Assembly (NCBI RefSeq): GCF_036321535.1
Contig: NC_087436.1
Coordinates: forward strand, 60,824,001-60,888,000
From: Camelus dromedarius
Taxonomy: Eukaryota
DNA: 64,000 nt
Reading direction: 5' to 3'
Shown here: one piece after another, positions 1-64,000 of the stretch
Layout: each line of letters starts with the position of its first letter
Numbering within the stretch: position 1 is the first letter of the stretch
The notes under the pieces: model-generated
Seen by the model: the letters and a program-made list of their open reading frames with translations, nothing else
Told to the model about the DNA's origin: nothing
Database searches by the model: none
Made by a program: the position numbers and the translations under genes

Positions 1-803
1 GAATTAACTGTTTTAAAGTGTACAATTCAATAGGTTTTAGTAGATGAACAGAGCTGTGTAACCATCACCAATGTCTGATTTTAGAGCACTTCCATCACCC
101 CAAAAAGGAACCCAGCATTCATTAGGAGTCATGTTCCATTCTACCTTCCCCCAGCTGCTAGCAAGCTAATTTGCTTTCTGTCTCTATAGATTTGCCTATT
201 CTGAATTTCATGTAACTTTAATAATACAATATGTTGCTTCTGTGGTGGGATTATTTCACTTAGCATGATGTTTTCAAGGTTTATCCACGTTGTAGCATAC
301 ATTCTTTTTTAGCCAGATAATATTCCATTTTAAGGATATGCCACATTTTATCTATCCATTCATCACTTGAGAGATGTTTGGGTTGTTTCCATTGTTTGGC
401 TATTAGGAATAACACTGCTATGTACATTTGTGTTCAAGTTTTTGTTTGGACATGTATTTTCAACCTGGAGTATATACCTAGGTATGGAATTGCTAGGTCA
501 TACAGAAAACTCCAGGCTAAAATTTTGAGGAAATGCCAAAGTGTTTTCCAAAATGGCTGAGCCACTTTAAAATCCCACCAGCCATGCATGATGGTTTCAA
601 TTCCTCTGTGTCTTGGTCAACACTTATTACTGTCTTTCTTAATGTATGGTTATCCTCGTGGATGTAAATTGGTATCTTCCTGTTTTAATTTGCGTTTCCC
701 TAATGGCTAATGATGTTGAATATATTTTCATGTGTTTATTGGCCATTTGTTTATCTTCTTTGGAGAAATATTTATTCAAATCTTTTCTACATTTTTAAGT
801 TGA

Positions 804-1476
804 TGTTATGGACTGAAGATTTGTGACCTGCCCCCTGCCCCAACGTGATAGCATTAAAAGTTAGGGCTTTGGACAAAATGTCAAAGAGTGGGAAATGGTC
901 AACTTCCTGGGAATCCTAACCCCTTCCCCAGGTAGCTAGACTGGTCATTCCACTTATTAGCATATAAAGCTACCAAGCTCATAAAAACTGGCAACATGGC
1001 TCTTCACAGCCACCTCTTGCTCCCTCCTCTTCGGAGACTGCCTGCACTCTGTCTATGGAGTGTGTATCTACTTGAACCTGAGCACCCATCCGCCATCCCT
1101 CGTGGACTTTCTCTTGCCTTCTGAAACAGCCTACACTCTATGCAGTATGTATCTCTCTAAATAAATCTGCCTTTACTCAGAAAAAAAAAAAAAAAGGGCT
1201 TTGGGAAGTTAATTAGGCATGAAGGTAGAGCCCTCATAGATGGGATTAGTACCTTTAGAAGAGACTCAGGCTAGCTCTCCTGATCTCTTGCTTCTGTGTG
1301 AGGAGACAAGAAGTCAGCTGTCTGCAGCCTGCAATAGGGCTCTCACCAGAACCCGACTATGCCGGCACTCTGATGTCAGATTAACAGCTTCCAGAACTCT
1401 GAGAAATAAATTCCTGTGGTTTATAGGCCACCCAATTCATGGTACTTTGTTACAGCAGCCAAAACTGACTAAAACG
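804..1476 (+). mobile_element. MaLR (MLT1/MST-like) solo LTR, itself interrupted at 873-1194
   Basis: Starts tgttatggactgaa; has ccagaactctgagaaataaattcctgtggtttata and ends cagcagccaaaactgactaaaac, as MaLR LTRs do. Confidence 0.8.
873..1194 (+). mobile_element. Poly(A)-tailed retrocopy of an ERV LTR U3-R segment (copy A)
   Basis: Matches about 28851-29134 of the solo LTR; AATAAA 1160-1165; A-run from 1181; TSD agggctttgg at 863-872 and 1195-1204. Confidence 0.85.
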
Positions 1477-2725
1477 GTAGGATTGCCTTTTTAATTATTG
1501 AAATGTAAAAGTTCTTTATACATTCTGGATACCAGTACCTTAGCAGATACATGATTTGCTAATATTTTCTCTCACTCTGTGGTTTGCTTTTCACTTTCTC
1601 GATTGTTTCCTTTAAAGCACAATTTTTTTTTTAATTTTCACAAAGTCCATTTATTTTTTTCCTTTTTGATCACTTGTGCTTTTGGTGTTATATCTAAGAC
1701 ACCATTGCCTAAGTCAAGGTCACAAAGATCTATTCTTATGTTTACTTCTTAGAGTTCTATAGTTTCAGCACTATGATGCATTTTTAATTAGTTTTTGTAT
1801 GCAGTGTGACGGAGGGGTTCAACATCATTCTTTTGCATGTGGATATCCAGTTGTCTCATTTCTTAAAAAGAATATTCTTTCCACTCATGAATTGTCTTGG
1901 CACACTGGTTGAAAAGCAACTGACCAGAAATGTAAGGGTTTATTTCTGTACTCTCAATTCTATTCCATTAATTTAGGGTTGAGTTTATAATAATTCTGCT
2001 AGTACCTGACCCCACAATGCTTATTTTCTAACCAAACTATTATAAAATTAAATTCAGTCCTCAAAATCAGGAGAAGTCACTTTTCCTCTGTTTTTGGTAC
2101 TAGGGCCCAGAAAGAGTATGGAAAAGTCTGATTCAAAGAGGTTCATTGTTCCTGTTTTTACTTATATCCACCTTCTTTCAATTCCTTGGGAAAATCTAAG
2201 CCATCTGAAGCCAAATTGCCTTACCCAACGTACAAATTAGTTATAATTTTTGTTCCTTGTCTCTTTCCCCTTCCCTTCTCCCTTCCCTTCCTTCTCCATC
2301 TCTTTCTCCTTCTTCTTCCCCCTTGTTCACACGATTTCTTCATAAACTCAATTAGAAAAAAGGTCTGTATTTAAAAATTGGTTATTTGATATTGTGGGCA
2401 AATTCAATTTATAATTTGTAAAGAAAATGAAATTGTGTAGAAAGAGCATCTTTAAATGTTTGTAATTTCAACTTAAATCTAACAAATAGGGGATACGTAT
2501 TTGTATACTTCTGATCAGAACATACACAAGTTGGTCAATGTCACTGCATAACTGCCCTGGTTGCTGAGGTACAAATGTGTTTCTTTTAGGTTTGAGATTG
2601 TTGTTTGTGGTGGTGTTATTGGCAGTGTTGTTGTGGTAGTGGTGGTGGTGGAAAATAGCTCTTTATTTGGTCTCCTTTATTACATGCAGATCCCAAACTG
2701 TTCAGTGACAGACTTGATAACTCAC

Positions 2726-2803
2726 ATTCCCTGCTGACAGTTACTTGGTAAGTATTAGCTTTTGCAAATGTATCTGTATTGTATTCACTTCCTTTGGTGT
2801 CAG
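2726..2803 (-). pseudogene. Candidate 78-nt phase 1-1 exon, (A)DTKGSEYNTDTFAKANTYQVTVSRE
   Basis: Acceptor ctcccttctcttt...tatatag|, donor aat|gtgagt; open in phase 1; no homology evidence. Confidence 0.35.
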
Positions 2804-4028
2804 CTATATACCAATATTATAAAGAGAAGGGAGAAAAGCAAGATTTTCTGTGACATTTAAATTTTAAATCTAACATAATTAAAAGAGAGCTCAAAAAGCC
2901 TGAATATTTATTATTATTGTGATTATTGTTATAATGACAATCAACAAAGAATATTTAATGCCCCATTATCATTCTTTAAATTCTTCTAATAGATTCCAAA
3001 GCTCCTTAAAAACTTTATGAATTAATTCATTAGCCTAACAAATATTTAATGAGGTTCTATGTAGTTGGTATTATGTTAAGTATACAAGGATCATGATAAA
3101 AGAAATAGCTGATACTCTGGTAGATAAGAAAAATTGATACTTTAAAAAGCATAATATAAGTGATGTGGATTATTTAAAGGGTACAATAAGAATGAAGGGG
3201 ATTAAAGTAGAATTGTGGCTGGAGCAAGTGAAAGATATCAGGGATCACTTTATAGAGAAAGTAAAATAATATAGAAACTTTAGAATTTCTTTCACTTCCC
3301 TCTAAATAGCATGCCTGTAGGTCAAAGGAGCTCTTCCCATTCACTCCAACATTCCTCCCTCCTCTCTCTTACTCTCCCACCCTCTCCCACCACCTCATCC
3401 ACCCTTTCTCCTCTCTCCAGATTCCTTATTTGCCAGAAGGCAAGTTGCAGTGGGGAAGGAGAGTAAGAGGGGGCAGGGAATGGATCAAGCTGGCGGAGGA
3501 TTTGTAGTGATGGTGGTATTTCTATGTTGATATGAACATCATCATCTTTAAGTCATTATAATTTTAGCATCATAGTACTTCATTGAAGACACTGACAATT
3601 TTTTAAATTGTGCCATACAAACTGAAAAAAACCCATGGTCCGGATTTTTGTGTCTGTCTGAAGCTTCCCATATCAATGGAAATTTTGAAAACATTATTTA
3701 GTCTTTAATAAAAAGTGGACAAAAACATGTGAATTAAGATTCAAATTACGGGATTTTTTTAAATTGCTGAAAACATGGTAACTGCTAAATTATAATTTTG
3801 ACCCATAAGTTTAGATAATGAATAAATCTAAAATGAAACTAGATTAATTGATTCATATTTTAAGCAAATGTGAAACAAAGAAATCAAATGTATAGCTATA
3901 AAACTTCAGAGATGCTGAAGTATTGCTGAACATACAAAATAAGAAATTATTTTTACACATAATGTGGACAGCTGGAGAATGATTCATTGCCATTAGATTT
4001 TTCTATCTAATGAAAAGTGAAAGCTTGC

Positions 4029-4094
4029 CTCTTGTCCTAAGATAGAAAGTTGATAATATTCCCTCTGAATATTCTGTATATTTTCCTTTATATA
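4029..4094 (-). pseudogene. Candidate 66-nt exon, (V)YKGKYTEYSEGILSTFYLRTR, with a GC donor
   Basis: Acceptor ttactcgtttttcag|, donor gag|gcaagc; open in phases 1 and 0. Confidence 0.3.
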
Positions 4095-4703
4095 CTGAAA
4101 AACGAGTAAATCCCTACACAATAATTTGTTTATGCTGTCATATGCTTTTAGAGCACAGGATTTGGAACTGGCAACACTGAGTGAATGGAGTAAGGTATTG
4201 TACCATACTTGCCAGTAAATGCTAAAAAGACACTTTTACACCACAGAGGTTATTTCTATATACATTGATCTTAAAAACTAGTTGGACCTTTTTAAGAGTT
4301 ATGTGGGGCGGGGGCAGATTGTAATAAAAAAGAAAGACAAATGCTTGTACTGATTGGCCAGATTATAATTTAAAAAAGAGAAAGAAATGCTTATATTGAA
4401 AACAATGTATTAGATAAGTTAATTGTCCAAAGGATTATTTATCCAAAAAATCATTTAATATAATTTTTACACATAGGTGTATACACATTGCCAAACATTT
4501 TAAATTTTATCTAAAACCTTATTTTCTTTGCCAAGGTTTCTTGCTCAGATCTGTGAAGAACAATCCCTTTCTTTGCTAAATAGCTCATTCTTTACAATAA
4601 TGAACACGGCACCCTCACAAATTATATTTGCAAAGTGTTTTCAAGCAAAATTAAAGTGTCATAACTATGTCACTAAATCTGAAAATCCCATGTAAAGGAA
4701 TAC

Positions 4704-4751
4704 CGGAGCTGCATGTTAACAATGCATGTGGACCTCCTTGAGGTTGATTTT
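4704..4751 (-). pseudogene. Candidate 48-nt phase 1-1 exon, (E)NQPQGGPHALLTCSS
   Basis: Acceptor ttgatgctcccatttcag|, weak donor ccg|gtattc; open frame. Confidence 0.3.
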
Positions 4752-5019
4752 CTGAAATGGGAGCATCAAGGAATCAAGAGGGACTCCTGTGCTCTTGATC
4801 CTTGTCTCTCACCTCTCCAGGGGCCTTGCCCCATCAATTAATTGCACTTTATCTTCTGCATTCTGCCCTTCAACCCACAAAAACACTCAAGTCTTTCCTA
4901 TCTTAAAAATTCCCATTCTCTCAAATTCTTTTAGACAAATTTTCCCATATTTCTACCAAATGTTTTGGAAAATACAAGGCATTTTCCTTTTTTTCTCATA
5001 ATCCATTTAGACAGAGATT

Positions 5020-5410
5020 GTTGGGTGCCTGTCAAGAATCCACGCTCCGTTCTTTGTCTCTAACTGAAGCCTGATCAGCATGACCAGCTAAAATATTTTA
5101 TTTCCCAGTCTTTCTGGCAGCTGAGTGTGAGTGTTCAGTGGGTTCTAAGCAGAAGTTAGGTTGACCTCAAAAAAAGTTTCAACAGGGAGTTTTAACGTAT
5201 TCCCTCTTGTCATTAGTTCTTTCTCCTCCCTCCTGTCTAGAACACACGTCTGGTGTCTGGAGCCCCAGAAACCCTCTGGGACAATGAAAAAAATCTTTAG
5301 ATTGGGAGCCATGGCCAAACACAGTAGAGCAGGAAGATAAAAGAGCCTACAAACCAGGTAACTATGGAGTCCCCTACCAGCTCTGGGATGCTTCTTCCTG
5401 ACTTCTTTCA
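5020..5410. mobile_element. Old MaLR (MLT1-like) LTR fragment
   Basis: tttcccagtctttctggcagctgagtgtg...agcaggaagataaaagagcct resembles MLT1. Confidence 0.5.
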
Positions 5411-6829
5411 AAAAAAAAAAAAAAAAAAGAAACACTTTACTTTTTGTTTCATTTCACTATCACTTTTTAAATTACCAGTCCTCTCCTTTAAACTACTCTT
5501 TATCTTCTTTTACTTATCGATGTGTTGTTGAATGCATATATTTAAACACTCACATATGTAGTAAACTGTGTATTTAGATACACAGTTTTAGTTTTAATAT
5601 ATAAATAATATTTTAACATAAAATAGTTTAGTCCATATACTACACTGATTTTAATTAGTTGATATTTTATATGTATGCATATATATGCAAGAATATAATT
5701 GAAAATGATTTCTATGAAGCAGCTTAGGAATTTTTTTAGACAGAAAAAAATTACTAAGTATGTTCAAGGTCTCAAAATCAAATAGAAATCATAGAAATTA
5801 ATCTCAATTTGATCTTAAAGAAGAATGGAATCACTGAGATATTTAAAATTCATCAGACTAATAAGATATTTTAAACTGTTACTCATATGTAAATGATTAT
5901 TTTTAAGCCAAACTTGATCTTAGTTGACAAACTTGTGCAACACTCAACCTCTGAATTTTTTTTCTCATTCTTTTCCTCTAAGGAAGCTTATCTCTTAAAG
6001 GTCATTAGTTAACCCAAGTTATTGAATCTAATATTTAAATGCTAATTGAAAAGCCTCATGTCATTCATCTTCTACCTTTACCACATGTACCAAAATCTCT
6101 TTACAACTCTGTTCTTCTTTATATTTCTTCATTGTTCACCCTTGGATTTTCTCCTATTTCTCAGATCCATCTCTCTTTTTCATTGACTCTTCTTTTCTAG
6201 CTCCCTACTAAACATTAGCTCCCTTATATTTCATGCTCAGTTATTTCTTCTTACTGTATACCTTATACAATGCCAAAACTTTCTCTTATTAGAATGATAG
6301 GCTAACCAAAATTTAGATCTCAAAACTGATATTTCCTTTGACCTCCAAACTCATGTTTCAGAGCACCTGCTGTCCTGCTATCTTATAAACAATTTAAATG
6401 AGTGTAAAATTTACTATCATTCTATTGAAGTCAGTCACCCTTCAGACTCTGCTCTGCCCAATGACTGAGACAGAAACACCAGAAACAGTACTATAAGATC
6501 CTCACACAAGAAGGGAGAAGACAAACACATAGTTCGTATGAGCAAGGGCTTTTCCTGCTGTAAGTAAGAAAATTCCAAATCTACTCAGTTTAAGCAGATA
6601 AAGGAACATACTGACTTATATATTTCTTTCATAAACTACCTGTTGACATGGTTCGATCTAGTTGTTTAACCCTTGTCTTCAAGAATATTTTCCTCTCCTC
6701 TTCCTGTGTCACTTGGTTTTGTTTCCAACTTTGCTGACTTATTTCTCAATCATATTCATCCCAGTGGCAGCAAAGATAGGCAACAAAATCTAAAAGCTTA
6801 TATTATACAAAGTTTAAGAATAGCAGTTT

Positions 6830-7960
6830 GCATAGCTTTGGGGAGCTTATCTTCCAGTTCACTAATCCTTTCTTCTGCTCAGTCCACTTTAATAAAAGCC
6901 CAACTATTGAGTTCTTAATTCTAGTTATTATGATTTTCTATTTGAGAATTTCTGTTTGATTCCTTTTTGATTCTGGTTCTTTGGTAAAACTCTCCATTGT
7001 GTTACCTATTTTCTCAAGCATATAAATAATAGTTATTTAAAATCTGTATCTGACAACTCCAGTGTATGGATCATCTTTAGCTATATTTCTCTTGTCTTTC
7101 TTCTTGTTCGCATTGGCTAGGATTTCCAGTATGATGTTGAAAGAGAGTGATGGGGGACACCTTTGTTTTTTTCCTCATCTTAGTGGGAATGTTTCTAGTT
7201 TTGCATCATTAAGTATGATGTTAGATGCAGGTTTTTATAGATGACTTTTATTAATTTGAGGAAGATCCTCTCTACTCTGAGTTTGATGAGAATTTGTAAA
7301 ATAAATGTTGGATTTTGTCAGATGCCTTTTCTGCATCTTTTGATATGATCATGTGATTTTTCTTCTTTAACTTTTTGATGTGATTAATTGATTTTCAAAT
7401 GCTAAAATACCTTGCATTTCTGGAATAAATGACACTTGGTCATGGTATATAATTCCTTTCATACATTGTTGGATGATTCAATTTGTTAGTATTTTGTTAA
7501 AGATTTTGCATCTGTGTTTATGAGAATATTAATCTCTAGTTTTCTTTTCTAGTAATGTCTTTGCCTGGTTTTCAAATTAGAATAATGCTGACCTCCTAGA
7601 ATGAGTTTGAAAGCATTCCCTCTGCTTCTGTATTCTGGAAGAGAATAAAGAGAATTGGTATAAAGTCTTCCTTAAATGTTTGGTAGAATTCAATAGTGAA
7701 CTCATCTAGACCTAGCATTTTCTTTCTTGGAAGATTATTCATTATTGATTCAATTTTAAAATAGGCATAGGAGCCTATTCAGATTGTCTGTTTCTTCTTG
7801 TGTGAGTTTTGGCAGATTGTTTTTCATTCAATTGGTCCATTTAACCTAGGTTATCAAATTTGTGGTCGTTGAGTTGTTCACTGTATTCCTTCTTAGTCCT
7901 TTTAATGTCTATGGGATCTGTAGTGATATCCCATCTTTCAATTCTGACATTAGTAATTTG
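6830..7960 (-). mobile_element. Old L1 ORF2 fragments
   Basis: ttggctaggatttccagtatgatgttga, cttaaatgtttggtagaattca and similar antisense L1 ORF2 text. Confidence 0.8.
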
Positions 7961-8099
7961 TGGCTCCCCACAAATTTCTGAAACCTACTCTTCACTTGGC
8001 CTTTAAACACCAATCTCTGGGCTGTCCTTTGGTCTCATAGGCCAGCCTAATGCTTAGCTGGATCACCCTTATCTTGCTGACCTCTAAAATTTGGAGTGC

Positions 8100-9560
8100 C
8101 TTGTGGGTCCTCTGACCTCCTCTCTTCAAACTACACTTACTCCCAAAGTAACATCTTTTAGTCTCAGTCTTTAAATACCATGTATTTTCATATGACTTCA
8201 AAATGCATAATCTTTGGCCCTGAACTTTTTGATAAACTCAAGATTTTTGTATCTGACTCTCTACTAGATAGCTCTAATTGATTACCTAATAGTTCTCTCA
8301 AACTCAACATATTCTAAATGAAATTCTTTATTTAATTAGCAGCAGCAGTCCCTTGCCTGCAAAAAAGCTTCTCCTAATTTCCCACCTTGTGGTATTCTCT
8401 ACTCCCTATTTTTTATACTTAGGCCAAAACAACTCTATTCCCTAATTTTATAGTTGCTTAGATTAAACATTAGAATAATTCTTCATACTTCTCTTCCTCC
8501 CACTTTATATTAGCAAATCCTGTTGGCTTTCTCTTCTAGATAAATAAATCCAGATCCCAGGTACTCATCAGCACCTCTATTACACTTAATGCAGTCACAA
8601 TCATTACTCATCAGGACTACTACAAAAAGCACCGTGCCACTACTCTTTCCCGCTCTGTTCTAACATAGCAACTAGAGTCATCATCCAAGATACCAACCAG
8701 ACCATGTTACTATTCTGCTTAAACCATCTAAAGCTATCACAGTTTACTCAGAAGAACAGCCAAGATCTTTACTGTAGTCTTTGTACCACACCCTGGCCAA
8801 ACCCCTAACTCAATCCCTCTGTAGCCTGGTCTCCCAGTATTGACTCATTCACTCACTCAACTATAGCTTTTCATCTTTTTTCAGATCAAAAGCCAAAATT
8901 CTCACCATGGTCTCCACATTCTCTGAGTTTGCTTTCTGGTGCTTTTCCTGCTTGGTCCCCTTACTTGGTGCTTGCCCTATTGGCCTTCTTGTTCCATCCT
9001 ACATCAAGGCTCTTGTATCAGCTCCTCCCTCTGCCTGGACTGCTCTTTCCCCAGATAGCTACAAGTGCAAGTCTTATTTCCAGTCCCTTCAGGTCTCTGC
9101 TTAAAGAAAACTTGATCAGGAAGTCCTTTTTTTTATTATCCCATGCAGAATAACAGTCCTATTCTCACTTTGTATATTTCTCTATAGTGATTAATACCAG
9201 AAGAACATGTTTTTATTTATTTCCTGTGCTTTCCTTATAGGTCTGAGAGGTCAGGAAAAGTTCTTCTGAAAAAGTGGTACTTCAGCTAAGACATGAGTAG
9301 GAGAAGACCACCAAAAAAATGGAAAGAAGCACATTCAGGCAAAGGGTTAGAAAGTATAAGGGCCTGGACCTAGAAAAGGCAGACTCAGGAAATATCTGAA
9401 TGTGAAATTACCATGTTAGTCATGCTAAGGACTTTGCATTTTATCTCAAGCACAGTGAAAGAGTTAAGGAGTAGATTATATGATTAGAATTTCACTTTGA
9501 TAAGATGATTTTAGCTAGTTTTTAAGAAGAGGTGGATTCAATGGAAGCCAAAGAGGTGTA
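8100..9560. mobile_element. Degenerate L2 fragments
   Basis: tctcaaactcaacat, gcaaatcctgttggct, ccctctgcctggactgctctttcccc are L2-like. Confidence 0.55.
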
Positions 9561-10682
9561 GGAAAGCCAGCGAACGACTCTGGCAATGGCAGATGTTGGT
9601 GTGTCATGGGAAGACTCCTGAGATTCATCTTCTATAGTATTAACCATGAATCTCTTGCAACCTCTGGGTCCAAATGTCTCCTACTTATTTTGAGATACTC
9701 ATGTTTTTCCTTGGTTTGATATTAACCATGTATAATACCTTAAAATGCAGAGTTAACTTTTACATGAGCATATGAATTTTCTTTCATCTTTAAGTATGCA
9801 AACAAAGACTATCTATACCTGGCTTAATTTTTTATTTTTTTTTTTATTTATTTTTTTTTTTTTTTAGTCAGCTGAGGTTTGGGATGTAGGGAGTAAATAG
9901 GGAATTTGTCCCAGCATCCCCTCCTGTTGCAAAAAGAATCCAGTATAAACAGACATGAAAAATATAGCATAGATTTTATATTGTATTCATTTTGCTGTGA
10001 ATATATTCATGCCTGCAATCCACAAAAGAAACAATTTTCTCTTACAGGATAATGATGTTCATGAGATGGAGTTCTAATAGGATATTTCTGTGGTCAAAAG
10101 AAATTTGTATATGTTCCCATTCTTTTTTTTTTTAACAAATGTGACAAAATACCCTATGTCCTTGATAATCCCAACTCTTATGCTTTTAACTGGCAGCTCT
10201 TTCTGTAGCATGTACAGGTTCTATTTGCTGCTTTCAGCTTCAGAGGTACCTTTTTCAGCCATCTGAGTTCGACCTTAGTCTGTCATTTTTAAAACCATAA
10301 AATAGCCAGAGAACATCTGCTAGGGACTGGTTCATAATAACTGAGCCAGTAACTGCCTCAACTAGCACATGATTCCATATGGATAGTTGGCATATGATCT
10401 TAAGTCAAGGGTGTTCTGTTTCAGCAAGAAATTAATTGAATGTTACCTTATCCCTAGTCTATTTTTACATGTTAAAATTATAACTACACATAAATTCCTC
10501 TTAGACATAATAGTTAAGGATGAAAAATTCTGTGAAGTACAGTATTTTGGTTTAGTGAGTCTGTGTGCATGTGTGTGTGTATTTAAATTTCTTTACCATG
10601 TATAGATAGTCTTTGATTTCATACTTAAAATCTATAGTCATGGAACAGTTACCCATGAACTTAAACTCAATGTATGTGTTAC

Positions 10683-10751
10683 CTGTCTGTGAAGAGTTAG
10701 AATACAACATAATTGACCCATCTACCACAACTGCAGTGACCAGAGTTTAAC
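10683..10751 (-). pseudogene. Candidate 69-nt phase 1-1 exon with an in-frame stop, G*TLVTAVVVDGSIMLYSNSSQT
   Basis: Acceptor tatattttttaaaag|, donor cag|gtaaca; TAA as second codon, otherwise open. Confidence 0.35.
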
Positions 10752-10874
10752 CTTTTAAAAAATATATAAATTAAATAATATATTTTAAAATAATGCTGAC
10801 TGTTATCCCAAGGAAGATGAAGAAGGTACCCACTTCCTCAACAGCCCATCCAGAGCTATTCACTCAACAATTAC

Positions 10875-10924
10875 CTGCTTTGTTATAATGGCTTTCAGGT
10901 AAAATTTCACTTAAAGAATGCGTT
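10875..10924 (-). pseudogene. Candidate 50-nt exon, THSLSEILPESHYNKA
   Basis: Acceptor atctgcag|, donor cag|gtaatt; separated from the next candidate exon by a 123-nt GT-AG intron. Confidence 0.35.
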
Positions 10925-13900
10925 CTGCAGATTTAAATGGTCCAATTATTTGGAAGATTAAATAATTTATGTAAAGAAAAGTACTCAATAAATGTTAACT
11001 CTTTCTTCCTTCTTTCCCATTCCATATCCCTCTTCCCCTTTCTCCCATCCTTCACTCATGCATGTTTCCATGTCCCAAATAATAATTTTACATATAAACA
11101 AAATAGAGAAATAGAAGTATTTGATATTGAAAAAATCCTCCCCAAACATGGCATTTAAAAAAAATAATTCTTTGATATGATATAGTTTATAGATTTTATT
11201 CACCATAAATAAAAAATATTTCTGATCATTTGATCTTTCTAATTGCTGATTTCTGTATTAATCTGTGATGACTATATCAGGCCTTTCATGTCAAAATATC
11301 ATAATAGAATTAGGAATAAGTAATCCTGATATTAAAAATGTTTTTACTATAAAAATACTTATTAACATGAGGTAGTATTAATACTACTCAGTGGAAAGGC
11401 AGGATATAACTAGTACATATGTGCCAGTTATTTTGACCACTCTCCCACCAGCATTAATTCTCCTCAATATTTTTTATTACCTTATGATCTCTGGTGCCCA
11501 TCAGCCATCATGGAAGATGAGAGAGCCTAGATCCTCTTTTATCTTCTCATGTTGGTCAGGGATCCGCACATGATCTAAGCTGAGCCACTCAGCTCAACTC
11601 TGAGCTCACCCTGGCACCTAGACTTTGGGTGTCTGACATAAGAACATGTCATGATAGTTGAATGTCAGGTCATCTCAGCAGCCAGGACCGAGTGTCAGCA
11701 ATGCTGGGGGTGGCACCTTGACCTTAACCATCCTGCAATGTGACTGTGGCTGTTCTTCCCACTGATTCATCTTCATCATCCTTGTATCTCGCCCATTCAC
11801 CCTCTCTCACTTCCAGCTCCCAGGTGAATCTGTGGGGTCCCATTTCATTTCAATAAACTCTTTCTCTTTTCCTACATTTTTTTCCTGTAAGATAAACATA
11901 CTTGGTTTCTATATTTGGAACTAAGATCCTTGATACAGAAATTGGGACTAAGAGTAAGGTTAACATTAAAAGACTCTAAAATATGTTCTTAGCTGAGCCA
12001 AGGAGGTTGGGGGGAGGCCAGGAACCACACTTTGAGAACCACAGCCCTAGGAGAATGAGCAAAGCAGGGAAATGGAGGCTCGCTGCCAAAGAAACTCTGA
12101 TGGTTAGAACTGAACTTCAAGATTTCAACTTATCAGGATCTCTGACTTTGGCTGCTGGACTATGAAACAAATAGTCTGGAAGCTTCTAAACTTTTAATGA
12201 AGCTTTACTGCCAAATAAACTCCAAGCCTGTGATTTCCTAGAACCTGAATATAATCTCTAAGCTCCTTAACTAATAGGAAACAAGCCTCTAAGCAGCACA
12301 GAGAGAGGGATGACATACTCAGTGCCCATCTGAGAGATGGCTGAGGAGAGATGGCTGCCATAACCAAGCCAGAGGTGAGCAGACTGGCAAACTCAGGAAC
12401 TCACAGGCCAGGGAGTCCTGTCATATCATGGATATCAGGACCAGTCATCCCTAAATGATGTCCTTTTTTCCAAATGGAAGTTTTCACTTTAGTCACTCTT
12501 CTTTCTGCACCATTGCATTTTCATATGTGCTCCTTACAGACAGGTGTGCACTTAGCCATAAATTAGTGAATCATATATTTGGACCCGAGAAAAAGAATGT
12601 ACCTCATCCAGGGTCAACTGCTCACTCTCTGAAGAGCTCCCCAAAATAACTTACTGCTAAAACAAGTCAAGCATACGGCTTACCACTGGAAAGGAAACCA
12701 CTGATGGGATATTAGTAGCATTTCAGAATAATAAGTTCAAATGGTAAGGTTTTATTCTGATTTATGATATTTGGGGATATTTCCATATGAGAGCTAGATG
12801 AGGATTGGGCCAAGTTTAGTATGTAATAGTTCAGCATTGGTGGACCCAGCAAGGGGAAAGTTTTAAAGCAAGCCTTGAAGAATTAACAGTCTAATGATCA
12901 CAGGTAAGTGATCTATTGAGATCCCTCCTGAGGGCAAGTTGAGAAAAGTTATGTGCCACTTCATCTTCCAAGCAAGACTCTCTGGGAATTATGCAGACAA
13001 TCAATCAAATACAAAGCATGTTAATGCAGACTATAAGCTGTGTGATCATATATGGCTTTGCTTTTTATCAGAGCTCCTAGGATCTGGATTCAGTGACTGG
13101 ATCAGCCTTTGGATGAGGTGAGGTGTGTGCCCGTAAGATCTGTGTGAGGCGTGTGCCTATTCTGTGTAAGCCTGAGCATGTTTTAAGCCATGTGTTGAAA
13201 GAGCAGCTTAAGGAGTAGGCTAAAGTGGACATCTGTGTTTGTCTCCAGAATCCATTTCCCTTTTATCAGTAGTGCCTGACTTCCATTCGGGATCCATGTA
13301 GTTGTAAGGAAGCTAACTCCTCCCGGAATCCAGTGGTGGATGTGACAATAACTAAGCAATTAACACATTTTATTCTTCTCATAGTAGCAGGGGCTCATGC
13401 TGATTGGTTCAGTTGCGTGACCTAAGCCTGTCTCATCAGAGTGGGTCTCAGAGCACTTACTAAGAATGCTCCAACAAAGACATTCTCTCTTGGTCTGGCT
13501 GATGTGGTGTTTGGATATGAGTCAAGAGAACAGCTTCAGCCATTCTGCTAGCCAGAAGGAAGCCAGTGTAAGGACAGGTCAACAACATAGAGGAGGACAC
13601 AGCAGACAGAACCTCTGAGAAATGCAGAACAAGCCTTCAATTCTTGGATTCCCCCAAAATCATCTCAGTGCTTCAGACACCCTCCCAGCACTACCAAGGA
13701 CAAAACAAGGACATCCAAGTCAGATTGCTTTGCTTTGCTTTCCTCTTTCTCTCTTTCCCTTGGTTTCTTCCCTAAAGGACAAGAAGCACTTTCTATTTCT
13801 TCCTGCCCTGACATCAGAACCTTCTCTCAGTCTACTGAATGTCTTGGAGTAAAACACTACGACATGAGTCATATGTAGGTGTCTTGATTTGTGAAAGGAA

Positions 13901-15539
13901 AGAATTCCAAGAAAAACTTTTCTTTCTTTAAAAACTCTGGTATTTCCCAGGTGCTCAAAAAATGTCTAATGTGACATTCAAAGCTGAGCAATGACTACTC
14001 TGTGTTAGGTGCTGTCTACTCTTACCCAGAAACAAATGAAGCCTAGCCAATGTGTGGGGAGATCCAGGACAATATAAATTATGGTTCCAAAAGAGATTCT
14101 TTTACTATTCTGCCTTCATCCAGTTACCCTTCCCGCACCTCTGCTAACCACAAATCTGATCTCTCTGAGTTTGTTTGCTTGTTTGTATTTGAGGTATAAT
14201 TGACCTACAACACTATGCTAGTTCCTATTACACTACACAGTGTACACATTTCAACACGATCACCACAGTAAGTCTAATTACCACCTGTCACCATGCATGA
14301 CTATATTCCCTATACTGTACATTTCATTCCTGTGACTCACTTATTTTGCAACCAAAAGTTTGCATCTCTTAATCTCCCTCACTTACTTCACTTTTTAGAA
14401 TAGATTCTTTTTTATTTTGAAAATATTCCTGTTATAGATATAAACCAAAGCCTCATGACATGATCAGAAAATATAAACCCTCCCTGCTCCTGTTGTGACA
14501 AACAAAAATGCTTCCAGACATTGTCAAAATTGCCCTGGTTGAGAGCCCCTGCTTCAAGTCTCAGATTCAATGTCACATCCTAAGGGAAATCTTTTCTAGG
14601 CAACCTCAGCCTCATTTACTTCTCCTATTCTGTCATAGCAGTCCTGCCAATTTGTAATAACAACTATTTGGGGTGATTATTTGTTTACTCGCAGTCCCTT
14701 CTGCTAGACTGTAAACTTCCTAAAAGGCAGAGACTGTGTCTGAATTTTACTTTCTTTTCTTAATTACTATTTACTAAGCAGACCATCCCTATGACAATAA
14801 TTATGTGTTAGTCGTTATTAGCAAATAAATGCTTGTCAAATGAATAAATTAAGAGTTGGCTAAATAAAAAACACAAAGACATCACACACCCAGCAGTTAC
14901 AAATCTGAACTTACCATCTTCTCTTATTTTGTGAACAGCACATAATTATTAAGGGACAAAGAGAGGGGAAAGGAAAGAAGAAAAAGAGGGAGGTGGGGGA
15001 AAGGGAGAGAGGGACAAAAACCAAGAGCACAAGTGAAGGTCACAGGCCCAAGGAACTAAGTGTTGCCAGAATAAATGGTATTATTGAGAAACAGGACCAT
15101 AGCCATCCTATTTCTGGGCATGAATATGGTTGCATACTGACACAGGTATTTGTCTGTAAGTGTCTGACTTTCCTAAGGTCAAAATCTGTTAAATCAAATG
15201 TGAAACTTTCTCCAGGCCCTTCCCACCTTCCTTGTTCCTGGTACTCACAGCTACTCTCTGTAAAGTCTTAAACTAATCAGTAGCTACCTTTGGAATTTCC
15301 TACCTTCTTCTAACTTTTCCCTAAATGCAAAAATGATTAATTATAGGCTGGCATCATCACATTATTCCAGAGATTTTGTATTGTTATCTGGAACTGCATG
15401 TAGATGACTCTGGACATTTCTCAGAATAGTAAGAGGTGCTGCAGACCTGCCCACGAAGACACAGTAGCTTCTGTAGCAGCCATGCTGCAGTTTCGATTCA
15501 ACAAGGGAGACTGGGCCCTTTAAAATCACATTCAGAAAA

Positions 15540-16146
15540 TGATAGATGTGGAGGCCTCACATTTCCTGTTTTCAAACTGTATTGCAAGGACATAGTAATC
15601 AAAACAGTATGGTACTGGCATAAAAGCATATACATAGACCAGTGGAATAGAATCAAGAGCCCAGAAATAAATCCACTCATATACAATCAACTCATCTTTG
15701 ACAAAGTTGCCAAGAACACACAATGGGGGAAGGATAGTCTCTTTAATAAATAGTGTTGGGAAAACTGGATATACACATGCAAAAGAATGAAACTGGACCC
15801 TTGTCTTACACCATTCACAAAAATTAACTCAAAATAGATTAAAGACTTAAATATTATATCTGAACCATAAAAATTCCAGAAGGAAACATAGAAAAAGCTT
15901 CATGACATTAGCCTTGGTGATTTTTTTTTTTTTTGGAAATGTTCCAAAAGCAGGGCAACAAAAGCAAAAATAAACAAATGGAACTATATGAAACTAAAAA
16001 GCTTCTTCGCAGCAAAGGAAACAATCAACCAATGAAAAGGCAACCTATGGAATGGGAGAAAATATTTGCAGTTCATAACTGATAAGGGGTTAATAGCCAA
16101 AGCATATAAGGAACTCATACAACTCAATAGCAAAATAAAACAAAAC

Positions 16147-16194
<48 letters not shown>

Positions 16195-17204
16195 TAACTC
16201 AACTGAAAAATGGGCAAATGACCTGAATAGACATTTCTCCAAACAAAATGTACAAATGGCCAACAGGTAACATTAAAAGGGTGCTCAACATTACTAATCA
16301 TCAGGAAAATGCAAATCAAAACCAAAATGAGATACCACCTCACACCTGTCCAAATGGATATCATCAAAAAGACAAGAGATAATTGAGGGTTGGCAAAGGT
16401 GTAAAGAAAAGGGACTGTTGGTGGGAATGTAAATTGGTGCAGCCATTGGAAAACAGTATGAAGTTTCCTTTAAAAAATTAAAAATAGAACTACCTTATGA
16501 TCCAGCAATCCCACTTCTGGTTGTGTATCCAAAAGAAATAAAATCAATATTCCAAAGATACATTGGCACTCCCATGCTTATTGCAGCATTATTCACAGTA
16601 GCCAAGATATGGGAAAAACCTAAATGTCTGTCAATGTTGATGGATGAGTGGATAAAGAAAATGTGATATGTATAAAGAAGTATATATGTGAATATTATTA
16701 GCTTTAAAAAAGAAGAAAATCCTGCCATTTGCAACATCATAGATCAGCCTGGAGGACATTATGCTAAGTGAAATAAGCCAGACATAGAAAGATAACTAAT
16801 ATATGATCTCACTTATAGATGAAATCTAGAAAAGTCAAACTCATAGGAGTGGAGGGCAGAATGATAGTTGCCAAGTCGTGGGTCAAGGGAGGTCAGGAAA
16901 TGGAGAGATGTTGGTCCAAGGGTACAAACTTTCATTTATAAAATGAATAAGTTCTGGGGGGTTTAACATGCAACATGGTGACTGTAGTTAATAATAATGT
17001 ATTTTACACTTGAACTTTGCTGAAACTAGACCTTAAGTGTTCTCATCACACAAACAAAGGTAAGTATACAAAACAACAGATGTGTTAATTAGCTTGATTT
17101 TGGCAATCATTTCTCAGTGTACACATATATCAAACCATGTTGTATACCTTAAATGTATACAATTTTTATTTGTCAACTACACTTTAATAAAGCTGGGAGA
17201 AAAG
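15540..17204 (+). mobile_element. 5'-truncated L1 (ORF2 C-terminal part plus 3' UTR), multiple stops
   Basis: ORF 15436-15753 translates to [45 protein letters not shown], canonical L1 ORF2p; ends aataaagctgggagaaaag. Confidence 0.95.
16150..16192. repeat. (CA)n microsatellite within L1
   Basis: Direct reading. Confidence 0.95.
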
Positions 17205-17908
17205 AAACAAAGAAAATGACAAACGTAACACATGATTGCATGCTCAATGCAGAGAACTTCAGACAAACACAATGGAAGAAAAACAATAAACTACCTACTA
17301 AAAAAAATTCAGAGATAATCACCCCTTCTTTTGGTGTATGACTGTACCTTTAAGAGATATTCTTATTATATGTGCCTAAGTATTGCTTGAAAATCATTCT
17401 TACTTGCTTCCAGATTACTGCTTATATTCCTGTTGAATTCAAAACTTACTGTTATTTAACTATACAGTGATGACAGATAACTAAATCCTGGGCAAGTCAT
17501 AATCAATAGAGAATGCCAACACTGTATATAGTGCGTTAAAATAGCCTAGAGATAATCATGACATTATTAATGATGTTATTGTCAAATACAGTGGCATTGA
17601 ATTGAAACATAAACAGGATTCAGACTCAAACAAGATATCCCAAAGAACTGAGCTGCTTTGAATTCTGCTCACTTGGGCTTTTAATATGCTAAGATGAATT
17701 AGACAAGTTTCTACATCTATACTCCCATAGCCGATAATTCCTTACTCTCTCACACTACTCCTCACCAGCTGCTTATAATTCCCATGAATAATTCTAATCT
17801 TAAAAGGATTTATTTTCTTTCATCTACCTAAAACACTGTATGTTGTTGATAAAAAGTACTGTAATGTAAAAGCTGAAGTATGTCTAAGAAATCATCTAAA
17901 TTAATTTC

Positions 17909-17948
17909 CTGTTTCATAAGCTGGGGGTCTTTTTGCAGTTAAATTAAC
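17909..17948 (-). CDS. Candidate exon 3 of the CpG-island gene, VNLTAKRPPAYET(G); donor reads GA, and read-through gives GN-stop at 17904-17902
   Basis: Strong acceptor ctttgtcaccttctccag|G; phase 0 matches exon 2; acag|gaaatt is one base from acag|gtaatt. Confidence 0.4.
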
Positions 17949-18254
17949 CTGGAGAAGGTGACAAAGATTTTATTTCATCGTGTTTAACTTGAGAATACTG
18001 AGGGTAGAGGCGCACCCCATGTCATGTGTGTATGAGACAGGGTGTCCCTCCACCCCCAGGCCCGGATGGAGATGAAGTGCAGCCTTATCATGTGTCTATG
18101 AGAATGGGTGCCCATCCAGACACAGGCTTGGGGTTGGAGGCCAAGTGCCCCCATACCATGTGTCTATTAAAGGGGCGCACATCCATATACAGGCCTGGGT
18201 ATGGATGTGTACCCGTATTGTAGGTTTCTTTTATGGGTGCACCTAAACACACAG

Positions 18255-18257
<3 letters not shown>

Positions 18258-18293
<36 letters not shown>

Positions 18294-18570
18294 ATATAAC
18301 ATGTATGTTATATAATATGTATGTGTGTGTATATATACATATAATATGTATATTATATATCTGTATATCCATACACATGTCAGTGTATGGATATATATCT
18401 ATTATATATAATGTATACATGTCTGTGTATTATGTAAATATATAATGTAAATATATAATATATGTGTGTATGCACACATGTATTATAACATATATACATG
18501 TATAAAATATAATGCATGCATATATTATATATTATATATACATATATAATATGATATATCTACATATAAA
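18258..18570. repeat. (TG)n followed by a long degenerate (TA)/(TATG) microsatellite
   Basis: Direct reading. Confidence 0.95.
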
Positions 18571-18651
18571 ACAGGTAGATTATAGACATGTACATAGAAC
18601 TCCAGACCTGTCAAACTTAGACTTCAGCTCATATTGGGGACCAATCATCTT

Positions 18652-18814
18652 TTTTGTTTGTTTGTTTCAGTATAGATAGAGTTATTTAGAGATCCATCAA
18701 GAGGCAAAAGAAAGGCCACGAGGTGTGGGGTTGTGTGCTCAGAGTAGAGTAAAAGTAGGTACACACTTCATAGATAGAATGTGGGCCATCTCTGAAGGGG
18801 GGCGGGTGGCAGCC
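18652..18814 (-). mobile_element. A-tailed retrocopy of the LTR R region (copy E), nested in the ERV
   Basis: Reverse complement matches about 28981-29134; tail aaacaaacaaacaaaaaa; TSD accaatcatctt 18640-18651 / acaaaccatctt 18815-18826 (10/12). Confidence 0.8.
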
Positions 18815-21357
18815 ACAAACCATCTTAAAGGATAAATTTCTCACCCAATCTGCCCCCAGTAGTAGATAAAAACTCCAAAAGGCAATCCAGGAACCCAGAG
18901 TAACTTGATAAATGTGAACCATTGCTGCCACAGGTTTTTTTTTTAAATTGCGATCAGGTACAAGAGGCCAAGGCTCAGGAGAAGGAAAGAAGGAAAGAGG
19001 CCAGGCCTGCCCAAGTGATTATAGCCCTTCAAGGGCAGCCACAACCCCTAAATCCTCGGCCCCCAGCAGCCTGAGACAAGCCTGATGAAAAATACAACAT
19101 CTGCCGCTGACCTGGTCAATGGGCCAAGAAATGTCCCCATAAGGACAAATGTTCAAGATCTGCCTGTTTTTGGTGTAAAAAGCAAGGTCATTGGGTAGCC
19201 CTCTGTCCCTCGAGCCAAATGGCCTGTGGGGGATAAGTGGCCTGCGACCTGCAAATGGTTGTCTGAGACTGAAGAAACCCCCTCCAGTCAGCCCCAGCAC
19301 AAGAGATCTTCATCACTGGGCTGGAGCCATGGATGCAAATGGATGTGGCAGGTAGGACAATCACATTTTTTTGGATACCGGGACCACCGACTCTGTCCCA
19401 CCTTCCTTCTCTGGACCCTTCTCCTCTAGATTCTATACCATCATGGGAGTCACAGGTCAGCCGGCCTTAAGATTCTTTACTCATCCCCTTTGTTGTTTAT
19501 GGGATGAACGCTCATTCGCACATTCTTTCTTATGCTTGCCAGAATGCCCTAGCCCCCATTAAGGCCAAGATCTTCTTTACAAGTTGGGAACCCGAGTTAT
19601 CCTGGGAGAAAATCCCCAAACTTCCACCTTTTTACAACTCTTACTGCTCTCTGGGGAAGGAGAAAGACCTCCGGACCCAGAGGCCTGGGAGAATAAAATT
19701 AATCCTGTTGTCTTGGATCAAGATATCCCAGGGCGAGCAAAGACGGCTGCTCCGGATGTCATCTCCCTCAAAGATCCTACCTGGTTCCCTAATCGAAAAC
19801 AATATATGACTTACTTACCTCTCCCTTACTCGAAAACAGGCCATCCAACATGGAATCCAAACTCTTAACTCTTGGCCGAGCAGGGGTATCTAGTTTCCAA
19901 GTCCAAGGCCAAAATGGACAAACAAGAGGTAACTTACCTAGGAGTTGTTCTGACTCCTGGAAACCACAGCATTTCCCCTGAATGAATTGAGGGAATCTTA
20001 CAACTCCCTAATCCCACTACTAGAAAACAGCTCAAGGCATTTCTCGGACTAACAGTTTACCATAGGCTCTGGTCTCTAGTTATGAGTCTAGAGCCCAACT
20101 TCTATATGACAACTTAAAGGGTAAGGATGACTCAGTACCTCTCCAGTGGCATCCTTCCCAACAGGAAGCAGTGGAAGAACGAAAAAATCTCCTAGTAAGA
20201 TCCCTGGCCTCGGGGCTTCCAGATCCCACAAGGCCCTTCCAGTTCTATGTTCATGAGAGAGGAGGAATAGCGTTGGGGGTCCTCACCCAATGGCTGGGTC
20301 CTACCCATCAGCCTACGGGATACCTCTCCAAGTGGCTAGACCCCACTGCTTGAGGCTGGCCTTCCTGCCTAAGAGTGTTAGGAGCCCTCTCCACTCTCCT
20401 GGAGGAAGCTTTTAAGCTAACTCTGGGGGCCCCTATACAAGCATATGCTAACCATCAAGTTTCTGACCTTTTAAAAGGCAGGAGACATTTCTGGCTCTCA
20501 GATGCTTGGCTTCTTAAATATCAGGCATTATTACTGGAAAACCCAGACGTCACTGTCTTTTTTTGTGGGACACTCAATCATGCTACACTATTACCATCAC
20601 CTGACAAGTCTCTTCCCTTTCACGTATGTCATGAGACCCTATCCATTTCTCTAGGAGCTAGAACAGGTCTCAGCGACCAACCCCTGGAAAACCCTGGTGA
20701 GATCTGGTTCACCAATGGGAGCCATATATTCTTGTGAACCTCTTAGCAATCTGCGACTGCTTTCCAAGCAACACTCCAGTGAGACTCTTCCATCGCCCTA
20801 GGAGACTATGGATCCCTGTTAGATAAATCCCTTTCTTAAATGTCTCCTGGTTCAAATCGTTTCTCTTTTAGGGCCCCCAGCAAACTGTTTTAATACTAAT
20901 TTAAAATGTCTCTGACATTAGGGTCCTGCTTTTTACTCCTCCTTTAGTTCACTGGACTAACACTGCAACATCTGCTTTCTAAAACCTAAACCAACAGAAA
21001 GCACAGAAATCAATGGTTTATAAGAAGAACCTTGTTTGCCCCTTTCGTCCTTTGGCTAGGATTAGCTCTATATATTTGAACTCTATCTTTTCATCCTTCT
21101 TATGAAAAGTGTTTCTTCTCCTCTAGAGATAAACTTCAAATGATGATATAACAAGGTAATCAACAAATCAGCCAAGACCACTTATATACAAGCCCCTCAG
21201 TGAACACCAACCCTTTGCCCACATCCTGACCAAGGACAGTCAGCTAGTCTGGTACCCCAACGAGCTCCATCACTGCCCCAGATCAGTAGGAAGTAGCTAG
21301 AGTGGTCCTCGCTCTCTACATCCCCAAGATTCGGGGCCCTATGACTAGAGGGGGGAA

Positions 21358-21477
21358 TGTAGGTAGTTTAGCTAGGAATCAGCACTGGGCAGGGGAAGAG
21401 GAAACTGAAAGGAACAACCCAGAACATAAGGAACCAGGGCTCTCAATCAACCAGAGCACAGAGAATCTGAGCTGTCA

Positions 21478-21512
<35 letters not shown>

Positions 21513-21826
21513 GCAAGGACTGGGGATGGAGTCGCACCCCGTGTCATGTCTCTGCGAGATGGGGTGCCCCTCCACCCCCAGAGCCTAAATCCATCTTCTT
21601 TTTTCCTGTCATTCTCTACAAATTTATTACTCTTTATTAAAGATGCTAGTAGCCAGAGTTCTAAGCCACCCCTTTGATTTACCCAACTCTGAATGCTCTC
21701 ATATATATGCACCAAGCACTTGTTAACAAACAGGTGTTGTTTTTCTCTTGTTAATTTGTTATTTGTTATTTGGGTCCTGGCTGAGAACTCAGTAGGATAG
21801 AGGAAAGATTTTTTTCCTCCCCTACA
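21358..21826 (+). mobile_element. 3' LTR of the ERV, with an internal (ATCA)n tract
   Basis: TG...CA termini (tgtagg...cctaca) directly after the PPT. Confidence 0.9.
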
Positions 21827-22066
21827 CTAGCTTGGTGATTTTGATGATGCATTATAAGTTGAATGGTAACACAGAGAAAATGTATTTGTGTTTACTTTGG
21901 AGGAAGAAAACAGAATGGGAAGGCCTCCTGGAAAAGATCTATACTGAATTGAATACTCAAAGTTACCTAACCCAGTGAAATCAAATCCCTATAGGTAAAA
22001 TAATATCTATCTGTCTATCGTACAAGGTCATTGTGAGAATTGAGAGACTGAATATAAAGTGGACAG

Positions 22067-22580
22067 TGCCAGATCAGATATTAAAACAGAACTCTGACCC
22101 ACAACCTGTAGTAACCCACCCAGAAAACCAACTCATTGTTTAGAATGACCAACCCGGGAAGCCAGCCTGCTATAAGTCAGACTTGGCAGAAGTCAGATGA
22201 CTATCTCAAGTGAAGTCCTGGAATCCACATAGTAACCTCCGTAACAATCAGCCCAAAATGGCCAGGACTTGATTAATAAGTGATAACTTCCCTAAATTTT
22301 GACCCTGCCTCCAACTTCCAACCAATCAGAGAAAACCAGATATGCACTCCTAACCAATCACATAGTGCCTGCATCTAGTTAAACAACCTACAGCTTCCCC
22401 ATGCCAACAGCCTCAGTCAGGGCACACCTGAAGTCTTCCCTTCTTCCCATTATAAAGCTTTCCCACTCATGTGCCTTTGAATCTCAGCCAAAATGCAGGT
22501 GGCCTGGCTGACTCACTTGTTCCATCTAGCTCTAACTAGCTTTTGCTTGTTCTCATTTGGTTGGTCTTCTTTACTTCCAC
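22067..22580 (+). mobile_element. Older ERV1-type solo LTR (MER34/MER39-like)
   Basis: Paired aaccaatca CCAAT boxes, tataaa, ends cttccaca. Confidence 0.65.
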
Positions 22581-22885
22581 AGAAATAATTTGACAATATA
22601 TATAAAATGTCTAGTACAAAGTGTAATTTTTAGGCCTAGGACTTTCTGAATCATTAAAGGAAATATTGAAGGAAACAAAGCCCTTAGGCCTTCAAGGCCT
22701 GACCTACTTTCAACCAAATTTACATTGTGATCTATATATCAAAAGGCCTGCCTGCAAATCTGGTTGCTAAAGAAGCACTCAGTAGTTTCAAAAGCAGCAG
22801 GTCAGACCTGAAAACCAGCATCCCAACCAAACTGTCATGGGCTTCACTGTATTAGCTGAGACAAAACAAGTGGTTTCCTACTTAC

Positions 22886-22929
22886 TGTTCTGTATTCTGA
22901 AGGTTCGCCAAAATGAGCATTCAGAGAGG
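22886..22929 (-). CDS. Candidate exon 2 (44 nt, phase 1 to 0), (A)SLNAHFGEPSEYRT
   Basis: Consensus acceptor tatttccttcttgcag| and donor aca|gtaagt; in frame with exon 1; non-repeat sequence. Confidence 0.55.
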
Positions 22930-23224
22930 CTGCAAGAAGGAAATAGTTTAAAGGATGTGATTAAGGTCAATTCTTGTTCATAAGGGATTTTTAAAATCTG
23001 GTTGGTGATTTATACAGGCCACATCTTCTCCCTTTCCCTCAGATGCCAAGCTTTTGAAGAACCCTTAAAAAGGGTATTCAGTTGTGTTCTGGTACCTATC
23101 CTAGCAGGCATACAGAAAACATTTGGTACTGGTTCCATGACTGACCACCCTAACAGGGTTACTTGGGGAAAGACTTTACAGCTGTGGAACAAAAGTCAGA
23201 GAAGTAACTCTTAACAATTCATGA

Positions 23225-23412
23225 GCCACCTCTCTCTTGCTTCCTCCTTTTAGGAGACCGCCCACACTCTGTCTATGGAGTGTGTACCTACTGTTACTTT
23301 AACCTGAGCACCCAACCCCCACACCTCGTGGCCTTTCTCTTGCCTTTTGAAACACCCTACACTCTATGCAATATGTATCTCTCTAAATAAATCTGTCTTT
23401 ACTCAAAAAAAC
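23225..23412 (+). mobile_element. A-tailed retrocopy of the LTR R region (copy B)
   Basis: Starts gccacctctc, ends aataaatctgtctttactc+A-run; degenerate TSD aacaattcatga 23213-23224 / aaaatttcacga 23413-23424 (9/12). Confidence 0.75.
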
Positions 23413-23637
23413 AAAATTTCACGATATTCTTTCCCTCTGCAGCTCAGGGTGATAAACGCAAAACTTAACATTAGGTGTTACCATTTTAACTCTATTTTAA
23501 AAGGCCGTCAAGTCTGGCTAGACTAAATCCCCTTTCTTATAAGCCCCAGACTGCACTTGGCAGTCACAGTTCCTGATTCCTTTAAATCTCCTACAGAGGT
23601 TTTGTAGGGCCCCTTGGTACATAAAAACCCAGCTCCT

Positions 23638-23804
23638 TGGGGAAGGGTATAGCTGAGTGGTAGAGTGTGTGCTTAGCATGCACAAGGTCCTGGGTTCAAT
23701 CCCCAGTACCTCCATTTAAATAAATAAATGAATGAATTAACGAATGAATGAATGAATAAATAAACCTAATCCCCTCCCCTTCCAAAAAAAAAAAAAAACT
23801 AAAA
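23638..23804 (+). mobile_element. vic-1-like camelid tRNA-derived SINE
   Basis: ggggaagggtatagctgagtggtagag...gggttcaatccccagtacctcc (A and B boxes), AT-rich tail, TSD ataaaaaccca(g/a)ctcct 23621-23637 / 23805-23821. Confidence 0.9.
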
Positions 23805-23929
23805 ATAAAAACCCAACTCCTGATTTTGGGCTCCAGAAAATCCACTTTAAGAGAGAAGGAGTAGCAAGCAAGGTGTCACTAAGAAGATGCTGGGAAGAAC
23901 TAAAGAGGGCTGCTGGCTCCACAAAGCCA

Positions 23930-24420
23930 TCCCTGCGCACTCTCAACTTCACGTCCCTTGAGGACCACAGGGCCGGCCCGGAACCGCCAATAACGGGTGC
24001 GGCCGAGGGACGCCAATGCCCGGATCCAGGGAGGGGCAGCTGCGCCAAGAACCCCTTTTGGTTACTCCTTGGCCGGTCCTAGGGCAACCAGCCAAATGGT
24101 GAGCATTACCTGCCGAGTCCCACCAGACCAGAAGCACCAGGACCAAAGGCAGTGCCGCGAGCCCCGTTCTCCCTCCGCGGATGGCCATCCGTCACTGAGT
24201 ACTTCGGCGCCCGCGCGACATGAAGGGCGCCCGCGGTTCGGACACGCAAAGGGTGGGGTGAGGGAAGGGCGGTAAGAGGAGGGAGGATGAGGGGAGGGGG
24301 GTGAGCCAGGCAGGTAGGAGGAGGGGGAGGGGCGGAATGGATGAGGGAGCGGGGCGGCAGAGGGAGGAAGGTAGAGGAGGGGTGGTTGCTAGCCCCCAGC
24401 TCCTCGCCCCGTGGAGGATG
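23930..24420 (-). promoter_or_regulatory. CpG island / probable promoter with GC boxes
   Basis: Only CpG-dense tract in the window; GGGGCGG at 24329-24335 and 24351-24357; G-rich run 24251-24385. Confidence 0.8.
24110..24188 (-). CDS. Candidate coding exon 1: signal-peptide-like MAIRGGRTGLAALPLVLVLLVWWDSA with a phase-1 donor
   Basis: ATG at 24188 with +4 G; basic n-region, hydrophobic h-region, small-residue c-region; donor cag|gtaatg; lies in the CpG island. Confidence 0.6.
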
Positions 24421-24539
24421 GGAGTAAGCGATTATGGGGACCATCTCTCCCTGCAGCGAACAAGAGCCTTGTAAGAGCCCTGGATGGCTCTGTCAGTCAA
24501 CCTCAGTTTCTGAGCTTCTGCTGCATCCCAGGAACTGTT

Positions 24540-25360
24540 TTGGGGCTGAACTCAGCAAAGGAGGTTCCTGCTCTCAAGAAGCTTTCTAGTGTAGGTGCTA
24601 GGGATGGGGTGACACAGGGGACTCCAAAACAAGTGAATACAATAACTTCTAAAATTAAGTGCTGGAGCGGGGGGCAGGGGAAGACTTACATTGGGAAGTC
24701 AGAAAAAGCCCTTCAGAGGTGACATTTGAGCTGAAAACTGAAGGATAAGAGGGAAGCCTGGTGGAGACCTTGGGAACAAGTATTCCAGGTTCACAGAAAA
24801 GCAAGGGCAGAGATTTGGAAGCAGGAGCCAGTTCACTGTGTTCAGCTGGAGCTCTAGGTGAAGGAGGGGGAAAGGTGAGGGTGATGTAGGTCGTGATAAG
24901 GGCTTTGGATTTGCTCTGGTTGCAGTGGGAAGCCAGTGGAGGATTTTAAGTAATGGACTGCCCCTGACCTGACTTACATTTTAAGACACTGGATGAAGAA
25001 TGGACAGGAGATAGGTAAGAGTGGAGGCAGGGAGACAAATTAGGTGGTTATTGCAGGAATCCAGGCAAGAGCAGATGGGGCCGTGAATTAGTGTATAGTA
25101 GGGGACTGGCAAGAAGTGGTCAGATTCAGGATTCATTTTGGAGGTGGAACCAACTGGAGTGAAGAGAAGAACCAAGGATGCTTCCTGAGATTCTGTCCTG
25201 AAGAGCTGGACGGGTGGTGATGCCATTTTTATGATGAAGAACATTTGGAAAGGAGGCACATTAGACATCCAAGTGGACGTGTGGAGAAGGCAGTTGGAAT
25301 TACAAATTTGGAGCTGGAGATATAAATGCAGAAGTCATCAGCATATCAAAGGTATTGAAA
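24540..25360. mobile_element. L2 fragment
   Basis: gaggtgacatttgagctgaaaactgaagga, gtgggaagccagtggaggattttaag, ttagacatccaagtgga. Confidence 0.75.
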
Positions 25361-25366
25361 ATCTTT

Positions 25367-25443
25367 GGGAGAGGATAAGCTCAAGTGGTAGAGCACATGC
25401 TTAGCATGCATGAGGTCCTAGGTTCAATTCCCAGTACCTCCTT

Positions 25444-25484
<41 letters not shown>

Positions 25485-25530
25485 ACCTAATTATCCCCAC
25501 CACCAAAAAGTCTATCAAAAAAAATAAAAA
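25367..25530 (+). mobile_element. vic-1-like SINE
   Basis: agctcaagtggtagagcacatgcttagcatgcatgaggtcctaggttcaattcccagtacctcc followed by (AAAT)n. Confidence 0.9.
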
Positions 25531-25699
25531 TGGGAAAGAAAAACCTTGGACCCTGACAGCAGAGGCCCAAGATTGGAGCCCATGTCATGCTACAAGCAAA
25601 CAAGAGATCTGACATACAAACCCCATTATTGGATATTAACCAATCCACACTTAATTATTGATACTAGGCTTTTAAAATACATCCATAAGCATAAAAAAG

Positions 25700-27240
25700 G
25701 AAGCATTTTTACACTAAAGTTAACTCAAAATGGAATGTGGACTTAAATGTAAAGAGTGAAACTTTAAAATTTTAGAGAAAAACATAGAAGAAAATCTTCA
25801 GAACCTAAGCATGGAGTTTTTAGACTTGACACTAAAGCATAATTCATAAAAAAACAGATTGATAAATTGGACTTCATCAAAATTAAGAACTTCTGCTCTG
25901 CAAAAGACCCTATAAAGAAGATGAAAATACAATCTACAGATGGAGAGCAAATTATTTCCAAACCACATATCCAACAAATGACTTGTATCTAGAATAAAGA
26001 GATCTCAAAACTCCAGGGGAAAAGAAGAAATAATCTGATTAGAAAATAGGCAAAAGCTATAAACAGACATTTCACTGGAGAGGATATGGAGAAGGCAAAT
26101 AAGCACACGAAAAGGGGTTCAACATCATTAGAAATTAGGGGAATGCAAATTAAAATTGCAATTAGTTATCATTACACATCTGTCAGAATGGCTAAAAGAA
26201 AAAATATTAGCCACATCAAATGATGGCTAGATCACTCATTGTCTGTGGGAAAGTAAAATGGTACAGCTACTCTGGAATATGGTTTGACAGTTTCTTGAAA
26301 AACTAAGCATGCAAGTGGCATATGATCCAGCTGTTGCACTCTTGGGCATTTACCCCACAGAAATGAAGGCTTACTTTCACACAAAAATCTGTATGTGAAT
26401 GTTTATAGCAGCTTTATTGTTAATAGCCCAAAACTGGAAACAATCTAAATACCCTTCATGAGGTGAATGGTTAAACAGGCTGTGGTACATTCATACCATG
26501 GAGTACTACTCTTAACAAAAGGAACTGGCAACTAATACAGACAACAATTTAGATGGATCTCAAGGGCTTTATGCTGAGTTTAACAAATCCAAACTCAAAA
26601 AGTTGCATACTATAAAATTTCATTTACATACAACAATTGAACAACTTGGGGGTTAGGGGCACTGACCTCCCATACAGTTGAAAATCAGAGTATAACTTTA
26701 CCGACCTCTGTGTCTGTGGTTCTGCATCCACAGATTCAACCAACCACAGATCGAGTAGTTCTGTAATACTTACTTGAAAAAATTTGTGTGTAAATGGACT
26801 AGTGTAGTTCAAACCCACATTATTAAAGGATCAACAATATATAACACTCTTAAAATGATGAAATATAAAGATGGTGAACAGATTAGTGGTTGCCAAGAGC
26901 TGAGATTGGAGGTAGGTGTGGGAAAGGTAGCTGTGGCTATTTCAAAAGTAGCATGAGAGATCCTCATGATTTAATTGTTCTGTATATTCACTGGGTCACG
27001 GGAATATAAAGATGTGCTACAGTTGCACAGAATCAAATATACACACATAAAAATGAGTATGGGTAAAACTGGTGAAAGCTGAATAAAGTTGGTGGATTAT
27101 ATCAGTGTCAATTTACTGATTTTGAAATTGTACCATAATTATGCAAGATGTTACCACTGGGGGAACCTGGGTAACAGAAACATGAGAACTCTCTGTATTA
27201 TTTTTTACAACTGCATACATATCTTTAATTATCTGTAATT
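25700..27240 (+). mobile_element. Old L1 (L1MC-like) ORF2 end and 3' UTR
   Basis: taactcaaaatgga, ggacttcatcaaaattaagaacttctgctctgcaaaagac, gatgttaccactgggggaacctggg. Confidence 0.85.
26625..26842. mobile_element. TcMar-Tigger-family MITE inserted in L1
   Basis: ttgaacaacttgggggttaggggc, tctgcatccacagattcaaccaacc, gttcaaaccc...aaggatcaac resemble MER8/Tigger-type elements. Confidence 0.65.
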
Positions 27241-27640
27241 ATAACTAATGCTATAAGTTATAAAGCATAAAAAGAAGTTAAGCTCTAAAAGTCATATGTA
27301 GAACCTGAATAGTAAAGAAACATCATCTCTAGTTAAATGAACCTGAATAATTAATATTGATCTAGCAAATTGTGGGCCTTAAGCCTGTGTTGAGGATATG
27401 TAATTTTATTATTTTCATAAGGAAGGGCAGTTTGTTAAACATAAAGTAATATGATTTAATGTTCAATGTGTCTTAATATTTAGTCTTTTCTAAGACTTTC
27501 AACTAAACAGATTCACAAATTCATATTAAAAAAAGAAAGCAATCTTTATCAAAGTGTGTACCCTGATTATTTTACAGAATATGATCACCACAAATAAAGT
27601 GATTGTATAACTTAGAAATAAGTAATGCTAAAATACCTTA

Positions 27641-28251
27641 GGCCACTGCCCTCTCTCTCTCCCTCTTCAGAGATGGCCCGCACTCTGTCTATTGAGTGTG
27701 TACCTACTTTTAATCTGAGCACCCAGCCCCCGCATCTCATGGCCTTTCACTGCCTTTCAATGCATCTCTCTGAATAAATCTAACTTCACTCAACTGTGGC
27801 TCGCTCTTGAATTCTTTCCTGCCTGAAGCCAAGGACCCAGATTTGGCTGGGCACATCCCAGGGGCTCAACCAAAGCCTGGGACACGGCCCTCCTCACACC
27901 CACATCTGTTTTCCCTGCATCATATCTTTGGCACCCAACGCGGGACATTTACATAAAGAAAAGGGCTCAAAGGGCATAATCTTGACCCACCTGTTGGGCT
28001 ACAGCTCCCCTCTATTCAGAGGGTGGCGGGGGTTTCTCCCGCACTGTGCAGATTCAAGTATCCCTTAGGTGGCGGCTGATGCTGCCTGCAGGATCTGGCA
28101 GAGACCAGCTCTCTAGCAGTGAAGGAGCCCACTGAGCCCAAGGCTTTTCTCCCCTCAATCTTTTCTCATTCTCTCCTCGCTCTATGTCTTTGGACTCGAG
28201 AAGATCCACCAAGGAGATCACTCAGACATCCAAACTAAGACCACGGGAAAA
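27641..28251 (+). mobile_element. Retrocopy of an ERV 5' transcript: R-U5, tRNA-Lys-like PBS and leader (copy C)
   Basis: No U3; LTR ends ctgcatca at 27922; PBS tggcacccaacgcgggac 27929-27946 (15/18 to the Lys-CUU PBS TGGCGCCCAACGTGGGGC); TSD aaaata(c/g)ctta 27630-27640 / 28252-28262. Confidence 0.8.
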
Positions 28252-28382
28252 AAAATAGCTTAATTTTTTTCCCCTGCTTTACACAGAGTATTGTGAATTT
28301 CTGTGTTCTGGGTGGTTTTGAATTTCCTTTGCTTCTGATTAGGTAGAAAATAGAGAAATATAATGGTCAAAACTGAGAATTT

Positions 28383-28530
28383 TCCCCCCATTAACTGGTA
28401 ACCTCTTCTCCCTTCAGTAGCAAAGACTGCTGCCATGTCCTGCCACACATAATGGGGTTGTGGCTCCAGGACCTTGCTTCAGGCATGTAAGATCCCCTTA
28501 CCCATTAAACCATTGATGCTGCTGGAAAAA
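28383..28530 (+). mobile_element. Short A-tailed retro-insert, probably the R region of a different LTR family (copy D)
   Basis: ATTAAA 28504-28509 then an A-run; TSD aaaa(c/t)tgagaattt 28369-28382 / 28531-28544 (13/14). Confidence 0.7.
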
Positions 28531-28635
28531 AAAATTGAGAATTTATTGAAAACATTTTTGCTAGCTCATTATATATTTGGTTCTCAGAATTTTTAAACTA
28601 ATCATTGGTAAATTTAAATTGTACATCTTTGGAAA

Positions 28636-29264
28636 TGAGACAGGATGGAAGGGGGCAGGGCACAGCCATTCAAGGAATGCCACAGCAATTAACATCAAAA
28701 TGGAAGGTTCAACCCCCAGTAGACCTTGAGGCTCAGGATGATGAGAGATTTAACTTCTAGCAGAATTTGAGCTTCATTATACGCCCATTGTAATATATTA
28801 ACATGGTGAATGACACGCCCACAGGCATCATGGCAGTCCCAAGGCCAGCCACAAAAGCTCAAAGAGTGGGAAATGGCCAACTTCCTAGGAATCTCAGCCC
28901 CTTCCCCTTAGACTGCTCCTTCCACTTATTAGCATATGAAGCCACCAAGCCCATAAAAATCAGCAACACGGCGCCTTGCAGCCGCCCCTCTCTCTCCCTC
29001 TTCGGAGAAGTAGATGGCCCACATTCTGTCTATGGAATGTGTACCTACTTTTAATCTGAGCACCCAACCCCCACACCTCGTGGCCTTTCTCTTGCCTTTC
29101 AATGTATCTCTCTCAATAAATCTACCTTCACTCAACTGTGGCTCACTCTTGAATTCTTTCCTGCACGAAGCCAAAGACCCACACTTGACGGGGCACATCC
29201 CAGGGGCTCAACCGAGACCTGGGACACGGCCCTTCTCATGTCCCACATCTGTTCTCCTGCATCA
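28636..29264 (+). mobile_element. Complete ERV1-class solo LTR (parent family of copies A, B, C, E)
   Basis: TG...CA termini, perfect 4-bp TSD gaaa, TATA-like cataaaaa 28952-28959, AATAAA 29115-29120. Confidence 0.92.
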
Positions 29265-29569
29265 GAAAGAATTCTCAAATATTTATGACTTTTACCACAA
29301 AGGTATTTTTAGAGTCCCCCTCCCCTTCCTTTTTGTTTAGGTGGGAGCTCGCTGCATGATCACAATTTGGAAATTACAGAAAAAAACATTTTAAGATAAA
29401 TAATTACTTTTGCATGAAACCATCCCTACTATCCAGAAGGATATATGATCCTAGAAATGTCACATATATTTTATTCATTCACTCTACAAATATTTACAAA
29501 ATATTTTTATGTGCTCCGTCCTAAGAACCAATTTAGCAGTTAACAGAACATCTAAAAATCCCTGCCCTC

Positions 29570-29868
29570 TGAACTTATTTTCAAAACAGAAATAGACCCA
29601 CAGACATAGAAAACAAATTTATGGTTACCAAAGGGGAAGAGGGGAGGGATGAATTAGGAGTTTGGGATTAACAGATACATAGTACTGTAAATAAAATAGA
29701 TAAACAGTAAGAACTCATATAGTGCAGGGAACTATATTCAATATCTTGTAATAACCTATAATGGAAAAGAATCTGAAAAAGAATATATATATATATAACT
29801 GAATCACTTTGCTGTACACCTGAAACTAACACAACATTAGAAACCAACTATACTTCAACTAAAAAAAA
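29570..29868 (+). mobile_element. 5'-truncated cetartiodactyl-type L1 3' end with poly(A)
   Basis: acagacatagaaaacaaatttatggttaccaaagggg...tacttcaact+A-run; TSD aaaaatccct(g/c)ccctc 29554-29569 / 29869-29884. Confidence 0.9.
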
Positions 29869-31189
29869 AAAAATCCCTCCCCTCAAGGAGCTTACATTCT
29901 AGTGCTGTTACTGTGATAAAAGGCCAGTTAAAACAATAACAAACTGTTCAAATAGTGGTCACAATCAATGTATAACCTATTTGTAACTAATTATACAAGA
30001 CCTATGGATAAGAAAATTTTTTTATAAATTTAATCAGTATACTAAACCAGGCTGTATAAATACCAAAAACATACATTATCACTCCTAGGCCCATCTTGGA
30101 CCAGCATGTTACCAAATCTAATCTAAATGGAGGGTGCAGAAGCACCAAAGGCACTGTGGAAAACTAACTGGTTCCTCTGAATCAAATCCAAACCTTTGTG
30201 GGGTTTTGAAAAATACAGTTCTCTTTTCACAAAAATTTTGTTATTTATGTTAACAAGTAATAAGTTGTTTATTATTTTAAATGAGTTAATATTTTCTTAC
30301 TTTCTTAGTTTTAACTTCTAATATTATTAAATATTGACAGACATAACAGAAAACACTCTTCACAATCTCCAATAATTTTTAAGAGTATAAAAATTTGGTC
30401 TTGGACTCCAAGACCAAAATATTGGAGATTAACTGCCAAATTAAATAAATGCTATCTCCACTTTATAGTTAGTGGAACGGGACTAAAAAGATCAGGAAGA
30501 TACAAAAGACAAGCCTAACTCAATCTTGTTTTCCTTTCCATTCAGCTTTGTAATGCAGATACTCACGTCCTCCTCTGAAACTGACATAATTCAAGTCCTA
30601 CTGTATTAGGTCAAGTTTGGCAACCTGACATGTATATTCCTATTGCCTCTGTCATCATATTTAAACTTTTAAGAAAAGCCATCCAAAACGTGGAAATAAA
30701 GCAAAATATTACTATGTGCTTTTGCAAAGTCATAGTAGAGCATTGTCTAAGAAGCCTGCAAGAGGGTCAGAGGATTCTGGAGGATGTCATCTTATTTGGC
30801 TTATTATTTATTACTGACAGAGCTTAGAGTCTGTAAAGTTGATCTTAACTTGTAGAAGATAAGTTGCAAAAATCTTTGTCAGGTAGAAAAGATTATTTCA
30901 AAGATTGCTGTTTTATTGATCTGTTGATGTAAAGCAGTGTTGTATTTAACTTTCGCTTTTATTCCAACATTCTTTTTTTCCATAGACTATTTACCAATCT
31001 CCTCTATCCTCCTTGAGCTGGGTTTAGCATCCGTGTTTGCCTCCCTAGTAAGTTAAATAAGAAGAGTAAATGAAAGATCAATTTGCCTGTCGAATGGGGA
31101 AGGGACTGTTTCTGGTTTGGGAAGAACAGAATGTGCAAAGGCTTCATGACTCCTTTAGAGAATTCCAAGAGGCTCATTGTGCCTGAAGC

Positions 31190-31325
31190 TGTGCTTCTCA
31201 GACTTTAATATGCATGTGAATCACTGAGATTCAGTAAGTCTAGGGCAAGGCCAAGATTCTGCATTTCTACAAGCTCCCAGGTGAAGCTGCTGCTGCTGGT
31301 CCGTAAACCACACACTGAGTAACAA
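31190..31325. mobile_element. MER5A-like hAT-Charlie fossil
   Basis: gattctgcatttctacaagctcccaggtga...gctgctggtcc...ccacacactgag. Confidence 0.75.
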
Positions 31326-31646
31326 GGGGCTAGGCCAGAGAGCATAGGTGTATGTGGGAATGTCCAGAGTTGAAGATGGAAACTGAGGGAGAGGAATGTG
31401 TATCCCGAACATACTCTCCAATAAAAATAACCCTTTTTCACAACCTACATCAAACAAAAATATTCCTAAGCTCAAGCAGGTTGTTCACACCTTTGAAATA
31501 ATATATGCCCTCCAACCACATTCCAGTATAATCACAGAAGTGGAACTAGGTCTAGTATACTAAGGAATTGCAGGAAAACTGTCCTGTATTTGTGTACTTC
31601 CTCAGCTCTGTATTTGGTTAGGCTCAGCTGTATTTGGTGATGTCTA

Positions 31647-31660
31647 CTGCCATCTAGTGG
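31647..31660 (-). promoter_or_regulatory. Candidate CTCF core motif
   Basis: ctgccatctagtgg (reverse complement CCACTAGATGGCAG) fits the CTCF consensus; motif only. Confidence 0.55.
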
Positions 31661-31779
31661 AAATTAATTGACATTTTAAACCAGTGCCTCATTTTTATGG
31701 TACCTAAGTTTTCCAAGTACATTTTATCTTCTCAGTAACCTATGAAGTAGACATTGTTATTCCAATTTGTTTTAATTTT

Positions 31780-32230
31780 TAAGAATTACTTAATATTATT
31801 GAGCTTACTGTGATTCAGGCACTATACATGAGTGATCTTATTTATTCCCAGTATCAATCTTTCTGATTCACGCATATTGTCTGTGTTACTATTTCATTTA
31901 CAGATGAGGAAGCTAAGGCTCAGAGAACTTGAGAAACATGCCCTAACTCCAACAGCTAATCAGGATTCAAACCGAGGGGAGGCACACATAACTAACACAG
32001 GCCTTCTTCTCCTCCCCTTCCCCCTCCTTCCCCTATTTCATCTTCATTATCATAAACATAGTGAATATGTGCCAGGCATTTTCCTGAGACCTTTACAGGT
32101 ATTATATAATTTAATTCTCACAACTCTTATGAGTTAAGTAAAATTATTATTCCCATTTCATAGATGAGGAAATCAAGGCACAAAGGAGTTAAGCAAGTTA
32201 TCCAAGGTCATCAGCTAGTGAAAAGTATAG
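31780..32230 (-). mobile_element. Two MIR elements
   Basis: MIR cores cattttacagatgaggaagctaaggctcagaga-like and cccatttcatagatgaggaaatcaaggcaca. Confidence 0.8.
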
Positions 32231-33099
32231 CCAGAAGAAAGCTCAGGGAATTTTGGGTTTTGTTTTAATATTTTATTTAATTAAAATTTGTTTCTCTGAT
32301 ATTGTCATGGATAATTATGTGCTATCTTAAATATGGGCACTTTATCCATTACTATAATATTAGATAATAGTGGCGTAGTTCTTTGAGGTTTGATAATTCA
32401 GACATGTTTCTTAAAAAAAAAAAAAAAAAACACTGTCTTCCTCATCTAAATTTTTGAAAGTTACTTTGTTCCAGGACTTAAATAATTTGGCTCAAGTACT
32501 TTGTTTACGATGTAAACGGATATCATAGCATTTAATAGAAGAAATGGCTGTGGCTTATCTGAAAACAATGTCAGCATGACTTGGTATATACTTAAAAGAG
32601 TGCGTTTTGTGAATATTTTATAATATGGGATGATCATTGAAATATCAAGGACTTCAGTAATTGTATTTCTTGAATAAATATATGTTTATGAATTTTCTAA
32701 TTTGTATTTTGTTATCTCCTCTGCTAACAATCCAGTTTTATACTTTTTATTGTCTAAAATGTCACTAATAGTGTTTCTTCAAAGGTTTTGCAGTTCTGTA
32801 ATGATGAAATAGTGGAAAAAAACAGTTTGCTCATTAATTTTCAAGAACTTTCAAACCATTTTGAATCTGAGCATAGTTTTTAAAAACATTCGCAAACATT
32901 ATGCTTCTACCTTAATTCTTAAGTTTGAGGTGAAGAAATATAATAGCCAAAATGGATTTAACACTTTTTCAGTGGATGTCTTCATTTATCAATTCAATTC
33001 TGATTCTAAGACTTATTTGACATAAATCTGTATTAGTTTTAAAAAATTTGCTTCTCTGAAATCTATGAAGTGAATCTTTTCTTTTTCATGTCTTATTTT

Positions 33100-34125
33100 G
33101 TTTTCCAGTTTTACTTAGTATAATTGACATATAACATTATGCAAGTTTAAGTGTACAATATGATGAGTTGATACACATAATGTAATATGAAATGATTACC
33201 ACAATAAAGTTAGCACATCCATCACCTCACATAATTACAAATTTTGTGTATTATGAAGACATTTAAAATCTACTCTCTCAGCAACTTTCAAGTATATAAT
33301 GTAGTATTTTTTATGATTTATTTTTTAATTAATAACATTTACATTTAAAGAGCAGTTTTAGGTTTACAGCAAAATTGAGTGGAGAGTACAGAGTACAGAG
33401 AATTCCCCTATACCCCTGTTTCCATACATGCACGACTGCCCCCACTATCTACAGCCACATTGGTACATTTGTTACTATCAGTGAACCTACATGGACACAT
33501 TATTATCACCTAAAGTCCAACGTTACAATAGGGTTCACTCTTGGTTTTGTACTTTCTATGGGTTTGGACAATTGTATAATAATAAGTTTCTACCACTGTA
33601 GGATCATACAGGACAGTTTCAACTGCCCTAAACATTTTTGTGCTCTCTCTATTTATTCCTTCGTCCTCCCACCTCCCCCAACCTCTGTCAACCACAGATC
33701 TTTGGACAGTCTCTATAGTGTTGCCTTATCCAGAATGTCATTTAGTTGGAATCATACAGTATGTAGCCTTTTCAAGTTGGCTACTTTCACTTAGTAATAT
33801 GCATTCAGGGTTCCTCTATATCTTTTTATGCCTTGATAGCTCATTTCTTTTTAGTGCTGAGTAATATCCCATTATAATGTAGTATTGTTAATTGTAGTCA
33901 CCATGCTGTTTATTAGATCCCCAGAACTTGTTCATCTTATAACTGGAAGTTTGTATCCTTTGACCAACTTCTCCCCATTTCCTCTACTTGCACAGCCTCT
34001 GGAAATCACCATTCTGATCTCAGTTTCTAGGAGCTTGGCTTTTTTTCAGATTCCACAGGTAAGTGAGATCATACAATATTTGTCTTTCTCTGTCTGAGTT
34101 ACTTCACTTACTACAGTGCTCTCAG
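33100..34125 (-). mobile_element. Nested L1 3' UTR fragments (one L1 inserted at about 33310-33875 into another)
   Basis: Outer element text stops at tataatgtagtatt (about 33295-33308) and resumes at the same motif (about 33873-33886). Confidence 0.75.
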
Positions 34126-34449
34126 GGGGACCCAGGGAGCAGTATTCTACACCCCATGCTCTCAACCAGTGAGCAATTTGAGAAATAAAGTTAATTTGGT
34201 TCTCCTCATTATGAAATTAAATACATGTTCAGAAAAACAGAAAGAAAACAATCACTCAAAATTCTGTCTCCCAAACACAATTAAAATTAATATTTGGTGT
34301 CTTTCTCCTAGTCATAATTCTATTTTGATTTTAATATAGTTGTGATCATACTATAAGAACCATTTTGTGTTCTGTTTCTTTTAACATTTTAACACAGGCA
34401 TTTCCAATATCCCCAGATTCTTAGTAATTGTTACTGTGAATAGGTCTTT

Positions 34450-35030
34450 AAAACATGTAATGCCTACTATGGGTTGGGTACTGGTGTATAGAATTTCTAT
34501 TATTTATTCCTTTAATCTTTATAACATCCCCATAGGACAGAGACTATTATTAGCACTATTTTAGATGAGGAAACTGAGGCATACCCAGTGAGTGACAAAT
34601 CTGGGTTTTGAACACAGTTAGCCTGGCTCCAGAGTCTCTGCCATCGTCTAACTGTGGATATAAGAATTTAAATTGTTTACATTTTGAATCAGTTACTAAA
34701 AACCACATGGAGAAGCACTGAAACAGTCTTTAACCACTGAATTGTAAGAAATCTTTATGTAAAAAAAAAAAAATGATGATAATTAATGTTGCTTATTAAA
34801 GAGCCAGTTTTGCATATAATTAAGTAAAGCCCAGAAAATAGAGGAGAGTATTAATAGCCACCATTTATAAAGGGCTAACTGTATATTTTTACAGACACTA
34901 TCTCTAATCTTCACTGAGACTCTCTGAATTGGTTACTATTATTCCGTTCACATCATGAGGAAAGGAATCCAGAGAAGGGTAATTTGCTCAAGATCACAAA
35001 GCTAATCCATGCTGAAGTGAGGTTCAAACA
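34450..35030 (-). mobile_element. Two MIR elements
   Basis: ttttagatgaggaaactgaggca; aatttgctcaagatcacaaagcta. Confidence 0.7.
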
Positions 35031-35090
35031 CAGATTTTTTTTTTTTTTTTCATTTTAACCTTAAGGTCTCATCTGCGTGGTAAACTCCAG

Positions 35091-35590
35091 AGCTGTATTG
35101 TCTAATACTGTAACCACTAGCCGCGTGGCTATTGAACACTTGAAATGTGGCTGTGGTGAAGTGAAGTGTGCCGGAAGGGTAAGATACACATTGAGTTTCA
35201 AAAACTTACCACAATAAAAGGAGCGTAAACTATTTCAGTAATTATCATATGGGTTACACATTGAAAGTGTAAGAGTTTGGATTTATTGAATTAAATGAAC
35301 ACTATGATGACAATGAGTTTCACTTGTTTCTTGTCATGTTTTTAACATGGCTACTAGAGATTTCAAATTACACGTGTGGTCCACACTTTCCTTCTGTTGG
35401 ATAGTGCTGCTGGAGACCTGCACCTCTTCAACTTTGATGTGCAGATGAGTCACTTGGGGATCTTAATAAAAATGCAGATTCTGATGCAGGAAGTTCAGGG
35501 TGGGATCTAAGGTTCTGCAGTTCTAACAGGCTCTCAGTGAGGCCAGCGCTGCTGGTCCAGGTGGAGCATGTTGAGGAGCAGGCTCTAGAC
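35091..35590. mobile_element. hAT-Charlie fossils (MER3/MER33-like, then MER5A-like)
   Basis: gtggctattgaacacttgaaatgtggct...ttggatagtgctg; aaaatgcagattctgat...gctgctggtcc. Confidence 0.7.
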
Positions 35591-38500
35591 GGGAGGGAGG
35601 TGGCGGGAGAGCAGTGTTAGAACCTTAGCAGCACCTGTGTTTGGGGGCTAAAGGGACGCTTTGACACGGAGAAGGGGAGAAATGGCCTGAGAAGCTCCTT
35701 GGGCACCCAGAGGGACAGTGTGTTGCTGGGGAGGCCAGGATGGAAGCATGACAAAGTGACAGAATCTGCAGCCATGCATGCGAAGGGACGAAACAGGACC
35801 CAGCTGGTTTCTCAATGAAGAGGCCCCTGATGAATGCAGCCGGGACAGTTTCTGTGAGTAGAGGAAACTGATTTTACAATGTTGGGGAGTAGGAGAAGTG
35901 GGCCTAGTCGCTCTCTTTTTTTGGAGAAAGATCAAAAAAACAGCAGCCAAGGTCGATGTCGGGGCAAGTGAAAGCACAATGGATTATGGGGACACTGGTT
36001 TGGTTTGGTTTTGCAGAGATGAGGCCAGAGTCTAAGATTTATACAGAAAGGTAAGGGTGTGGTGGAGAAGTCAGCCCACAGAACGTGGGCAGCTTCTCTC
36101 CTAAATAAATGAACATGTTTACTGAATATCAGCTTTGTGGCCACTCCAGGAATAAATGTGACAGAGCCTTGAGCTTCAAAGGTCTCACAGTCCTGAGTAC
36201 CTAGAGACCTGTGTGCCTCTGCCATGAAACCTTGAGAAGTAAGTGTAGCCGGCGTGGATTAGTGATAAGCAATCTTTTTTACATGAGGCCCAACTCAGGA
36301 AAGATGTGTATGGTCCCCAGTTCTCCTTGCAGCTACCTTTAAGCATTCTTTATTTCTCCATCACAGAAGGGGTTCGTTTTTAGGTTAAAATTTCACAAAC
36401 AACCCCACTGCAGCGACCTTGGTGACAATACCAAGTGTTTGAAGAAATGTGAGGTGACACCACGTGGGATTGGTGAAGAGGTTACCACATAAAGGCAGGA
36501 AAGAGAGCTGGCATCAGGATACAGCCACAGACCAGGAACAAGCAAAAAACTCTGGCCCCTTGGAAAAGTCTGTGTATGGTGGCAACTGGAAGAAGGGGGC
36601 TGACCTTTGAGTGGGAGCATGTAGCGGGTGTGGAGTAAAGTGGCCATGTGCAGGGTTAGAGAGAAGGGGAGAAGGGATGCTGGTGCAAAAGAGAAATCTC
36701 ATCCTCCCTTATCTCCTCGGCCTAAAAACAATTAAAAGAGAAACTTGTATCAGGCTTGATCCGGCCCATCTTCGGAATAAACTTTGTAGTCCTTTAACTG
36801 GCTCTAGAGATTCCCAGAAGATTTAAAGATCAATTCTCCTCCAAGTCTGTCCAGAAACCAGTGCCCCTGGGGTTTGTGTAACCATTGCGCCATTGTGTCT
36901 CATTCTTATGCAAATATTCTGAAGCACAGCAATCAAGGAACCAGCCCCAGGGAGTAAACAAGCTTTAGACACACGATGAAGATGCTCATTTTGCTTCAGA
37001 TTTAAGAGGGCCTACCTGGAGCACAGAATCCCCTGAGCTTACTGGAGATTGAAGGACGCCTGTAGTCTGTCGGTTTGCTGGGTTGTCAACCACCATTTAG
37101 CCCTGGGCCAGCCCTCCTCCGCTGGCTCAGTGGGTCCTCCTCGGGGCAGTCCCAGCCATTTTAAAGCAGCCTAGGTCAAGTAAAGGAAGACCCATTCCAG
37201 TTCTTTCCTTCCTTCCAGGATGGGTATTTACGCAGGCAGAGGTGGTATGTTTAGAAGGGGCTCTTTCAACACATCTCTAGACAGTGATGTTCTACCTTCT
37301 GCAATGACCTGTCCAATACTTCTAAGAAGCCTTTGAATAGTTTTCTGACACTTTAATAAGGCCCATGAACCTCACCAAGGTGGTTTTAAAAACCTTTGCT
37401 TTCTTGAAACTTTCCTGCCTGAAGCCATTGCCTCACCCTAGATAAGCTTCCTCCCTTCAGCTTCCTCCCCACTTTCAAAACTCACCTTCACCTCCAAAAT
37501 CCCGGCTCCAGTTTGCCAGATGTAGAAGCCCTGCCAAGCCTTGGTCCTTCAACAAAGCGAGTCTGACATTTCAACGTTCTTCAAAAGGCACCCCTAGCCT
37601 TCATGAATGACTTTTTTCTCTTCACTCCTATGGTTAATTTGTAACACATTCACTCACACTCCTTAATTCAGAAAACATTTATGAAGACTTACTGCATGCC
37701 TGGAGATTTTCTAAGGTGCACTAACAACTTCAGGGTGTATAAAGTGGGCAGCCCTACTGCCAAGGAGCTCACAGATCAGTGAGGGAGGATGACATGTAAA
37801 CATTGCTGTGTGGTAGGTGCTATGTTTGGGATGTTCCCCCAAGTACTATGAAAAACCATCCCAGACTTGGGGGCCCTAGAAAGACTTCCTGGAAAAGAAA
37901 TAGGGAAGGGCATCTCAGGCAGGCAAGTACATAGGCAAAGGCTTAGAGAGGGGTCTTAGCCCATTAAGAACCCCGGTGGGTCAGCCTCATCGCACTCTCC
38001 CCTTGCCCTGCCTGACCTTACCCTCCAGCCCGGGGAGGTGGGATGAGACTGGAGTGGAGTTCAGGGTCCAAAGCATGAAGGGTGTTTTCAGCCATGCTAA
38101 GGAGTCTGGCCTTGATCCCTTGGGCAGATGGCCATTAGGAAAATTGCTTTGTAGTGTACCGAATGTATTGGTTGGGGTGAGGGGACTGCAAGAGTGAAGG
38201 TGCCTCACACAGGATCTGATGCGCGTAGGAAGTAGATGAGGGTTTCTTCCATGAGGAGGCAGCCAGAAGGCTGGGAGGTTTCCCAGGTGAGAGATGACTG
38301 AGGCCTAAGATCAACAGATGACTGTCTTCAGAGTATTTATTTCTTCATTTGCATGGGCGTATGGTCTCTCTCCTTCATTGAACTGAAGCCCTGAGATGGC
38401 ATTTTTGTCTTGTTTACTGCTTATTATGAGCCCAGGACTTATAATAGTGTCTAGATGTTAAGAGGCACTCAATAAATATGTGAATGAAGGAAAGAGAGCA

Positions 38501-38619
38501 GCTGACACAATTTGACAGGTGGCTGACTGTTTGGGGTGGGGGCAGGGTAGAGGGAGGCAGGGTGCCTGCAATCCCGGCCCTAATGCTGCCATCCCTGAAA
38601 TGAGGCCCCCTTAGAGTTG

Positions 38620-39090
38620 GTGACTCTTATTTTCTTATTGCTGCTACAACAGATGACCACAAACTAAGAGGCTTAAACCAACACACATCTGTTCTCTTAA
38701 TACTTCTGGAAGTCCGAAGGCTGAAATCAATTTGAGTTAAAGGCAAGGAATCAGCAGGGCTGGTTCCTTCTTTCTAGGGATACAGGGAAGACTCTGATTT
38801 TCTTTTAAATTCTGGAGGCTACCTGCCTTCCTTGACTTCTGACCCCCTCCTCAAATTACTCCAACCCCCTGCTTCCAGCCTCAGATCTCCTACTTGCTCT
38901 TTTGTACTCAAATCCCCCTCTGCCTCCCTCTCATAAGGACACTTGACTATGTTCAGGGCCCACCTGGATAATCCAGGATAGTCTCTGCCTTTCAAAATCT
39001 TCTATTTAATCACATCTGCAAAGTCCCTCTTGCATATAAGGTAACAGTCACAGGTTCTAGATATTAGGACATTGATCTCACTGGGGGGAG
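38620..39090 (-). mobile_element. MaLR (MLT1-like) LTR
   Basis: gggcccacctggataatccaggata, aatcacatctgcaaagtccct, aggtaacagtcacaggttctag. Confidence 0.85.
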
Positions 39091-39157
39091 ACTGATGTCA
39101 CTATGACAGTGACCAGAATGTGAGACAGTTACTGGGTGCTTGAGTTGAGCCCCCATT

Positions 39158-39811
39158 TGTAATCGGTAGATATAGCCAGTGTCCAGGTTCTTGTCGCATC
39201 CCAGGAGAAATTCAGAGACAAGACACAGAGGTTAAGAAAGTAAAGCCAGGATTATTAAGGGATGGATAGTACACTCTCAAGGGGAGAGCGGGCAGGCTCA
39301 GGTGAGCAGCTGTGCTGAGTTTCTTTGGCAAATTGGTTACATAGAGTATAAAAATGAGTGGGCGGGATATTCATTGAGGAGGGAAGGGCTTGGGGTCACA
39401 TTCCCCAATTTTCATCCCAAATCCACCTTCGCAAAGGAAGGAAGGATTTTTGTCTTTATTTAGTCTGGATTGGAATTGTCATGGTGTCAGTGAATGATGG
39501 GTGCTTCTCATCTGCAAGGCTAATTTTATTGTGACGAGGGCATATTGAGCCAAAGGTTACATTTGAACACTGGAGAGTCCTGCCTTTTCCCACCTTTCTT
39601 TGTCAGCCTCCAGGCCTCTAGTCACCCCTAAAGGAGTGACCACTTATCAGCCCAGAGGTTCCTGCTTTTCTTTCTCTGCCCAGGGACCCCTGGAGCTCAC
39701 GTGATGTATGGTTTCCTGCATTTGGCCTGTGCCCTTCCTTCCTGCCTAATTCCTGTCATTTGGTCTGTGTCCCCCTTTCTGCTCATATCCAGCTATCTGC
39801 CTGCTCTAACA
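39158..39811 (-). mobile_element. Complete lineage-specific ERV solo LTR
   Basis: TG...CA termini with a perfect 4-bp TSD catt (39154-39157, 39812-39815); orientation inferred. Confidence 0.85.
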
Positions 39812-39854
39812 CATTGAGATTGATAGGACTGAACCTCTTCACCTGAGAGGCAGG

Positions 39855-40075
39855 GAAACCGTATTTAGGGACACAACCTGGAGCCAGACTGCCCAAATTC
39901 AAAGCTCTGCTACTCACTAGCTGTGTGGCCTTGGGTAAGTTACTTAACCTCTCTGTGCCTCAGTTTCTTTATCTGTAAAATAGATAATAATAGTTGTCAC
40001 ATAAGGTTGCTGGTATGAGTTAATGATAAAAGCAGGTAGACTGAGTGAGTAGTGCCAGTCACACATAGGAAATGT
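39855..40075 (+). mobile_element. MIR
   Basis: gccttgggtaagttacttaacctctctgtgcctcagtttctttatctgtaaaat. Confidence 0.9.
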
Positions 40076-41084
40076 TCACTGTTTGGGAAAGCCCACAGGG
40101 AAAACCTGAGGATGCCCTGATCCCACTTCTCAACATGAAATTGTGTCAGTGGCTCAACCCTGAAGAAACAGACTACACCGGGCATCTGAAGTCTCTCCTG
40201 TATGTGGGAGATCAAAGGACTTGGTGGTGGTGAAGCAGGACTCCACATTGCTCCTCAGAACTCCTCCATTGAATCTCTGTCTTCAGTATCAACATCTACC
40301 AGTTTTAGACCATCTTTCTTTAAGTTCCCTAACAGCCAGGTGAAAAGGAGCCCCCTTTTTCATATACCATCTTCCCAGTTGTTAGTGAGACTTCCAGTGC
40401 TAGCAAATTACTTTACTTCTCTGCGCAACAGTTTCTTCATGAATAAAATGATAAAAGTCAACACTAAAATAGAACCTGCTGGATCCTGGTTGAAAATGGG
40501 AGGGTAGCTGGGCCCTGGGTTTCTGGGCTGCTAGGTCAGTCCCAGCCACAGCTGGAGTGCCTTATGTCAAGTGGCACCCATGACTAAGGGCTCAGCTGCA
40601 CCACAGAGAGCATGAGAGACCCGAGTTTATCATCTACTCCCAACCCCGTACCAGGCAGGTCCAAGCCCTTTCCCTGGGGAGATGGTACTCATACTCTATT
40701 TCATAACTCTCATGTGAATCCACTTCCAACCACTCCCCAGTGGGGACCACAGCACTGATTGGGATAATTATTCTGCCCATGAACCAGAAAAGTATAGGAG
40801 ACCTAAGTTCACTTTTGGCCAGAATGCCACTTCAGCCTGGCAGCAGCACCTAGTTTCAGCCTTCAGATTCTTCTCCAGGCTCCCTGAAGCAGCCCCACTG
40901 TCCCGCACAGAGGGCTGAGTCTCAGCTCTGCGGGGCCCCTCCTAGAGCATGGCAGCTGCCACCTGCAGGCTTTACCTTAGAGTTATCTCAGTATAACTAA
41001 TTTAATTTCCAAACTAAATTCTCTATAGAACCACAACTATGGTTTCCATTTTCCTAGAAACTAAATACACAGAGATTTCTTTTA

Positions 41085-41900
41085 ACTTTTTCTTTTAAAT
41101 AATTTCACACTTACAGAAAAGCTACAGGAATAGTACAGAGAAATCTTGGATACTCTTTTATACTCTTTACTCAATCCATCAATTTTTTTTTGAGGTGAAA
41201 TTCACATAATAGAAAACTAACCATTTTAGAGTGAACAAGTCAGTGGCAATCAGCAATCAGTTCATTCACATTGAATTCATCGACTTTTAACATTTTGCCA
41301 TATTTGCTTTATAATTCACTGTGGCTATATATACACATATGATTATGCATAATGTTTTTTCTAAACCACTTATAAGTTGCATACACCATACTCCTTTACC
41401 TCTTACTACAATTACATGGACTCCTTTAGAATATATTTGCATATAACTATTGTACATTACTTTAATCTATAAATCCATGTTTCAATTTTGTGAAATATCC
41501 TGATAATATCTTTTACAATATTACTTTTCCCATTAGTGCAAGATGCAGTCTAGGATGACACATTGAATTTAGCTGTTTAGTCTCTTTTAATGTGGGGCAG
41601 TCCTTAGCCTTTCTTTGTCTTTCACAACTTTGACATTTTTTAAAGAATACAGGTTAGTTAGAATGTTATTCAGTTTGGGTTGCCTCATGATTAGATTCTG
41701 GTTTTACATTCCATTAAGTGATTTGTGCCCTTTTCATGGTGTTACAATATGATGTCTGTCTGCCTCTGATTGATGATGATACTTTTGATCACCCAGTCAG
41801 GATGTTGTCTAGTTTCTCTCTTGGAAAGTTACACTTTTGCTTCTTGGCAACAAGCAAGCAATCTGGGGAGAGTCACTTTGAGACCACATAAATATTTAGA
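41085..41900 (-). mobile_element. Old L1 (L1ME/MC-like) 3' fragments
   Basis: aatttcacacttacagaaaagctacaggaatagtaca; ttttgatcacccagtcagg. Confidence 0.65.
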
Positions 41901-43244
41901 AATTTCACAATACTTATCTTCTGTACATTTTGCTGTTTGGTCTTAGATTTTTCTTGGAGTCAAAGGTATTGTAAAGAAAGCTTTAAAATGTCCAGGTGTT
42001 AGGGTGCAACATATAACTCCAAAACTTTTATTATTTCTTTAAAGGAAAAAATAAAACATACTATAAAAAGAAACTATAAGTTAGGCTTACTTTGTGTTTT
42101 CTAATGTATATATATTCCCCTGTTCCTAAACAAATTGACTTTTATCTATACCTACCACACTGGTCTGCATTCAGCTTTGTTGTTGTTGTTGTTGTTGTTG
42201 TTGTTATTTAACAATATATCCTGAAGATCATTAAATATCAGCACATTAAAAATTATTCATTTCAGTAGCTGCAAACTATTCCACTATATACAGGCACTGT
42301 GATTTATTCAGTTAGTCCTCTATTACCTTTATGTAAGCAATGATGCAGAATAACCATGTACAAATATCAGTGCAAGTATGTCTATAATATAAATTCCTGG
42401 ATGTAAAATTTCTGAGTCAAAAAGTTTGTGATTTTGTATTGTAATTTTGATACATGTTGCTAATGTATCCTTCATCAAGATTCCACAGATTGTACCAACT
42501 GAGAGGAAATACATTTTAGCAGTTTTTTCTTTATCTCCTTTGCATGGCTCCTCCTACATGCAATGGCTGTGAGAAAAGAAATTTGAAAATAGTGGTCTTC
42601 TGCCCATTTTTCAATTAGGTTGTTTGGTTTTATTAACATTAAGTTTTACAAGCTGTTTATGTATTTTGGATATTAACTTCTTGTTGGTCATATCATTTGC
42701 AAATATTTTCTCTCACATTCAGGAGGTGGTCTTTTCTTTTTTTTTTTTTTTTGATGGTTTCTCTTCTACAGGTATTTTAAAATTGAGTAAACTTCAAGTT
42801 CAGAAAAGTACAATAGTAAGCATTTAATAAAATAGAAAATTTAAATATTTTAAAAAATATATTTAAAGTAAAATGTTTTTGTCATTTATTCAATCATTCA
42901 AGAAATATCTATGAAGTTCTTACAGTGTGCCAGGCATTATTTCAGACATGAAGAACACAGCAGACAAATTCTCTACATTCTGGAGCTTTTATCGTGGTGG
43001 GAGAACATGACAGTCAATAAAAACAAGGAGAGGATAAATAATAATATAATGTTTAATTTTAGCTAGTGATATGTGATATAAAGAAAAATACAAACTTGAA
43101 TATTTATTGGTATGAAAAGATCTTCAGAGTATATGGTTAAAATGGGAGTTGCAAAATAAGTTATAGGGATCTCTATTTTAGGTATGTAGGTATATTAACA
43201 AAAAAAAAGAAAGTTGAGAAGCATATACATAAAATATAAGTATA

Positions 43245-43659
43245 TACAATGGAATACTGCTCAGCCATGAAAAGAATGAAATTTTGCCATTTGCAGCACC
43301 ATGGATGGACTTGGAGGGCATTATGCTAAGTGAAAGAAATCAGACAGAGAAAGACAAATACTGTATGCTATCACTTATATGTGGAATCTAAAAATGCAAC
43401 AAACTAGTGAATAAAACAAAAAAGAAGCCAACTCACAGATATAGAGAACAAATTAGTGGTTACCAGTGGGGAGAGGGAAGCCGGGAGGGGCAATATAGGG
43501 GTAGAGTGGGGAAAAAAAGGAGTTATTACGGGATTGTATAAATTCATATGTGTGAAACTTCTGAAAATTGTAAAGCACTATAGTATTTAAAGAACCTTTC
43601 ATTCAGTTAAAAATAAAATATAAGTATATAAAATACCAAAAAAAAAAAAAAAAAAAAAA
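43245..43659 (+). mobile_element. Younger 5'-truncated L1 3' end with long poly(A)
   Basis: acaatggaatactgctcagccat...atggatggacttggagggcattatgctaagtgaaa; A-run to 43659. Confidence 0.9.
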
Positions 43660-46614
43660 GAGACCATTTGAATTTGGGATATGGTTCCCAATATTAAGAA
43701 CAAGAAAAATGCAAGGAACTGAATTATCTAAGACCTCCAAAACCTTGAAACTATCAGATTTTATGGCTACCTGGAGGGAAATTTTTCCTGCTGGCCTGGA
43801 GTCATTATTGACAAAAATAATTGATGGGGTGATGATTTGTGTAAGATCTCTGGCATGCATTATTATGCTCCCCTGCTCACCTCTATGGTCAGATTTTTAT
43901 GTTACCTAGAGCAATGCTTTGCACTTAGTAGATGCTGCATAACTGTTGCAAGCTGGCGAGAAGGAATATATGAACTTACTGTGGAATGGGAAAAAGATGT
44001 AACTACTTTGGGAAAGTAACCAAACAGCTTGAGGTTCCAGGATGGAGTGTATTTGCAAATCAGGAAATATTCAACCCCAGGAAGCAGATGCTGGTATGCT
44101 TTTGGTGAAAATACCTTTTTCACTGAAAGCTCTGGGGTCACATTTTTACTTTGGTGACTATCAAAATTTTTAATCTGCCCAGGGAATTTATTTACAAAAT
44201 GACATTCTGAGTGACTGCTTCCATTCACAGCAACCTGGGGGTTGTGATAATTGCCTTTGATGTCTGTTCTGTGGCCCTTCTACCTCTCCTAACCCCTGTC
44301 ACTGTCAATTACCCTGGGAGGCGGCTCACGACAATGGAGACTACAGCCTCAGTGAAGGCGGTATCCACGGAGCCAGAGGCTGCACACTGCTAAAGGCTAC
44401 CCTGAGAGCTAAGGGAACTCCCAGGGGTTTGCTCACACTGAAATATATGATTTTCTTTTCTGCAATGTGTGCCTATTGTCACACGGTTTTGGGCAACAGT
44501 TCCATCTCAGATCTCCACTGGATCCCCAAGTTGCCTCTGTTGTAGGCAAAGTGATTCTTAATATTGCAAGCATACAGCTGGAATATTCCAAAGACAAGCA
44601 TAGAAAAGAGAGGATCCTGGCTAGGGTGATGACAGTGCCCTAGGGACTGTATTCCATAAACCATTTCCCCCTTCACCCAGCAATTTTTCCTGAGGGATTA
44701 AGATAACTTTAGGCAGTGCCAGAGAAAGGAACTAACATTCATTGATTCATAATTATGGGGCACAGGTTTTACAGATCCATCTTAATCCTAGAATATTTAA
44801 GAGGTATTATCAGTCCCAATTAACATTAGAAAAATGAGGCATCCTTGGGATCTAAACTCAGCTCTCTAGACTCTAAAATCATATTCTTTCTACTACAAGA
44901 AGCTTTGGGAGAGTGGGGAGTGGGAGTCAAGATTACTGGCTTGTTTGGAGCAGTACACTCAGTAAATGACACAGAGACAGTGCTTCACAGAGAAGAACAT
45001 AAAATAATCTAATGTGAATATTAGTTTAATTACATTGGAACAAAACATTCATCTTTAATGCATCTTGATTTAGAGGAAATAACTGAAATTTTAAAAGTAC
45101 TTAATTATATTGAAAATACTTAATTATAAACTTTTAAACAATTTAATGTGTCTTGATCCTCAGCCTATCATACCTCTACAATTAGTCAAGCACCTGAAGC
45201 TTTTTTCAGGTCCTAACTCTCCAGATTTCTACTGTTGGCCATCTCCCGGTAAGATAAACGAACAACGCCAGCTATATTAAAGTTGTACTATAGTCTCTCA
45301 CTGCCTTCCATAATTAATCACATTTCAAATATCCCAGAGTAATATAAGTTATAGTCATCATCATAAACTTCTCAATGTCTTAATGAGAGCAGTTGCAATG
45401 TTATTTAAAATTGACAAATTGTTTCCTATAAATGACATTAAAATATACTTGCAAACTTGATGAATAGAGTTGCAGGCCGAAGTGGTTACAAAGAATTCCT
45501 TGGGATCAAGAAGTTCACAGAAAGGAAATTTTAAAATTATCAAACTCTTGATTGTGTGGAATAGCACAAGAACAAACTGTCATAGAGAACGCGAGGCTGT
45601 CTACAAGCAGTGAAAGGTAGGTGTTTTAAAAATAGAAAAAGATTTTTTTTTAAGTGGCTACCACTGATTCTGGAAGGAAAAAAAAGAATATATAGCAATT
45701 TTACCTCTTCTGTTTGACACATGTTCTTGGAGATGACTTTGTCGCAGGGTTGAGTCTAAAATAAAGAATGTATCCTTTCCATTGTCATTATTTAAGTCCT
45801 ACTTATCAATATAAAAGTCCAGCTCTCTGAAAAAAATTGGATACTTAAAAGCAGTTTAAGTATTTAGTTGTAGCAAGTAACTTGAATGAGTATGCAGAAT
45901 GTCACAAATTTTGAACTTGTACATCTGATTTTGGAAAATATTTCTACAATAGATTTAGTTTTAATTTGTCCCACTTCCATGCAGAAATCTCTTGGATCCC
46001 TAAAGTTTTCCTATGTTCCTTTTACTTCTTTTTGTAACAGTGCTTCTTAAATTTAATATGTATGGACATCTTGTCAAAATGCAATTTCTGATTCAGTAGG
46101 TCTGGGTCAGGCTTCAGATTCTGCACTTTTAAAAGCTCTCAGGTGATGACAGTGTTGCTAATGGATGGGCTACACTCTGTGAGACTTCAGATCACAGAAT
46201 TCTTAAAATTCAGATCTTAAAAGTGGGAACTAAATGGATTAATAGAGGAAGAGTTTTCATAAGGGGATATTTAAGAATGACAAGAATATGAATAGAAACT
46301 ATCTTAAACCAGGATTTGTTGAGGGCTTTACTATGGAGAAACACTGATGAGTTTTAAACAAGGAGGGACTTGGTTAGATTGGTTTACTATCACTCCTTTC
46401 TTGCTAAGTAAGCACTAAAATTTAATCTCAAAGTCCATATTAACAATACACAAGCCACCACTGGGAAAATATCCAGATAACAGCAACAAACAGCCCTAGC
46501 CAAATCTTTCTCTCTCCTTGTCTCCCCACCTCCCTCAAGGCAGTTAAGTGCAAGTTGAGAAATTTCATCAAGCATAGAATAACAGATACAGTCTTTACTC
46601 AAGATGTTATCTCT

Positions 46615-47000
46615 ACACAGACATACAGAACAAACTTATGGTTACCAGGGGGTAAAGGGGGTGGTAAGGGATATTGGGAATTCAAAATTTGTACCTCTTG
46701 GAGAGTGATGGAAATGTTAGCTATCTTGATTGTGGTGGTGGTTTCATTGGTTTATATACATCTATCAAAGTTCATTAAATTGTATATCTGAAATATGTGT
46801 AGTTTACTTTCAGAAATCATATCATTATAAAGGTATTTAAAAAATATTCTATCTACAACAGCCTTGGGAAGTACTGCTATCTATCTCCATTTATACATGA
46901 AGAAATTGAGACTCAAGAGTTGTAGGAATTGCTCAAGTTCACTGAGCTAGTTAATGAAACAGCTAGGCTTTGAGCCCAGAGATTCAGGCTCTAGAACCCA
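46615..47000. mobile_element. L1 3' fragment followed by a MIR
   Basis: acagacatacagaacaaacttatggttaccagggg; ccatttatacatgaagaaattgagactca. Confidence 0.7.
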
Positions 47001-48723
47001 CATACTACTTGAATAGAAGCTTCCTCAAGTGTTTCTCTTAATAATTCTGTAACAGCACAATGTGATAGCAAGCATCTAATCTTGTTATATTTCACTTTGG
47101 TGAAATCACCAGGATCCTGCTAGAAATGTAGATTATATTTGTGGAGTCTAGCTCTCTTCTCCCAGAAGCCTCAGTTTTATCTGTTGTATACATTTTCTGC
47201 TTGTGCTGCCTTCACATCTTCAACTTCCATTCACCCTACAACCCATACAAAGCCAGCCAGGTGTCTGTCCTCATCACTGTACCCAAAGTGATCTTTTAAA
47301 AGTCATGGCTGTCTTCTGTATTGCCATATCTAATATGTGCACCCTACTCCTTATCTGACACAGCCTCCCAGCAGCATTTGACCCAGCCTTCTGGTTTCCC
47401 TGACACTATACTGTTTTGTTCTCTGATGTCTCTGTTCCCTCTCCAGTCTCCTTTGCTACTTCTTTATCCTCCATGGGTCTTTAATTATTGGAGTTCCAGT
47501 TTGATATTTTATCATGTCAACTATTCTCTATCTGTCTTTATTTCTCCTCTTGGTCTTTTTCCCACTACTTATTGCCTCCCTGTTTATCCTCATGACTTTA
47601 AATACTTTCTTGATGGTACAAATAATTTCCAAATTTACATTGTCAGCACATGCTTCTTCTCTGAACCCTAAGCTTAGAACTCTTAGAACTTGCTTAACAC
47701 GTCCACTGTCATGTTTCATGGGCATCTTAAACCTCACGTGTTCACAATTAAACTTGACTGTAACATATAAGAACTAAAAATAAGCCCCATAACCTGTGGA
47801 GACTGGGTGAATCTTTTGCCAAAGAAATATCTTTCCCCATATGACACTGAATACAAAGAGGATATTTATTAGTTATTTGTCCAAAGTTAAAGTATGGCTC
47901 CCAGAGAAATGTGTATGTGTGTAAAAGATTTGTTTAAGTAAGGAAACAGGCAAATGGTAAAGCTGACCGTTTGAAAAATAGAGACTTGTAAAGTCTGCCA
48001 GGAAGGACATGCTAAATAAAGTTGTTAGGTAATAGAACCAACTAGTTAACGTCCTACAGGGCAATAAGACTATAACAATTTGGCAGTATCTTTTCTACTG
48101 GAGAGGAATCAGTTACCTCTCTACCAAACAAAACTCTACAAGTTAACGTGTAATTTGATAAAGTCTGTGCCTAATCAATGCAAAGCAGCATAGCAGAAGT
48201 GGTCATTTCCCTGGAGATTTAAATCATTCTTGGGTGGGTCTGTTAAGACAGAACTAAAGTATAACACTGAAAAGATAACACAGCCTTCTTTTTGCCTTAT
48301 TTCCGTGTTTTAAATAATTTTTCCTAACAAGTGTCAGAATCTTCACACACTTTTTTCTTGAGCACACAGTTTATAATGGACAGAGCTAGGATTTTGATTC
48401 CCAAAGCGTATATTCCTTCTACCATACTCCATTGACACATATCTTTTCTTTAGGAGGTGTGCTATAGAGATTTTTAGGCTCTAGGTGATAACAATGGAAT
48501 ATCCATTACCAGGATCAAGTACTCTTAGAATTCTGAAGGTTAAGCCTTGTTTCTGGATATTTTTCAAAGCCTAATCTCTTGGGTCCCATTGAGTTTTCTG
48601 TCCTCAGAGACCTAGTAAATACTTCAGGTTTAAATGATTCATTTGCCATTTTACCCAATGTTTTACTTAGTGATAGTTATTTTTATGTACATGTCCAGTC
48701 TCCTCAAGTAGAATGTAAACCTC

Positions 48724-48852
48724 TTTTTTGAGGGGTGGTAATTAGGTTTATTTTTAATTTTTTAAAATTTATTTTAATGGAGGAACTGAGGATTGAACCC
48801 AGGACCTCATACATACTAAGCACACACTCTACCACTGAGCTATACCTTCCCC
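48724..48852 (-). mobile_element. vic-1-like SINE
   Basis: Reverse complement ggggaaggtatagctcagtggtagagtgtgtgcttag...gggttcaatcc; flanks tgtaaacct / tgtaagcct. Confidence 0.9.
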
Positions 48853-49369
48853 ACTGTAAGCCTTTTAAAAAGAGGTTTTCTTTCTTAATACATTACTATA
48901 GTTACAACTCCTTGAATAGGCTCTACAATGCTCAATAAGGATTAGCTGTAATGAGGCCACATATAGGTGAAAATGAAAGCTAAAGAAGTTGAGACAAAGG
49001 AGACCTAATATTAAGTAAAATAATATGGAAAACATAATGGAATGAAGGAAAGTGAAAAACTAGAAGGATTGGATTTGATATACTGATATACTATGGAGGC
49101 CATACTTAGCCCGGAGGAGAATTCCTGAGAGGGAATTTCCAGTGACACCTGCTGGAGGAATGTTGTTTCATGAGTTAATCATGTCTTTATTCAGCAATTT
49201 ATTTTGAGTGTCTGCTGTATATTAACCACTAGGATACAGTTATGAGTAAGTCAGACATGACCCAAACTTCATGGAGATTATAGTATAATGGATAAGACTA
49301 ATTGCACAAAGAAAATTAAATTGCTATTAAGAAATTACACTTACATAAAAAGTTTCCTTAAAAACATAA

Positions 49370-49745
49370 TGTCTGATAATGTACCTTACCAGGAATCCTC
49401 AAAACTGTGAAGATCATCAAAAATAAGGAAAGTTTGAGAAGCTGTCATAGCCTGAGGAGACATGATAGCAACTAAATGTAATGTGGTGTCCTGGATGGGA
49501 CTCTGGGACAGAAAAAGTACATTAGGTAAAGACTAAGGAAATCTGAATAAACTATGGAATTTAGTTAATATTAATTTATTTTAAGTAACAACCACATATT
49601 GGTTCATTAACTATAACAAATGTGCTATTTTAATATAAGATAATAGGGGAACTATGTTGGGCTGAAGGTATACGGGACTTTGTACTATTTGCTCAATTTT
49701 TTTGTAAATCTAAAACTGTTCTAAAAAAGTAAAGTCTCAAAAAAT
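49370..49745 (+). mobile_element. Old L1 3' UTR fragment
   Basis: aaatgtaatgtggtgtcctggatgggactctgggacagaaaa; tgtaaatctaaaactgttctaaaa. Confidence 0.8.
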
Positions 49746-50017
49746 TTTAAATGCTTTTACTGTAAATAAAACAAAAATCATTTATTATAAACACTGAAAA
49801 GGCAAAAAACTAAGCATTTGTTCTAGAGTCTCTAAAGGTGTTAAGAAAGTTTCCTGTGAAATCACATAAAAGCTGAGACTTGCAGTTTGCTAAGAAGTTG
49901 GCCAAGAAAAGAGGACATCAGTATCCTTCTAGGCAGAGGTCACAGGGAATTCTAAGACTGAGAAAGTTAAAGCAAGTTCAGCATGACCACAGCAGGAACC
50001 CTGGGCAAAGATTAGAT

Positions 50018-50665
50018 TGATATAGGAAAAATGGGGTGGAAGAGGATGGTCATGTCCCAGATCTCGGGTGAGTCCCTGGGACATTCCCTGCCAAATGAAA
50101 TCCTTGGCTTCGCACAGAAAAGAATTCAAGAGTGAGCCTAGTGGAGTGAAGGTAGACTTTTTCAGAGAAATACATACTCCATAGACAGAGAGCAGACTGT
50201 TTCAGAAGGCCAGAGAAGCCACAAGGCATGGTGGAGGTGGGTAGTTAGTTTAAAGTAAAAGTAGATACACACTCCATAGACTAAGTGCAGTCCATCTCCG
50301 AAGGCAAGAGAGGGAGAGCCCTTGGGGTGCGTTGTTGCTAGTTTTTATGGGCTAACTTTGTATGCTAACAAGTGGGAGGATTATTCCAAATAATTTGGAG
50401 AAGGGGCTGGGATTCCTAGGAACTGGGCCACTGCCCAATTTTTAACCTTTTATGGTTAACCTCAGAACTGTCCTGTTGCAATGGGAGTGCCATTTACCAT
50501 GTATTACAATGAGCATATAATGAAGTTCAAGATCTACTGGAAGTTGAATCTCCCACAATCTTGGGTCTCAGGGTATACTGGGAGTTAATTCTTCCCCTAT
50601 CTTTGTGCTAAGTGTTGTGTCATTTCTTTCAATAGTTGTGCCCTGCCCCCTTTCCTCCTGTCTCA
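50018..50665 (-). mobile_element. Solo LTR of the same family as 28636-29264
   Basis: Reverse complement begins tgagacaggaggaaagggggcagggcac; colinear similarity throughout; flanks agat/aaat. Confidence 0.9.
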
Positions 50666-52632
50666 AAATGAGGCTGTGACAGTGGACCCCAGATAGGGCT
50701 TTGTTACCAGGTTAAGAATTTTTGAATTTACCTAAAACCAAAGAACCATTCACTCAAAAAACAGTAGTATCAGCATGGTCACAGGAAGCCCTGCTAAGCA
50801 CTGGCCCTATAGTAATGAATAAAACACTAAAACTCCTGCCCTAGTTAAGCCCCCAAGGACTGGGTGGGAGATGCTGGAGGAAAGAAGTTGGGAAAGGGGA
50901 CTGAGCACTGAAGAGCCTTTGGTTTTACTGAGATGAAGGCTTCTGAGCAAGAAATAACTTGACCTTCGGGCACTGTTTATAAAACCTCACTTAGGCTGCT
51001 ACTCTTCCCTGTAATCCATTCCCTCAAATCCACCAAAGTGACTTTTTGTTTTTATTTACTCATTTTTATTTAACTTTTTTATTTTCCACAAAGTGACCTT
51101 TTACAAACAGAATCAGATCTGGTCATTCTCCTGCTCCTGCTTTTAAGCCCTATTGTTTCTCCTGGCAGAGAAACTAGAATCCAAACTGCTGTAACACTTA
51201 AAGAAAAACTCCTAAACAATAAAGAAATTTCAGCAAAATATGTCAATCTGTAAAGAAAATATGATTCTTTTCAAACAGGTTTTTCCCTGTAGTATTTAAA
51301 GCAGGAGGTGGGGTTGGAATTCTTCTCTGGATTAAACCAATTCTAGTGGAGTCTTAGAAGTCACTCTGAAGGCATGCGCAAACCAATGTTCTTCAGTTTA
51401 TCTATTCTACCAAAACCCTTATCTTCAGTTAAAGATCTTTCTCCTGTAAATGGGGGGGAATAATTTATTGTATTTCTCAAACTACCTGTCATAAATGCAT
51501 CAAATAAACAGGTTTGTGAAACACCCTCTTTATTTCTTCCATACTGATTTTTTCTATCCTCCTAGAACCCTACTTTGGAGAATTTGCTTCCAAGAAAATC
51601 AATTTGACACGTATATGGATTTGGTGGGTTTTATGTCTGAGCAAATTTTACTGGAATATGCCTAGGAGACACAAACCAGTTAACATGATATATAAATGTA
51701 TTTCATTTCTACAACATGAAGAAGACAATTTCAGTGTGCAAATACTTAATTTTGGTTTTGTAATACTTTAAAATTTTAATAAATGGAATTCTGAAAAATT
51801 ATTAAAAAGAACTAGGCAGATCTGCATATAATGACAGGTTCAAGATATTAAAGGAAAAATTTCAGGACAGTATGTAATAATTTTAGTTTAAAAACGTGTT
51901 TTATAAGTATATTGTATATGGTTAGAAAAAAGCTTTAACTATATAACTATTAACATTAATTCTTGAGCATGAGTGATATACATGATTTTAGTTTTCAAAT
52001 TGTACATTTCTGAAATACTTATTTTCTACAAGTTTGCTTCTGATTAGTTGTGAATCACAAAAAAAATACAGAATCTAATATTTATAAATTATGTAATACT
52101 TTAGTATTTAAATTCATATTTATAAAAATTAATAAAATAAAACTAAATTACAGGACTACCATAAAATAATGATTGTCAATGATTGGGCTAAAATTTATCT
52201 CTAGGTGTAAATGACTCATTTTATTTGGACTCCAAGATCAAGATGACCTGGAAAATATTCGTGATTATTCTTAAAAGAAAGAAAAAAAAGGTTATACTTC
52301 AGTTTTGCAGCTTAAATTAAGGAACAGTCTACCACCTTAGTTGCAATTCCCACTTTCCTCCTTAAAAAGAAAAAAAAAAAGAGGAGAGGCTTACTAGTTC
52401 CTACTCATTTATTAACCGAGTTTAACTTGGGACTGACCAATAGTTACTCTGCTCACCACCCATTCAAGGGATGGGATAAGATGGATGGTACCTGACCACA
52501 GGCCAAGTTATTCTGGCATAATATCAAATGGGAATGTCAGCATCTGAATATTCCTAAAAAGTCACTGAGACAGTTTCCCTCCCTCTGTGAAACCCTTCCA
52601 ACAGCACATTGAATGGATTTCCTCCACAAAGT

Positions 52633-53227
52633 CGTTACTCAAAAACTGGGTTTGCCTCTTGGTGGATGTTGACCCAAAAGACACGACCAAGCCAAAGACT
52701 GGGAGAGGTACAGATTTATTATCTGCAGCAAGTAAGAAAGCCAGGGATCTTTCCCAAAGGAGTGTCTCCCCAAACAGCAAAATTGGGGAAGTTTTAAGCT
52801 AAGAATATATGCATACTCATGAAGGGGCTTGAGCAGAGGAGAATTCAGCATAGAATTGGGGCAAAGATCCAAGCTTTAGTTGATTGAAGTCACTGAGGGT
52901 CAGAAAAGGTCAACATCATTCCACCCTCCGCCTGTGGGGTCTGGTTCCTGCAGAACTCAAAGATATATATCAGACTGTTATGTAGAGCCCTTGAGGAGGC
53001 ACTAGGACTGTGTTTCATTGCTGAACTGCTTCTTCTTGACTACTTTTCCTTTGTTCCTGCCTTCCCTCATTTCCCTTAAGATCATTAATTACTGAGACCT
53101 GTTCAAGGGCAAGCATTGTGGCCAGGCTTAGATCACAAAATGGCTTAGGCCAAAATAGTTTTTCTTATGTCAAGAAAGCCATTCCTGGTTCTCTTTTTCA
53201 GTGGACCTCCTACCCTATCTGCTTACA
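52633..53227 (-). mobile_element. ERV solo LTR (same family as 62896-63497)
   Basis: High colinear similarity to 62896-63497; ends gcttaca; orientation inferred. Confidence 0.85.
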
Positions 53228-53299
53228 GTGTCACTTCTCCTCCAATAGGCCTATCCTGGCCCAGCCTGGATTAGGCCCATCTTTAATGGATATCATTGG

Positions 53300-53850
53300 C
53301 TGCCATGCATAGTTAAATAAATGGTGCTAAGGGCCATAACATCCAAGCATTAAGTGCTAACAGAGCACATACAGTCAGTCTTACTAGGATTTGTCGTTCA
53401 GATGATGCTTCCTGGAGGATGTGACATTTTAGCAGATCCCTGAAGAATGAGAACAAGTTGCCCAAGTAGAGTGTGTCTGTGTTGGGACAGGCATAGGTGC
53501 TGAGGCCCAGAAGAAACTTCCAGGTGGTTGGAACAGCATGTGGAGGTCTTCTGAGACCGGAAATAGCCAGTGTGGTGAGAGGAGAGGTAGCAGCCCAGGT
53601 CTGGCAGCTCCTTATAGGACTTATTAAGCAGCTCAAACATGGCCCTAAAAGAAATATGAAGGCACTGAGGGAATTTTAGCAGAGGAACAATGTGCTCAGG
53701 TGATCTTATTTACATTTTTTAAAGTTGACTTTTTTTTTAAGTTGACCTTTTAAGGCCTCTGGATGAAGAATGGAATGTAGAGGAGCAGGAATGGGCAAAC
53801 AGGCATCAGCCATGACTAGAGGTACTAGTGGCTTAACTGGTGTAGATAGA
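53300..53850. mobile_element. L2 fragment
   Basis: gcttcctggaggatgtgacatttt, gccagtgtggt, gggaattttagcagagga. Confidence 0.6.
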
Positions 53851-55783
53851 CTGAATGACAGAATTTAGAATCAAATTATAGGACGTAAGGCCTTGGAAGT
53901 CTCCAAAAATCCCTTCCAGTTTCCAAGTTTTATGTCTCAGACAACAAGGAAACCAAGTCCCAGAGCAGCACCATGAATTATTTAATGCTACACAGCTTAT
54001 TCATAGCAGAGCTGGAACTACAAATCAAGTGTGCATTTTTCACGTTCTGCCTTTTTTCATAGACCTCCTTATTTGCCTCAGCAAGTTTGTGAATTTTTTT
54101 AAAAAACAGTGCTTTACTAAGTTATGGTTATAAGAACTTAATTATACTATTATCTCTACTTTGTACATTTGAAAATGTTATAAGAAGCAGTTTTCTAAGA
54201 AGCAGTGCTTTAAAACTGGGGCATAGGTGCAAATTCAAGGCCTTGAGTTTAGCAATGGAAACCATTCCAGAGCTTCCCGAGGCTCCCATACTCACATGGC
54301 GCCCTCTGGGTCCCAGCCTGGGAGACTCAGCTGAATGGTATTTGGACTGATTGCCATAGTCAGAGATAATGCCAGATTGCTGGACTCCATGGCACTTGCC
54401 TGGGGCAAGACACGTAAGGTCTCTTTGAATCTTCTGTAAAATGGGAGTCTATAAGGTCAAATGACAAAAATAATGCAAGCTAACAATGAGTTTGATGTCC
54501 TCTATTCAAAGGAAAACAATCCATGGATTGGGGAGTACAGTGCCTCACAAGCAGAAAAGCACTCTTCCTGAGGGACTTTGGACAAAAGTGAGTTTTTTAC
54601 AGAGCTTAGAACAGGCAACAGGAAAAAGGGCATGGTTGGCTAAGAGGTTGGGAGGTGGGGTGGGTTCCTTTATAAGCCTAGCAGGTCCTATTTTCCAGGG
54701 TAAGGTGAGCTAGCTAAAGCTGAGTTGGAATATTTATTGGTGTGTGTTAGGTTTCCTTGACAGTGAGGCATTTCCTGTACATGCAGGCTGACTTATGTTT
54801 AGATTTGTGACCTGGGCTGGGCCGCGGGGGTGGCCTCCATTTTCTGGGTTCCCATATACCAATTATCTTTATCAATACTTCTTATAAAGGGGTTGTTGTG
54901 AGAACAAAGTGAGTCAGTGTTGGTCCCACATTCCCTGATCACTGAATGTTATTTTTTCTTAACTCTTCCTTGAAATTGAGTAATCAATGTCATCACAGCT
55001 GTCTGCAAAAACCACTAAGGGTGACCACATAATTGTCTATTTATGATTTATACTACATGTTGAAAATAAACTTGAAAGAGTTCTGAGTTTGTTTTATTTA
55101 AGCCGGGAATTGTTGCTCATTTAATAGCTTCCAAATATAGAAAGCAAAGGTAACAGTTTATATTCACTAAAACAATTACATGGAAGATGGATGAGTGGAG
55201 AAGTAATCCTATTGATCTTCAGTCTGAAATCTCTGGGTCTTGGAGGTTGGTGGTTGACAGTTAAAGGAATTAACTTTAGATATTAGTTTCATTTCCAAAG
55301 TAGCTGGTGTGGCAGGCCTTCCTGAAGACAGTGATCAAGGAACTCTTCAAATAGTACCCTCTATTTTATCTATCTATTTTATCTTACCCAGTCTTTCTGC
55401 ACCACATAGATTCCTTGGTCCTAGAAAACATTCAGTCAGTCATCTTATTTTCTCTCCTTTAAAATTTTTTTTTCATCCCACTCTTAACATCAGTGAGGGA
55501 AGATTCAAAGGAGTATGGCTCACACATTGTAAATACCAAATAATTGTTGAGTGAATGAAGCAGTTCATAAACAAATTTGAGCCCTATCATTTAAATGTAA
55601 CATTGTAAGTTGCATAATATAGAAATGCACATTGTAGAAAGTGAAAGTACATCCTATAAGCCCATTCCACAAAATAATCCTGGTTGATAGTTTGACCACT
55701 AATTTTATTAAAAACACTGGACTGAACATTCTTACATATATCAATACAGTGGGAGGTGTTGTTAGATCAAAAGCCTTCTCTCG

Positions 55784-55807
55784 GTGTGTGTGTGTGTGTG
55801 TGTGTGT
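55784..55807. repeat. (GT)n microsatellite
   Basis: Direct reading. Confidence 0.95.
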
Positions 55808-56774
55808 ATTATGACAATGCCAACTCATTCTCCAAAAATGTTGTATCAATTTTCATTCCCCCAAACATAGTATTGTAAGATGTGCCATAATTAAAAATAC
55901 TTTAAAAATTCTTATTTTCTAAATTATAAAACAACACATCCCTTTGTACTTTCAAAGAGTTGGAACATTTTGGGAGCATACAAAACAGAAAATTAAAGTT
56001 TTTTCCACCCTTCATCCAATTTGGGGGATCCTTTTAGAATGAGATGATGTAAGTTTAATATAGTAACCTCCCCAAATCAATTTTAGGGTTTTTTTTTAAA
56101 TTCTTTTTCCCCAGCATAAGTAAACAATCTATGTCTCTCCTTAGAAATTCTGGGCAAGAACTGCCTAGGACTTCTAGGCCTCACACATTCTTGCTTTTCA
56201 AGATGCTACCTACCAATCATCTTCAAATGCACCCACATCTATCTATCTATGTAATAATTTAATATTTTTCTTCTTAAAAATATTTGAGTGTAAGTAACTA
56301 ATTTTTTAGTTATGATTTCTCAGCTTTTCGCATACTCAGGATTTCTTGGGAAGTGAGAAAAATCTACTCTATAAGGTTTTTTAAAAATATAGTAACAATA
56401 AATGCTAAATTTATGAATTAAGTCAACATAATGTATTTGTAGGGGTGGCTGATCTGGTTTAGAAATAATCATAGCAGAACAGAAGTACATGATTTGTACT
56501 TTCTACACAAAACTATCTGGTCCAGGAATTCTTTCAGAAAAATACTGTGGGGCTTAGTTTGGATGAGGAGATTTTCTGGAAGATACTATTGATTGTTTGG
56601 TGGCAGACAGTGTAAGAGATGGAATAGGAAAATCTCTTGGGTTTTTATAGGCTCCCAATCAGCCCACTGGCTGTGCCTATTTCATGATGAAGAGAGGGAC
56701 AAAGAAGTGGAGTATTCTGTAGGAAGACTGCTCTTCAGAAGAGTCAAAGCAATGAAGCAGTGCAACACCTAAGA

Positions 56775-57105
56775 CCAGTGGGTCTCAACCAGAGCAATTT
56801 GCACCCCAGTTAGAGTAGCCAGATTATCAAATAAAATTATAGGATACAACATGAAAATTTTACATATGGCATACTTATTAAAATTATTTGCTGTTTATTT
56901 GAAATTAAAATGTAATTGTGTTGCTGTGTAAGGCAACCATATTACTCGGAGTCATTTCCAGTAACTGGCGTCACAACTAAGCGGGAGGGATGCTTCTAGC
57001 ATCTGGAAGGTAGAGGCCAGGATACTGGTAACATCCTAGAATATAAGGACAGTGCCCCAAAATGAAGAATTATCCAGCCTGAAATGTCAGTGCCAAAGTT
57101 GAGAC
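56775..57105. mobile_element. MER20-like hAT fossil with a nested MER53-like element (about 56810-56940)
   Basis: cagtgggtctcaacc...ggtagaggccagg...aagaattatccagcctgaaatgtcagtgccaaagttgaga; inner tagagtagccagat...ggcaaccata. Confidence 0.65.
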
Positions 57106-57380
57106 AGTCCTACCTAGGCCAACTAATGTATAAGGCATTTGCAGGATTGACCATGTGTGTTTTGGTTTTTAAAATAATAATACTTATTATAATAAAAAAT
57201 TCAATTAGCATTAAAATTATTATTTGGAAGCAGAAATCTCTTGTCAACCTACTTCCCAAATCACCTTAAGTAGTTTGAGTTATTCCAGACATTTTTTCAT
57301 ACCAAAATATATCCTTTAAAAAAATTAAAAACTGGCTCATATGTATGATCTGTTCTGAAACCTACTTTGTAAAAATTGCA

Positions 57381-57631
57381 TGATATAAAATAGACAAACA
57401 ACAAGTTCATACTGTATAGCACGGAGAAATATATTTAATATCTTATAGTAACTTATGGTGAAAAAGAATATGAAAACAAATATATGTCTGTTCATGTATG
57501 TAGTAACTTATGGTGAAAAAGAATATGAAAATGAATGTATCTGTTCATGTAGAGCATTATGCTGCACACCAGAAATTGACATAACATTGTAAACTGACTA
57601 TACTTCAATAAAAATATATATACAAAAAAAT
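57381..57631 (+). mobile_element. Young L1 3' end with an internal tandem duplication
   Basis: aacaacaagttcatactgtatagcac...gactatacttcaataaaa; flanked by aaaattgca on both sides. Confidence 0.85.
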
Positions 57632-58875
57632 AAAAATTGCACAAGTTACTTTAGATATCTTTTTATAGCAGTATACAGTTCTAGTTGGTCCCTTTTAGAA
57701 ACTATGTGTCTATGACTATATCCAAAACCAGTTCCTATTGATGGGCCTTTGGACTATTCAGTTATTTATGATTGCAAATAGCCCTGCATTTACCATTCTT
57801 ATATATATATATTTTTTTTTTTTTTGCAAATTTTGCAAATATTTCTGTAAGTTCTTAGAAGCAGAGTTGCTGGGATAAAAGATATGCACAATAAAGTCTT
57901 CAAAAGTCTAGCCAAATTACCCTCCCAATCTGTAATACTGATTTATACTGCAACCTACGGTGTATGAGACTGCTTATGTATGATTTCTTTATGAAGATTA
58001 TTAATTTATCTACATTTTTTCCCCTGCTAGAACTGAAAAAGCAGTGGAACACCAGCAAATAAACATTTTCAAAAGCAGGTGAAAAGTTCTCATTGGGGCC
58101 TCAGATCTAGTCCCTGATCTCCTGTGCTCCTCTGCATCTGAAGGCACCTGGCCTTTGCCAGCTTTATTTCCTAGGCTTCTGGTAAGCCAGCAGCTGCCTG
58201 GGTTGGCTAATGGGAAACACTGGCATACACTGGAGCAGTCAGGAAGGGAGAAGTCAGGTATTTTTCTTCTCCCGCTGTCCTGGGAAATGTTTTGGGAAGG
58301 ACAGTGGTGTCCTCCTTCACTCCAATTCCTCCATGACTCCACGTTCTACTAAACAGGCCACAGTGGTTCCAACTCCTGTTGTGTGTCTCTAACTCTTTGG
58401 ATGCCCTTTTGGCTTCTAAACAATCACATCACTTCTGCAAAGAATCCTTTGCCTCAGATTTCCTGTTTTAAATACTTAGAAATGGGTTCACTTTCCTGAT
58501 AGGATCTTGAGACATTCTTCACATCAATATTCTAGCATTATTTTCTAAACATATTTTCTTCCACATGTTCAGATATTTTTACATTGTCATGGCCATGTAA
58601 GTTAATATTTCATCTGATTTCTTCATTTAACATTATATCATAAACATATAATATAGACATATCTTTGGGTACTTTTAATAATTACCATATTTAATGGCTG
58701 CACAGTATCTTATTGATGTACTGTGAGTTGTTAATCTAATCATTTAGTGTGTATTTAAAAATTTCTGTGAGAATTGAAACTAGCTTTCTTTCTTGTCTCT
58801 GGGTTAAATAATTCTGGGATGAGGCTAAAATAATTTAGCTATTTGCTCTATGAAATTCTTGCTCCTAGAAGATGA

Positions 58876-59170
58876 TGCTATGGACCAAATAAAATAGTTT
58901 ACTTATCAAAATTAGCAACTTTCCCATTAATACTTGTTTCAAGCCCCTCGCCTTACTTTGCTCACCAATGCTATAAACTCTGCCTATTCCCAGTGAGTTC
59001 CCTGCCTTGCCAGACCTGCTTAGAGTCATGCAACCTGGGCCTAAAACCCTATAAATATCCTCCTCTGATTGTTAAGGTGCTGTTCCCTCTCTCTGTAGTA
59101 CCCTAATAAACTTAGCTTTGCTTAATCAGCAAATTTTCCTGGCAGTCTTTCGGAAGGTTAATAATTGACA
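58876..59170 (+). mobile_element. ERV-type solo LTR fragment
   Basis: ccaat, ctataaata, aataaacttagctttgc, ends ttgaca. Confidence 0.55.
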
Positions 59171-60191
59171 GTGACAATTTACATTATCGGGATTATCATG
59201 AGCAGTGAATGAAATCAAGTCCTGAAAGCATCTCTAAGCAATAATGTACTTCCACTGCAGGGCAGACTGCATCTAAGATGGTGCCCAATGATCACTTCCC
59301 TCCTCTTTTTCTTTCTTGAACCTAATGTGGCTTGAGAAACTTAGAAGAGAATGGCAAAGAACTGACATTTACTGAGCGCTCTGCCAGGCATTCTGCAGGG
59401 GTTTCTCCATCTGTGACCCTGCTTTGTCCTCACCTTAGTCTTAACCAGAAGGCAATATCATTCTGAGTCTCCGGACTAAGAGATGCAGGCTGAGAGAAGT
59501 CAAGGGACTTTCTGAGGTCTGACCCTAAGTGGCAATGCCAGGATTCCACCCAGGTGTGTCTGACTCAGCTTGTATTTCCCCTCCTATTATCACTCTAATT
59601 CTCAGATTTGTATTGTTTTTACTGCAATTATAGAAGGTCAGGCTGACATTTCAGGGCAGGAGGTCACTCAGCCCCTTGTGTAGATCTATGAAGGGGAAAT
59701 CACATTCTAGGGAAGCACTGGTCAAATAGAAATATAGTACAAGCTATATATGTAGTTACAATTTTTCTAGCAGTCATAACAAAGAAGTTTAAAAAAAAAA
59801 ACAAGTGAAATTAATTCTTTAAAGTTTTCAATTTAAAATAATTATAAATTTACAGGAAGTTGCAAAAATAGTACAGTGGAATCCAGTATCCCCCATCTTC
59901 CACTTTCCTCCAGTAACAATATTTTATATAATTATGGTACAATATCAAAACAGGGAAATTGATATTGTTACAATCCACAGACCTTATTCAGATTAATCAC
60001 ATTTACATACATACAGAACTATTATATCACCACAAGGATCTCCCTTGTGGTGTAGCTTTATATTCACAAGCCTCCTTCCCACCCCATCAAATGCACACAC
60101 ACCCCATTCTTAATACCTGGTCATGTCTGATCTATTCTCCATTTCTTTAATTTTATCAGTTTGAGAATGTTACATAGATGACATCATGCAA

Positions 60192-60560
60192 TGTATTAGT
60201 CTCTAGGGCTGCTGTAGCAAATTGCCACAACTAGGTGGCTTCAAACAAGAGAAACATATTCTCTCACAATTTTATCTAGAGGCTGGAAGTTTAACATCAA
60301 GGTGTCAGCTGAGCCATGCTCCCTCTGAATGGCCCCTGGGGAGAGAATCTTTTTTATGTCTCTTCTAGCTGCTGGTGGTTGCCAGCTTCCTTCGCTTGTG
60401 GCTACATCACTCCAATCTGTGCCTCAGTCTTCACATTGCCTTCTCTGTTTTCTCCTCTGAGTGTCTCTTTTAAGGACACCTGTCTTTAGATTTAGGACAC
60501 ACTCAGATAATCCAGAATGATCTACTCATTTCAAGAACCTTAATTTAAAAACACCTACAA
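60192..60560 (-). mobile_element. MaLR (MLT1-like) LTR
   Basis: tgtattagtctctagggctgctgtagcaaattgccacaa...aggctggaagtt..catcaaggtgtcagc. Confidence 0.85.
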
Positions 60561-62144
60561 ATGCCTTAAAACAGCACTATGCCTGGCATGTGTAGCTGGA
60601 GCCCAGAAAGTGAGGGCAAGAAAAAGGAAAATCGTTGGAGGCGATGCAAAAATTAGAACACCAGGTGATAAATGACTTAATTGCCACTTGAAATCAATGT
60701 ATGGATGAGGTATATATTTTGTGAGCATCAACTTAATGTCAGGAAAGATAATCTTGATATTTACTCTGAGCTATAAAAAATCTGAACTATCCTTATGCTA
60801 AGCCTAGATTATACATTCCTGTCTGCCAGATTAGATGTCTCAATGCTCTGTGCACAGTGTTAGGTAAACAGTGCCAATGTCCCTCCTTCATTTTCCTCTT
60901 TTCTGGATTATATTGCAGACTAGCTTCTTATGGAAACATTCTATCTTTTGAGTATAATACAGGAATTTAGATTTTATTTTCGCCCAAATCAATATACTTG
61001 ATTTGATTGAGGTTTGATAGTGTGACGACCACAGTTGTGATTGGATTGTAGTGGTCTGGTTTTGTTTTTCAGAAAGACTTCATCACTGCTTATGTAAGAC
61101 CTCGTTGGAACAAGCCAAGCCCATACTTAAAAGTGTCTGTTCTAGATGGATGCCAAGCACTTCATCTTCAGTCTTGATTTACTCCAACCTCAGCTGGCTG
61201 GCCAATCTGCTTTACTTGACTTTCCTGTATCCCTTCTGGCTCTTCATCTTTCAGCAGAGGAGCAGCCTCCCTGCCTCCTGGGACGACACATTAGGAATGA
61301 CCTTAAGGTAACTGATATCTAGACTTTTGACTCTTTATAAACTATGCCCATGGGCTGCTTAGTTTCCTGAAATTCATCCTCCACCTTTTCCTTGAAGCTT
61401 TGCCTACCTAAAAGCCACTTCACCTCCAAACTCTAAAAGCTCTTACTATTTGTGCTTTTACTGAAGCAGGGTATGTTTTTTTCCCTCAACTAGATCACAA
61501 GATGGTGAAGGTTAAAACCTACTTTATACTTCTTTACTTACCGTTCACTCTCTCACCACCTTTATGCCTTAAACAGAGAAGGCACTTGATAAATTCCTGT
61601 TGAACAGAACAGCTTTAAGGATAGGAAATGACTTCTTATTATAAATTGGTAGACACTATCAGGAGGAAAACCAACATTCTTAGAAATAACATTTTGTGAA
61701 AAGATTTTGAACACTTACCAAAATAATGCAAATAACCAAAACACCACTACAAAGAAAAAGGAGTTTCTATTGTTTATAGTTAAATTTTTCCAGGTTTTAG
61801 GTTTATTGAAGTAAATTTGCTTTTAGTAAAATTTGCCCTTCTAAGTTGTTTGTGTCTATGAATTTTGAGAAATGTATACAGTCGTGTAGCTATCACCACC
61901 AAGATATAGATCATTTACATCACCCCAAAATTCTGTTGTGCCCTTTTGAAGTCAATCCACTTCCCTCATCGCACACTTGTGGCAACCACTGGTCTCATTC
62001 ATATCTCTTAGCTTGCCTTTTTCAGAATAATATATAAATAGAATCTTTTTTATCTGACTTCTTTCACAAAAGCATGATCTCAGTGCTTTTGAGATTCGTC
62101 TGTGTAGTTACGTGTATCAGTAACTAGTTCCTTTTCATTGCTTT

Positions 62145-62685
62145 TGAAGGGGTCAGCATATCCTCTCACTGTGGCATAAAGATTATTTTTAGCAGAAGGC
62201 ATTTGAATTCTTAAAATCTCTTATCTTTCTAAAAGCAGGACTAAAAGAACTCAATTGTCATAAATCCCCTCCCCCGGGATTCACCAGAGATGACTAACTC
62301 TTATGGGTACGAGAAGGCTCCACACATCTAATGAGACATTGTCACAAAACAATTACATCTCCTATCTATTCTTCAGAGGCCCATTTACCTTTCCAAAAAC
62401 TCATTTGTTTTCCCATGAGTACCCTTTCTCCTTCCACTCCTCTTATTGAGAACTGATTTGTTTTCCCATTAGTGTCTTTTTCTCCCTCCTCTTCCCCTTT
62501 TAAGATGGTATATAAGCCCTAAATTCTAACTACCCCTTGAATCACATTTTCCTCTAAACCCTCTGCATAGTTTAACAAAAATATGGTGGTTAAATGTTAT
62601 CTTTTGCTAATCTGTCTTCTGTCATTTGAATTCCAAAGACTCCAATCCCTAAAGAGAGTACAGGAAAAGTTTTAACTCCAGCACA
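62145..62685 (+). mobile_element. ERV1-type solo LTR
   Basis: Begins tgaaggggtcag; gtggcataaagattatttt, tatataagccc; interrupts an L1. Confidence 0.7.
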
Positions 62686-62895
62686 CTTTATTCCATTGTA
62701 TGAGTGTATTGAAATTTGCTTATCTGTTCACTATTTGGGCTTTAGGACTGTTTCAATTTTTAGGCCCTTCCCTACAGGGTCTTTGCATGGTATAAATTTT
62801 CAATTTTATTCAGTTAACACTTGAAATAAGATACCTAGATTATGTTCTAAGTGTCTCTGTAAGAAACTTCTTCAAGACTGTTTTCCAAAAAGGTG

Positions 62896-63497
62896 TGTTA
62901 CCCAAAAACTGGGTTTGCCTCTTGGTGGGTGTTGAGCTGAAAGGCACGACCAAGCCAAAGACTAGGGGAAGTACAGCTTTATTGTCTGCAGCAAGTAAGG
63001 AGAACCTCAGGGATCTTTCCCAGAGCAGTGTCTCTCCAAAAAGAAAAACTGGGCAACTTTTAAGCTAAGGGTGTATGCATATTCATGAAAGCTTGAGCAG
63101 AGAATTAAGCATAGAATTGGGACAAAGCTTGACACAGTCCTAGCTTTAGTTGATTGAAGTCACTGAGGGTCAGAAAAGGTCAACATCATTCCATCCTCCA
63201 CCTGTGGGGTCTGGTTCCTGCAGAACTCAAAGATATGTATCAAAGTGTTATGTAGAGCCCTTGAGGAGGAACTAGGACTGTGTTTTATTTGCTGAACTGT
63301 TGCTTCTTGACTGCTTTTCCTTTGTTCCTGCCTTCCCTCGTTTCCCTTAAGATCATTAATTACTGAGACCTGTTCAAGGACAAGCATCCCAGCCAGGCTT
63401 AGATTACAAAAGGTTTAGATCAGATTGGCTTCTTTTATGTCAAGAAACCCATGCCTGGTTCTTTATCTCAGGGGACCCCCCCACCCCCACCCTTTCA
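62896..63497 (-). mobile_element. ERV solo LTR (same family as 52633-53227)
   Basis: tgttacccaaaaactggg...ctttca; flanks ggtg/gttg. Confidence 0.85.
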
Positions 63498-64000
63498 GTT
63501 GTACCAGTTTTCATTTCTCCTCAATATTTGAATATTAAGGTTGCTCAGCATCCTCATCAGCACTTTATATTGTCTGTTGTTTTACTTTTAGCCATTCTAG
63601 TAGGTTAAGGAATAATTTGATGACAAGGAAATGTCCACCAAAGAAATGTTTATTTATAAACCAAAGCCTGGTTTTAGCTTTGGCTGGGTTGTGTACTTTG
63701 TTACAATTTTGATTTTATTGACTGTGTCAGGAATAAGATCATATGGAGAACATACAACACAGTACCTTATCTCTCCAGGTCTTCACAGTCACGTCAGAAA
63801 GGGGAAGGAAGATATGTACGATAGTGTGCGTTTCACGGCACTTTAGGAGTACAGGCTGGAAGACTTTGCCTCTTTCTGGGAGGAAGGGAAAGGCTGCCAG
63901 AAGTTGTTCTGTTTCCCCTAAATTGATGATGAGCTTTGTAGGTTAAAATGTCAATGCTGGGTCTTGAGTATTTTTAAAAGCAATAGAGAACAATAAGGGT

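Follow-up and report, generated by a model that had tools for sequence, protein, structure and literature searches.

A-tailed retrocopies of an ERV1-type LTR family in a 64-kb window of the dromedary genome

The window analysed here, 64,000 nucleotides of Camelus dromedarius contig NC_087436.1 (assembly GCF_036321535.1), carries four inserts that match a solo LTR and end in A-rich tails, which raises the question of which RNAs they were copied from and whether they form a SINE-like family. Alignment confirmed the first-pass annotation that all four (copies A, B, C and E) match the solo LTR at 28636-29264, with 234/276 identical columns for A, 135/155 for B, 253/283 for C and 125/148 for E. The four inserts are A-tailed retrocopies of one ERV1-type LTR family, left by an extinct ERV, and carry marks of L1 insertion, which are stronger in some copies than in others.

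Reference LTRs and the ends of the retrocopies

The matching solo LTR, LTR1 (28636..29264, plus strand), has TG...CA ends and a flanking 4-bp duplication GAAA of the integrase type. It contains a TATA-like CATAAAA (28952..28958, plus strand), with a putative start site 28 nt downstream, and about 160 nt from this box the poly(A) signal AATAAA (29115..29120, plus strand), with cleavage predicted after the CA at 29134. Judged from the copy ends and from the spacing to the two signals, U3 would span 28636-28979, R 28980-29134 and U5 29135-29264 (plus strand). The earlier LTR inventory was incomplete, since LTR2 (50018..50665, minus strand; flanks ATTT/ATCT), another full solo LTR belonging to this family, had been overlooked. 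LTR2 is identical to LTR1 in 468/602 columns (78%) and also has the CATAAAA box. TG...CA ends with a 4-6 bp duplication, the structure of a solo LTR, were found in LTR1 and roughly in LTR2, and in none of A, B, C and E.

Two of the four copies consist of R alone. Copy B (23224..23412, plus strand) has 182 nt followed by an A-rich tail, a decayed target-site duplication (TSD) and a TT/AA target, and copy E (18652..18814, minus strand) has 147 nt, an (AAAC)n-type tail and a TT/AAGA target. Copy A (873..1194, plus strand) is a partial U3 plus R with an A15 tail; its 5' end lies within U3 at 28851, about 130 nt upstream, and from its sequence it reads as a HERV-W-type 3' end that was 5'-truncated. 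Copy A was inserted into an older LTR, which we take to be MaLR-like. Copy C (27641..28251, plus strand) runs from R through U5 and the primer-binding site into a leader of about 330 nt and ends in A8. Its primer-binding-site-like stretch (27929..27946, plus strand) lies 6 nt past the LTR end and is presumably of the tRNA-Lys type. None of 12 tested poly(A) hexamers precedes the A8 of copy C, which probably arose by internal priming on a proviral 5' transcript. The proposal that the inserts are R-only thus holds for B and E, and not for A (U3-R) or C (R-U5-PBS-leader), and the R-only RNA length of about 160-190 nt proposed with it suits B but not E (both taken without tails).

The 5' ends of B, C and E fall at LTR position 28980/28981, at most one base apart and 28 nt past CATAAAA, which bears out the common start annotated at about 28981, roughly 29 nt after the box. 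The same 28-nt box spacing is repeated internally in copy A (980 to 1008), and R is partially duplicated internally in A, B and LTR2. At the 3' side, A and B end 14 nt past AATAAA and E 13 nt past a decayed AATAAC, close to the 14-15 nt given before. A tails absent from the LTR sequence extend beyond the poly(A) site in A, B and E, and the insertion sites have pyrimidine/purine target junctions.

Origin of the short copies

TSD strength was scored against 2000 random left flanks. The TSD of copy A is perfect (10/10 nt; 1 of 2000 flanks as good), followed by those of C (10/11; 15) and E (8/9, or 10/12 when extended; 40). The TSD of copy B (7/9) was equalled by 294 flanks and therefore does not exceed chance by itself. 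Of the 10-12 bp TSDs annotated at first, those of A, C and E are supported, and the stronger ones belong to A and C, which are not R-only. A strict tail-plus-TSD scan recovered copy A and the unrelated insert D described below, missing B, C and E, and a relaxed scan recovered A, D and E but not B. The chance-level TSD of B would suit decayed solo-LTR fragments lying beside chance A-rich sequence, with no RNA intermediate; this reading is scarcely credible, since the LTR-derived part of three copies stops at the poly(A) site and gives way to tails that the LTR does not encode, and since random flanks so rarely equal the TSDs of A, C and E.

We favour as probable a composite explanation, in which B and E are retropseudogenes of the type described in tarsiers as TINEs and in which A and C have accounts of their own. 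ERV1-family LTRs would be transcribed by Pol II from the TATA-like box, the poly(A) site of the LTR itself, 150-180 nt further on, would set the cleaved and polyadenylated 3' end of the RNA, and L1 proteins would reverse-transcribe this short capped and tailed R RNA into TT/AAAA-like nicks. Copy A would come from a longer RNA ending at the 3' LTR and 5'-truncated in copying, and copy C from an RNA that read through the 5' LTR and whose copying was primed at an internal stretch of A. Several genomic LTRs belonging to different subtypes would have served as sources. Where R is long and internally duplicated and no strong splice donor follows downstream, such cap-proximal polyadenylation may be permitted. 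According to passages of PMC3694450, short RNAs polyadenylated in the 5' LTR arise where suppression by the splice donor fails or is incomplete; the best splice-donor match in the leader of copy C is 5/9. The earlier suggestion that L1 copied short LTR RNAs running from start site to poly(A) site is the best explanation for B and E, and does not apply to A or C.

B and E could instead be ordinary 5'-truncated processed ERV pseudogenes that stop near the start by accident or because L1 stalls at the pyrimidine tract; copy A is such a truncated copy, and very short HERV-W processed copies are common in one dataset, according to part of PMC5016936. The starts of B and E, however, lie within 1 nt of the start of C and of the position 28 nt past the TATA-like box, and copy C is an independent sign that the RNA of the family began at that base. 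The probability that two of the three poly(A)-anchored copies start in that 3-nt window is 2.7e-5 to 1.1e-3 under seven truncation models, which are the analyst's assumptions and apply to a window chosen for its pattern. We regard ordinary truncation as very improbable. The possibility that the 5' ends carry a non-templated cap G was also considered and dropped, since the G of B may belong to the decayed TSD and that of C and E may be a subtype variant.

Several points weigh against the favoured explanation: the R-only copies number just two, the existence of copy C means that the 5' poly(A) site was bypassed by at least one RNA, and an R-R collapse would leave an identical product. In such a collapse L1 would copy a full-length ERV RNA (R-U5-internal-U3-R-polyA). 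The interior would then drop out when the two R copies recombined, or reverse transcription would bypass it by jumping templates from the 3' R to the 5' R, and R would be left with a tail and a TSD. That L1 also used longer RNAs of the family as templates is proved by copies A and C, HERV-W processed pseudogenes have exactly the R-U5...U3-R structure (in the relevant part of PMC5016936), and R, at 150-180 nt here, exceeds the HERV-W R of roughly 90 nt. The collapse nevertheless requires full-length L1 copying of a multi-kb RNA plus a second event, the 64-kb window contains no long processed copy, and the tarsier authors interpret TINEs as direct short transcripts (as stated in portions of PMC5059674). 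We therefore consider R-R collapse unlikely and retain direct copying of short R RNAs for B and E.

Source LTRs, copy number and relation to SINEs

The four copies are 80-90% alike and show four different combinations of two diagnostic indels, which indicates several source LTRs and refutes, in the strict sense, the idea of one LTR as the source. B and E are identical at 121/144 positions (84%) and are set apart by a diagnostic indel for which the full LTRs are polymorphic too. This divergence argues against a true SINE, in which R-only copies would be transcribed themselves and spread from a master retrocopy. The copies do have SINE-like size, tails and TSDs. A simple pattern search detected neither Pol III box, A or B, in any of six R regions, compared with B boxes in 3/3 and A boxes in 2/3 of the tRNA-derived SINEs of the window, which served as the control and which we take to be vic-1; the only Rfam matches are three tRNA matches, which are the heads of these SINEs. 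With neither a Pol III box nor a U3 promoter the copies cannot be sources, and retrocopies without U3 are dead on arrival. Self-propagation as a true SINE is thus most improbable. Under the SINEBase definition (PMC3531059) the LTR retrocopies share the size and mobility of SINEs (below 700 bp, non-autonomous, LINE-mobilised), being 147-611 nt long with A tails and TSDs and presumably L1-mobilised, and lack the internal Pol III promoter, so they are not SINEs. The label 'SINE-like family' therefore applies loosely.

A sensitive search of the 64-kb window detected six R matches, namely the four retrocopies and the two full LTRs, and no retrocopy past 29.3 kb. The density of four copies per 28 kb given initially becomes four per 64 kb. 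A further A-tailed insert of 143 nt, copy D (28383..28527, plus strand), has ATTAAA 16 nt before its tail and a TSD of 13/14 (1 of 2000 random flanks as good). It is unrelated to LTR1, has no further match within the window and presumably derives from an LTR; possibly the same process acted on a different source LTR family. The LTR-like elements at 39.1-39.8, 52.6-53.2 and 62.9-63.5 kb, used as a control, have no short copies in the window. As a separate observation of sequence matches only, an LTR at 21.4 kb matches 18.0-18.1 kb, and a MaLR-like flank matches 38.6-38.7 and 60.2-60.3 kb. Among 24 sequencing runs listed for the stretch 27400-29500, 20 contained part of it and 14 at least half of its words; the shares were 0.06-0.11 in the five runs recorded as RNA and 0.28 in one run that is presumably RNA, values that give no evidence of expression. 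Motif scans gave no matches in viral contigs and, at first, none in metagenome contigs; two later metagenome matches were rejected as chance matches in microbial-looking DNA, and the text of published papers yielded no match to the motif.

Tentatively, and with somewhat more doubt than confidence, we suggest that a TINE-like family not described before, with R-only copies in the tens of thousands, exists in camelids, derived from several ERV1 LTR subfamilies over a long period, perhaps with a second LTR family (copy D), hidden as LTR fragments and independent of the tarsier TINEs; the high-copy idea is based on two R-only copies in one selected window. If so, Pol II-driven R-only retroposition would be a way in which SINE-like repeats have arisen repeatedly in mammals, and one that could be predicted from two features, a long R and a weak splice donor downstream of it. 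The copies would be fossil cDNAs that pinpoint, to the base, where transcripts of an extinct ERV LTR started and were polyadenylated, and they may record which LTR subfamilies had germline expression. Camelid annotations would count too many LTRs on their account, and the copies could be used as presence/absence markers in camelid phylogeny; no host function is suggested.

Comparison with known systems

Vic-1 is a simple SINE of camels (PMC3531059). The LTR retrocopies resemble the three vic-1-type SINEs of the same window, which are likewise short, A-tailed, TSD-flanked L1 passengers, but the tRNA head of these SINEs contains Pol III boxes, which the retrocopies lack. Copy C, with an intact 5' end and a 3' truncation at a short run of A that has no poly(A) signal, is like the tailless internally primed retropseudogenes, which have been described chiefly for small RNAs and mRNAs (PMC5322556).

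HERV-W is the only human ERV group mobilised by L1, according to a review, and its processed pseudogenes have R-U5 5' ends, U3-R 3' ends, poly(A) tails, TT/AAAA targets and 5-15 bp TSDs (from sections of PMC5016936 and PMC5537654). Copy A, with its U3-R 3' end, poly(A) tail and TSD in this range, fits the truncated HERV-W form, and copy C has a HERV-W-like R-U5 start. None of the four copies has the full HERV-W structure, in which a single element joins R-U5 at the 5' end, internal genes and U3-R at the 3' end. As far as these sections describe them, most HERV-W copies are long and follow the genomic RNA collinearly, whereas B and E are R alone.

The closest likeness is to TINE1, TINE2 and TINE3 of tarsiers, short A-tailed copies of Pol II RNAs that run from the TATA box of an LTR to its poly(A) signal and were copied by L1 about 30,000 times (29,041 + 1,668), according to excerpts of PMC5059674. 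They derive from LTR77_TS and a MER83B-like LTR and are termed SINE-like or retropseudogenes in parts of PMC5059674 and PMC5322556. An LTR-derived body beginning just after the TATA box is found in B, C and E, and a 3' end at the LTR poly(A) site with an A tail in B and E, not in C. The camel copies differ in lineage and presumably in the LTR involved, in the distance from TATA box to signal (LTR1 has about 160 nt, tarsier TINEs have about 80 nt, as given in part of that source), in having several source subtypes, and in the U3-R and R-U5-leader copies that accompany them. Since the host is a camelid, an origin independent of the tarsier TINEs appears likely. The novelty of the mechanism is much reduced by the tarsier precedent; a camelid case of the TINE type was not found in the published papers searched. 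By analogy, the mechanism is the one already known from tarsier TINEs, with the camel as an apparent second mammal group, and a second mammalian lineage with TINE-type elements would make the tarsier case no one-off.

The solo LTR and its A-tailed relatives

The window, whose 64 kb are the whole basis of the analysis, is repeat-rich mammalian DNA with a G+C content of 38%. The solo LTR at 28636-29264 (+, 629 nt; LTR1) begins with TG, ends with CA and is flanked on either side by a GAAA duplication, the integrase signature of ERV1-type elements. CATAAAA lies at 28952 (+) and AATAAA at 29115 (+). A second full solo LTR of the family (LTR2, 50665-50018, -) is identical to LTR1 in 468 of 602 columns (78%); its poly(A) signal is decayed and its R region is in the long form. 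A sensitive search of the window with the two R regions as queries detected six R matches, namely LTR1, LTR2 and the inserts A, B, C and E, and no retrocopies beyond 29.3 kb. Part of R (28980-29134 and homologues) is tandemly duplicated internally; the duplication is obvious in A, B and LTR2, has a reduced form in LTR1, C and E, and makes the cap-to-poly(A) distance longer.

All four inserts align to LTR1, and their first-pass annotation as its A-tailed relatives proved real. Copy A (873-1194, +) matches LTR1 28851-29134 (234/276 identical columns) and so spans R, the TATA box and a U3 portion of about 130 nt, followed by A15 and a perfect 10-bp target-site duplication (TSD). Copy B (23224-23412, +) matches LTR1 28980-29135 (135/155 columns) and copy E (18814-18652, -) covers about the same span (125/148 columns). 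Copy C (27641-28251, +) covers R and U5 up to the end of the LTR (253/283 columns) and continues through a primer-binding-site-like stretch and a leader of ~330 nt to A8. Thus only two of the four copies, B and E, are R-only; A is U3-R and C is R-U5-PBS-leader. The proposal that L1 had copied R-only RNAs is largely right for B and E. The proposed common 3' end was also found, 14 nt past AATAAA in A and B and 13 nt past AATAAC in E. None of 12 poly(A) hexamer types was detected in the 59 nt upstream of the A run of C, suggesting internal priming, a described L1 route (PMC5322556).

A fifth A-tailed insert (28383-28527, +, 143 nt) has ATTAAA 16 nt before A9 and a 13/14 TSD, as good in 1/2000 by chance. 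It is unrelated to LTR1, has no further match in the window and may correspond to the 3' terminus of another ERV LTR.

Other elements were detected in the window. An older LTR-like element at 39150-39760 (-) shows distant similarity to the U3 of LTR1 (E 1e-4), with no short copies within the window. The LTR-like elements at 52634-53240 and 62897-63500 (-) are 86% identical, 10 kb apart and in the same orientation. The region 18900-21830 (+), with copy E just upstream, has a stop-free stretch at 20354-20737; we take it to be the interior of a decayed ERV in which gag/pol-like pieces survive, together with a polypurine tract (near 21350) and an LTR that starts at ~21358. The segment 24000-24400 is rich in G+C and CpG and resembles a promoter or first exon. 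Three SINEs of tRNA origin that end in A-rich tails (23639-23805, with a 16/17 TSD, 25369-25530 and 48720-48853, all -) are, we assume, vic-1-like (camelid). In SINEBase, vic-1 is named as a camel SINE of the simple type (PMC3531059).

Target sites and shared start

For each insert the junctions were kept constant and the highest-scoring TSD was set against 2000 random left flanks. The TSD of A (10/10) was equalled by 1/2000, that of C (10/11) by 15/2000, that of E (8/9) by 40/2000 and that of B (7/9) by 294/2000; taken by itself, the TSD of B is not above chance. The control SINE TSD (16/17) was equalled by none of 2000. The left junctions, TT/AAAAG in A (provided that a 17-nt TSD with 3 mismatches is accepted), TT/AACAA in B, CT/AAAAT in C and TT/AAGA in E, are near the L1 target TT/AAAA (PMC5016936). 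A strict blind scan of the window recovered A and missed B, C and E; a relaxed one recovered A and E and missed B.

B, C and E start at 28980 or 28981, about where the first-pass annotation had placed them and 28 nt past CATAAAA; the ambiguity is due to one base common to copy and TSD. The same spacing is found inside A (980 to 1008). Copy C defines the start independently, since R-U5-PBS-leader RNA derives only from a 5' LTR. The probability that two of three poly(A)-anchored copies start within those 3 nt under random truncation is 2.7e-5 to 1.1e-3 across seven assumed length models. No other part of the finding is as strong as the shared start, although the 64-kb window was selected because it shows the pattern.

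Proposed short LTR transcripts and their sources

Retroviruses must suppress the use of the 5' LTR poly(A) site, and a solo LTR has no viral splice donor downstream. In HIV-1 and foamy viruses the suppression is by U1 bound to the major splice donor, and failing or incomplete donor-dependent suppression leads to short polyadenylated RNAs (PMC3694450). The best splice-donor match in the decayed leader of C is 5/9. LTR1-family LTRs likely produced capped, tailed R RNAs of 150-180 nt in the germline, which L1 would have copied into the genome. The same product would result if a long processed copy of the HERV-W type had lost the sequence between its two R regions by collapse, or from a template jump, and we consider this main alternative unlikely.

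Within R, the four copies are pairwise 80-90% alike (B vs E, 121/144 columns). An extra segment of 23-27 nt, part of the internal duplication, is present in A, B and LTR2 and absent from LTR1, C and E; a 5-nt insertion is present in B, E and LTR2 and absent from LTR1, A and C. All four combinations of these indels are seen in the copies and both vary between the full LTRs, which argues that the sources are several LTRs, not the single LTR proposed before.

Relation to SINEs and to tarsier TINEs

A Pol III box was found in 0/6 R regions, with a B box in 3/3 control SINEs. The copies are dead-end retropseudogenes and not SINEs by the SINEBase definition (PMC3531059), and the suggested term SINE-like family applies only in a loose sense. 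Naive extrapolation from 2 R-only copies per 64 kb gives 7,600-226,000 per 2 Gb (95% interval), a figure that is only suggestive because the window is ERV-rich, selected and without a retrocopy beyond 29.3 kb; the tarsier TINE1/2 equivalent is ~0.55 per 64 kb (3.4-Gb genome assumed).

In the literature searched, including text from the camelid papers PMC8605555, PMC6675863 and PMC6726744, no camelid TINE-like case was found, Repbase and Dfam lying outside this search; Repbase includes alpaca LTR entries, e.g., LTR2_Vpa (PMC6726744). The mechanism itself is already described for the tarsier TINEs, Pol II transcripts (TINE1/2/3) running from the LTR TATA box to the LTR poly(A) signal and mobilised by L1, with 29,041 copies of TINE1/2 (26,938 full length) and 1,668 of TINE3 (PMC5059674). 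Their TATA-to-signal distance is ~80 nt (PMC5322556). According to a reviewer's comment printed in PMC3183009, TINE1 reflects solitary-LTR polyadenylation and occurs in other primates. HERV-W processed copies are the precedent for A and for the 5' end of C (PMC5016936, PMC5537654). Taken together, the LTR1-family retrocopies work like a TINE, are not SINEs, and are probably an independent camelid instance of the TINE kind.

Follow-up and report, generated by a model that had tools for sequence, protein, structure and literature searches.

A SPINK2 duplicate split by a 23-Mb inversion in the dromedary genome

A 64,000-nucleotide stretch of the Camelus dromedarius genome (hereafter the window) carries a CpG island and two minus-strand exons that, judged from sequence, represent the front half of another copy of SPINK2. 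That a SPINK2 duplicate has been split here is, as a structure, almost certain, and we consider it quite probable that this structure and the absence of any protein function hold together, the duplicate being truncated and unprocessed; most likely it is a pseudogene that is possibly still transcribed. The initial annotation had joined the two exons to a third and proposed a secreted micro-protein of 56 residues unmatched to any known protein. That lack of a match was not borne out, since exons 1 and 2 duplicate those of SPINK2. The micro-protein claim itself matters little once explained as half of a duplicated gene; the locus documents cleanly, and at base resolution, how a duplication was followed by an inversion of 23 Mb.

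SPINK2 is described as an inhibitor with one Kazal domain that belongs to spermatocytes, spermatids and blood stem cells, and SPINK/Kazal-type inhibitors are defined by a Kazal domain whose six cysteines form three disulfides (PMC13639018).

Exons 1 and 2 and the severed 3' half

The gene model proposed in the initial annotation is accurate as far as its signals are concerned. All four splice sites are canonical GT or AG, the intron phases are 1 and then 0, and the joined frame gives the same 56 residues. Exon 1 (24188-24110, minus strand, 79 nt) is followed by GT, exon 2 (22929-22886, minus strand, 44 nt) is flanked by AG and GT, and the proposed exon 3 acceptor at 17948 is preceded by a pyrimidine tract and AG. 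The AATAAA at 17814-17809 lies 86 nt past the stop codon at 17903-17901, close to the 90 nt first estimated. An ATG, an open frame, canonical splice sites and a hydrophobic signal, as looked for in a micro-protein, are thus all present in the sequence; the secretion signal was judged by hydropathy and homology, and its hydrophobic core is retained (peak 3.0). The CpG island is likewise real, with 24001-24500 (GC 0.65, CpG o/e 0.60) being the sole 500-nt bin in the window with GC above 0.5 and CpG o/e above 0.55.

Searched against its own genome, the exon 1 region has one further match (C1:84158452-84158705, 86%), and the exon 2 region matches the same two places. Exon 1 (24110-24188, the coding part, specifying the signal peptide) differs from C1:84158565-84158643 by 10 substitutions in 79 nt without an indel, and exon 2 (22886-22929, specifying the signal cleavage region and a short N-terminal extension) differs from C1:84159484-84159527 by 6 substitutions in 44 nt. 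Over the two exons together, the intact SPINK2 copy, which lies 23 Mb away, has the same base at 107 of 123 positions and the same residue at 33 of 41, and exon 2 can be aligned with 24 mammalian SPINK2 proteins. The identity of the intact copy is clear: past its exon 2, a very strong acceptor opens a Kazal exon in phase 0. This exon matches Pfam Kazal_1, has human SPINK2 (2jxd, E 1e-19) as its best PDB match and found Kazal family members in all 81 of its protein database matches, most of them named SPINK2. The four joined exons of this locus, compared by eye, equal the Camelus dromedarius SPINK2 sequence (P0082).

The exons of the window are therefore not an isolated resemblance: both are homologous to their SPINK2 counterparts, their lengths (79 and 44 nt) and phases are kept, no indels occur and the flanks are homologous as well. 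The signal-peptide exon ending in phase 1 and the second exon, as initially annotated, are both real by this homology, and they exceed chance by far because they were inherited from SPINK2. The island (23860-24350, minus strand, GC 0.637) is an eroding copy of the SPINK2 promoter island, with 31 CpG and an o/e of 0.63 against 48 CpG and 0.84 in the intact copy; it has lost about a third of its CpG and kept about two thirds.

The window copy shares with SPINK2 (camelid XP_031319211.1 and XP_006198216; human structure 2jxd) the promoter island, a 79-nt exon 1 ending in phase 1, a 44-nt exon 2 ending in phase 0 and the signal peptide. Unlike SPINK2, it has no Kazal domain: there is no cysteine among the 56 residues, and the exon 3 that would encode its reactive-site loop is 23 Mb away and broken. 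Lacking both cysteines and a reactive loop, the window copy cannot inhibit proteases. Neither the exon 1 nor the exon 2 frame matched a Pfam family, Kazal matching exon 3 of the intact copy only. A protein search with the 40-residue frame from exon 1 returned 0 of 83 candidates at 71-2000 aa and none at 22-70 aa, a null that weighs little because camelid SPINK2 (P0001), in the same database, was missed despite sharing most of exon 1. Against the PDB, the exon 2 frame found just one irrelevant repeat protein, and the exon 1 pattern had no matches in metagenome contigs, where host DNA had been sought as an outgroup.

The intact Kazal exon has exactly one other close copy in its own genome, at C1:84040893, carrying two stops, a frameshifting 2-nt deletion and a lost donor, with an exon 4 remnant at C1:84048898. 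In the window, the 5' remnant of SPINK2 intron 2 (21582-22885, minus strand) is 87% identical to C1:84159180-84160789, and the last match is 21638-21582 to C1:84162200-84162257. In the coordinates of the intact copy, the window can be followed as far as 84162257, and the far piece takes up the match at 84162267. By this alignment, the window piece and the piece at C1:84.04-84.05 Mb are two halves of one gene. A longer gene running beyond the window was also considered and rejected, as no homology to SPINK2 exon 3 or 4 was found in the 60 kb downstream of the window copy.

Homology extends well beyond the gene. On the exon 1 side, collinear blocks with 76-92% identity run through the window and onwards, matching C1 from 84160789 back to 84051285; the part within the window (24351-64000, minus strand) corresponds, at 79-87%, to C1:84157338 down to 84111637. 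These collinear flanks (79-88%) span more than 100 kb, and outside the window the block runs through REST, NOA1 and POLR2B. The far piece terminates in DNA from 84192828-84194508. From these two ends (84051285 and 84192828-84194508), the duplicated unit measures about 143 kb and was originally tandem. The aligned blocks establish, at the level of sequence, a tandem duplication of the 5' part of POLR2B, NOA1, REST and SPINK2, the first step in the history of the locus. SPINK2 positions 17 and 36 are derived in three of three camelid orthologues and the derived residues are absent from the copy; the duplication is therefore older than the camel-alpaca split.

In a second step, an inversion of about 23.2 Mb cut the second SPINK2 copy in intron 2, leaving the promoter and exons 1-2 at C1:60.85 Mb and the Kazal exon and exon 4 at C1:84.04-84.05 Mb, where the severed Kazal exon decayed. 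The copy has features of an unprocessed pseudogene, with introns and flanks duplicated along with the exons, and its disabling lesions are the split in intron 2 and, in the Kazal exon, the stops, frameshift and lost donor. Exons 1-2 themselves carry neither a stop nor a frameshift.

The proposed third exon and selection on the retained half

The initial annotation had included 17809-17948 (minus strand; a cryptic acceptor, 15 codons, a stop and the AATAAA) as the terminal exon. We found no support for its belonging to the gene. It is single-copy DNA past the inversion breakpoint, with one match only in its own genome and none in the SPINK2 locus, and it begins about 50 nt beyond the insert at the junction. 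On this placement it is desert DNA set beside exon 2 by the inversion, not SPINK2-derived.

In its favour, the acceptor is good, the codons include an N-glycosylation sequon, and a poly(A) signal is present. In a home-made weight matrix, the acceptor at 17948 scored 7.2, compared with 7.8 and 9.0 for upstream sites at 21384 and 19650, and 11.0 and 10.7 for downstream sites at 17192 and 16701. A transcript leaving exon 2 would thus meet two stronger acceptors (21384 and 19650) and two AATAAA motifs (21638 and 21628) before it reached the proposed exon 3; the motifs sit in the SPINK2 intron 2 remnant and could end a transcript earlier. Acceptors scoring as well as 17948 numbered 310 in 539 kb of single-strand flanking DNA; 35 of them had an AATAAA within 150 nt of a phase-0 stop, and 15 had at least 15 codons as well as the AATAAA, giving 0.14-0.32 per 5 kb across the two counts. 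At this frequency, one such site within 5 kb is unremarkable, and exon 3 is not shown to exceed chance.

We also considered, and rejected, exon 3 as a leftover of another gene. The roughly 300 kb surrounding the two junctions hold 126 candidate exons flanked by splice sites; a Pfam scan of 57 of them gave no match; one candidate exon near the junctions, searched in the ESM Atlas, gave no match. The nearest genes found around the junctions are 180-330 kb away.

A young chimeric gene is the best-surviving alternative, though we judge it unlikely. It would have formed once, following the inversion, a new terminal exon was recruited by the promoter and signal exons of SPINK2. Its product, a glycosylated peptide some 30 residues long, would be secreted and have its own function, perhaps in sperm. 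The frame, the ATG and the three inherited splice sites are intact despite 11-13% divergence, the hydrophobic core persists, and the copy has kept ancestral residues at positions 17, 31 and 36. A stop codon in the last exon lets an mRNA avoid nonsense-mediated decay, and the predicted message, having its stop there, would escape. Exons 1-2 show no stop or indel and intact splice sites, whereas the severed Kazal exon has four lesions. Against this reading, exon-3-like sites are common and competing sites come earlier, and the ATG, three splice sites and exon 1-2 frame stayed intact under simulated neutral evolution with a frequency of 0.22-0.30 (8 settings).

Substitutions in the retained exons also argue against a chimeric gene. 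The exons diverge from the intact copy by 12.7% and 13.6%, compared with 10.5-12% for nearby introns. Polarised with 24 SPINK2 proteins, drawn from 85 by length, start Met and a recognisable exon 2 end, the copy is derived at residues 3, 8, 14, 18 and 32 (six base changes) and the intact gene at 17, 31 and 36, where the copy is ancestral. Replacement changes on the branch of the copy number 6, at the neutral expectation of 5.0-5.9 per branch, although few sites are involved. At position 8, where most mammalian annotations place the start, Met occurs in 23 of 24 outgroups and three of three camelid orthologues, and Thr in the copy. This conserved start Met has a strong context (A at -3); its loss leaves the copy with an upstream ATG that has C at -3. 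In favour of selection, the pairwise dN/dS-type ratio over 41 codons, 0.42, is below 1, but it depends on 7 synonymous changes and includes the branch of the constrained copy. Counts this small may be compatible with weak selection on exons 1-2. Selection on the copy was not detectable, and a functional 56-residue product, as first proposed, is unsupported.

Were the chimeric gene true, one inversion would have made a new camelid gene in a single step, with the promoter and secretion signal coming from SPINK2, a de novo exon coming from the desert between GPRIN3 and synuclein, and a cysteine-free secreted glycopeptide as the product. Through the same event, camelids would have come to carry two intact genes for the REST repressor, and a foreign promoter island would have been put in the former 3' flank of the synuclein gene.

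Under the preferred reading of a truncated duplicate, the promoter island may have stayed active in cells that express SPINK2, and splicing of exon 1 to exon 2 may persist. A putative transcript would end at the intronic poly(A) signals or use cryptic acceptors, 17948 among several, and any peptide would consist of the SPINK2 signal peptide, an N-terminal extension of about 13 residues and an unselected tail from unrelated DNA. By word content, part of 22800-24400 was present in 17 of 24 rows from public sequencing runs; the share of words was 0.04 in two recorded-RNA runs and 0.04-0.20 in nine rows guessed to be RNA, values from which we draw no conclusion on expression. The window region and the intact copy have 1 of 1571 31-mers in common.

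More improbable still is a transcribed relic whose RNA matters, for example because it modulates SPINK2 or because transcription extends through the desert in the direction of the synuclein gene. The island does persist, and it faces a gene of the synuclein family that lies about 0.33 Mb off and is encoded on the other strand. Against such a role, island and exons are conserved no better than introns, and an Rfam search of 144 kb gave 8 tRNA-like matches, which we read as SINEs, and nothing else.

Gene order and the inversion junctions

The order of genes along C1, determined largely by family searches, accords with the split seen in SPINK2. At the left end lie a synuclein gene at 60.50 Mb (+), the window, REST, NOA1, POLR2B and an IGFBP domain at 61.05 Mb (-). 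In the middle are albumin family genes at 70.88 Mb (-) and 71.98-72.08 Mb (+) and DMP1 at 82.69 Mb (+). The right end holds a GRIN_C gene at 83.85 Mb (-), the broken Kazal exon, REST, SPINK2 (+) and, at 84.27 Mb (+), a HOPX-like gene. From family, position and the human gene order, we take the family hits to be SNCA, IGFBP7, GC, ALB and GPRIN3. The synuclein and GRIN_C genes sit where they had been predicted beforehand from the human gene order.

The human GPRIN3 and SNCA genes are neighbours, flanking a single intergenic space (PMC9309432). Here the GPRIN3-family and synuclein genes are 23 Mb apart, each adjoining one junction. Sequence and gene order together show that the segment C1:60.84-84.03 Mb (about 23.2 Mb) is inverted, with breaks in intron 2 of the SPINK2 copy and in the GPRIN3-SNCA desert. 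The ancestral joins of the flanks were read from gene order rather than from an outgroup alignment.

A broken, composite, retroelement-derived insert occupies the junction in the window (17998-21581) and is related to the insert at the other junction. The matching parts are 1.4 kb (20137-21578 to C1:84031419-84032851, 87%) and 0.8 kb (18009-18801 to C1:84036191-84036995, 74%), with palindromic units of about 60 nt at the ends. A weak RT_RNaseH_2 match at 20066-20350 (+) had an E of 6e-4, under the curated cut-off, in one of four frames tested, and inspection by eye recognised no target-site duplications at either junction. Because the two inserts are related, we infer that two copies of one retroelement-derived insert, lying in opposite orientation, recombined and so produced the inversion, which would be its simplest cause. 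The divergence of the inserts is about that of the duplicated blocks (11-13%), so the inversion probably came soon after the duplication.

An assembly error, with the second SPINK2 copy contiguous in the animal, is highly implausible: both junctions lie in repeats and the analysis rests on one assembly, but the junctions are reciprocal to within 10 bp, and the inserts, at 74-87%, are too different for a typical misjoin. Even if the halves were joined, the copy would still be a pseudogene, its Kazal exon being broken.

Neighbouring gene copies and related cases

In mammals, REST is known as a dosage-sensitive gene, present in single copy, whose product represses neuronal genes. In the dromedary assembly it is intact in both places, at C1:84.087-84.100 Mb (-) and 60.900-60.909 Mb (+), each copy having three open coding exons, canonical splice sites and a promoter island. 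Pfam zf-C2H2_REST was found in both copies, and the ESM Atlas match was 0.99. Between the copies, exon 2 is 97% identical with a dN/dS of 0.11, the last exon is 92% identical with a dN/dS of 0.39, and the zinc fingers are identical. From these comparisons, both copies are intact and under purifying selection. Their survival is part of what gives the locus most specialist value: if both are expressed, camelids would offer a natural experiment on how REST dosage acts or how two REST copies divide their tasks.

The other genes of the block have evidently undergone complementary loss, with one copy each of NOA1, POLR2B and SPINK2 disabled. On the side where SPINK2 is intact, NOA1 exon 1 is interrupted by 8 gaps, of which 7 have lengths not divisible by three, and POLR2B is cut short where the duplication ends. 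In the window-side copy, exon 1 of NOA1, the one NOA1 exon compared, keeps an open frame of 383 codons, and the POLR2B exons continue.

In the titles and abstract openings searched, we found no mention of a camel SPINK2 duplication, SPINK2 paralogues, the inversion or a camelid REST duplication. A second camelid REST may already be listed in supplementary gene-family tables or genome annotations.

Partial duplicates at breakpoints are a known kind, and human SRGAP2C and CHRFAM7A are partial gene duplicates at rearrangement breakpoints. Like them, the SPINK2 copy is a 5' fragment with its promoter, derived from a segmental duplication, with an end supplied by flanking DNA. The SRGAP2C and CHRFAM7A fragments keep a folded domain able to act on the parent, whereas the SPINK2 copy does not; with just the signal peptide and some 13 further residues retained, we see no way for it to act as a dominant negative.

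Protein database matches include more than one SPINK2-like protein in sheep, muntjacs and Bos mutus, and these protein listings suggest that SPINK2 duplicates exist elsewhere in artiodactyls too. The sheep, muntjac and Bos mutus entries retain the Kazal domain, in contrast to the split camel copy.

Two REST copies

Judging from sequence, the REST pair is probably the most interesting feature of the region. The window-side copy lies on the plus strand (G000:C1:60899600-60909081; stretches L045-L046 of the locus) and the copy beside intact SPINK2 on the minus strand (G000:C1:84087304-84100539; stretches L037-L039). Both genes are intact, each with three open coding exons, canonical splice sites and a promoter island. 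The zinc fingers are identical between the copies, and exon 2 gives a dN/dS of 0.11 between them.

NOA1 (C1:84063002-84064081 and 60933376-60934596) and POLR2B (C1:84051285-84062700 and 60934500-60968000) are also paired. In one of the two NOA1 copies exon 1 carries a frameshift, and the edge of the duplication truncates one copy of POLR2B; on the window side both genes are apparently intact, as far as checked. This damage is complementary loss after duplication.

Inversion and junctions

The inversion spans ~23.2 Mb, with ends at C1:60.84 Mb and 84.03 Mb, and sets the GPRIN3-like gene (GRIN_C) apart from a synuclein gene, one break falling inside the desert between them. The corresponding human desert contains a Parkinson risk variant, according to PMC9309432. 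Elsewhere, a stop-free, intronless synuclein-family match (G000:C11:41213269-41213574; profile positions 1-103) looks like a retrocopy.

Repeated palindromic units of ~60 nt, adjoining (TA)n/(CA)n tracts, border both junction inserts (window 17998-18240 and 21519-21581; 1342-1486 and 6786-6995 of L032, the stretch at the other junction).

SPINK2 introns and products

Intron 1 of duplicate SPINK2 carries two insertions, an LTR-like piece (window 23214-23418) and a tRNA-derived SINE (23636-23805, with an Rfam tRNA match at 23643-23714), both missing from the intact copy. In the intact copy it is intron 2 that gained an element, an L1-like insertion at C1:84160794-84162200. Past the exon-2 donor, the frame continues for 13 codons of intron 2 (22847-22885, minus strand) to a stop that precedes an AATAAA pair (21638, 21628). 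On this reading of the sequence, skipping the donor would give a product ending in intron 2, equally as possible as the spliced one. Among database relatives, the fur-seal protein P0044 fuses SPINK2 to a homeodomain gene, probably by annotation read-through between neighbouring genes.
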